DNA from: Phallusia mammillata
Taxonomy: Eukaryota
NCBI GenBank assembly: GCA_965637545.1
Contig: OZ281501.1
Coordinates: forward strand, 5,394,001-5,458,000
Reading direction: 5' to 3'
Length of the DNA stretch: 64,000 nucleotides
Position numbers and translations under genes: made by a program
Shown: piece after piece, positions 1-64,000 of the stretch
How the letters are laid out: each line of letters begins with the position of its first letter
Numbering within the stretch: position 1 is the first letter of the stretch
The notes under the pieces: model-generated
Seen by the model: the letters and a program-made list of their open reading frames with translations, nothing else
What the model was told of the DNA's origin: nothing
Database searches by the model: none

Positions 1-34
1 GCTTTATATGAAATTGGTCTTACAAGATATGCCA

Positions 35-3000
35 TTATCCTGATGAAGGCGTCTTGTATAAATGGCTAGGACGTCTCAACGTCGATGATTTATAATAAAA
101 CTGTTGGATGAGCAATTCTCGGTTATACTAATGTGACATTACTTTGTATGGTCAGTTGTTGTTTTTCAGTTTTCAACACCCAAAAGTAAATAAGTAAAAT
201 GTAATTTGAGTTTAATCGTTTAATCACCTGTACAATCAAATGGTGCAATAAGTCTATGACATTAACAATAAAAACACAGCAAATGCAATTTTGAGCACGT
301 ATAAACTTATACCTTCCCCTTGATTTCGAACGATGACTTGCAGGGGCGCTTCTTGACACTGGCCGTCCTCTCCTCTGCTCCCTAGGGGTGCATAAATCCA
401 GCCAAGCATTTATCGAATTTACCCCATCATTCTCAGCATAGGAAAAGGCTTTCTCAATGATGTTTGAACTACAAAGAACTTCTGTATTATCTGTTACTAT
501 GCTAGATGATCCGTCATCACCAGTAGTCATCGAAGCTTTGGACGTTCTTAAACGTTGTGGGACAGCAGTAGCTATTTTTTCGTCATAAGGAAGGGTTGTT
601 ACGTCACCAGGGGCTTTATCCTTGTCGTCACCAGGCGCAGGGTGCTGGGTCGCGACCAAGGTGGTCCTCTTGACAGTGGGTGAGGGCTTAGGTGACAGGT
701 TTGACCTTGGAGAATCGGTTTTCTTACTCATGCGAGATGCTGGAGAGCTAGGGGCTTGAGGTTTCTCTTTTGTCGGAATTTCACGCGGTTTTGCCGGGGG
801 TTTGGTTTCAATAACTCCCTTCGGTTTGGTTTCAATGCCTCCCTTCGGTTTGGTTTCTTTTTTTTTAGGTTTTGGATCCGGTTTGCGTGGTTTACTGGCA
901 GGGGACTCTTTTATAACAGACAGAGCAGGTCGTTTGATTGATGGCGGTGCTCGCTTCTTTTTTAGTGTAGCTTGCTTCTTTCCCAGCATGGAAAACTGGC
1001 GCGAAAGCTTGATGCTAACCTTTTCTTTAGGCGATTCTTTGTTTTCAATCCTGTATCGCACGTGAATGTCGACCGCTGTACGCCAGAAGGTCTTCGCTTG
1101 TTGAAGATCATCGAATTCGAATGTGGTAGCATATGGAGCGACAGTCTTCTCTGCTTCGCCCTGTAATGGCAAATTAAGACTGAAAAGCATTTTAGAAATT
1201 CTACGATATGTTGGAAACAAAACACATTGACTTATACTGCCCACTTATGAAAAGTATACCACAAGCTAATGTTTTCAATGCCAGTAGTTAATATGTAAGG
1301 CAATCATTGCTTCAACAAAAGGAGCTGCATTTTTATTGGTATGGCTACAAGGGGTGTACATTTTGAGCTATAGCTGGTCACTGAACACCAGTTCATTTCT
1401 ACAGACACTTCGCAGATTTCTGTTTAGACGAGAATATGTTTTCAGTTTCTTACTTCGTGCAACTTTATTGTGACGGAGTTATTTTTAAATGCCACTGCCC
1501 AAATCGTAGCCCACGTGACCACTTGAGGGCGCTTCTTGTCTCTGATGATGACGACGCCTTGGGGACCAATTCCCACCATGATTCCTGTCATGATGTCATT
1601 TGCGTGGACACCACTTGTATGAGGCTTGGAGGGCCCTAAAAACCGCAACACGCATTGATGAAATTGTCATAAAACACTTTTTACGTTTCAATTTCGTGGT
1701 TGGAAAAGACAAGGTTGCAATTTGTGTCCTATTTCTCTGCTGAAATTGGGCTTTACTTTGGCCACCTTACCTTGCAAGGTACACATACGACATTACACAG
1801 TGGAATTTCGCAACATCATTGCAAGAAAAACGGGGAGTTGGCAACGTCTTGGCTTTATTTATATTTTATTGTTACTTTGGTAGGCCCCATGTAAGATAAA
1901 TATCAGGGTATTCGGAAGTTAACAATTGCACTTCCGTAGTTTTAATTTTAATGAAACGCCGTGCTTTAACAAACACAGTTTTTAAAAATTGCGCGATCTC
2001 CAAACATATTTTAGGAAATTGATTCAGAAACTTCCACTCAAACAATGGTGAAAACGTTCAATCATAGTTACCTCGAAGGTTTGCATAAGCAGGATAGAAA
2101 TGAACCCCATACATTTCCAAAGATGCAGCTAACTTGAGAAACTTCATGTCTGCTTCGGACGGGGAAGTCCCTCTCAAACAGCGATGCAACTCAATCATCT
2201 GGAACCACAAAAAACTGGTAATAAGCGAAAGCTCTATGACTAGAAGAGATCCAAAGATTAGATTTCATGCAATTAAATGCAATATTGGCCAAAATGATTA
2301 AGTCACTTGTTTTATTAAATAAATGGTTACACCTGGCAAAATTCATACCGTAAGTTGTATCTCGGCGATATTTTACGTAAAGTTTTACTCCCTTGCACAT
2401 TTGTGCTTGATTTGCTGTATGTGTCCATACATATATAGATCTTCATCACAGGAAGCAGAAGACTATGTTGGTTTCTTTAAAATGCGCATGCAATGTCCCA
2501 CCTGTTCTTCAAGGTCGATGTCCATGTCAATTTGCCTCTTTTCTTTCTTTTTTCCGGTTCCATCCCCAATAAACCTGAAAGCTTCAACCAGCTGTCTGTC
2601 GATTCCTTCGTTTGCGAAATCTCCGTATTCCGACTGGAGCCAATAGGACGCCAAAAGGGCCAAGGTGTGGGCAGGACATTTTAGTCGCCCAGTTAGCAAG
2701 TCTTGCCGAGTTTGAAGAACAGTATGGAACCTAACAACAAATGTGTTAGTTAAATTTATACAGTGTTGGGGTGAAAATACAACTAATATTATTGACGCCA
2801 TTTGGCATGTAAAAAACACCAAATTGTTGAAAGTTTTGTGCGTAAAAAAATGTTTGTGCAGATAAGGATACAATTATTTTTTGTTGGGACCTTTCATCAA
2901 TTATTAACCTGCATTTAAAATAATGAAATCGGTTCTACGTTATACAAACATATCACAAATGTCATTCTATAATGCAACATTTTTTTCTTATGGGTTCCTG

Positions 3001-3429
3001 GAGATCAAACGATTACCAGTATTTCTAAGCAATAATCTGCATTTGCACACGGTTCATTTGCAACAAGACTTGTTATAAGACTGATGTTTAATTAACAAAG
3101 GTAAGGGAAAATAAAACTAAGAAACGGGCAAACCTTGTAATATCTTCACACTCTGGTATTCTCCTGGGAAGCGGGTAATATTTTATCATCAAGGCAAATG
3201 CCCATATTTGACAGCGACCGGGTAGCTGTTTTCGCAGTGGTTTGTCTAGGTTTATCCACCAGTTGTAAACGGACTGTACCCCGCCTTTGTGCACAAGGCC
3301 ATAGAATTTACTGTCCGAAATGTTCAAGTAGTTGCAAACGCTTGTAAATAAATCCTGACCAGTAGCATCCCGTTTTACAGTGATTGATACTTCCCTGCCG
3401 TCCAAGAAGGAGCACTTGCATGACGTCAT
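35..3429 (-). CDS. Band 4.1-family FERM-domain protein with long Lys/Pro/Ser-rich C-terminal tail (~570 aa)
   Basis: Exons 3134-3429, 2502-2730, 2072-2198, 1454-1635 and 313-1160, plus a tentative last exon 35-65; all GT-AG and phase-consistent. The spliced product has FERM-N (FLDG..VKRDATGQDLFTSVCNYL..YGL), FERM-M (LQTRQDLLTGRLKC..LLASYWLQSEYGD; LEEQMIELHRCLRGTSPSEADMKFLK) and FERM-C (MYGVHFYP..VGIGPQG..W..I..AKTFWRTAVDIH). The specific ortholog was not recognised. Confidence 0.88.
799..857 (-). repeat. In-frame 24-nt coding tandem repeat (~2.5 copies; ETKPKGGI/ETKPKGVI)
   Basis: GGTTTGGTTTC recurs at 799, 823 and 847 inside the large FERM exon. Confidence 0.85.
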
Positions 3430-6379
3430 TGTTTTTGAATTTTGTGTAGATTCTATGTTATCTCGAAAACGCTCAACATGGAACTTTCAAACATTTTTTT
3501 TCTAAATTCTTTCGCTAAAGGTAGAAAAAAAAGTTTGGATAATGGTAAGATTTTCTTAAGTCACAGCGGTGTGTAGTACGTCATCAGTATTTTTCTTTCC
3601 TGAATCTACACATTGATCTTATTTTACTTTTATCGGCATAATTGCGACAAAACACAAACTACACATTTTTAAGCATACTTATCTACAATTGCAAGTCACT
3701 TACTATGGTAAAAAGTGGGCAAAAGTTGCTACCGATATAAATTTCATCTAATCTGGAGCAAAACTTATTAGCTCAAAGTCATTGTCTTCTGATTCTAAAC
3801 GATTATCGTCACTGACAAAGCCAATTACCTGCTGACTGTTTCCATAACAATGAATCCAATCAACAAAGGTCAGACATTTTTCATGACCCATCAGTAATGT
3901 GGCTGCTACAAGGTCGTTTTGCCTCAACACAAGCTAGATGTGATACAACTCAGATGCCTGCTGAAAATGTGCTTACAAACAGAGGACGACCTTTTTAATC
4001 ACAGGCATTTAATTGTTCCAAGCCAACGTAAGGCGCCTGTTGAACAAACGCCGGGCTGTATTGGATTACAAAAGCTTTTGGACTGTAGGAATTTGATAGG
4101 CGTGCTTTCGTTTTATGTGCTGCTGAAAGGACGCGTCTTTTTACCGAAAGTATATTGATTTCAAGTATGTGGTGACCATGATGAGTTTATTTCAGCTTTG
4201 CCATGTGAAATAGTCTGCCCAATATCCGGTCAAGTCATGTTATGAACTGCCATTAACTTTAATGTTCTTTCTAATGAGATTTTAAGGCCTACGTGAAAAT
4301 AAAAGTAGCCTATAAACCGCCACTGGGAAGTGAGAAAAAAAACAATTTTTACGTTGTTCACTGCTCGAAAAGACGCGTGCATGTACACAAAAGTTGCCCT
4401 TTTGACAACCCGTCCAAAAAACGCAACCAGTGATATTACCCGCAACTCGACGCCAGAACCAGCCCAATTGGGCGGGAAAACCACGACACTAGTCTTTAGT
4501 CAGCCAAAAAAGAAGAACAGTTGTTCAGTAGATACGTTTATTACTACATAATGACGTTTATTACGCTTAACAAAGACAGCACAAAACAAATAACACAAGA
4601 CGAATAACCCAAAATTCCTAATTCCAACAGGAAACAGGATTAGAAAATAGTGGACAAACTCAAAACCGTCGCCAACTTGTCTGGTTGTGACTAAAACGAA
4701 ATTTTCCCCAATAACACTAATGTAGAAAAACCGAATGATTTGAAAGCGCATTGCAGTACACTATTCGGACGACCACCACAAACAGAAAAATTCCTATACC
4801 TATACACTACATAATAAAAGATACTGCAAATTTGGTTTCAACTCGTCAGGCATATTACGAGCTTGTGTGCTTAACGGGTATAAGAGTTAAGTGAAAACGA
4901 AGTAGTACAGATGTACACTTGTCAGTTGGTGGAAAAGTAAACCAGATTGTAGCTATTGCACATAAAAAACACAATATAACTGTTGTAAAAACACCACTGC
5001 ATAAAGAAATAGTAAATAATTTGGGCAGAAAAATAAGTGAATTTTCATCCAGACTTTTTATTAGGTCTATGTGATAAGTTTTTGGACAAAAACGTGTGTA
5101 CTGTAACAAAAGAACTGCAGACACATTAAAGAGAGCCTAGTTAGAAACACAGAGTGCAAATAAACAAATGTTTTATTTTTTTGTTATTGATTGTGGAAAT
5201 GAATTGTGGTTGTGCATTAAGAGGATGGGAAACAGATGTACAAACAAGCTACAAAAAAGACACCAACATTAATATGAGTTTCACTATGAATGGTTGACTT
5301 TAAAACTTACATACTTAATTACATAAACAAACTAATATTGCTATTGTTTGGGATTGTGGCATTTTAAATTGTTTTGGCACATAATGTCAATCAGTGTTTA
5401 AACCAGGTTTGCAATAAATTTAATATTTTATGGCACATTTGCAAAGTAAAACCATTACCGTTTTAATTTAATGATATTAATAATATTCAAAACAACAACA
5501 CTTTCAAACAGTACAACCAAACTGAAAAAAGTAAGGAACATATTAAACAATCTTTAAGAATGTGGACTGCTTAAATTGTTTTACTGCATGTTGTACCAAA
5601 CTCTTTGAAAGAAAATCATTGTAAGCAAAATTCAAAAATTTAGTCCTAAACGCGTACTTGAGCTTCATACATAGAGTCTACTAAGAAACAAAGTAGCTTT
5701 ACTAAAAGAATAACTGCAAACGAACCACAACCTATCCCTTAGATTTACAGACATGATTTAGTATTAACTAACATTGCTACAAAATTACCTTAAAAAACAC
5801 AAAACACTACGACAGAACAGAAAAAAACATTTGCACTTCCCAAGATATAAACATTTTAGCTTCATATTTACAATCAGCCAATGTAGACACAACATTGAAA
5901 TATAAAGCTTTTCATGGAAAATGCTTCAGTCACAGACAATTCTAGGTTTAAAACAGAACAAAAGCTAACATCAAGTACCGACTCATCAACACGAGTATTT
6001 TTGCACAAATCTGCCAAAAAGTATTTTTTAGCAGCCTTAGACAGACACTTAGTCCATAAATATTTCTAATTTTGACCGTAAATGGTATTTTTCCAAATTG
6101 TGTCTTTAGTGGGGGCATTTTCAATTCAGTTTAGTGGGATGGTATAAAAATAGTTTGAGAACCAACAATCCATGCCAAATGCTACAGTTATAAAGGTGCA
6201 AAGTCCAGAATTCAACTGGTCTATTCATTAAAGGTAATAAGACAAACAGAAGAGCATAAGAGAAAAAGGCAAACCACAGCACTTTGGGCTAATCTATCCC
6301 ACTGCTCTCTTCTTAAAGCTGAGAGCTTGGTCATCAACCAGTAACATTGAAGATTGTAGACTCACTGTAAGGTGTCTTG

Positions 6380-16286
<9,907 letters not shown>

Positions 16287-16770
16287 TGTGATTACTGATT
16301 TGTGACGATTCCAGTTGGATTTCCAACAATTCCACTCGCGTTTTAGCTTTCAAGCGTTACCAATTTAAATAACAGTTTTAACAATTCATTCCAGGTTGAC
16401 AAGCAAACGTTCTTAAGTTAGTAATATAAATATTTGTCAACAATACAAAAATTATTCCAATTTGTTAATAAAGATCGTCATCATCAAATTCGTCACGCTT
16501 GACATATTGTGGTGGAAGAAGCGTGACCACTGATCACATAGAAGTTTTAATTATTAAAATAAATTAAGTTAAATTATTAGAATAACATTTATTTAAGTTT
16601 TTATTTTATAAATGCTACAACTCCAAAAACTGTAACAATTTTATGCAAGAGGGGTAAAAATGCAAAGAAGAACAAGGGTAATAACTTAACTGTGTGCAAG
16701 AAACCGCAAATTGTTTTGCTCGTTTGCGTACACCACTCAACTTCTTTTTGACACCTGCTACAGACTATAG

Positions 16771-17297
16771 CAGTGGTTCTCAACCTTTTTTCTTTCGTGG
16801 CCCACTTTCATTGCACAAAAATTCTGTGGCCCAGTAAATTTTTATGAAAGAAAGAAACAACTATAAAGTAGGTTCAGAACAAAAAAAAACTGCAGGACAT
16901 ATTTCAAACAGATATTAAGTTCAAAATATGTTAATGCAAAATATCATAAAACAGCACTTTCCCTTCTTTAATCAAGCACTTTCAGTTATAACCGAATAAT
17001 TGGACCATTGATATTCTGCTATTATCTGGCTTTATTGTAATCACAAAGTAGTTTATTACATCATAAACATATAGGGTTGCAGAAACTCAAAGTAACTTTA
17101 TACCGTAAATAGAATAATTCAAATTAATTTACATTCCTTCTCAATTCCTCCCCAAGCCATTATTCTTGTAAAATTGAGTGTAGTGACACAAATAAAAGTA
17201 AATTCTTAAAAAAATGATTTCTATTTGATTGGTCTGTGGCCCAATCAAAATGCTTCCATGGCCCACCAGTGGGTTGAGAACTGGTTGAGAACCGCTG
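16771..17297. mobile_element. hAT (Charlie-like) MITE upstream of ICA1
   Basis: TIRs CAGTGGTTCTCAACC / GGTTGAGAACCGCTG; perfect TSD GACTATAG. Confidence 0.92.
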
Positions 17298-18211
17298 GAC
17301 TATAGCCTTTACTTGATTGTCTTGTTTTTATTTTTGCTGTATTTTTCAAAGAACTTATTTATGTTGTTGCTGTTGGAAACGACGCAAAAACTAAAAATAA
17401 TTGCCGGCTTTAAATCGTTTAACTAGAGCCCATATCGTTTCTGGCTCTGGTAAAACTGTATTTTATTTTCATTTGATTTTGAATATCTGTGGTATTACTT
17501 TAACAATCTAAACAACAGCAACGAATTTTGTAGTTGGTGCAAATACTCAATGGAACTTGATTTGACACAGAAGTGCTAAAACAGTTGCAACAAAACTATG
17601 TGAAGCGACAAAGTTGCTATTTAGTATTTCTAACTTTGCTGATCAAACTGCCTAATCAGCACGTGATCAGCAGAAGGAATTTTGCTTTTAAAAGGCAAGA
17701 AGCGAATCCCGTGATCAGATCGCAGTTAAATCGTCAGGGAAATTTTTATACGCTGCAGGCAAACATTTACTTACCGAGACTGCTTATATACAGGACCTCA
17801 GTTGGGACCTTCGCTATTAGTACAGCTAACTTCATTCAAGTTTGTTATCATTCAGAAAATTGTCATTGTCTTGTATGCAAAGAGATTCGTTTCACTAATA
17901 GCGAAAATGCCAAATAGGTTAGATACCGCTGTATCGAAGCACGTAGGGTTTACGTGGAAAAATGATTTGATGACGGCTTTACATACCAATACAATTCTAC
18001 AAATCGGCTAAAAAATATTCAAAGTCTAATCTAATATTTCAAGATTTATTGTTAGGTTATATACGTGAGCCAGGTAAAAAAGTTGTACAAAAATTGCGAA
18101 AAGTTTACTGGATTGTCTGGAAAAAACAGTTTGTCTGTATTTCTTTTCTTTTCAGTGAACCAGAAGTGTCAGTTTGGTGAAACCATTTTTAGTGAAACTA
18201 AGAGTGTAAGT

Positions 18212-18377
18212 CAGGGGTCACCAAACTACGGCCCGCGGGCCGGATCCGGCGCCCCTTTAAAAATCGGCTCGCGGGCTAAGTTTGGAAAGACGGCGGTAGG
18301 GCATGTAAACTATGCGGCCCTCGCGAATCATTATTAAACTTATCCGACCCGCAGTGAAAAAAGTTTGGTGAACTCTG
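18212..18377. mobile_element. Short hAT MITE (166 bp)
   Basis: TIRs CAGGGGTCACCAAACT / AGTTTGGTGAACTCTG; perfect TSD GTGTAAGT. Confidence 0.9.
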
Positions 18378-18755
18378 GTGTAAGTGGTAGATAAATTAAT
18401 AGTTTTAAACCTAAAGGCGGCACCGTTACCTTTACTTTGTTACAAACGTTTTATCACATTATGTCGCGCTTTATGCATTTGCATTCTTACTTTACCACTG
18501 AAACCAATACTGGGCTTTTCTTTACAAAAGCATTCCCCTTAGCAACTTAGCAATTTCGGTTTGATAGAGCTTAAGTGTAGGTGGTAAATTAATAGTTTTT
18601 AACCTAAAGACAGTAGGCCTACCGCATTTGTGTACAGACAGTTTTACGACATATACGTTCTGTGTTGAATGTATTTGCTTTGTTTCTTGACAACCGAAAC
18701 CCAAACTGGGCTTTTCCTTATACAAGCATTCTCCTCGGCAACTTTTCAATTCCAG
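18378..18755. repeat. Degenerate ~197-bp tandem duplication just upstream of LRR gene A
   Basis: GTGTA(A/G)GTGGTA..AAATTAATAGTTTT.AACCTAAAG occurs at 18378 and 18575, and ACTGGGCTTTTC.TTA.A.AAGCATTC.CCT..GCAACTT occurs in both copies. Confidence 0.75.
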
Positions 18756-18909
18756 TTTAATATAGCCCGTCCAATAGTTAAATCAGATCAATGCAACTTG
18801 CGTCAATAAAACAATGGCACAATGCTGAGCGTCCAGCAACAACGTCAGCATATATAAGTGACCGACAAATGGCAAATTAGCATCAGACTGCATTCAAGCA
18901 ACTTGGGAA

Positions 18910-21900
18910 ATGTTTGTGCATTACGTGTGTTTGGTATTCTTTACTTTTTCTTGCGGACAGGCCTTGGCAAATGCAACCGACATTCAAGGAGACTGCGCAC
19001 CTGCGGTTCACTCGGGGTAATTATTTATTACGGAAGAAAATAAAACTGTGATCGTACAGAAAAACAACGACTGCTTTCAGTAGCGTATTAAAAGCTTCAG
19101 TATTGTATCACAAAATACTGAAGAGCATGGTTATTGTAGGCTTTGTAATTTTATTACGATCATTTTTTTAAGTTTAGAAGATATTGGTCTGTTTGACTGC
19201 AAGTCAACTTTACTCTGGTTGGAATATTTTCGTCGTTGTGGTTTGAAATTTTGCTTTTCCTATTGAAAATATATTGTTTAGGTGCAAGTTCTTCTCCCAA
19301 TACATGCAACTGTGGTGCGATGCTTCTAATGTGTCAGAGATCCCCGATCCAGCAACGATACGAAGTTTCGGTCCCGCAAAATTTGCAACAACGTTGTATA
19401 TCAATAGAAGCTGTATTACCGTAATTAATACGGGTATGAAATCTATTTTTTAAGTAGACCATATATTTTGCCAAAGTTTACAATATATTTTCAATTCTAT
19501 TCAGAAAACTTGAACAAGTATGGAGATTTAAAACTGGTGGATTTTAACAACAACTTAATTGAAACGCTGTCAGACTTCACATTCTTCTTGTGCAAAAAAC
19601 TTAAAACAATAAAGTTGTCGTACAACCGGATTGAAGTTGTTGGACCCAAGGTTTTTGCAGGTAGGTATGCTAACTGCTAGTTACACAACTTTGTCAAAAA
19701 GCATTGTTTGCACCGGTTTGATTTTGTTGCTCAAAGTGTCTAACTTATGTTTTACTAAAACCATTGTTAATTTTGTTTATTAATAATTATTCTTTCCACA
19801 ACAAAATTTAATTACAATTAACCATTACTGTTTCTCTCTCAGGACTAAAGCGACTAAAAGTGCTGAATTTGAACCAAAACGAACTCTCTGTTTTACCTGA
19901 GAAGTTGTTTAACGAGTTAACAAGACTTCGGGTTTTGGACCTTAGCAGTAACAAACTTTCACATATAACAACAAGGATATTTCAAAACCTCCTGTTTCTG
20001 AAATCGCTTGATTTGAGCAAAAACTGCTTGAAAACTCTGACAATGTGGAACTTGAGAGGACTTCCACAGCTCAGGTAGCAATAACAACGATTTATATGTT
20101 TGTTATTTTTCTCTTAAGGGTTTAAATCCTGAAAAGGTTTGAAAGATAAAAAAGAAAAGTCCTCTGGTACGTTTTAACCTTGTCCTATAGCTCAATGGTC
20201 GGCAACAACCTGGCCGCGGCCAGGTTCCGTAAGGGGTTCGTTACCGGGCCGCATAAAACTTGCTCAAGGTTCACATTGAATCAAAGTTGTAAACTGTAAT
20301 CAGTTTTCAGTGCTGAACATTTGTGGTTTTCAAAGGCCGGTCCGTGATAAAAAATTTTAGTTTCAAACCGGTCGGCAGTATAAAAAAAGTTGCCGACCCC
20401 TGCTATAGCTAATAAACACTTTATGTGAACAGGAGTTTGAATCTGCGTGGAAATGCCATAAACAGAGTTGAAAGATACGCGTTTTTCAGCTGCCCTGGCT
20501 TACAGACCGTGGATCTACGGGAAAACGCTATTACCTGTTTCGACGAAAGACTATTCGAAAAATCGTAAGTTTGATACTACAGTACATGTCTGAACAAAAC
20601 AGAATGGCTTTTGTCCTGAGCAAAGAGATTATATCATAACTAGTTTGTGAAACATAGCTGCTTTAAAACCTTTTTTACTATGTTTAGTTCGTTGCGAGTA
20701 ACGAAATCATGTTCACATAAACAGGGGTTAAATATTACGGTAACAAATATGTTCAACAAATGTATGTTTTTTGTATGTAACCAGTAATCTCTTGCGCCGA
20801 TGCCCCACTTCAGGTTGCTATTTAGCATTTGTTGCGTGCAAGTAATGGAGGCATAAATATTACACCAGACCAAGACAAACTTACATTTCCTCGTAACTCG
20901 TAACAAATCTATTTACACTGCAATCAAAATGTGTAGGAGAATCGTCTATGTCATAAAAACAAATAACCTTTTCACCTGTCGCTTTCAGTTATAGACACCC
21001 AACCCAAGCAGGCGATACTTAAGTGTTGTTTATGACGAGTTCATTTGTTGTTTGTTTGTTTGTATGTATTACGTTTATCCTCGTTGGGCGGGAAACGCCT
21101 GATGAATTCGTTTTGCTCACTTCATGTCCGACAAGGTACTTTGTTTTTCCCAAATTGATTATTTTGTCTAAGGGTCTAAAATTTCCCAAATTGATTATTT
21201 TGTCTTTGCTTAAGTTCAATTTAATCTATCGGTATCCACTGGATTAGACCAATCCCGTTATGGTTTTCCTTAGAAAAAGACAAGTGATCGAGACATGTTT
21301 AGAACCCATAACCTTGTTTAAACAAACACCAATGTTAAGCTCTTTCTTAAACATTTTAGGGAGATATCGACCATTTTGCTGAATGACAATCAAATACAGA
21401 TACCAAAACCGAACTGGTACAGAAACTTGCCGCGCAGCAATCAACGGAAATTTATACAGGACGTTGAATCCATAACTGCAAACAATAAGTGGATGTGTGA
21501 CTGCAATGTGTTACCTTATCAGGTAAAACAACTTTGATATTTTACGCAGTTCCTATAATGGGTTTGGAGATCATAATACACATAAGCGTTTCTTGTAAAG
21601 GGTTTTGCAGCTTTGGCTGTGAGTTTTGAATAAACTCCTTTGCTTGCAGCAAACTCCTATTATATTTACTGTACATTTCAGCACTTTCTCAGTGTTGAAC
21701 TTAAAGACGTGGACTTTTGGGTCCGAAAGCTGGACATCGAATGCAGTGGACCAGCTGCCTTCAAAGGTCAAATGCTCAGCAATATTTCGGCACCAACAAT
21801 TAACCAATATTATAATAACACATGCCACAGTCTTCTTCACTTCAAGTGGGACCCTTGTTTCGCCAAGCATCCATCTGTTGGAACGAAAATTCACGCGACT

Positions 21901-22191
21901 CCAGCAAGAACCACTAAAATGCAAACAACTAACTCCATATTTGGAGTTGAACCTACATTGCAGACGGTGCTGAAAAACAAGTCACCAAACTTAGAACATT
22001 TGCAATACGCTTCATTTGTAATTATGTGTTTGCTTGTGGGTGCGTTTTTTGTGGCCTTGGTTCTCCTTCTAGGCATGTTCCATCAAAACAGAAAGGAGAC
22101 TCGACAACAATATGCGAAAGAAACTTGTTTCCAAACGGACGAGAGTGTCGTGTTTGTCGGAAGCCGTTCGTCTTTTCAAGATTCTGTTTAA
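18910..22191 (+). CDS. LRR transmembrane protein, paralog A (~483 aa; signal, Cys cap, ~8 LRRs, LRRCT, stalk, TM, short tail ending FQDSV)
   Basis: Exons 18910-19016, 19282-19433, 19505-19660, 19843-20074, 20433-20564, 21360-21522 and 21682-22191 (1452 nt; intron phases 2,1,1,2,2,0). LxxLxLxxNxL repeats, NNKWMCDC and TM ASFVIMCLLVGAFFVALVLLLGMF. Confidence 0.9.
20193..20402. mobile_element. hAT MITE in intron 4 of gene A (same family as 41361-41595)
   Basis: TIRs CAATGGTCGGCAAC / GTTGCCGACCCCTG; perfect TSD CTATAGCT. Confidence 0.9.
21019..21110 (-). repeat. Possible SINE 3' tail with (TGTT)n microsatellite
   Basis: (TTGT)n followed by TGTATGT..TTTATCCTCGTTGGGCGGGAAACG. From memory it resembles the tail of ascidian Cics-type SINEs; not verified. 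Confidence 0.35.
21146..21205. repeat. 36-bp-period direct duplication
   Basis: TTTCCCAAATTGATTATTTTGTCT at 21146 and 21182. Confidence 0.85.
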
Positions 22192-25100
22192 TGCAAGTAA
22201 ACAGGGAGGTCTACATCAAAGTATATATATACCGCTATTAGATTTATTGTACCTGATTTGGGATTAAAACTGACAAGCACAAGACAAAAACCTTACCTGT
22301 TGAATATGATTATATGTGTTGCATATTTCTCTTCATTTAAGTTAATGTTGGAAATAAGTTTCGTAGCCGAGACAGCCATTCCTAATCACGAAAACACTTT
22401 GCAGCGTTATGGTGGCTAAAGAAAAATCAGATGCCATACAAATGCAACTAAACCAGTCACATTCGCTTTATTATCGTTATATATTTTGTCTTCTTTATGA
22501 TCGGTATGTTCTTGCCTTGTTTTTATTTTATTCGCTTGGTGGCGTAATTGGTTTAGTAACAGCAAACCTAGATACCGACCATTGTCTACTTGTTGAATTG
22601 CAACGAGTGCTTATGAATTGTTACTTGCGTCACCAGTGGTTCCTGACTCGTTATCGTTTTGAATCTCTGGGATGGTGTGTCCTGTTTTTATTCGTTGACG
22701 ATGGTTCTCGGTCGTTTGGTAATTTTTGACAGTTGTTTGTATTGCATTTATGAGGATCTTAACTTTGAAATTATTTCGAAACTTTTTTAAGACGCCTGCT
22801 GTTTTAGGTCGGGTGATGCGCCAATTTGATGTTAAGAAAAATAGCCGGCTTAAAATCATTTTCTCAAACTGCTCTAGTACCACACAGAAGTATCAAAATT
22901 CCTACCTATTTAACCTGAACACCTTGTTGCCTTTTAATTTTTAGTTGTTTATAAAAAGCCTCTAGTTCGAACCAAATAAGTAACAATTGCGTAGCCTACA
23001 GATGTTGATTTCCAAAACATTGCATTTTAGGAAGGTCTTTAAAAGTGTTATCTATGTTCAGTGATTACACCACTTGCTTGCTAATGCTATGTGTTGTTGT
23101 TTTTCAGACCAGTCTAACAAATTTTTGTTTCGTGGTTCTATTTTCACCAAAGTTTAAGCTAGGCTTAGCCATTCGGCCTTTAGAATGTAGACTGAGCCTA
23201 TACAAAAACCGTCGTGTGTGACTAACCAGTTCCTGTGGCGCCCTACATTTTTGCTTTGGTTCTTCACGTGTACACGAAAGCTGAATGCACATAAGGTGTA
23301 CCCTCTTCGGCCCTTCCATAATGCTTCTCCTAATGACCTAAAAACATTTATGGCAGGGGTTAGTGACTTAGTGGAGTCTTCATGCTTATGGGACCAACGC
23401 CATCCACATATTTTTATTTTCTTGTTTTGATTTGAATGTTCTGAACGCGAACGAGTGCACATTTCAGCTTGTCGTGTATAATGGACGTTGTTTACTCTCC
23501 ACTTGGACTTGTTGCTGTTCACCACAACGTGAGCGAAAAGTTGCCGTTCAACACAACGTGAGCCTAAAGTATGAATCACTATTCTTCAAATATTTGCGTG
23601 CAGTAATTTTTTTGCTTACATTTCCACATTTGTTGAAGGATTGCAAAACTAGCATCTGTCGCTTTCTTGAAAACGGCAAATATGTTTTGCTCATTGGATT
23701 AAACGGCCACAAACAAAGAACGCTTTGTCATCGTAGGAAGTTTTGCGCGGCAAACTGTTTTTAACCCAATACAAGTATTTTAAATGAAAAACGTTCGATA
23801 GGGAGTTTTTTAACACCAGTTTTTCAAAAAATATGTTGCTATAAAACATGAATTATTACTTAGTTTGGTTTTATTGCTTTGATGAAAGCCGTTTGTTATG
23901 ATGACCAACATGCACATGCATAGGATTGGCACAAATACCTTGCAGCTGCAGGTATAAACCAATTACGTTTTTTCAAATAAAAACTGAAGATAGTGATAAA
24001 CCTTTATAGAAAAAAGAAATGTAAGTAGAGCAAAGTATGTGGATTTGGGCAAATATATCACTGACTTTCTTATATAATAGTAAGCAATGGTTGACACAGG
24101 CTCTATGCTTATGCCACTGACAACAATGCTCTCTTTTACACATTTAAGTAATAAATTTATTACTTTATAACTTAAATTACACATTTAAGTAATAAATGTG
24201 TTATGTTGTGCAACAACAAAACTTGCATATGTTGTTTTGATGTTAAAATTTACGTTATATGCCAAAAGGTTAAGTTGTGAAATTTGAAACCTATTATTTG
24301 CCCTGTATTTTATTGGCAATTGTTTAGATGGCTGTTTTTTTCTGACATTCCAAGTAAGTAAAAGTTTAGTTACAATTTTTGCCTCTTTTATAGTTTTCTT
24401 TTTATTTTGTTATCTTATGATAGCTGGTTGATTTCTGTACCAAAGCACTTGTTTTTTAAGGAATATAAGGTTATAAATACTCCATTTTCTAAACTTTTGT
24501 AGCATTTCTACTATTAACATAAACATTAAACAGATAAGTTATGATAGTTTTTACAGAAATCTCATCACTGTTATATGTTTAATTAATGGAAGGCATATCG
24601 ACAATACAATCCACAGCCAAACCTGTCTTTAAAATTTGCTTGAGCCTAATTGTTCAAGGGTTGATTTGCAACAGTAGTATGTCACATAATATAAACTGTA
24701 AATCCACTAAAATATTTAGACACAAAATGTTTCTTTTAAATTAGTTGATCTTATTTAGGACTCTTATTTAAACTTATGTTGATTATAATTAATACATCAA
24801 TTAATATTTATTTATTTTTGTTTACAGCGCCCCCGAATAAACATGATCATTTTCAGAAAAAAACAAATCAAAAGCAATGATTCTCCATTCTATGGCATTC
24901 TACAAAAGTTTGGAAGTGTTATGTGTTTAAACACAGATTTCTGGATTAAGTAAACTGATGTTCAATGATATTAGTTTGTTGACAACCTGTGCTACAAATG
25001 TTATACCTTCAATGTTGGGTATTGGAACACAAAGAGTATGAGGGAAAATTGGAAAATTATGCTGTGGTTATACAAACAACAACTCAAAAATGGTTTGATG

Positions 25101-25793
25101 GTTTTGCTTTCATTTTCAGCAGGTAATCAGGTAATAAAATGTTAACTTGATTTGTGGCTGATTTAAACTTGGCTTTGTAATGGTGAATGGCTAACATACA
25201 ATATGTTTTTTGTGTGTTAAAAGTAAAATTAAGAAAATATTAGTCCAGGAAACAAGTTTGCAAAAGACTTCAGTTTGAGAAAGAGACAGGTCATCAACGA
25301 GAAATGTACTTGGTATTGATATGTACTGTAGTGGTATACGTGTTATGAGTTGCATTTCTACAAAACTTAGTAAGAAGTGTACTGCAAGTTAATATTTTCC
25401 AAAAGATTAGACAATGATGGACAGCATACACCTTTATGAGGTTTGAATATAGGGGTAACTTGAATACCACTTGGAAAAAAGGAATCTTCAACAGTTACGT
25501 CAAAAAAAAAAACTGCTTGAGTTTTCAATCAGGTTACTGCAAACATGTGATTTACGGTTAACCGCCGCCGCGGTGTCACGTGTTTTGAGCTTGCTGTTTA
25601 GCTTTTCAGACATTACGTCATTTGTAAGTCCACCCACACAGTTTCGCTTGGTTGCTCAACAAACTTTAGGAGTTCCGTTGAGTTTGTGGCGAAAGCTGTT
25701 ATCCACATGACTACAACAAATATAAAGAAAAACGTACAAAAGAAAGTGGTGCATGTGTAAAAACGTGACAGTTACCACGTGGACATGACAACT

Positions 25794-28700
25794 TTACACC
25801 TTGGTAATCACAGTATTCATACTTGTCCAGTTGGAGGTCCGTGTTTTGTAATTTTTTGCCAACCAGGATATAAAGGCTCCAGCGATCAGTAGCAGTAAAA
25901 TAACTACTGGGATACTAAACCAAACCACTGGTGGATATTTTTGGGAACCTGTCTTTTTCTGCACTTCGACATGCATTAGGGTTCTTGCCTTCAACTGGTT
26001 GTCTTGTGGTAGGAAAGAGTAAGACACGGTTTGTGCACTATCAACTTGATGTGTGGCATTACACTTGTTGGCAATAGCTATCTCCAAGTCGGTAATTTCG
26101 GTGAGGTACTTGTTTGTGAAGTTAATAGGTGAGATGCATTTAACTTCCAACTCTGCGATCATTTCTTGTACGTGACTCTTATTGCTGTGAGTAGTTTGTA
26201 GAAATTCCTACACAAAAATATTTTAAGTGTTGATAGCAGGGATGGCACTACGGTACGATTTTTGACATTTGGTACGGTACGCTCTGCGTATCGAGGTACG
26301 GTCAATGCCATCCTTGGTTGATATTTAAAGAAGTTTGTAGGCTATCGCTCAGACCCATAAATTTTTCCCAGACAATTCAATTAAACCCAATACAGTAGCG
26401 CAACACAAACGAAAACCTCTATTTACATTTTGCTGTTTGGGGTTTAACCAAAATGCATACAGCGTTACTGACACTATTCAGCCCATTGACGTGAAACGAC
26501 CTGATAAAGCGAAGCGAAGTAGTGAAAATTGTGACTGTACAATACACATCCTAAATTCAACTTAGTTACCAAATAATCCAATGCGTTACAGTCACATTTC
26601 CATGGATTTTCTTGCATTCCAAATGCTATTGATTGGTTTGTGTCCACCTTGTAATTCAGCATTACATTGAAGAACCATTCCTTATGCGGGGTCACCAATC
26701 TATTTCCTCCCAAATGTAGGTTGCGAAGATTGCTGAAAATGTCATCATAATATTTTTAATTAAGATAGGCTACTGGGGTTTTACAAACTTAAGAGCAAAC
26801 AGGTATCGCTGTATCCTACTAAAGGCAAACATAACCAACATAAACTAAAAAACTTAGATGATGTTAATTGCTGGTTGACCTGATTTTTGCACTTTTTTCT
26901 ATCTTTAATTGCCATCTTACCGCAAAGTGGAAAAAAGCTTTGAATCCAACGAGTGCAGTCTGTTGTGTCGTAAGTCGATGTGCTCGAGCAATGGAGAGTG
27001 TTTAAAACTTCTTGCGTCGATCGTCAGAAGTTTGTTATCGTGAAGGGTCAATTTTCTGATAGAAAAGATAAACATTATCAGACCTGTGGTATTAATAAAT
27101 AAGTCATCATCGCTGTGGCAAAACTGTTTGGGTTTTCATTTCAAGGTTGTTGTTTTCTATGTAAGTTATGGCACAAGTTGGGATAATGTAGTTTATTTTG
27201 TCGCTACAAGGTTTTTTTAAGCTGTTGTTGTGCGGTTTAACAAGTAGGTCTATAGCCTACAGCGGTTCTTTGTATTTCACAACTTTCCAAATAGGCTACT
27301 TTAAATAACTTACTAGTTTTGAGTTGAAACATTTGTATGTAACACTTACTTTAAAGATTCCATTCCTTCAAACGAGTAATAGGCAATTCTTGAAATTCGG
27401 TTGTGGCCAAGTTCCAAAACCTTAAGCTGCTTAAGAACTTCATTTTTTGTGCGTGGCCATTCTCGCAGATGATTGTGTTTTAGAGAAAGAGTACGAAGTT
27501 TCGGAACACCGGCAAATAGTTTTGCTGTCAAATGCTTTATCAGGTTTCGGTCTAATATTAAAGTTTCCAATGCTGGTAGGTTTTGGAAAACGCTATGGTG
27601 GATTTCTGACAACTTGTTATGATTGAGTTCGATGACTTCGAGGTTTGGAAGACCTGTATACATGTAACTATCTGTTACTATTTCCTTTTTGAAACAACAA
27701 CTCAAAACATGTCCTTTGGCGACACGAGTAAACTCAAGCATACCTAATTACTTTAACATGGTTTAATGAAACTTGTTTTGAAATGTGCTGCATTGTAATT
27801 TGAACTACAGCTCAGCTTAGGGCCTACTCCTCCACACAAAGGGTTGTGTCGTGGGTTCAAATCTCACAAGTGTATAGTTTCTCTTTATGTATGACTTGCT
27901 TTTATTTGTATTGGACGTTTTTGCGTCAACCAACCTTTAAAAGAGTCTTGGTGAATATGAGTAATGTAGTTGTTGGAAAGGATTATTATCTCAAGTTTGG
28001 GGCAGGATTCAAATGCCGATGGTTCAGTTTTAGTTAAAAGGTTGTTCGATGCATCAAAAACGATAAGACATGTGTACTCCTCCAAAGCATCTAAAAAATA
28101 AGCAGCTGTTTTTACTCGACCCAGGCCCGCGCGCAGCAATCTTACAACGCAACACACACACCACACATTGCACATGATCACAAGACGACTGTGGTTTGTA
28201 AAAACACACTCCAAATATGTTCGATGCAAACACAGACTTATTCATTTTAAAAAGTTTAACCTTCCTAACAGTGTCTGTCGGTTGTGCCGCACAATTATCT
28301 CATGTGACTTTTGCAAAAGTTACCCGCTTTATAAACAAACGGGGTTTTACGGGTAAACACGTAAAAATCCAGTAGGTTGTTGTTGGTAGGTCATCCAACT
28401 TAAAACTAGTTTTTAAAGTCTCTTAAAAATGTAAAACCATTGTTGCTGTCATGGGACTCCCATAATACCTTTTCATTTCGGTTGATCGACATTGCCAAAT
28501 TTTATGGTATTTTCTGCTTGTTTGGTTTTCTGATACAAACAATCTATCATTATTACACTAAATGCAACTGGCAATTACCTTTGGTAATTGTGGTCAGACA
28601 GGATGAGTTGAAAAACAAGGACAGTGACCTTTCTGGTGGAGCGTAAGCTACAATGTCAGCAGGATTTGGAATCACTGTAAAGTCTGTCTCATCGCACCAT

Positions 28701-29627
28701 AAGTCCATGGTCCGGTAATCAAGGTAGCACCTGATCAACACAAAACCAAAAAGTGGTCAACAACTCTATTTGTTTCTGATGTTTACTAACCCTAAGTGGC
28801 ATTGAGTGTTTGCAAAATTTCGCTGACATGGTTGTAGCGCACTGTTAACACTCATTTGGGTTGTTTTTTGTACGTTGGCGGCCTAAATCTGCCCTGATGT
28901 TGGGTGCAAACAAAGTTCCGTAAATAGAACTCAGTAAAGGGCAAATAAGATGTAAATAATGTCCCACACCTACCTTGTACACATGTTTGAATTGCAATAC
29001 ATACCTTATATGGAAGAAGTTGTTTCAGATTCTATATATGGCGTGGATAAACACTATTGATATGATGGTAGCCGAACTGTGTGGGTGGGCTCATAATATT
29101 TGAATGTTTTTTTTAGAAGAAAGGACAAACACACTTTGAATGCCCCATTTGTCTTGCAAATATATGCATTAAAATATGGTGCAACCAACCAACCTAGATT
29201 TCCTATAATTTAAGTGTGCGCCTTGCTTATACGTAAGTTGACTTTAAACTGTGCAAAATCGTTTTATTTGTCACCCGATAGTGCGGAATATGCATGCACA
29301 AAACAGTAAATAAGATTGCAATTATAGAGAGGTTTAGCTAACAAAAAATTACACCAATGAAAGAATCTATAAAACCAATACTTTGTCATGAACGGGTTGC
29401 TAGTCGTACCTGGAACCATTTTTAGCTTTAGGACATGATGGTGATTTCATGGCCTCGGTGAAGATAAGAAAACTCAGTAGCAACACAAATGGTTGTATGG
29501 CAAACATGCTAAGTTTAAAAAATCTTACACCTAAAATGCAAAACCTGCTTTCAAAGTTGGCTTACAGCGACTCCTGGGACTCTTGGCAGTTTGTCGTCAC
29601 GCTGAATTGATTTGAAAAAGAAAAATT
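25794..29627 (-). CDS. LRR transmembrane protein, paralog B (one extra LRR; short tail ending VITKV); start codon unresolved
   Basis: Exons 28579-28730 (152), 27935-28090 (156), 27350-27653 (304), 26921-27055 (135), 26570-26732 (163) and 25794-26207. Candidate upstream exon 29566-29627 (..NCQESQESL, GTAAGC donor, phase 2). ENPWKCDC and TM VVWFSIPVVILLLLIAGAFISWLA. Confidence 0.85.
26237..26316. mobile_element. 80-bp hAT micro-MITE in intron 6 of gene B
   Basis: TIRs CAGGGATGGCA / TGCCATCCTTG; TSD GTTGATAG/GTTGATAT; internal GGTAC repeats. Confidence 0.75.
27806..27868 (+). repeat. Degenerate tRNA-like/SINE head
   Basis: A-box-like AGCTCAGCTTAG and B-box-like GTGGGTTCAAATCTCAC; no convincing cloverleaf. 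Confidence 0.35.
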
Positions 29628-31665
29628 CTACCGTTGGCAACCAAACCAAGCGAACTCTTTAGATAGCAAAGCAAGCCACTAGAATTGATTGCAATGTGAA
29701 TGATAAATAACAATTTAGATTTGATTTCTTTTTTAGCATCATCACTAGCATGACGAATGCCTAAAGCAACTAGCTGGAACAAAGCTACGTTAGCCTACAC
29801 TCAGCTCTACTTGTTGTAGCATTGCATTGAATAATACATGTTTAGTTTTATGCATATTGCACCTCCGAGCAACTAACATGCAAGACCCGTAGTTGCTAAT
29901 GCTAGTACATGTGTATTACGCAGACTGCATCTTCTGCAATGCTTTGCACACTTTCTGCCTGGAAAGTTGAATGCCGGTAAATGCATTCAACGCTCACTGA
30001 AAGGGTTCAAAGCTAAAAATTGAAATAAAGCACACGAAATAAATTTTGGTTGCACAATTTGCAGAAATATGGGTAAAACTTTAAAAGCTCGCACGAGACT
30101 GGCGTAAACAACAAGTGGTGCAATCTAGTTGTGTTTTAAAGCTTTGAACGCCTACGCCACCTTTTTGGGATTCCCCGAATACTTCCCCCGCCGGTGAAAA
30201 GCAATTTTGATCGGCGGAAAACAGCTGCCTTTCATCTACAGTCTTAACTGTTTGTTCGCACAAGGGTATATTTGGTTCTTATTGTTCGTATAGCTTCTTT
30301 GCAGAACTTTCCTCTAGTTACAAAGCAATTTAGCGCAGGCCTTAGTAAAATTGAACGATCTTCTACGTTATACGTTAAAAGCACAACTGTAAGCTAACTG
30401 TTTAAACAAGTAATAACGAGATAAATTTTCTAACAATTCAACATTTTTTAAAACTGTTTAAAATTGAAAGAATATAATTTGAGAATAGCTTAAATATAGT
30501 AGGGTGATAACTAACTAAGCACATCACATATTTTACGTCGCATTTGTTTGTATAATTCAAATAGTCAACAAGACAACAACGGTAATTTTGTGTAAGCATA
30601 TCTCTTTGTTTATTTGCAGCGTTGACCACAGTTTTTTTGGGGACATAGCAAAACGTCTCGCAACATAACAATTGAGAAGTTTTTGAACTGGAAAGTTTTC
30701 GTAACTGTCTGGACATCTTTCCCAAACAATCTTTTTCCTTTTTTTATGAAGTTTACTTTCTTACTGCAACTAAACACACTAAAAGCTTTTGATTTTGATC
30801 ACAACCGCCTTAGTTGTTCGCAATATGATAAACAAAAATGAACTCATCCAAGTGTTACTGATCCTGGTATTAAACTTCAAAAGATACCGAAAACGTGAAA
30901 GTCAGATACCGAAAGCCCATAATACCGGGGCTTCGTAGCAGACGGTGATCCGTAACGAAAAGCAAGTATCGTATACCCCTTCTTTTTGGGGTGTTTTCCA
31001 CATGTTTCTTTTTCTCGCGTTTGTTTAAGCAATCTTTGTACGTTATTAGAAGCCGGTAATTGTGATCTGACGTAATTAAAACGCATAGAATGATGTAATG
31101 GCTGTTGCAGTTTTGAACAACTCAGTTCCGCTGTTAAGTTCCGTCCACAAATAAGCGGACGTATAGGTAAAATTTTTTTACATCAAAGTACAATATCCGT
31201 TCTATAAATACACATATGTATAAATATGCAATACACATATAATTTGCTGGACGATGTTTGTTGAAATTTTTAAAGTGTAAGAATTTACTGTTCATCTACT
31301 AGCAGTTGTTTTACTCGCAGTGCATAAACGACCAGAGTTATATGACCTAAAAATAAACACTGATGATCCGTACCCAACAACAAACCACATTTACGGTCCA
31401 CGTCGGTTGTTTGACGTTGCGTAAGTGCTTCAGTACATTTAACGTTTTGCCAAACAACACTTCCATTGTTTGTAGTTTTGCTGAAACTTACCGCGTTTCG
31501 GTCCAGGCAAACGAGTGTCGTAAATAGAGCATGTTTTTTGTGCAGTGTCTATAGTTGCTTCACCGAAAAGCTGAATACGACTCCAAAAAACACCTTTTGG
31601 TACATGTCAATTCCGACTATTTTTGCCATTATCTTTACTTAGGTTAAATTGTTTAGTCCATATAC

Positions 31666-32463
31666 ATGTTTCGTTTTAAGTTTAGAAATAGCGTTACGAT
31701 ACAGGGAAGTAGATGTTCAACACGCGACAAAATCCCCAAAGATCAAAAAGTAAACATAGCACTATCTTTCTGGTGCTTTTTAAACTTTAGGGAACATACC
31801 CACAGTGACAGGGTGCAAATCCTGTCTAGCAAACCTACCCTATACTCTCGACGTAATGTCCTACTACATCCAGATAAGAAACTGTTTTTGCTTGCGATAA
31901 GACAACCTAAGGTTAACGTACCCCAGTTAAGCTGTGATGAGAGGTGTGTTATAAACAACCATCGTCAGCTGACAAAAATAGAATGTGCTTACATTTTGCA
32001 CTACAAAAACGTATTATGGCGGATTTTAAAATATACTCAACGTGTTCAAGCAAAAATAATCATGTTTAACTCTGCGTATATTTTTGTGTGTGTAAAACTG
32101 TATTTTTACGTATTACTCCATACAACCACATTGGCAGCGAATTGCACCACTGCTATCTCGGCACTGTATATTTTAATGACGGACGTCATACCACCAATCT
32201 TCGTCGATTTGCGTGTATCGTGTTGTGCTTTTCAGACTTTCCGGGACAACTTTTTTCTTCAAAGTAATCATTTTTTGCATCTATTTCAACAAAATGATAT
32301 CAATAAGAATGTTATCCGCAACGCCTCCATAAGAGTTCGGAATCGCTTATCCGCTGGGAATACCAACGGAGTCATCTTGTCTTGGGTTTGTGGTTTTGTC
32401 TGCTGGCGGTGGTTTTGTGTTTATCAGGATTATTGTCAAAGTTTTGTCTGGGACTTGTTTTAG
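31666..32463 (+). other. Unexplained 265-codon ORF (orphan gene or antisense shadow of a decayed exon)
   Basis: Uninterrupted ORF far longer than expected by chance in this AT-rich DNA; no recognisable motif. Confidence 0.3.
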
Positions 32464-32591
32464 TAATCCAAACAAGACATCTTGTCAATGATAAGACACG
32501 TTTGCGACTTACTTCATGACACCATTGCTTATTTGAATAACATTGTGTAAAAACAATTTCTCACTGATCGGTTTCTCACAATTTTACTTCC

Positions 32592-32697
32592 TTTTTTACG
32601 GGGTTCGAACCGAGGACGCTATCGGGGACGAATCTCGATCAATGTTTTTATGTCTGTATGTGAGTCAGGCGCCCTGGACCATTCGGTCGACATCGGT
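32592..32697 (-). repeat. tRNA-Leu-like short retroelement / tRNA pseudogene
   Basis: The minus strand GACCGAATGGTCCAGGGCGCCTGACTCACA resembles the 5' half of tRNA-Leu (GGCCGAGTGGTCTAAGGCGCCAGACTCAAG). An intron-like spacer, GGTTCGAACCC B-box and short A tract follow. The acceptor stem does not pair. Related to 62276-62365. Confidence 0.65.
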
Positions 32698-33641
32698 AAA
32701 AGTTTGTACCTGAGAGTAATCCACTTTAGATTACTCCAACTGGTGTTGGGAACCTGTATTTGCGACAAATCACCTCAAAACATATTTAAGATCATAGGCA
32801 TATGACCCATTGGGTAATTTGAATACAGTCTGAGAAATATGATGTCGCCACTGTTTCGCCTATAAAAGCGGATCACTTATCACGTGAAGTCGAGTTAAAG
32901 GTTTCAATCCGCTTAGTCACATTATTCCGAATCCGACTCAAATCTAATTGGTTTACCTTCAATGTAGACAAAAACAGTTTATTCTAGTTTCCTAAACGCT
33001 TTACAGCAGCATATACGTGAATTTCGTTACATGCATCGTAATATGCCAATGTCATAGTGGTGTTGTTTGGCACAGCAAGAATGAAATCAATGAAAGATAA
33101 CCTACTAAATCGACGTCAAAGGTGGTTGTAATTTCAAAGTGAAAGAAAATTGTATGTGGTAAAAAATTAACCCTTTAAAACGAAAGCAGAACGATGTTAC
33201 AAATTAACAACGTACGAAGAACCTTGCCATCCTGTATAAATAAAACCGACCAAGTTTTGAACAATACTTTATTTGGCAAAAAAACATTAAGTGCACCGAT
33301 TGAGTAGCTTGGCCCAAATTAGCAAAAGAGGAACCGGCGCTGTGGGGGTATTGGGGTTTTCCGTGGTGAGGGAACGGAATGTCGCAAACTCCCCCCTTTG
33401 TTTCACTGCCAAAACCGTAAACACAGGCAATTGTTCGTAGTGGCTTACCGTGTCGGTCTTTTTTGACTCAGTTGCTTTCCTTGACGCTCAGATAATGTAC
33501 GTTTATGCGTAACTTTGTAACTACAAAAGTTATAATTTGCAATAACGCTTGGCTGGCACATACGTTTTCCCACGAGAGACAAAGTTGAATGCACTAATTA
33601 TTAGTGACTAATACGTTTGTAATTATTGTCCAAGAAACTCA

Positions 33642-33951
33642 TAGGGGTCGGCAACCTTTAGAGTGGCGCGTGCCGGTTTACTTGTTATTTCCATGTGGCA
33701 ATGGCTTCGCGTGGTAATATTTTTGTGGGTAATATGTGGTTTGTGCCACGTGGTCTTAATAGTAAGCAGAAAGCAAAGTGCTTTGTGCATGCGGACTGGA
33801 TTTAAGACAGTGGCGTGATAAAAAAAACTGAAAACAAGCAGTGTAATAGGTTAAATTCGTACTTAAATATATACACAAATCGGTTGGCGTGCCATGAAAA
33901 ATCACCTCGCGAAACAACCTTGACACGCGTGTCAGGGTTGCCGACCCCCTG
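33642..33951. mobile_element. hAT MITE, family of 7636-7928, opposite orientation
   Basis: TIRs TAGGGGTCGGCAACC / GGTTGCCGACCCCCTG and shared internal sequence; TSD not preserved. Confidence 0.8.
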
Positions 33952-34326
33952 GTATATAGGATTTGCATACAAACTACCATTTTTTATCAGCACATTGCGA
34001 TTGTAAAATGTTCTATAGAAAACGTTTCAAACTGTGGCGAAAAGAACCACCGGTGGCGAAATTCAGGAACTACTACCGCACTCGCGAAATAACCATTATA
34101 AATTTATCACACCGTGTCATTTTGCAAGTTTTCTTTGTGACGGCAAAAATTCCATGGATTAAGGTTACCAACGCGAAACTAGTTTTGCTTGGGTAAGAAT
34201 GGATGACGTAACGGTTTCTGGAAGCAATACAATTTAGTTCCGCAACGAATTATTTTCGATCGTGGTAATTTGTTTACCTCATTATATATTTCAATAGTCT
34301 GTATCTTAATCGTCGTTCGTTTAGTT

Positions 34327-34915
34327 CAGGGGTCGCCAACCCGCGGCTCCGGAGCAGCATGCGGCTCTTTGATCCCTCTGATGCGGCTCAGTTTTTGAAT
34401 TTACCAAATGTTGTACATTTGAATAAAAATTATGTGACGATTAGGCCGAACACGAAAATTGAAGTGCAGTGACATGACTGTACTCGCTTGTCGTAGTTAC
34501 CTGCAAGCCCATCTCTATACCATCAAACGTGAAGTCTGAAGAGGCAACCTGGCGGCGCGCAAGTTAATACGCAATATGAGACAATACTGTTTTTGTTTGC
34601 AGTGTGTGTGCGCGCGTAACAATAGCTGTTTGTTAATTGTTACGTAACAAACGCGTTAACAAAGGAATACAAATCTGCAAAAACAGAATATGCAACGCTA
34701 CGTAAAGTTGTTTTCTCTGCTGACGAGACTAGTATACCAGTGTGTCTAATATGCAATGAAACACTAGCTAACAACAAAAAGTCGAAAGTCATAAGACTAA
34801 AAACGTTTCGCATTTCATTTTTCATTTTAAAACAACTTTGTGGCTCCCAGTATTTTGTTTACTACGTGAAACTGGTCCGAGTGGCTCTTTGAGTAGTAAA
34901 GGTTGGCGACTCATG
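34327..34915. mobile_element. hAT (Charlie-like) MITE
   Basis: TIRs CAGGGGTCGCCAACC / GGTTGGCGACTCATG; perfect TSD GTTTAGTT. Confidence 0.9.
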
Positions 34916-37043
34916 GTTTAGTTATTTCTAAAGTTTGTTCGCAAAAATATACCGTTACGCAAGTTGGTAACACGATCCAAAAACGTATAAAGACGACCTG
35001 AACATAGCTGGCAATTTGAACAGGAATTCTAAATTACCCTTTTGTTGGTATTACAAGAAACTGATGCCAGAAAGATCCCAGAGTTTAAAATAGACTATGA
35101 TCGAACAAACACAAGTACGCGTTTCCTATTTCCAATTTTGTAATTTTCCGTACCTTTTCGAAAGGATAAGTGAAACTACCTGAAGGCTTAAGTGGTTTTG
35201 CGTCCGGTAATAAATGTAGTTATTTTCTCCGTTATATTCCAGTGAAAACACACCTTAGTGTATGCGAGACCACCTTTGTGTATACGATGTAACTTAAAAA
35301 AATCAGATAGTATCTTATTTTATCCCGACCATCTCATACGTTATTGCGCTTATAGTAATAAATGCATGGGTATTTGGGTTATTTGTCAATTTTTGACCCA
35401 CATTTCATTTAATTGTTTGTTATAGGTAAAAGTGACCCTCGTTATATACGTAGTAATATACGTGGCAATTCAACTCGGAACAAAAACGCCAGGTTTCTAA
35501 TTAAGTTGACATCGCTAAAATTTAATTCGGGTTAGAAGAATATATGTTCATGGTTTGATTTGTTTTCAAGTACCTGTAGATTGCTAGAATACGTTATTTC
35601 GTGGCCCGTTCTACTTTAAAAGGAACGATTTTTATGTGCACAAATTAACAATATTACCTAATGATGACCGTTGTGCTAAAGTTTTACGTATGATAGCCGC
35701 TACTTTCCAAACTGTTTTTAACCGACCAAGAAAATCCAAGAATAAGCTATTCAAAGCAAAGAAACTATTGTTTGCATTAAAACGCCCACTGGCATTTTTA
35801 AGTCATAAGTCATGTCAAATTTCATGTAGGTACATTAACTTAAAACCTAGTAGTTTCCCAAGGGAGATTGACGCAAGAATTTCTGATTTTCAAACCCTCA
35901 CGTGTGATATTTTAAATTAATTTAGACCAAATTTTTAATGTACCAAATATCTTTGGTTTGTACCAAATATATTTGGTCCGTTTTGACAGACCTTCTTATG
36001 CAGATGCAATCACCAATTACACATTACTCCAAAATCGAGATAATATACATCCTCTCTCTCCAGAAAACAACTCGCACACTCTTTGGGTTAACTATAATTG
36101 CACCCCAAAAAGTTGCAATTCACAAATAATCGTGTTATATCTTCAATACTCATAAAACGTTTGATTCAAAAGCTTGTTCTATTTTGGCTTGCCTTTACAA
36201 AACGAAACAAACACATTTAAATGTAGAAAACAACACAAAGTGGAACCTTGTCATTAATTCGATTAAAAGGTTGTTAATCAAATCAACAAAATACAAGGCG
36301 ATATGACGGACAACAGAATGATGTTGGCAAAGAGACGATGTATAGAATGAACTTTACTTTTACTTATGAAACCTTATAACTCCTTGCATATTCGGATTAG
36401 AAAAATAAAATAAAAAAGTAAGTGCGTTAATAAAGTTAATATATGATTGGAGCGAAACAGTGTTAATGTGTCACCACAAACCTTGACAAAACGGGAGAAA
36501 TTTCTCTCAGAAGATAAATTTACTCTAAGTTCGAGCACAAATAATGTTAGATTTTAGTTTAATGCGAACTGAAGTAATATTCTGCGCAAAGTGTGACTAG
36601 CCATTAAAAAACAAACAAGAAAAATACACGACAACTCAAGAAAAAACACAAAAATAATAAAATAAACACGTTAAACGGTTAGATTTGGCAAATGCAATTG
36701 ATCAAACGTTCAGGGTATATTAATGTTAAAAATTAATGTTATTGTTACTATCTGATAAACAACTCCTTGCCATTTTCTCTTTGCAGCTCTGCTTAGGGTT
36801 CCATTATGAACCTTTCAAAATATGCTGAGGTGTTTGTCCAAGCTGTGCTGCACAGGCTCAGCGGTGTTGCAAAACTAAATTTCAACACAAGCCACAACTC
36901 CCGCGTGGGGCGTGGATTGTAAGGGTAGTAGCCTAATTAGCAATGTTTACTCTTATGTAAAGCGAGTTCTGATGTAGTGAAGAAGCGCTTTGGAAGCTCT
37001 AACTTTGTTAAGACCCCAGCTATTATTGTTATTTAGCATCCAA

Positions 37044-40000
37044 TCACACAACAGTAATTGAATGTTCCTGGATTTCCATTGCCGAATTCTTATCTGTTGT
37101 TATACTTTGTGTGTCAACCTCCCTCACCGTTTGCACCTGTATCGGTAATTTCAAAGGTGTCTCGCCGTCGTCTTCACAGTAAGCAATCTGACCCTCGCCC
37201 ACCGAATGATAGGCGCTGTCCGAACGGTGTCTTGCGATCTTTGGGGATCTGGCTTGCGGCGTTTTGTAATGCACACCATTCAGGTCTTTGGTTATAACTT
37301 GAGGGGGGTCGTTTAAAACAAGTTGAGTGCTTGTGGTTGTTACCACGGCTTTAGGTTCCGTTTGTGACTCTGGGTCAGATAGTAAAGGAAGATTAGTATT
37401 AGCTGATCCTGCTGGTATCTTGTCCTCTTTCTTTTGGATGCGTGGTGTTTCTTTTTGAGGTTGCTTTTCTTTAAGTTTGTTTTTGCGTTTTCGCCGGCTA
37501 ACAAACACAGCGATTACAACTATTACCACAATGCTGGCAACAACAAATGCTACAATCAATACCAAAAGCACACTGATTTTAAACTCGTCTTCAGTCCCAA
37601 ACGCTTTTGGAGACGGTTGCTCCACCGGTTCTGTAACTTGTTCTGTCGTAGATTTTATGGGGTATGTTGCAAGTGGATTAACATTTTCAGGTGGCAAAGT
37701 TTCCTCTTTTTTAGGCTCCACATCCTCTTTGGGGATCGAATCTTTCTTTTCCGGTGCTGCGATTACCACAGCCGGGGTTGAGATGCTTGCTTTGCTTGTA
37801 GCCGGTGATGGTTTTGTGGACGTTGGTTGTTCTTTCGGACAAAATATCGGAAGAGACAACGTGCTAAGCATTTTTCCCGCAGCGTTTCCAGTTTGACATT
37901 GAATGTCCAGAGTAGTCTTCCACTGCGGACTTGTGATGCCGTTTTTAAGGAAATACTAACAAGAAGTACAAAGGTCATTTTACATTGGAAATTGATGTTC
38001 AAAGTGACGTTGTAGCTCCGTATATACCACAACAGCTAAAATGTCATTAGTTTACCCTTCCATTAAAGCTTAATACCAAGCACTCATACCAGAGTCACAA
38101 TAGTCACAGACACAATCGCATGACCACCGAGTTAAATTCGTATCCAACTTTGAAGCTTACCCAATACTCATAGACACAGTCGCATGACCACGGATTGCCG
38201 TTTACGAAATATTCGGATGAGAATGAAGGCAAACTTCCGCTATGACTCGAGGTCCTGAATAAATCGGGGTCTGGGTAGGTCAGCTGGTTGTTAGCAAGTA
38301 GAACGTACTTGAATTGTCTGCAAACGAAAAAAACAAATGTTCTGGTGGCTTGATTTGTAGTGTTATAGTTTTTTTTGTGACAAGCGATTTTGTTTGATTG
38401 ATAAAATCACCAAAATGCGTTTGACTTAGATGTCTAAATGCATGTAGGAATTTTGAGGTGTTTTCACTTTCAAGGGTTTTTAGCTACCTAGGACAAAAAA
38501 ATCAAAAAAGTTTTCCTAAACCGAAACAGGTAATTTAAATGACCAAGCTTAATCTCGTAGACGAAGTCGAAAACCTTGTAGTTTTATTTAGTCACATACA
38601 TATGAACACGTAAAACTCTAAATGATTTTATCCTTTATAAATCAAAATGAAGCGGAAATCGATTTCAAATTTTCATTAACCTTTCTCGAAACTTTTGTGT
38701 GTTGTTTATAGTGTTGATGTTATTTTGTCGAAGATCAAGTTTATTCAATTTCGGATAATAATGAAGGTCCATTCCGTCGAAACTAGTCAATCTGTTGTCT
38801 TTAAGAAGTAGAGTTCTACACAGAAATACAAACCATCAAATTTATGCTATCTGTTTAAATACATGTTGGTGCTGTCCCAGTCAGAAAATATCTCGGAGTT
38901 ATCCCCGGGCCAAACTAGGGATTTGGGACACTGTTCGAATTAGCAGTGGTTTATCTTAGATTAACTCAGATAAGTGTTCTTACACATTTTTCTTATTTGA
39001 GGTTGTGGAGACGATGTTTTAACAAGTAAACAATATTTTAATTCATGTTATTGCAAACTATGTTAATCTTGTGGAAAACTGTTTCTATGATTATCTGCGA
39101 TAACCCATGGGTAAATCGTGGAAGTACCGATGGTATTTTCGGAATCCTGTGTTATTGCCAAATCAATGACTTTACATCAAATTTACTGTTTAAATAAGTT
39201 TAAATTTGTATCTAGCCTACACAACTAATACCCTATAGGCCGACATAAAACGCGTGGGCATATAAATTATCAATAGAGCTTTTTTTTACACTCGCTGTAC
39301 ACATTTTTTTCGTTGTTGAAACATACAATACACAAACTATGCGAACTATTTTAAAATTATTGGCTGGTTTCGTCACTGTGAGTCCAGTTATTCCCGCGTT
39401 TTATCTTTTTGAAAGAGTTTGGCAAGGGACCAGACTTGATTTCACTACAACGATTTAGGTTTTGGCGGGTGGCGCGTATTTACGTGGATTTAAGTTGTTT
39501 GAAGTCCGTTAGTGCATAAAATACTTAGTGTATTTGTTTAGACTCTATAGGTATTAATTAAAGTTTGTGGAATACATTGCTTCATGAAACAAGCCATAAG
39601 GCAGCAGGTTTGTGGAATGTATAATGACATATGTAAAAGTCTTTTAGATGTAGGCCACGTTAACTGCTAGCAACACTATGTTTACATTTTCCAACTTACT
39701 CTGTATATGTTAAATCTTATTTGCCAGTAATTGCCGATTTCTATTGATTCCCGCATTTCCTCAGTACAACTTGTGTTGTAATCTATTGCGTTGTGTGACG
39801 TAATAATCGACTACCAGTTTTGTGTGATAACGCAGCGTGATTTAGTCCTTTTCGTTGCTGACTTCCGTGGAGCACGGTGCTGCGTCGGTTTTATTAGAAA
39901 AGCCGTTTGTTGTCGTGTTGACGATTATTGGTGAGTCACTTTGTATATATATGTGTTTAATGACTCCAAAACGTGAATTACTACAATAAATGCGAACTTA

Positions 40001-42926
40001 ACTGCAATGACTTAAAATGTCATTTTGCTTTGTAATATTTGTACTGTACGTGTAGTTGGGTTCATTTATCCAACCATATTTATTTTCTGAGGAGTATTGC
40101 AATTCACATCTTACAAGGATGCAACAATTGACAAAATCGAAAATGAAGTTACCGTTTCTCTGGCTGGGGATTGGAATGGGAGGCGCGAGGAGAGAAGAAA
40201 AAAATTGAAAATTTAACAAATGAGAGTGACAGCAACACCAGTACGGACACCACACCATGTGAAGACTGCGATGACATGGAATGAAATCCAAGTTTGGGGC
40301 AAAAGTTGCATCTGGCAAAATGGCAAAATACTGCCTAAACGACTTTTGCCCCAACCTGCCGTTTAAACTGTTCGTTTGTTTATTATATCCGTGTGCGCGT
40401 AAGTACAATGAGAATAAATAATTGTAGCGGGTATTTTGCATTTGGTGTAAAGCAGGGATACGTTTGGCCAGGCTACTTCCACGTTAGGCCCATACATAAG
40501 GCCCTACCAAGGGAAATCAGCGATAATCTAACATGGGCCCGATGTTACCTTTCCTGTCTCCCGCCAGTGATAAATCTATGGGGTATCTCCAATCATCAAA
40601 TTATGGGCCATACTAAACTCGAAGATATTTCGACTAAGGCCCGCACAAAAATTTCCGACTGGGGTGGAAAAACAACAATTTCTTTCAACGTAATCGAAAC
40701 TAATATGAAAACAGCATTTATAAACATTTCAGTTAAATGCGCTTAGAACAAAAACTGTATTTAAATTATATTAAAATCGTATAAATAAAAATGTGTATGG
40801 ACCTTGGTCCTATTTAAATTAGTAATGATAAGTTCTTTTAAATGATCCACAAAAGCTATATTGGTCGAAACTAATTCCACAATTTTAATATGACCAAGTT
40901 GGCATATATTTGCCCACCTTAGACTGGGAAATTTAAAATCCCCGTTCCAGGGAAGGCTTGTTAATTGGTTTCCGCTGAGGTCCAAAATTTCCACTGATCT
41001 TAGAGACCGAAACGCATCGGGATGAATAACAGATATACGGTTGTTTGCCAACCGAAGTTCCCTAAGGCTTCCCAAGTCGTTGAATGCAAACTGCGTAATT
41101 TCAGTGATGACATTGTCGTTGAGATCAATCAAAGTGAGATTTGGAAGGCCTACAAAACATATTGGGATTTTTATTCCTCACTTAACTTGAAGTTTAGCTA
41201 AATAACAGTCTACACTTATAAGTTGCTCTTAAATTTTCGAATTGGTAAGCTTTCGTTTTATAGTCAATAGGATGAATTTAGAAGCCGAGCTTATACGATA
41301 AACACAAATTTAAAAGTGTTTAGACAATTCGATTGTTTAATCCCAAATAGTGCTCTATTACAGTGGTGGACAACCGCCGGGCCGCGGCACGGTACCGGTC
41401 CGCGACGAGTTCGTTACCGGGCCGTACAATTTTTTAGGTTAAATGGTTCAAATCATTTTGCCCAAGTATCCCGGGGATGATAAAGTAATTTAGGCGTTTT
41501 CATTGTTAAATATTTGTAGTTTTTTGAAGGCCGGTCCGCGATAAAATTTTAGTTTCAAAAATGGTTCGCAGTAGAAAAAAGGTTGCCGACCCCTGCTCTA
41601 TTACCAATTTGGTGCTCTATTACCCAGAACACAAAAGTTTAGGCTTTTAGAAATTACGACAATTTCTTTTAAACGAAACAACAATAGTTTGTCAAAAATC
41701 AGAAAGAATTTTACAATACCTGCAAATGCATGCTGATGGATAGTTTGAATTTCGTTGTTAGCGAGAGAGATATTGTGAACTGTAGTACAATATTTGAACG
41801 CGTTGTTTTCAACATATCTTATTTGGTTTCCGTTCAAGTTTACCTCTTGGAGACGTGGGTACGGAGCCAGATCCTCTGCAAAGTGTAGAATTCCTTGTAC
41901 TAGATGTTCAACAGAGTACGCTATGCTTGATATTCGATGTTATACTTGATGTTAAACACCAAAGCGAGCAAGAAATATCACTTAGTAGTAGTTATCGTAA
42001 ATTCAAAGTCAAAACATTTGCGTAACCCAATCAACTCAAAAAGAGTGGCAGACGGGATCGTCAGTGTAATCAAATTAATATTTCTGTTTTAAATAAAAGA
42101 TTACACTGACGCTTATTGTCTGCCATTCTTTTTGAGTATATTTGGTATAAGATTATTTGATAAGTGAAGACAGATCCGTGGGTCACCACCCTGTTACACA
42201 GGCGGATTCTTGTAGTCTGCTATGACATTACACTTACATTTGCGTTAATTGATGAAAATATCAACTGATTTTTGACTCACGAGGATATATTCTTTCGATG
42301 CAAGTACCGTTTGCCCATAGAATTTTGCCCGTCTGTGGTGGAGCTGGACTCACTATTTTGTCTGGTATGGGAATTCTAACGATGCTAGTTCCGTTGCAAA
42401 GAATTCTCCAGCTTCTAAAGTTGTAAAAACACCTAGAAGGCACAATGGCACTCTGTTAAATTTGCAGGCCTGTTAAGCCGCATTGATATGCATGATGTAT
42501 AAAAGGAATGATGACAAATGCTTGACTCTGATGACGTCATATTTTGCATGAAACAAATTAGGTTTGGCAAAAATGTTTGATAATTCTGTTCCTTTCGCAG
42601 GGTTTAACATTGCGTGAATAGTATTTCAAATATATTTCTGGTTCACGCTGGCATAAACCAAACCTTGCTATTTGACAGTTTGAACTTAAAGGATCAATGG
42701 TGCATTTGCAAATGTGGCGAAACTGCAACCGAGGCAATGAAGCAAAACCTTAACAAAGCTAGGCAAACTAGTGTTATTATCTTGTGGGATTCATTATGTG
42801 AAGCTCTTACGTTGATTTACGACCGGTGCAGCTTCCAGCGTTGCCTAGGCTCATCGTGGTCCAAGCCACAGATAGCATGAACATCACGGTCTGTATAGAC
42901 CGATGTTGTTTTTGACAATATAACAT
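37044..42926 (-). CDS. LRR transmembrane protein, paralog C (~619 aa; Pro/Thr/Glu stalk, ~150-aa tail ending HSITVV)
   Basis: Exons 42811-42926, 42281-42432 (152), 41720-41875 (156), 40918-41149 (232), 38681-38815 (135), 38161-38317 and 37044-37955 (1860 nt; phases 2,1,1,2,2,0). GNPWSCDC; TM ISVLLVLIVAFVVASIVVIVVIAVFV followed by SRRKRK. Confidence 0.92.
38876..40663 (+). mobile_element. Non-autonomous CMC/EnSpm-like DNA transposon (1788 bp) in intron 4 of gene C
   Basis: Termini CCCAGTCAGAAA / TTTCCGACTGGG (11/12 inverted match), 2-bp TSD GT, GGGCC/GGCCC subterminal repeats, and a relic reading frame at 40091-40284. Confidence 0.75.
41361..41595. mobile_element. hAT MITE in intron 3 of gene C (family of 20193-20402)
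   Basis: TIRs CAGTGGTGGACAACC / GGTTGCCGACCCCTG; perfect TSD CTCTATTA; shares GTTCGTTACCGGGCCG and GGCCGGTCCG.GATAAAA with 20193. Confidence 0.9.
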
Positions 42927-45829
42927 TGCAAATATCTTAATGTCTGTCTAAACTTTGATCTGTAACTTACAAGTACAACATCTAAGTTCAAAATCATTCA
43001 TTGTTGCAAAAAGACAGAACTGTTTAATCAAAAGCTTTCGTGAACAAATATCTTTTGATGAAATCTACAAAATGTAATACAACCGTTACATGGCCTTTAC
43101 TGTCAATGCATGGTAAAAACCCTAAGCATTTAACAGGCCACCTGCCATGTCGAAAACTAGTTAACACCTAATTCTAAGAACTGGTATGGGACTTTTGGGA
43201 ACCAATGTTTGCTCAAATGGATTTTTCTCGCGACAGTGCATGTGTACACAAACTATAAGAGCGATTTCTGGCTACAGTGCGTTCTCGATCAATTGCGGCT
43301 ATCTAATGCAAACACAAAACGGCAAATGCATTGAAGATTACACATATGCTTGGTCCGTGTTAGTATTAGTAACATTAACTTTAAATAAAATTTGTCACAA
43401 AACTTTGGGTTTAAAAGCTTAGATTTTCCGTGGGGAGTTGTAGAGCCATATCAGATGGATTGAAACTATCGGCATAATTAACGTTGTTAAACGTCCTTTC
43501 TGTTTCTTCAAGTTATTTACATTCTGCTTGACTATATATTGCAATAAACACTGATAACTGACCAACTCTCACTTGTCACTTGAAAGAACGTAAAAGAAAA
43601 CGTTATTTAAAGGTCACACTGTAGCAAAAATGAACAACAAGTATGTGTTGTTAAACCAAAATGCCACTGTCATATAATAATTATATACCCTTGATCTAAA
43701 GTTGATGTAAACGAGGTGAAACCTCCTGACACGCGAAATAAATTTAGTAAAAGGTGGTTTTGGAAGAATGCGATTGTAGACAGAATCTCTTCAATTGGCT
43801 GAACTCATCACAATGCCAACGTTACCTGATAGAACAATAAATCAGGTACAGTTCCTCTTATGGGACGCATTGTCTTTGAGTCAATATACATTTTACTTTT
43901 TCCACGGATAGGTCGTAATCTATTTACATTTGCGGTCAAGTTTATAGTTCCACTGTTGGCTAAGTGCTGTATTTCTTATGACTGTGGCCAAAGAACTAAC
44001 ATTGTTTCTCTTTATATTAACGTGTTCGTGGGAAGGTTTTAAATATTAACGCAAAACGAATTAGTTCCGGGTAAAACTACCTAATATGGATTTTTTGACA
44101 ATTTGCAAGAATTAATAGCACAAACGTAGCTATGTTAAACGATTCGTAACTGTGAGCAGGTGCCATCGTAACGCTATTTAAAAAAATGTTCTACCAAAGT
44201 TGCAATAAATTGACTTAAATCTAAAAAAATCTACGTTGGCCTTCCAAAGGAATTTTTTGAATCTTTTGATAGCTTTCGTTACGTTTTAGTATTTCTTGAA
44301 ACTGCATGAGTGATGGCTTTGTTTTATTTGTACATTTTTTTAAAGATGTCCTTTTTTAGTATTTAAACAAAGATAATAGTATCACAGGTGCTCAGTTGTC
44401 CAACGAAATACCAAATAAGGAATCTCAAAGGTGAAAGTTTTTGGTTCCTCCGAAATTGTAAAATCGTTTTGTACGAGCTCCTCGCTTTACAAACCGTCCC
44501 TGGAAAACCCCTGGTCCTTCAGTTGACGAAACTGACTTGTTTGTATTTAAATTGACCTGCTAAAACTTCCCGTTGCCGCGGCTAACTTTCGTTTCTGCTT
44601 TACTGCATTATTATTATATATGACTTTTTCCCACTGCGCCAATGTCATTTTTACTTTAGCCATGGCCTTGTACTGCTGTTTATTTTTACATTACGATTTT
44701 TTCCTGCAACCAGATATATTCGCATGTAATGCTATTGCGATTAGGGCAGCACATTACCGCACCCGTTAAAGCAAAACACAAACCAAACTTTTAGTTACAT
44801 TTTACTTAACGTATTGACATAACTTGATGTACACAACGCCTATGTACAAGATTGAAGGAAGTCACATGTTCGTAACTTACATTTGCAAGTGCTTGAACTA
44901 AAAACTGCTATAGGTTCAGATAAAAATGGTAGCAAAACAGTACGATTAAACAATTCAATAATTAGTAAAGTGCCTAAAAGACTCATCTGGATAAAGCTAA
45001 AGAATACTGCAGTTAGACAGTCATTGCAATGTGACTAAATACATTCAACAAATCAAAGCTAACATTTGTACAACCAGTCCAAGCCAAAGGGAAATTCTAC
45101 AACATTTACAGTATTCCTTCCAATCTGCATAAACTTGAGACGTACTTTTAGTTTCTATAAACCGGAACTTTTGTTTTATTCGCGCCAACGCACAGGCTAT
45201 TCTAGGCTTTGAAAATTCACCTTGTGAAAGAGAGGTTCTTTTTCGCTACGCTCGACTGCTCCTTTTAAAGTGGGTTATTTCCCCGCGCGTTTCTCCCCAC
45301 TGTAAACAAGTGCGCGTTGTGTGCGTAAATTTGATAGCCCGAGAATGGCGGGAAGGCAAAGAGACGTCAACTACTAAAGTACTTAATTGTTGCCTACTGA
45401 AAGTGTATGAATGTAGATTACCACCGTTGTAGGCTTATTATGTTGATCGCTTTTGTGTACGTTTGCAGGATGTAATGAGGTGTTTTGCAAATCATGTTAT
45501 GTTCTTCAAATCACTACCAAACGTCGTTAAAGTCTTTAACGTCTTTTAGTGACTTTTAACAAATGTTGTTGGCACAGTTACACGTGCAATGTCCGCTTGT
45601 AAATATTTTGCTTAAGCCTTGAACTGTTACCACTTTTTCAAGAAAAAACTAATCAAATTTACTTTGCCACATTGTAGACTTTGACCCCCCTATTATTAAG
45701 GATTATCTCTCATGGACAATTGGCTTGTGGTGTTGCTGGAATTGAGTGGTCAATGTAATGAAAATATCTATCATTTTAACAAAGAAGTTTGACAACAAAA
45801 TTCGTTGCTTAATCGCAGTAGTTTGCCTT

Positions 45830-47250
45830 CTTCACTTCTACCTACTATTTCGTCTCGTTGATCAAAGTTTTTACGTGGTACATGTCCAAGCTAGCCCTGG
45901 TTCTTTGAATCCGCAGACCATACAAAGTCGTTGAATTGTGCAACACCTGGGTATTGTCGCAAACTTTTCAGCGATGGACTGGAAATTCCATTTGTGCAAC
46001 TACTGTAGTTGCATTGGGACGGTTTTACAGAAATACGGTTATTATAATAGGCTATATGAACTTGGTCATGTTACATGGGGTTCGCTTTAATGCATTGGCA
46101 AATTGAACACTTTGTAATCAAATAGGCACACTAACAGATGATCTCTGTGTTTGGTAACTGTAGGCTAGCTAATTGCAATTACTGCATTTGCATAAACACC
46201 AATAATTCAACACTTAGTTTTGGATATGTTGCATTTGCAAAGATACTTACAAAGCTAGCAGCGTTGCTTTCTTCGAAAACAACCCAAGGTCGAATTTCAA
46301 CTCAACAAGCCTATGAGAATCCGAAACGTTATTCTGTTTCCCCCTGTTCAGGACAGTTTCGACAAGGGTTGATTGTATTCTTTTTCGTACTTTGCTATTT
46401 TATAGTGCAATGTATGGTCTTCGTGGTTGGTAACTGTTGGCTATATCCAATTGCAATTAAAATCAACAGAGAAAATTTAACACTCGGCCATAGTTTTGGA
46501 TATGTTGCATTTGCAAAGTTGTTTGCAAAGCTGCAGAATTGCTCCTCACGCAACAACCCAAGGTCGAATTGGCAATCAGCACAAAATCTAAGAGGAACCG
46601 AAATTTTAATCACTTCCATGTTGCAACCCTATGCCCTCTTTAACGGGTAACAAATGCAGTGGTTCCAAAGGGCCCATACTACACTTCTCCCTGTTATTTA
46701 CTTGTTTACCAAAGTCGACGTGCCCAAGTTGACCGTAGTTCGCGAAACCCAGGCCAAACAAAGTCGTCCATTCGTGCAGCAGCTACGTATTTCCGAAATT
46801 TGAACAATCGCATTGGAACACCATTTACGAAACTATTGGGGGTGGTATCGTTACGATTGTTGTCTGCAGGAACGTATGCATGCTGCAAAAGGTTCGGTTA
46901 AACGCTATTTGAACACTTTAAATAGGTATAATGGTCTACGTGTTTGGTAACTATAGGCAATTGATTTGTCCAGTTACTGCATTTGCACAAATACAGAAAC
47001 AATCACTATTAGTTTTGCATATGTTGCGTTTGCAAAGATACTTACAAAGTTAGCAGCGTTGCTTTCCACGAAAACAACCCAAGGTCGCATTTCAACTCAA
47101 CACAACAAGTCTATGAGGAACCGAAACTTTATATTCGCTTCCTCCAAACCTTAGTTTGCAAGCGCAGCAAATCCAAAGAACATGTCCAGAATACCTGTTT
47201 TACATATTCGTTTGCTCTTGTTTTGTTTTTCGTGCTTTGTTATTTTATGG
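45830..47250. repeat. Diverged ~800-bp tandem duplication with an additional internal ~275-bp copy
   Basis: TAGTTTTG.ATATGTTGC.TTTGCAAAG...ACAACCCAAGGTCG occurs three times (~46217, ~46491, ~47010). CCA.ACAAAGTCGT and TTGAACACTTT occur twice (~45918/46103 and ~46754/46910). Confidence 0.85.
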
Positions 47251-50200
47251 AGCATATCGAGTTACCTTTATGGCTTGAAAACATTTTAGGCTTAAAAAAG
47301 AGAACCCCACAGGATTTGTCAAGGATGTGTTTGCCGCACTGTGCTCCGACCTTACCCTCGACTAATTTTGCACGCTGTGTGAAGTTAAGATATGGGCGCA
47401 GCAGTTGCTCTTTATGCTGGCGCCGTTGAGGTGTTTACCAGCTTGGCTAATCTACACGTAAGCGTACATAATATCCAATGATCGCTTTTGTGCCATTACC
47501 TAATGGTTTTTTGTACCAAACCCTTTTATAATATATCAACTCCGCGCGCCTTCTTATGGTAATGTTTTTGACGAAACACAGGTGCAGTCTACATTTCTTT
47601 TGTACACTGTTACTTTCACGTTTTATAAAAAAAATAAAAATAAAACAAGTTAGGTGTATTTTAACTCCCTAATAAAACGCTTGGGGTCCGCGAACCCTAA
47701 AAACTTCCTTTTCTCAGGTATACCTGTATACCACCAGAGTGAAGCCAGTGAGCAATCGCTTTGCGCTAAAACTAAAAAAGATACGATACTGAAATTTGGA
47801 CACAATATTCTACGCTTTTAAAGCTATTCTACGCTTCAATATTCTACTTTTTTTAGTGTATACCCTGTGTTTTTTGGTCGGATTGTTTGTCTGCAGACAT
47901 AAGTTTTGATTGTTCAAAATAAACTGGTAAGTTTAATCATTTACAGCAAAAAGTTCCCACAGAAGTGCTCTTTACGTGTTTCTAGAAGGCTGCTTACTTT
48001 AAGAGGCAAAAAGTACCGACAATTTACCAAGATTTATTATAATCCTGTTCCTTAGTGTTCTCATACTTACAGGATTTTCAACCTAAACATTTTTGGCATA
48101 AACATACGAAAAACTAACATTGTCTTTGGTTTGTGTCTACTTGACCGTAAAATTGCAGTCTTTGGTACCGATTGCGTTTTATGGGTAATTTGTTTTTGTG
48201 GGAATTAAGCAAACAAAGCATCCGCGCTTGAAATGACCGTGGTTTACGTATAACTGCAAACTATTTGAATCTATGTTTAGTTTAGTCGATTTGGTTTCGC
48301 CAGATCTATTTCATCAGGCGAAAGCAGCACTTGCGATGCAAAAACCGCAATTTTCTGAAACGCTTTGATGTGCAAATTTCAGATGAGACTTTGCATGACA
48401 GGGTATACAATTATTATGCCCATTTCAGCGGCAATTGTAATGTAGGTATATTTAGGGCATTTGTTACCATGGCGACTGTCTCCTTTACAGATTTTTTCCT
48501 GCCAACCATAAAGTTGTACCGGAACTTTCTAAGCGTATATGTGAAGAAATTAGTAAAAAGCGAATGCAAATTTAACAACAATCGGAAAGGATAGTAGTAT
48601 CACCTAAATTTTACCTAACTGCACAGATTACCGCCATTAAATTGATCTCCGCAACAAGCACAATGCATGGAAGCGGTAGTTTATTAACAGGCACTTTGAA
48701 CAAACAGGAAGCAGTGTACGCATTATTTCGGCAAAAAAACGATTTGAACTTTAATTAACATGACAAGCATACTGTGAATGAAAATGGACGAAAATACAGT
48801 GTTAGTGGAACGCAGAATAAACATACAAATGTTTACATGCTGTAATTAGGCCCTTGTCGCATAGAAAAAAAGCGAATGGATAGTTTTGGCACGTAGTCGA
48901 TTGTAGAGCACCCTCAAAATTTGAACAAGGAATACAAAAGTAAAAATACGATATGACGGTCTATGTTCAGCATTATAATGAAAAAACATTGTTCGAAGTA
49001 CAGTTGGCCTCTGAAAGTCGATTTGTACAAAATATGAAATTACGTCGGGAAAACCCATAGCCATAAAAAATGAACGCAAAAACTGTTCGTTTTTGTTCCA
49101 AGCAAAACTTGGAGAATGCTGTTTAGTTGAACGTATGTATAGTATCATGTCGCAAAACGTGTAAATAGAAAGCACTGTGATAGCAAATTAGAGGAATATT
49201 CCTGATGTACTTTTGGGTAAAGCAATTCTGTACAGCGCACCAGCAGTTTTGCTTTGATCAACTAGGCGGCTTCAACGACAAGTGGAACTTTTTCCGACAC
49301 TCAAGCATTTTTCTAGCAAAAGGCTCTAACACAGCATTCATGCTACGTTTATAGTAGAACGAAAATGATAGTTCAACTGTTCGAATAATTCGATTCGGTT
49401 ACGGGTAGGCATTTGATGCTGACATAGCGCTTACGACGTCTTTTCGTTGATTTACACCTCTAAGTTTTTAACGTCTCACATTGACGTGCAACAACATTAT
49501 TGGAAAGCATGTGACCTAGAATGGAAGTACTTTATGTGTGTTGTAAGACATATTAAGTTTGATGGACTTTAAACTGTTCATAGTTTCCCAGCTTGGATCC
49601 ACAAATGATTTAAAACATTTGTAAAAGCACCTATACAAGAATAAAAAACAACACGAAAGTAGTGACATTAACGAAACGGCAGACCCATACACATGGTCGT
49701 CTCGCAAGTACACAAGAACTACCAAGTTTGATCATTTTAGTCAACGGATTGAACGGCAGATGGTAATAAAAAACAAAAGACTGTATTTGACCACGAAAGC
49801 TTCTTTTGTTCAGTTAAAGAGGAGCGAATCCTAAAGGGTTTTTTTTTTCAGAAAACTTTGGAACCATCCCTGTATGCTGTACAACGCCTTTGCACATAAA
49901 AATTGGACAAAACGTTCAAGAGCTTTTGGGGGCCATGAAAAGACTTTCGTTTCGCTAAGTGAAAATTGTGCTGATCTAATGATCACACGATGCATCTCAT
50001 GTAAAAAGCCATTTAAGCCTTGAAGTTTAATTTTACCCCAATTTTGCTTGACAAATTGTTGGATCCACCCCCTTTGTTTTTAGTACAGTGCGTTTGCGTC
50101 TGCATAGCGTGGGTTAAAAGCGCAGGCGTTACAGGCTTGCGTTAGATCAGAATAGCCGCTAGGCTAGAACATTATTTGCATTGAAAGTTTCGAACAAATG

Positions 50201-50286
50201 AAGCATTTTTTACAAAAGATAAGAACAGACTGGTTCGTTTACAAATAATTGCCAAACTAGTGTTTTGAAATAAGTTTGACTTCTTA

Positions 50287-50351
50287 TGTTTTTGTTATGG
50301 TTATGGTTTTCCAATTGCTCGTTATGGAAAGCCATAACCATAACAAAAACA
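50287..50351. other. 27-bp near-perfect inverted repeat (hairpin) ~260 nt past the stop codon of gene D
   Basis: TGTTTTTGTTATGGTTATGGTTTTCCA - 11-nt loop - TGGAAAGCCATAACCATAACAAAAACA; one mismatch, which is a G-U wobble on the plus-strand RNA. Confidence 0.85.
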
Positions 50352-50608
50352 CAAAAAAGTTAGAAGGGGGTCATTGCTAAAACTTGATTGTCATTGTTAA
50401 GAAGTAGAGCATGAATAGCCGCTTGCTAATCTTGTTTCCCCTTTATTGCCGAAATTATTTGGTTTTGAATTTAGAGCTAAGCAAACCACGACTTGTTTTC
50501 CGAGGGTCTTTTTTCCGATCACTACTGAACCGTGGATCGAAACCGTTCGGAAATCCGAAAAATATACAAAGCGTTTTTTTCGTCACTTGGTGTTTTAGCG
50601 GCGAAAAA

Positions 50609-53600
50609 TCACTTGTTGATATTTCCACAATGCATACAAGAGCCTTGAGGAAGTTCCATTACTATCTTCACCGGATGAGAGGACTCTAACTTCACGAACG
50701 AGTTCATTTGCGTCGGTGATCCGTGGCCTTCTTGTGTCACGTGATGTTGCTTGGGAACTGTGTCGCCCTGCTCAAACACCCCCTCTTGAATATCCTGCAA
50801 ATTGGAAAGAAAACTTAAACCCTCGTCTTCGTGATTAGAATAACACCCGCTGTCGTTCCGGTTCCGTTTCGGACAGCAATTGTTATTCGGATTCGATTCG
50901 GGATCAGAATAGACGTGATTTTGTTGCGACTGATTTTGTTGCGCATTAAGAGGCATATTCGGTGTTGTCTGTTCGATTATGTCTTCCCGGTTTTCCTGAA
51001 CAAAATTTGGATTCTGTTTTTCCTCATCCTTGTCTTGTTTCACCCGACTTACACTGCACCTCAAGCGTTTTACGGCAACCAATATGCTAATCATTACAAG
51101 ACAACCTATTACAACCATTATAACAATCCAAAGTTCTCTAGGTGGGGATGTGCCCGTTGGCGCTTTGTCATTGCTTGCTACAATAGTCATGTTCTCTTTT
51201 TTATTGTCAACCATTTTATCAGCAGTTATTTTCGGAAGAACTATTTTTGGTGTTGTACTTTTGGTGGTTACTATAGTAGTGGTTGTTGTAGTGGTGGTGG
51301 AGGACTTGGTAGTTGGTGGTTTGATCGTCGGTGGGGCTGAACAGTTTTTGTTTTCTTCCTTTGACTCACAAACATCGAAGTAGGACTGTTTGAACCGACT
51401 AAGCTTTCTTCCTTGGTACTTTGCTGGTAAACGGCATTCTACGTCGAGCGCACTCCTCCATTTCTTAGTTACGATTTCGCTTGTCAACATATGCTGTAAA
51501 AAAAGTTTTTTTTAAGAAAACGTGTAGCCTGTTTAGTCTGATTTCCAAACAGTAAATCTTCTGAAAAAATTCTGAAATTTACCCAGTATTTGAATGTATT
51601 ACCCTCAAATAAATTTTGTTTACAAATTTGCAGCAAAAAGGGTGTAAATAGGGCCGCCGTCAATCCAATCTAAGAATTCAGGCTTACAAACGTTTGCATA
51701 CAACCGTTTTGAATCTATAATAACGGTTAAATGCGTAAAATTCTCCACCAACCCGATTTCAATGTAAACATGCAGGTAGATTTAGTGTCTGCACCCCAAA
51801 GCTGACACTTAAATAACCTTATCCAAAAAGGAAAACAACAACTTTCACGTACCCAGTAGAAGTACGCAGAGCAATCACAATTCCACAGGTTTCCGTTTAC
51901 GTAGGTTGCAGCGTCGGGCTCTTTGCCGTGTTTGAAAACGCTCCGGAACCAATCGGCGTTCAAGCTAGCCAACTGGTTACCGCTCATTTGCACGCTTTCC
52001 AGCAACCTGCAAAAGCAGATGCGTTTTAAGTACTTGTGCCAAGTTTACTGTAGTGGCGGTTTGGGCTTGTGCTAAGGCGTTTGATAAGGTTTACGCCATG
52101 GCGTCTTGCTGGTGATGGTTTGCTAGTAGTTCCATTGCGTACAAGGGGAGTGTTTAAAGTCCAGTGTTTTGCGGCTTTTCGAAACATTTAAGCGACATTG
52201 CTCTAACCAAGGGGTGCACAACCTTTTCGCAAGGACGGCCACATTCCAGATCCTTGTTTCTTCAACGGCCGCAAAATGTGTTCTTGTTTTTATTTGTAAA
52301 TCACCGATGTAAGGAAAAAGGTTTCCCATACATATACCATCTAATGGCGCCTAAAAAACCCAAATTAATTTCTGACTTGATTTAAAGATCGAGCTGAACA
52401 GGATGTCGATCATTCCTAACTCTCATGAAGTCACCATCTACATTGTGACGCTTATTGTGCCTATTTTTTCGCATTGTTAGTCCATAAAAGGCCTACAAAA
52501 AGTTGGACGAATGTGAATACTGTGCTGGAAAATTTATTTCCACCCCCATTAAAACTATTCAGACCAGTTTTGAAATTCAAATATCTAGCAAAAGAGTTTT
52601 GTTTACGTCACAGCCGTTGGCCCATGTATTTCAATGTACACACATGTTCACGGCCGCATAAATTCGTCTCCGCCGTCGCGTTTGGCCGGACGTTGTGCAC
52701 CCCTGCTCTAACCTATAACGACTTTTTGTTTTAAAGTCGTCATAACACACTACTTTGCAAATAGTTGAATAGACAACATTAAAATACTCTGCAAAAAACA
52801 CTTTTAGTGCAACATTTTAAAATACTGCAGGCACGCCTGAAACAAAACCAAGTTTATTTATTTTGCTTTCGAACCTCATTTTGAAATTCTCGGAGCCGGT
52901 AATGCATGAAATGTTGTTATCTTGCAGGTTAAGGTTCGCCAGTTTTGTAAATACTCGTAGCTCGCCCCCATTGAACGACTGAAGTAGATTCCCTTGCAAA
53001 TTTAGAGTTCTGCAAATAGGCAAATACAAAAATATCGTATTACTTTTTCCTCTTATTTTGTTAAACTTTTATTAATGGTAGAAAGTGGTCATGCACTAAA
53101 AACGAAATCAAGACTTTATTTTATTTTCACATAAACTATTTTAAACATTAATCAGTATTCTAATAAAAACTTTTCAAATTCACTTTATGAGTAAATTCTA
53201 TGCGCCTGTTTATTCAACACTTTGCGATGGCCACATAAAGGAATACTAGTTTAGATGAACAAAGTACTTTATTCGTACCCCAGATTTTGAAACACAGTCT
53301 CGTAACCCCAATCAAGGCGTCGAATTTTGTTTCCACTCAAGTCCAAACTCTTCAGTTTTGCCAATCCACTGAATGCATTTGTCTCTATTACCTCGATTGC
53401 GTTATTTGCCAAAGTAAGAGTTTTAAGGTTTCCGAGTTCGGTGAACAACGTTGCGCTGATCCGAGTTAATTTGTTGCTGCTTAGAGACAAGACTTCGAGT
53501 TCAGTCAAACCTAAAAACACAAAGCCTTGTTAATAGAATATGAATTCGTTCAGCCAAATTTTAATGCCCAGCAGATTTAACATAAGACACTTCTTCTCTG

Positions 53601-56600
53601 CATTAGATTTACAAGACATGTTTTATTGTAGAAAACTAAACAAACGTTTGGTGATTTCAGGTTGAAGTTTATTGTGTTTTAAATTTCATACAACCTAAAC
53701 GTGTACTACGCATATCTTTGTTTTCAGTAAGGGGTTAAATTCTAATCATAGAGTGCAATTCAACAACTAGAGGATAAAATGAAGCCAATAAGGAATTACA
53801 AACATAAAGTTGATCACCGAGTTTTCCCAAGGTAAATTGCAACTCGTGCACACAAAACAAGTGGGTTAACCAGTGGGTTGCTATGAAGCAATGATAACGG
53901 AGAAGAGTTTCTCTTAGCATTCACCAAGAGGTTAAGCAAACACTTGGGAAACCACAGTGCAGTGATTTTCTCCCTACATTCAGACTAAAAGCACACAATT
54001 TAGGCTGATAAGAAAAGACTGGGGATTTTGTGATTAGTTAATACGTCCAAAGTGTCAATGGGACTTGTCCTATTGACGTGTTTTATGTGTTGTAATGTAC
54101 TAGCACGTTTTATTTAAAAGTTAGTAGTATTGTCTATTCTTAAACACGAAACACTGCTCCCATCTACAACGCAACTTGGTAGGATACTAAACCTAGGATT
54201 TCGGAATAACATGGTCCAAGGCCACCAAAAAATGTTTGTTACTGGTTTCATTGCTTGTTCCGTGTTACTGATTGCATCAATGGCCAATCAAATATTTTTT
54301 GTTATTTTTACATTTTATTCTGGCCTGGCACGGAAGTAGCACAGACATGAGACCGATAGTGCCCGAGGCAACTTAGCACGCTTGTTCGTAGTCTTTCTCC
54401 AAGAATTCTTTGTTTGGTTTCAATTATGTCCTGAGGACAGAACACGAATTTGACCACAAGTATTTGCTGAAATGTCTCGGTATTGCCAAAAAAATTTCAA
54501 AAAGGGCTAACTTGGCACAAAACCCTTTTAAAATACAATATAATTAAAAAGACCCGTTATACTGCATATAGTATGTTGTTGGTTTTCGAATTGAAAAAAA
54601 AAACATTTCTTAAAGCTCATGGGACTTTTAAGTTGATAGAATTTTACCCTTAACGTAGTTTCACCTACCATTAAACGCGTTGTCGTCAATGTGAGCAATT
54701 TGGTTGTGGGAGAGAATAAGGGTGGTCAGCTTGGTGCAAGCGCGGAACGGCTGTGCACTGATGCGTGTCATCTTGTTGCCATCCAAGTTGAGAACTTGAA
54801 GTCTAGTGTATGGCACCAGATCACCTGGAACAAGCACAAATGCACCATTGAAACGGAGTTTAGCGAAGTGTATCCCCCACATCATGTTTTGGCGGTACAT
54901 AACAAAATGTTGATGTGCATGATAACCCCGCTAGTGCAGTGGTTAACCAGTGGCGTTTCAAAAAGTACGCGAGTAGCTTTCTGTTATATATATTTAGTTC
55001 AAGTCAATTCAAACACCTTAAAAAAAAAACTGTGTGTACCCATCACATGAAAGTTGAAAATTCATTTCTGGGCAATTGTTTTATGTATTTTCAGTCCGCG
55101 GAAGCGTGCCGCGAAAGATTTTAGCTTGTTGAAGCCATACGAAGTGGAAACTAGAGTTTTGCAAACAATATTTTACAAAGACTTCATAATACAGGACATA
55201 GTTTATATGTAACCGATCTAAATTAATGATTAACGGAACAGGATATTGAAGACCCATTCAACCATTAAACCTGGCGCACGAACCTCGGAATCGTTGCACC
55301 ATATTCTTGTTTGCTGAACAACTAATAACTGTAGCTGAAAAAAGCCTACGATTCGCCTCACTGAAAGGGTGATGCAAGTAAACGCAAAAGGCCATGTTTT
55401 TAGTGAAAAAATGGAGCACACTTTATTATGCATTACAATATCGACAGATACAGGGTCTTTGAGCGTAACAATTTTAAGATAACAGTTGTACTGTTGGTTT
55501 TAGCACCGCAGGGCAACACATTTACGGGGTTTGATTCGAAGTTTGTTTATTAACTATTTTGTTATCGTCACTCGAACTTTGGTTTTATGCTACAACATGT
55601 GCAGGTGTTGGAACGAAAATGCAAATAAGTAACTAAAGTCACTTTCAATTGATTGTACCCTGGCGTTTGTAGTTCTTTGCGCCTATATTTACCTTTTGCT
55701 ATTACCCCACTGTTCAAAGACCCCCTGTTGATTTTGACAATGGCCTCACGGTGTTTACTGTTATACCAACGTATGGAATTGCGACCCTTTGTGCACACTG
55801 TGCGGTTCAGGGTTTAGATTGTTTTGTTAACCAATCGAGTTTATTGAATTCAAATCAGAAAGTCGAATTGCAGTGGAATGGCCTTTGTTGCTTTTGTGTG
55901 TATAGAACGACAAAGATTTTAGTCCTTATTCAAATGTTTACAGCATCAAACACGAATATCTCATTACTCGCATATTCCTATCAACCTAACAAGGGTCAAC
56001 CCCTTAACCCGATTTTAAGACATATAAATTTGGTTTTACTTTTATTACAAACTGTGTCAGCCTTTGGAAAAAACAGAAAAATCCACTCACTTTCTTCAAT
56101 TCAAATCCACTTTCTTCAACCCAAAGTATTACAAAAAGAAATAAACACACCTACTTTTACAGACGAATAGGTCGGTTATTGCAACATTGACACCATATGA
56201 TCGTGTTTAAACTAATGGCGATTTTAACTTGCTGTGGTTAAAAATTGTCCTAACGTATAAAAATCCACGACACAAAGTTTTGTTGTCAGCTAAAGATCTA
56301 AAGTTAGAAAAGAAACCAAACACAACTTACTTTGGAGGTTTTCGAGACAAGTTGAGTTGAAAAACAGACGCATGCTATAAGCTGGATTCATGTAAGCCTG
56401 AATAGTGTCTGGATCAGGGATTTGTGTGAGATTTGAATCGTCACACCACATCTCCTCTGTCTTGTAATCAACATAGCACCTGCAAAGGAGAAATTGCTTA
56501 TATAGTTGGTGAGCCTTTAATATCTCATAGATTTATTCAATTTCAGAAAACTAAAGTGCAATGGTTCCTTTTCTTGGGCGAAAGGTTGACAAGAATTCGG

Positions 56601-56905
56601 TCTGGATCAACGTACAAACTAATCATAAATAGGCATTTTGCACAACCAAAACGTTTACACAGTTTACGGTACACAATGCATATAGTACATGCATTATACT
56701 ATATCAAGCATAGGTCAGCAAAACCAAGCCTGTGGTGGGGTTTGAACCCCACCTACGCAATAACTAATTATTTTGTTATCTTAACAAACATTTCCACCTA
56801 CATCTTATCTCTTTTCGGTGTTCCGTCTTTGCAACTGTACGCAAATGTGCATTCGATCCACACAAGGACTCCAACTTTGGCGATAATCAATTGCAAGTAA
56901 CGCAT
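50609..56905 (-). CDS. LRR transmembrane protein, paralog D (~604 aa; poly-Thr mucin-like stalk, ~150-aa tail)
   Basis: Exons 56802-56905, 56331-56479 (149), 54669-54824 (156), 53279-53510 (232), 52875-53009 (135), 51853-52006 and 50609-51493 (1815 nt; phases 2,1,1,2,2,0). Signal MRYLQLIIAKVGVLVWIECTFA, GNLWNCDC, and TM LWIVIMVVIGCLVMISILVAV followed by KRLR. Confidence 0.92.
52209..52705. mobile_element. hAT MITE in intron 5 of gene D
   Basis: TIRs AAGGGGTGCACAAC / GTTGTGCACCCCTG; perfect TSD CTCTAACC. Confidence 0.9.
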
Positions 56906-58429
56906 CTTCCCCCGTTTGCATTAAAGCTGTGTTCTAATAGTTAGCTGCAAGCTGTTGGCAACTTATATATTCTAAGATACCAAGCAGCTATAGAAGCCTG
57001 CAAAAATGTAACATAACAAAGTACTCCGACGGTGTTAAAAGTGTCACACTGTTCAAAACAGTGGACTTCGTTTAGTGTTTTATGTTCAGCGTAGGTTTGA
57101 CACAGGTTTTACCAAATCATTTTCTTTCTAAAATTCCGAGAAGCATATAAGAAAGCGAGCAACGCAGGTGGTACAAGCGTCTAATTTATAGACATCCATC
57201 CTTCAGTAATAGTGTTTGCCACTCTCGTAAATGGCCACAAACGCTTTGTGCTACCTACATTAACGAGTTTTACCGCACGTCTTTTGCATAGTTACTTTCT
57301 AACCCCAAAAACAAAAGACTAAGTACTAAAGACTACATTAACTCAAGAGTTTCTGTTTAGTCTATGTTGGCAAAATGCCTTGACCCGAACTGCTGATCTG
57401 GTCCTAGCAATAAGTAATCAACAATCATTGCAGCTGTCGCCAGCTCGATAAAGGTTAATTTATTCCCTAGTGGTTTGATCTGATTTGTACCCTGAACCAC
57501 TAATGTAAATATTATGGTGCTTGCATTAACGAGACTAGTTGCGTTAAAGAGACTACTTTGGTACAATTTTAGTGGTGACCGAACGAGCTTTATGAAGTCA
57601 CGTATGACGATGCTTTGCATTTTTTAAGTAGCACGAATACATAAACATAAAAAAATTCACACAAAACACGGATTGAGTTAGGTATTTCGAAAAAAAGTAA
57701 ATTTTACATGGTTGCAATGAAACGAATTAGTAATTTTTTGTCAATAGAGTTTTTGGTCCTGATTGTTGGATGAAAGCCTAATCTCTTCGCAAGCAAATGC
57801 AGCAGGTGCTTAGCAGCTCAACGATAAGCGAGAGACGCCGCGCAAGTAAACAAGCCTGTCGTTCATAGCGTGCAGACTTCCGCAGACCACAGCGAAGCCG
57901 GATTTTGACCTTATACTTTGCTGAGCGACGGCCCGTCTCGCTCTTGCTCCCAGCGCAACGCAAACAACTTTTTTTTCAACGCTTGAACGCATTTGGAGAA
58001 AGATGTGCGCTTGTTTTGTACAATCCGCACCCAGTACCTATTCGCAATGTTGACTCACAAAACACATTTGAAATTAGTTGAACCTGACTACAAGTGAACT
58101 TATTACAAAAACCTTTTAAGGTATTTACGTTTTAATATATCGCTCAAAATCATGAGTAGTTGTGTAAAAACTGTAACAAAAAATGCCTGCGCCATTGCAG
58201 TAATACAGACAACTCGACGGCTAAGCCAATGCCTTGTAAGCCCTTGTTTAAGTAGCAAGTTTTAATCCTGTTCAAGTAACAGAAAACGTTAGTACAAAAC
58301 AGCTGCATCTGTTTCAATGCTTTAACACACTATAAGTTTGCAGAAGTAATACCATCTTTTTGCACTTGTACATAAAACAACCTAGCAGCTTTCGAGCAAC
58401 GAGCAACTTATCTTTTATCGCTTAAGAAG

Positions 58430-58552
58430 GCTAATCCCCCGTTCGCTGCTCAGCTTAGCCCAGAGGCGCCTTTGTTTCTTGGCAACAGGGCGCTAACGGT
58501 TGCTGTTTGTCAAGTGAAAAAAGAGAACAAGTTTCCCGCCGGAGAGGTAAGT
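58430..58552 (+). promoter_or_regulatory. GC-rich putative promoter / first non-coding exon, head-to-head with gene D
   Basis: Local GC/CpG enrichment, RFX X-box-like GTTTCTTGGCAAC (58474-58486) and a consensus donor GAG|GTAAGT at 58546/58547. Confidence 0.4.
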
Positions 58553-59159
58553 GAGACTCTATTCCGCTCGCCGGGGTTTCCCACCAGCAACCCTGTTTAA
58601 ACATACGATTTTGGGCTAAAAGCCTTTTTTATGCGAATGTCCTAATATTTGAAATTGTTTAGGCTTGAAATTTAGGCTTATTCTGTGTTCCTGTGCGGAA
58701 AGCGGTTGTTTTAATTTAATGCAATTACCGGTATTGGTTTCCTGTCAACCTGAGTTTTGATTGAAGAGCGAAACCAAAGTTTCTGTAATAGCATAGCAAT
58801 TATGTTCCGGTTGTTAGGAAATCCGACAATACACAGTGCACGTTTTATGCAAATATACACTTTAACACAGTTACACAGCGCTCCATACATTTGACACCGA
58901 AATTTGATGCTTCTACTTTAAAATATAGGAATGATTGTGTGTTCAAATGACATTGATTTTCCCGGCCAGCAATTTGCATCAACGGGTCTGATACCCCCAT
59001 AAACTTACCAAATGTGCATTTTACATGCGATAAATTTGGATATTTTTCACTCGGCACTCTAACGAAAGTTGCTGTCAACAGTATGGATGGAGATCACCTA
59101 GTTGGAATAATAGGATCAGAATCAACTAAGAATACAATCTTACAAAAGCCTTGAGCTTT

Positions 59160-59925
59160 TGACGTCAATACCCATTGTACTCTTGTCCTCCGACCTGAGC
59201 GTTTTGTTGTAGTTAGTTTTTGTGTAGTTTGGGACACCATAAACCCTCTTACACCAAGGAACACACTTCCGTCTCCTAAACGTTACAACAGAGGTGATTG
59301 CCGTTTGCACATGTGGAATATTAAATTTTGTTTACCCGTTTTGTATAAGGTCGCAGGGTTTTGTATCAGCAACAAAAACTGACCAATTGCTTTAAAAGAT
59401 ATAACACTGCGTACAAGCGTCATTGAAATACTACCTGCAAACTTTTTGCAATCTGATCCTAGTGTATTGTATTGCTATGACGCACAACTTTTGAAGAATT
59501 AGTTATGTCATGACCTAACTTGTGGCCTTTGCTTGTTTTTTTTCCCAAGCAAAAAATGAAGTTGTTGATATTTGAAACCAGTTCTCTAATCTTTTGTATT
59601 GTCCGTGTGAACGATTTTCTTTGGATCAAAGTACTCCAGGCCTATTAAGGGTAGTAATTAAATCAGTATCCCGGCATACGGAAAAGTAGAAGAACCTGCG
59701 GTGAGTTTCGAACCAACTACAGGAATCACATATGCACCATTTAAAAATGTGCATACTCGTATCTCTGGTTTGCTTGAAGGCTTTGGGGCTAATGCTTTCG
59801 TACAGGCTTACCCTTTTAATGAGGTTCGAACCCAGAATGCTCCCGATGAAGAATTCGATCATGTGTTTGTGTTGCTGAATATTGGCTTTGAATCATTCCA
59901 ACAACTGCCTAGTTTTTTATTGTGA
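59160..59925 (+). pseudogene. Degenerate LRR-like coding segments (possible fifth paralog relic)
   Basis: LKDITLRTSVIEILPANFL (~59392-59448) fits the LRR consensus except N->S and aligns in register with exon 3 of gene A, but carries an in-frame TGA (59380) and a downstream frameshift. 59667-59925 is an open, coding-like frame with weaker LRR flavour (ANAF, ESFQQLPS). Confidence 0.4.
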
Positions 59926-60214
59926 TTTTTACTGTAGAAACGCACCGAAGTTTCATTTGTCCGAATATGCTGTTTTCCCCACTAATTCAAAACGTCAAAT
60001 TTTTACTAATTGCTGTACCTAGTGTTCATAAGCCACGTTGCGTGTAAGCTATATGATTTTTCCACTTACGTATTGCAACAGTTGTATCGAAGTGTCATAG
60101 CTGAGTTTACTTCCATCAAACACGCACATTTTAGTTAAAAACATTCTGTAAAAAGAGGATTTCAGTTTTGGCCTGATTCGGCCTAATATTCGATTCGGCC
60201 CGAACCTTTTAGGG

Positions 60215-60713
60215 CAGTGGTTCTTAACCTTTTCGTAGTCACGGACCCCTTTTATGAATTTTGTAAGTCTGCGGACCCCCAACGCAACTTACCACAAGTC
60301 TTTTCATGTTTCACGTTTCTTGCATTATACCCTGTCATGCTTGAAGCATTTAAATCCGCCTTCACAGTCCTTCAAAATCAATGACGTTTCTGTATTGTAG
60401 TGGCCAACGCATCGAATTGATAATTTCTGGTACTGTATATATAAGTTTACAAATCACTTGTCCTATAAAGTCTATTGTCCATGTGTGTTATGATGTCACA
60501 ATAGCGAAAACAATTACAAAAAGTATATGTTCTTGGCCCAATTAAGGTGTAATAAACAGCGTGCACTCGTATGCAGGATTGTAAAAACGGTTGAGAAACT
60601 TAAAAATATTCTTCTGTTGGTTAATGATACTTAAGATATTTCCCTCCGTGGACCCCCTAAAACCAGCTCACGGACCCCTTGGGGGTCAGCGAACCCCAGG
60701 TTAAGAACCACTG
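60215..60713. mobile_element. hAT (Charlie-like) MITE inserted near the terminus of another repeat
   Basis: TIRs CAGTGGTTCTTAACC / GGTTAAGAACCACTG; perfect TSD TTTTAGGG. The flanks rejoin as ..TTCGGCCCGAACCTTTTAGGGCAACACTA. Confidence 0.9.
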
Positions 60714-61033
60714 TTTTAGGGCAACACTAACGTTTTTGCGCTTTAACGACATGTAGCGGAAAATATATAACGTCATAAAACACGCAAGGAACAAACACTT
60801 GCTCACGCATGCTTTCAAGAAATATCATGTTCCCAATGTCAACAAAGTTTTAATTCAGTTGATTACCTTTCGTTTTTTACATCAGACGTTTACAAGGAAT
60901 ATTTGATTGAGTTTAATCGGAATTGTGACAAAATTCGGTTTAATCATCTAAAACCGGTACGTCACTATTATGGCGTTTCAGTCAAACCAGTAGAGATTTC
61001 AAAATAATGGCATAGACGCCAACGTAAAGACCT

Positions 61034-61315
61034 ATGGAATGTTCAGTTCACAAAAATTCAATACACACCATGTGCACATGTTCATTCCTGCAAATGTTGT
61101 TTTCAAAAACTTTGACCGAGCCCAAGCCCGAAACCGAGCAAGAACCTGAGGCCAGCAGCGTAGAAAGGCCTAAAACTCCACGTTGGCCTGCTGTGGTTAG
61201 TTTTAAGAAGAATACGTGTTGCACAACATTCAGCCAAAACCGCATTTACCATTCCAATGAGTCTTTCCTCCTCGATAAAAAGCCTCTACTTTCAACTGAT
61301 TTCACCTTTAGGTAG
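61034..61315 (+). CDS. Possible coding exon of an unidentified plus-strand gene
   Basis: GC-richer, coding-like core MLFSKTLTEPKPETEQEPEASSVERPKTPRWPAV with candidate donors (GTG|GTTAGT; AG|GTAGAC at 61311). No homolog was recognised and the model could not be linked to other exons. Confidence 0.3.
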   Translation: MECSVHKNSIHTMCTCSFLQMLFSKTLTEPKPETEQEPEASSVERPKTPRWPAVVSFKKNTCCTTFSQNRIYHSNESFLLDKKPLLSTDFTFR

Positions 61316-62251
61316 ACTTATATATAAGTCTAAAGCATTTTTTTTGTAATGACCTATTTGTTTGCGTTTACTAAAACAGATAGAGATGCTTTATTCTGAA
61401 GCTCGTGTTGCTTAGTTTGGGTGTTATTTTGATTTCATTAATTATGTGGGTAGTTTTTCATTTTTTTGCTTGATGTGGTTAGTCTTCCAATATATTTGCT
61501 ACAGTAACTGCACGAAAATCAGTAAAAAATGTACAACATGCATAGAGAGAGTGTAACAAATTAATTTGCGCATGAGTAAGGAACTGATTAAACACGAAAA
61601 AGTCTCTACAATTTTTTGGCAATGGGAAAACTTAAAATATGCCCCAATTACAACACATATAGAATATAACTGCTAGCAAGAAGATTTTAAAAAACAACGA
61701 ATTTTAAAAATTTACACAAAATCAGTTCCACTTTCCCACTTAAAGATTTCGATTTTTTTTAACTGACAAAAATCAAACACGACTTTTAGTTTGAGTTATT
61801 GTTCAATTTTAGAACATTATTTATAACCTATCATTTTCATAGGCAGGGTTATCCGCACTCAATTCCACTGTAACCTTTGGCTTCTCATTTTCCATTTCTT
61901 TATAATTGTTTCCGTTTTTCGGTTCGGGAGGTGCTTTGTACACCAGGCAGGCGACGAAGTAAAACACTCCAGCCAAAAAGTTTCCCACCATGGCTAAGAT
62001 TTAAAGCAAAATAACATAAAATATTTTCTATTTTAATACTTGTATTGTCCTGTAACCAATAGTTCTGTTAGTATAGCACAAATTTTATGCCTTAGAGATT
62101 TGGAGAATGAATACATTTGGCATACAAAACTATGAAACTAACGCAGATGTCACCAAAGTAAGTCTGTTTAACTGAATACAATTATTAATATTTCGTCTGA
62201 GAGTGTGTATTTATTAAAACATGTGTAATCAATACAAAACATCAAGCCAAT

Positions 62252-62407
62252 GCTGCAGACAGAGCACACTGTTTTTTTTCACCGGGTTCGAACCCAGGAC
62301 ACTTCCAGGGACGAATCCCGATCAGGTTTTTTTAATGTTTGTATATGGTTTAGACGCGCCGCACACAGAGCACACTGTTTTGACCTACAAGGTCTCATCA
62401 ATGCAGC
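62252..62407 (-). ncRNA. Type I hammerhead ribozyme fold, degenerate and split by a SINE insertion
   Basis: After removing 62260-62365 the minus strand reads GCTGCA-TTGATGA-GACC TTGTA GGTC-AAAA-CAG TGTGCT CTG-TC-TGCAGC. Stem I is a perfect 6 bp, stem II is 4 bp, stem III is a hairpin and the triplet is GUC. Core deviations are C3U and G12A. Confidence 0.7.
62276..62365 (-). mobile_element. 5'-truncated tRNA-derived retroposon with 16-bp TSD
   Basis: Flanked by CAGAGCACACTGTTTT (62260-62275 and 62366-62381), with an A-tract at its 3' end and a B-box GGGTTCGAACCC. Colinear with 32592-32697. Confidence 0.85.
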
Positions 62408-62641
62408 TGGTGACAAGAGATCGGCTGGATGAGATAATGTAACCATCTTACAGCACTCCAGGTTTGCTGGGAGTGTAGGACTAAGAAGCCAAGCCTCACC
62501 AACCCGTTCGATGCCACAACTGGGCTTTAACGACCGAAGAACTCATTCACAATGCCCAAACAACTGTCTAAAAACCAAGTAATTTCGGCTCAGTGTCACA
62601 GTATCAATATAAAAGCATCAATCCAATACCTTTCGTCACCA

Positions 62642-63705
62642 GCGGCAATGATTAGACCAGGGGTGGGCAAACTACGGCCCGGCAAAGGAGTTCATGCGGC
62701 CCGCCAAATGTTGGGAAATTTTAAAGAGAAAGCTACCGAGCAACGCTGAATAGTGTCATAACCACATGCGTAGTTTTTAAAAACTACCGGGGATGTTTAC
62801 GTGCTTTAGCCTGTTGTTTCTGCCACGTTATCATGCACATATTCACTTAAAACAATTTCTTCGTTCGATAAAAGTTAAAGCTATTCACGTTTTCAAATAC
62901 AGCCTACTTTGTACTGTTGACGCCAAAACTTTGGTCACTTTGGATCAAGTTTAGGTCGTTGCAGTACATTGTTGTTTAATGTTGGCGCAAGGAATTTATT
63001 AACAAAAAAACGTGGTGTAGCCTATGTTGCAATAAATGCTTGTTTATTTTGAAACAATTATAATTGTAACGTTTCAACCAATGTTTGTGCAAACAAATTG
63101 ACAACAAACGTATTTCCACATAGCTGAAAATATACTATGTTAATATTTTGGGCTAAATCATGCACGGGTGCACAACCTGCGGCCGTACGGCCACATGCGG
63201 CCGCGGAGACGAGTTTGTGCGGCCGTGACCATGTATGTCAAAATACATGTACAGGCTGCCATGACGTAACTAAAACTATTTTGCCAACTATTTCGGTTTT
63301 TAAAATGCCAAAAACAGATTTCGTGAGACAAAAAAATTACCAGCCTAAGAACCACATACGCCCAGCTTTTTATCCGCTTATTGTGTGCAAACAATGCGAC
63401 AAAAACAGGCACCGCAATCGTCACAATACCGATGATGACGTCATAAACAGCTAGCTCCGTTCAGCTAATCTTATGCACCAAGTTAGGAATTATTAATATG
63501 AGCATTTTAAACGGCTTTGAATCGTATATACATGATATAAACCTAATTCTTTACACTAGTTATTTAAAAAAAAATTGGTGGCTGTTGGTGAAATACTATG
63601 CGGCCCGATAAGATTAGGAACTTTTGAATGCGGCCCTTGCACTGAAAAGTTTGCCCACCCCTGGATTAGACCCTGTAGGTCGAAACAGTGTGCACTGTCT
63701 GAGGC
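62642..63705 (+). ncRNA. Second hammerhead ribozyme fold (inverted relative to the first), split by a 1-kb MITE
   Basis: After removing the MITE and one TSD: GCGGCA-ATGATTA-GACC CTGTA GGTC-GAAA-CAGTG TG CACTG-TC-TGAGGC. GAAA and GUC are intact, positions 3/8 are A/U, and stem I is imperfect. Confidence 0.65.
62658..63663. mobile_element. hAT MITE (1006 bp) carrying a nested fragment of the 52209 family
   Basis: TIRs CAGGGGTGGGCAAACT / AGTTTGCCCACCCCTG; perfect TSD GATTAGAC. The segment 63163-~63330 matches the reverse complement of the right end of 52209-52705. Confidence 0.9.
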
Positions 63706-64000
63706 TTATCATGTCTGATCAAATCTGGTAATTAATTAAAGTACAAAAAGACACGAATAAACTTACACAAAGTGATGAACCCTATTGCCATCTTGCGGTT
63801 GTCGTAGATCCAGCAGGATCCTCGTGATCCATCACACTGACGAGTTTGCCACAGTAAACAAGTTGTGTCCGTAACAGCTCCGTAAATAAAAGGACCAGGA
63901 ATCGTTCCAGCCGCACGGACGAAAAACCACGAAACACCAAGAGCAAAAGTTCGTAAAGATTCAGGAACGGCCCTAAAAAAATATTTCGTTGTGTAATTGC

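What the first reader, a model, noticed from the sequence alone, without database searches (positions are those of the whole stretch)
18910..56905. Cluster of four highly diverged TIR-less LRR receptors with a fixed 7-exon blueprint
Seen: the four genes share intron phases 2,1,1,2,2,0 and exon lengths (exon 2: 152/152/152/149; exon 3: 156 in all four; exon 4: 232/304/232/232; exon 5: 132/135/135/135; exon 6: 163/163/157/154). The proteins differ widely outside the LRR scaffold positions. Known: the layout Cys cap-LRRs-LRRCT-Ser/Thr/Pro stalk-anchor, with no Ig, FN3 or TIR, is the plan of GPIb-alpha, LRRC15/LRRTM-type and Tartan/Capricious proteins and of lamprey VLRs (which are GPI-anchored). 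Inference: this is a lineage-specific, fast-evolving recognition receptor family (immune, allorecognition or adhesion). I could not assign it to any named gene.
Basis: partly seen in the sequence, partly recalled or inferred. Interest (0 to 1): 0.75.

Follow-up and report, generated by a model that had tools for sequence, protein, structure and literature searches.

The report
Four tandem sea-squirt LRR membrane-protein genes
Four neighbouring genes in a sea-squirt genome encode very diverged cell-surface proteins built only of leucine-rich repeats, a stalk, a membrane anchor and a short tail; this is an ordinary kind of animal gene cluster, and I could not show any immune or self-recognition role.

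Summary
At 18910-56905 there are four complete genes, g1 on + and g2-g4 on -. They encode 473-605 aa proteins with this layout: signal peptide, Cys N-cap, 8-9 regular 24-residue LRRs, canonical LRRCT, stalk, one TM helix and a tail.

- **Domains:** Pfam finds LRR_8 and nothing else, so no TIR, Ig or FN3.
- **Divergence:** pairwise identity is 26-30%. Scaffold positions are 67% identical. Concave and convex variable positions are equally scrambled (19% and 14%), so there is no concave-face signal.
- **Tails:** g3 and g4 share two short motifs in the same order (SDPES, RxRxDS[GA]xxS). Three of the four proteins end in Val.
- **Relatives:** exon-wise searches found none for the C-terminal halves. 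The spliced full-length models could not be searched, so orthology to a named family stays open.
- **Expression:** RNA-like runs covered only a repeat in g3 intron 4, so expression is unconfirmed.

Verdict: these are new members of the known 'LRR_Only' type I membrane class, which is known for tandem clusters and fast divergence. The adhesion/recognition reading is plausible. The immune or allorecognition reading is untested, and weakly disfavoured for g3. This scan had not reported the cluster before on other DNA.

The parts
18910..22191 (+). g1, 7-exon LRR-TM gene, 483 aa. Exons 18910-19016, 19282-19433, 19505-19660, 19843-20074, 20433-20564, 21360-21522, 21682-22191.
   Evidence: all GT-AG, phases 2,1,1,2,2,0, open frame; LRR_8 in exon 4 (E 9e-19); TM at 22015-22077, tail 37 aa ending QDSV
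25794..29507 (-). g2, 7-exon LRR-TM gene, 473 aa. Exons 29410-29507, 28579-28730, 27935-28090, 27350-27653, 26921-27055, 26570-26732, 25794-26207.
   Evidence: exon 4 is 304 nt (one extra 24-residue LRR); LRR_8 E 2e-23; TM at 25866-25928, tail 23 aa ending ITKV
37044..42884 (-). g3, 7-exon LRR-TM gene, 605 aa. Exons 42811-42884 (alternative ATG at 42926), 42281-42432, 41720-41875, 40918-41149, 38681-38815, 38161-38317, 37044-37955.
   Evidence: LRR_8 E 4e-18; Ser/Thr/Pro-rich stalk (38% STP), TM at 37509-37571, tail 154 aa ending ITVV
50609..56905 (-). g4, 7-exon LRR-TM gene, 604 aa. Exons 56802-56905, 56331-56479, 54669-54824, 53279-53510, 52875-53009, 51853-52006, 50609-51493.
   Evidence: LRR_8 E 4e-19; weak LRRNT in exon 2 (E 0.0014); poly-Thr stalk (41% STP), TM at 51071-51133, tail 153 aa
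37365..37379 (-). g3 tail motif SDPES
   Evidence: the same pentapeptide is in the g4 tail; it occurs in 0.04% of shuffled g4 tails
37203..37232 (-). g3 tail motif RHRSDSAYHS (RxRxDS[GA]xxS)
50894..50908 (-). g4 tail motif SDPES
50837..50866 (-). g4 tail motif RNRNDSGCYS (RxRxDS[GA]xxS; contains DSGxxS)
   Evidence: 0 of 100000 shuffles of the g4 tail carry the pattern (the pattern was chosen after seeing it)
38874..40663 (.). High-copy repeat (transposable element) inserted in g3 intron 4. It is absent from the haplotype in DNA run X9. It accounts for most of this intron's 2102 nt.
   Evidence: an X9 contig joins 38873 to 40664 at single-copy depth; the skipped part has depth in the thousands to 137000; RNA-like runs hold only this part

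Best explanation
These are four old tandem duplicates of one ancestral gene. Each encodes a type I membrane glycoprotein of the 'LRR_Only' extracellular-LRR class.

Shown from the sequence:
- a signal peptide;
- a disulfide N-cap split over exons 1 and 2;
- a curved domain of 8-9 regular 24-residue LRRs;
- a canonical LRRCT (NxWxCDC...C...C) split by the phase-0 intron 6;
- a stalk, Ser/Thr/Pro-rich in g3 and g4 and so probably O-glycosylated;
- one TM helix;
- a domain-free tail of 23, 37, 153 or 154 residues.

Inferred mechanism: the LRR arc, held away from the membrane by the stalk, binds a protein ligand on another cell or in the matrix. Each paralogue has a different surface and hence probably a different partner. 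The tail has no enzymatic or death/TIR fold. It couples through short linear motifs. One is a C-terminal [ST/D]-x-V, of PDZ-ligand or ER-export type, in g1-g3. In g3 and g4 there are two more: an acidic SDPES and a basophilic-kinase/phosphodegron-like RxRxDS[GA]xxS. These would control trafficking, turnover or scaffolding. On this reading the proteins work like adhesion or recognition molecules of the LRRTM / Lrtm / Tartan-Capricious / GPIb-alpha type. They do not work like Toll-type signalling receptors.
For: - Gene models and shared blueprint.
- LRR_8 in exon 4 of all four, and no Pfam domain in any exon 7.
- Regular 24-residue spacing, TM helices, N-glycosylation sites, stalk composition and tails.
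- N-cap and LRRCT conservation (C1, C12, IPxPxxI; NxWxCDC; C...C).
- The frames are intact over 473-605 codons although identity is only 26-30%. That implies long-term purifying selection (inference).
- The g3 and g4 tails cannot be aligned overall, yet they keep two motifs in the same order.
- Three of four C-termini end in Val, and two are class I PDZ-type T-x-V.
- Literature: LRR_Only genes show independent expansion, rapid divergence and tandem clustering. Lrtm1/2 carry PDZ-binding ends (PMC2235866).
- The nearest solved sequences are generic typical-LRR ectodomains, including LRRC15 and LRRTM2.
Against: - There is no expression evidence. Three RNA-like runs have no contig on any g3 exon, and g1, g2 and g4 were not tested.
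- No ligand, tissue or orthologue is known.
- The tail-motif readings (PDZ ligand, kinase site, degron) come from general knowledge of consensus motifs and are untested. The RxRxDS[GA]xxS pattern was defined after seeing it.
- g4 lacks the C-terminal Val.
- The g3 signal peptide is weak.
Confidence: 0.65

Rival explanations
1. A tunicate-specific, rapidly diversifying family of immune or allorecognition receptors. The LRR concave faces would be under diversifying selection to bind microbes or non-self, like a membrane-anchored analogue of VLR or TLR-like 'LRR-only' proteins.
For: - The non-scaffold residues are very diverged and the genes sit in a tandem array.
- The C-terminal halves have no detectable relative among 1.84 billion representatives or in the word searches.
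- LRR-only TLR-like proteins take part in immunity in some animals (PMC8609888).
- Tunicates have few TLRs (same paper).
Against: - Concave positions are not more diverged than convex ones (19% against 14% identity, permutation p 0.95).
- There are only four genes, all about equally distant, and no young copies or pseudogenes. That is unlike a birth-and-death immune array.
- A second g3 haplotype, the one without the intron repeat, differs at about 0.1% and at no coding site laid. This is unlike allorecognition loci.
- With only 8-9 LRRs the ectodomain is far shorter than a TLR ectodomain.
- The tails carry adhesion-type rather than immune-type motifs.
Confidence: 0.12
2. Diverged orthologues or co-orthologues of a named, conserved chordate LRR-TM family, for example LRRTM, LRRC15/GP5, TPBG/5T4 or Lrtm/LRRC26-type. 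They went unrecognised only because the spliced proteins could not be searched whole.
For: - The exon-wise PDB search places LRRC15 and LRRTM2 among the hits.
- The architecture and the PDZ-type ends resemble these families (PMC2235866).
- Every blank search used only the fast-evolving C-terminal exon or one short LRR exon, under a length filter.
Against: - The PDB hits are generic, and IGFALS, LGR4, TLR13 and TLR3 score as well or better.
- N-cap and C-cap profiles match no solved family significantly.
- From my own knowledge, untested here: the named vertebrate families are mostly encoded by one or two coding exons, not seven.
- None of the tails has the LRRTM ECEV end or a TPBG-like SDV end.
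Confidence: 0.2
3. The genes are silent or partly mis-modelled, either recent pseudogenes or gene predictions that differ from the real transcripts.
For: - No RNA contig lies on any g3 exon.
- g3 exon 1 is uncertain.
- No protein of this locus is in the public protein collections searched.
Against: - Four frames of 473-605 codons stay open across 24 canonical introns at 26-30% identity. Cys caps, the Asn ladder and TM helices are all conserved. This is not expected without selection.
- The RNA-like runs are small contig sets, and their nature as RNA is only a guess.
Confidence: 0.05

Closest known systems
eLRR 'LRR_Only' type I transmembrane group (Dolan et al. 2007, PMC2235866)
   Same: Signal peptide, LRRNT-like cap, LRRs, LRRCT, TM and a short tail with no other domain. 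The group is described as prone to independent expansion, rapid divergence, species-specific singletons and tandem clustering. That is the picture here.
   Different: It is a descriptive class, not a clade. The survey covered worm, fly, mouse and human, not tunicates. No member was shown to be an orthologue.
LRRTM1-4 and Lrtm1/2 (vertebrate synaptic-type LRR-TM proteins)
   Same: One LRR domain with caps, a TM helix and a short tail with a C-terminal PDZ-type ligand. LRRTM2 is among the PDB sequence hits of g2 exon 4 (E 3e-21).
   Different: The hit is no better than hits to many unrelated LRR proteins. The C-terminal motifs differ. The seven-exon structure, the Ser/Thr/Pro stalk and the long g3 and g4 tails are not features I know from LRRTMs (own knowledge). 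Orthology was not tested.
GPIb-alpha / GPV / LRRC15 cluster
   Same: LRR domain with caps, a mucin-like stalk (GPIb-alpha), a TM helix and a short regulatory tail. Cpn2-Gp5-Lrrc15 are also genomically clustered. LRRC15 is a PDB hit (E 2.5e-29 over three stretches).
   Different: The score is inflated by LRRC15's many repeats. The repeat numbers differ. No specific cap or tail similarity was found.
Drosophila Tartan / Capricious
   Same: A tandem pair of LRR-only TM adhesion or affinity molecules.
   Different: This is an insect family.
Lamprey VLRs and amphioxus VLR-like proteins
   Same: N-cap, LRRs, C-cap and stalk. The best, non-significant match of the LRRCT-half profile is amphioxus VLR-like Bf66946 (E 0.023).
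   Different: VLRs are GPI-anchored or secreted and are assembled somatically from cassettes. These are complete germline genes with a TM helix and cytoplasmic tails, and no cassette arrays lie in the window.
Toll-like receptors and TIR-less TLR-like 'LRR-only' proteins
   Same: Typical-type LRRs. TLR3 and TLR13 are among the PDB hits.
   Different: There is no TIR domain. With only 8-9 LRRs the ectodomain is much shorter than that of a TLR.

Membership tests
eLRR LRR_Only type I TM class | Extracellular LRR domain | tested here: met
   Pfam LRR_8 E 9e-19 to 2e-23 in exon 4 of all four; 8-9 repeats at 24-residue spacing
eLRR LRR_Only type I TM class | No other recognisable domain | tested here: met
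   Exon 7 of all four has no Pfam family above cutoff, and the same holds for exons 2 and 6. The test was exon-wise only.
eLRR LRR_Only type I TM class | Signal peptide and a single TM helix (type I topology) | tested here: met
   Hydrophobic N-termini (weak in g3); one 21-residue segment of mean hydropathy 2.6-3.6 after the stalk. No dedicated predictor was available.
Toll-like receptor | Cytoplasmic TIR domain | tested here: not met
   No TIR hit in any exon 7 at E up to 0.1. The tails of g1 and g2 are only 37 and 23 residues.
LRR-Ig/FN3 adhesion families (LRRC4/NGL, SALM, FLRT, LINGO, AMIGO) | Ig or FN3 domain between LRRCT and TM | tested here: not met
   No Ig or FN3 hit. The LRRCT-to-TM spacer is a low-complexity stalk of about 65-95 residues.
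Lamprey-type VLR | Incomplete germline gene completed from flanking LRR cassettes; GPI anchor | tested here: not met
   The germline genes have complete open frames with a TM helix and a tail. There are no extra LRR segments in the window.
LRRTM | Sequence orthology to LRRTM1-4 and a C-terminal ECEV-type PDZ ligand | tested here: inconclusive
   The ends are QDSV, ITKV, ITVV and NINK, not ECEV. LRRTM2 is only one generic hit among many. No full-length comparison was run.
Named chordate LRR-TM family (any) | Reciprocal best match or a phylogenetic position of the full-length protein | not testable with these tools
   Spliced models have no reference and could not be handed to the search tools. 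Exon-wise searches were blank or generic.

The most novel reading that the evidence does not exclude
A tunicate-restricted family of LRR surface receptors. The ectodomains would have diversified to recognise different non-self or cell-identity cues. The long-tailed members would be switched off through a conserved phosphorylation-dependent degron (RxRxDSGxxS). This would be a chordate recognition system built on LRRs but wired differently from both TLRs and VLRs.
Probability: 0.1. Interest if true: 0.55.

Novelty: new member of a known kind. Interest (0 to 1): 0.25.

Why it matters
If they are expressed, these genes add four unannotated cell-surface binding proteins to a sea-squirt genome. They are a clean example of how LRR-only membrane proteins duplicate in tandem and lose nearly all sequence identity. 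What they keep is the exon blueprint, the caps and a few tail motifs. They could serve as markers or candidates for cell-cell recognition in a vertebrate sister group. As it stands the cluster does not open a new question. It fits what is already described for this protein class.

Tried and rejected
- **RNA support.** The run search with g3 gave RNA-like runs holding 7-19% of the words. Laying three of them showed contigs only on a high-copy repeat in intron 4 and on small intronic repeats, none on exons.
- **Word searches.** g3 exon 7, g2 exon 4 and g4 exon 7 all came back blank. The length filter excludes full-length relatives, so these blanks are weak.
- **Exhaustive HMMER search with g3 exon 7.** It gave 0 hits, not even the protein itself. 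This species' protein is not in the library, and the stalk, TM helix and tail have no relative at E <= 0.001.
- **PDB searches.** Profile searches with the N-cap (A1) and the LRRCT half (A3) gave nothing significant. g2 exon 4 gave generic LRR hits only.
- **Pfam on caps, exon by exon.** Only g4 gave a weak LRRNT hit. The N-cap is split by intron 1, which handicaps this test.
- **Metagenome scans.** The N-cap pattern gave no relative. The exon 4 alignment was too variable to search. g4 exon 4 gave 13 loci, all generic LRR matches at 22-58% identity, most in unbroken stretches of over 100 residues, GC 30-66%, none with cap or tail matches.
- **Concave against convex divergence.** There was no difference. 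dN/dS between paralogues was not attempted, because synonymous sites must be saturated at 26-30% protein identity.
- **Paper searches.** I found no described tunicate LRR-only TM family.
- **Left out by the operators' rule.** Search, fold and exact look-up of the joined spliced proteins.
Full report
**Observation.** Every internal exon was recovered. First exons were found as ATG-started open frames ending in a phase-2 donor. Each has a hydrophobic N-terminus and a Cys 8-11 residues before the splice. Last exons were found as phase-0 acceptors behind pyrimidine tracts.

The joined models were built only inside scripts:

| gene | strand | span | protein | exon lengths |
|---|---|---|---|---|
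| g1 | + | 18910-22191 | 483 aa | 107/152/156/232/132/163/510 |
| g2 | - | 25794-29507 | 473 aa | 98/152/156/304/135/163/414 |
| g3 | - | 37044-42884 | 605 aa | 74/152/156/232/135/157/912 |
| g4 | - | 50609-56905 | 604 aa | 104/149/156/232/135/154/885 |

All 24 introns are GT-AG. The phases are 2,1,1,2,2,0 in all four, and there is no internal stop. The 72-nt excess of g2 exon 4 is exactly one 24-residue repeat. tblastn of the four models against the window finds nothing outside the annotated exons. So the cluster is four genes, with no fragments or dead copies here. Only the g3 start is uncertain: the ATG could be at 42884 or 42926, and the signal peptide is weak.

**What the proteins are.**
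- Pfam finds LRR_8 in exon 4 of each gene (E 9e-19 to 2e-23).
- No family reaches its cutoff in any last exon, so there is no TIR, Ig or FN3.
- Each protein has 8-9 repeats at strict 24-residue spacing, 5-6 N-glycosylation sequons and one strongly hydrophobic 21-residue segment.
- The tails are 37, 23, 154 and 153 residues.
- The 90 residues before the TM helix are 38-41% Ser/Thr/Pro in g3 and g4, and 22-28% in g1 and g2.
- The N-cap has an invariant pattern in exon 2: C-x10-C, then IPxPxxI, then a further Cys. One more Cys sits in exon 1. Taken exon by exon it hardly matches Pfam LRRNT.
- The C-cap is canonical: NxWxCDC at the end of exon 6, then L...C...L...C at the start of exon 7.
- The introns do not fall at equivalent points of the repeat unit, so this is not a one-exon-per-repeat gene.

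**Divergence.** Pairwise identity is 26-30%, with no clear pairing of genes. Within seven colinear repeats, identity is 67% at scaffold positions, 19% at concave x positions and 14% at convex positions. Concave positions are not the more diverged class (permutation p 0.95). There is no signature that singles out the binding face. At this distance, old duplication and fast evolution cannot be told apart. Four long frames have stayed open, and they keep their caps, Asn ladder and TM helix. That argues for purifying selection (inference).

**Tails.**
- The g3 and g4 last exons align significantly only over the LRRCT half (E 7e-4).
- Both tails nevertheless contain SDPES, and further on RxRxDS[GA]xxS: RHRSDSAYHS at 37203-37232 and RNRNDSGCYS at 50837-50866.
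- SDPES occurs in 0.04% of shuffled g4 tails, and the longer pattern in none of 100000. That pattern was chosen after seeing it.
- From general knowledge, RxRxxS is the consensus of basophilic AGC kinases and DSGxxS is the beta-TrCP phosphodegron. These are leads, not tests.
- g1, g2 and g3 end in QDSV, ITKV and ITVV. T-x-V is a class I PDZ-ligand form. g4 ends in NINK.

**Relatives.**
- The word search found nothing for g3 exon 7, g2 exon 4 or g4 exon 7. It only sees proteins of 0.55-1.75 times the query length, so full-length kin were out of reach.
- The exhaustive HMMER search with g3 exon 7 returned no protein at all at E <= 0.001, not even the gene's own product. This locus is therefore unannotated in that library. 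The stalk, TM helix and tail have no detectable relative among 1.84 billion representatives.
- Against solved structures, g2 exon 4 hits typical-LRR ectodomains without preference: IGFALS, LGR4, TLR13, LRRC15, LRIG1, TLR3, LRRTM2 and chondroadherin.
- Profiles of the N-cap and of the LRRCT half hit nothing significant. The best was amphioxus VLR-like Bf66946 at E 0.023.
- Metagenome scans gave only generic LRR loci, most matching in unbroken stretches of over 100 residues.
- Orthology of the ectodomain to a named family therefore remains open.

**Expression and polymorphism.** The run search with g3 listed eight RNA-like runs holding 7-19% of its words, and two DNA runs holding 82-85%. When three of the RNA-like runs were laid on 37000-42999, their contigs covered only 38875-40670 and short pieces at 41395-41565 and 42193-42235. 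All of that is intronic and at repeat-like depth. No exon was covered.

DNA run X9 has a 4742-nt contig that joins 38873 to 40664 at single-copy depth. So a 1790-nt high-copy element sits in g3 intron 4 in the assembly and is absent from that haplotype. Without it the intron would be about 312 nt, like those of its paralogues. Over about 4 kb laid, this second haplotype shows roughly three substitutions and one indel. None lies in the exons covered. That does not fit a hyperpolymorphic allorecognition gene, although contigs can hide variants.

**Setting.** Earlier notes of this scan call the genome a sea squirt. I did not test this myself. To the left lie an ICA1-like gene on the minus strand (Arfaptin-domain exon at 12134-12367, E 8e-14) and a FERM-domain gene (FERM_N at 3091-3429). 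g1 is head-to-head with the ICA1-like gene.

**Comparison with what is known.** Dolan et al. (PMC2235866) define the LRR_Only group of extracellular LRR proteins. They describe independent expansion followed by rapid divergence, many species-specific singletons, tandem clusters (Cpn2-Gp5-Lrrc15; tartan-capricious) and PDZ-type ends in Lrtm1/2. The present cluster meets the defining features of that class that I could test. It fails those of TLRs (no TIR), of LRR-Ig/FN3 families and of VLRs (complete germline genes with a TM helix and a tail). The genes are therefore new members of a known kind.

**Mechanism and rivals.** The most likely mechanism is ligand binding by the LRR arc at the cell surface, with tail coupling through short linear motifs. 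This is an adhesion or recognition role. About 0.65 of my belief rests here. The gene models and the architecture are shown. The function is inferred. The rivals are:
- hidden orthology to a named family, 0.2;
- an immune or allorecognition family, 0.12;
- silent or mis-modelled genes, 0.05.

**Verdict.** This is a careful and correct observation of an ordinary kind of gene cluster. Interest is 0.25.

Noticed in passing
window 38874-40663: A 1790-nt high-copy repeat sits in g3 intron 4. It is present in the assembly and absent from the haplotype in DNA run X9, so it is an insertion polymorphism. Copies of it occur in contigs of the RNA-like runs. No clear terminal inverted repeats were found.
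   Followed up: partly
The Rfam scan of the whole window at gathering threshold returned no family at all. I did not look further.
   Followed up: no
window 6600-16000 (-) and 123-3429 (-): An ICA1-like gene (Arfaptin-domain exon 12134-12367, Gln/Pro/Met-rich C-terminal exons near 6643-7541) and a FERM-domain gene (FERM_N exon 3091-3429, long Lys/Pro-rich last exon 123-1244) flank the cluster on the left.
   Followed up: partly
window 46138-47154: Two ORFs about 830 nt apart share a near-identical peptide stretch (...YVAFAKILTKLAALLS.KTTQGRISTQ...), so there is a repeated element between g3 and g4. There is a weak sub-threshold Pfam hit to Far-17a/AIG1.
   Followed up: no
window 42811-42926: g3 has two in-frame candidate start codons. 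The shorter gives a signal peptide with only about 7 hydrophobic residues. Exon 1 is 74 or 116 nt, against 98-107 nt in the paralogues.
   Followed up: partly
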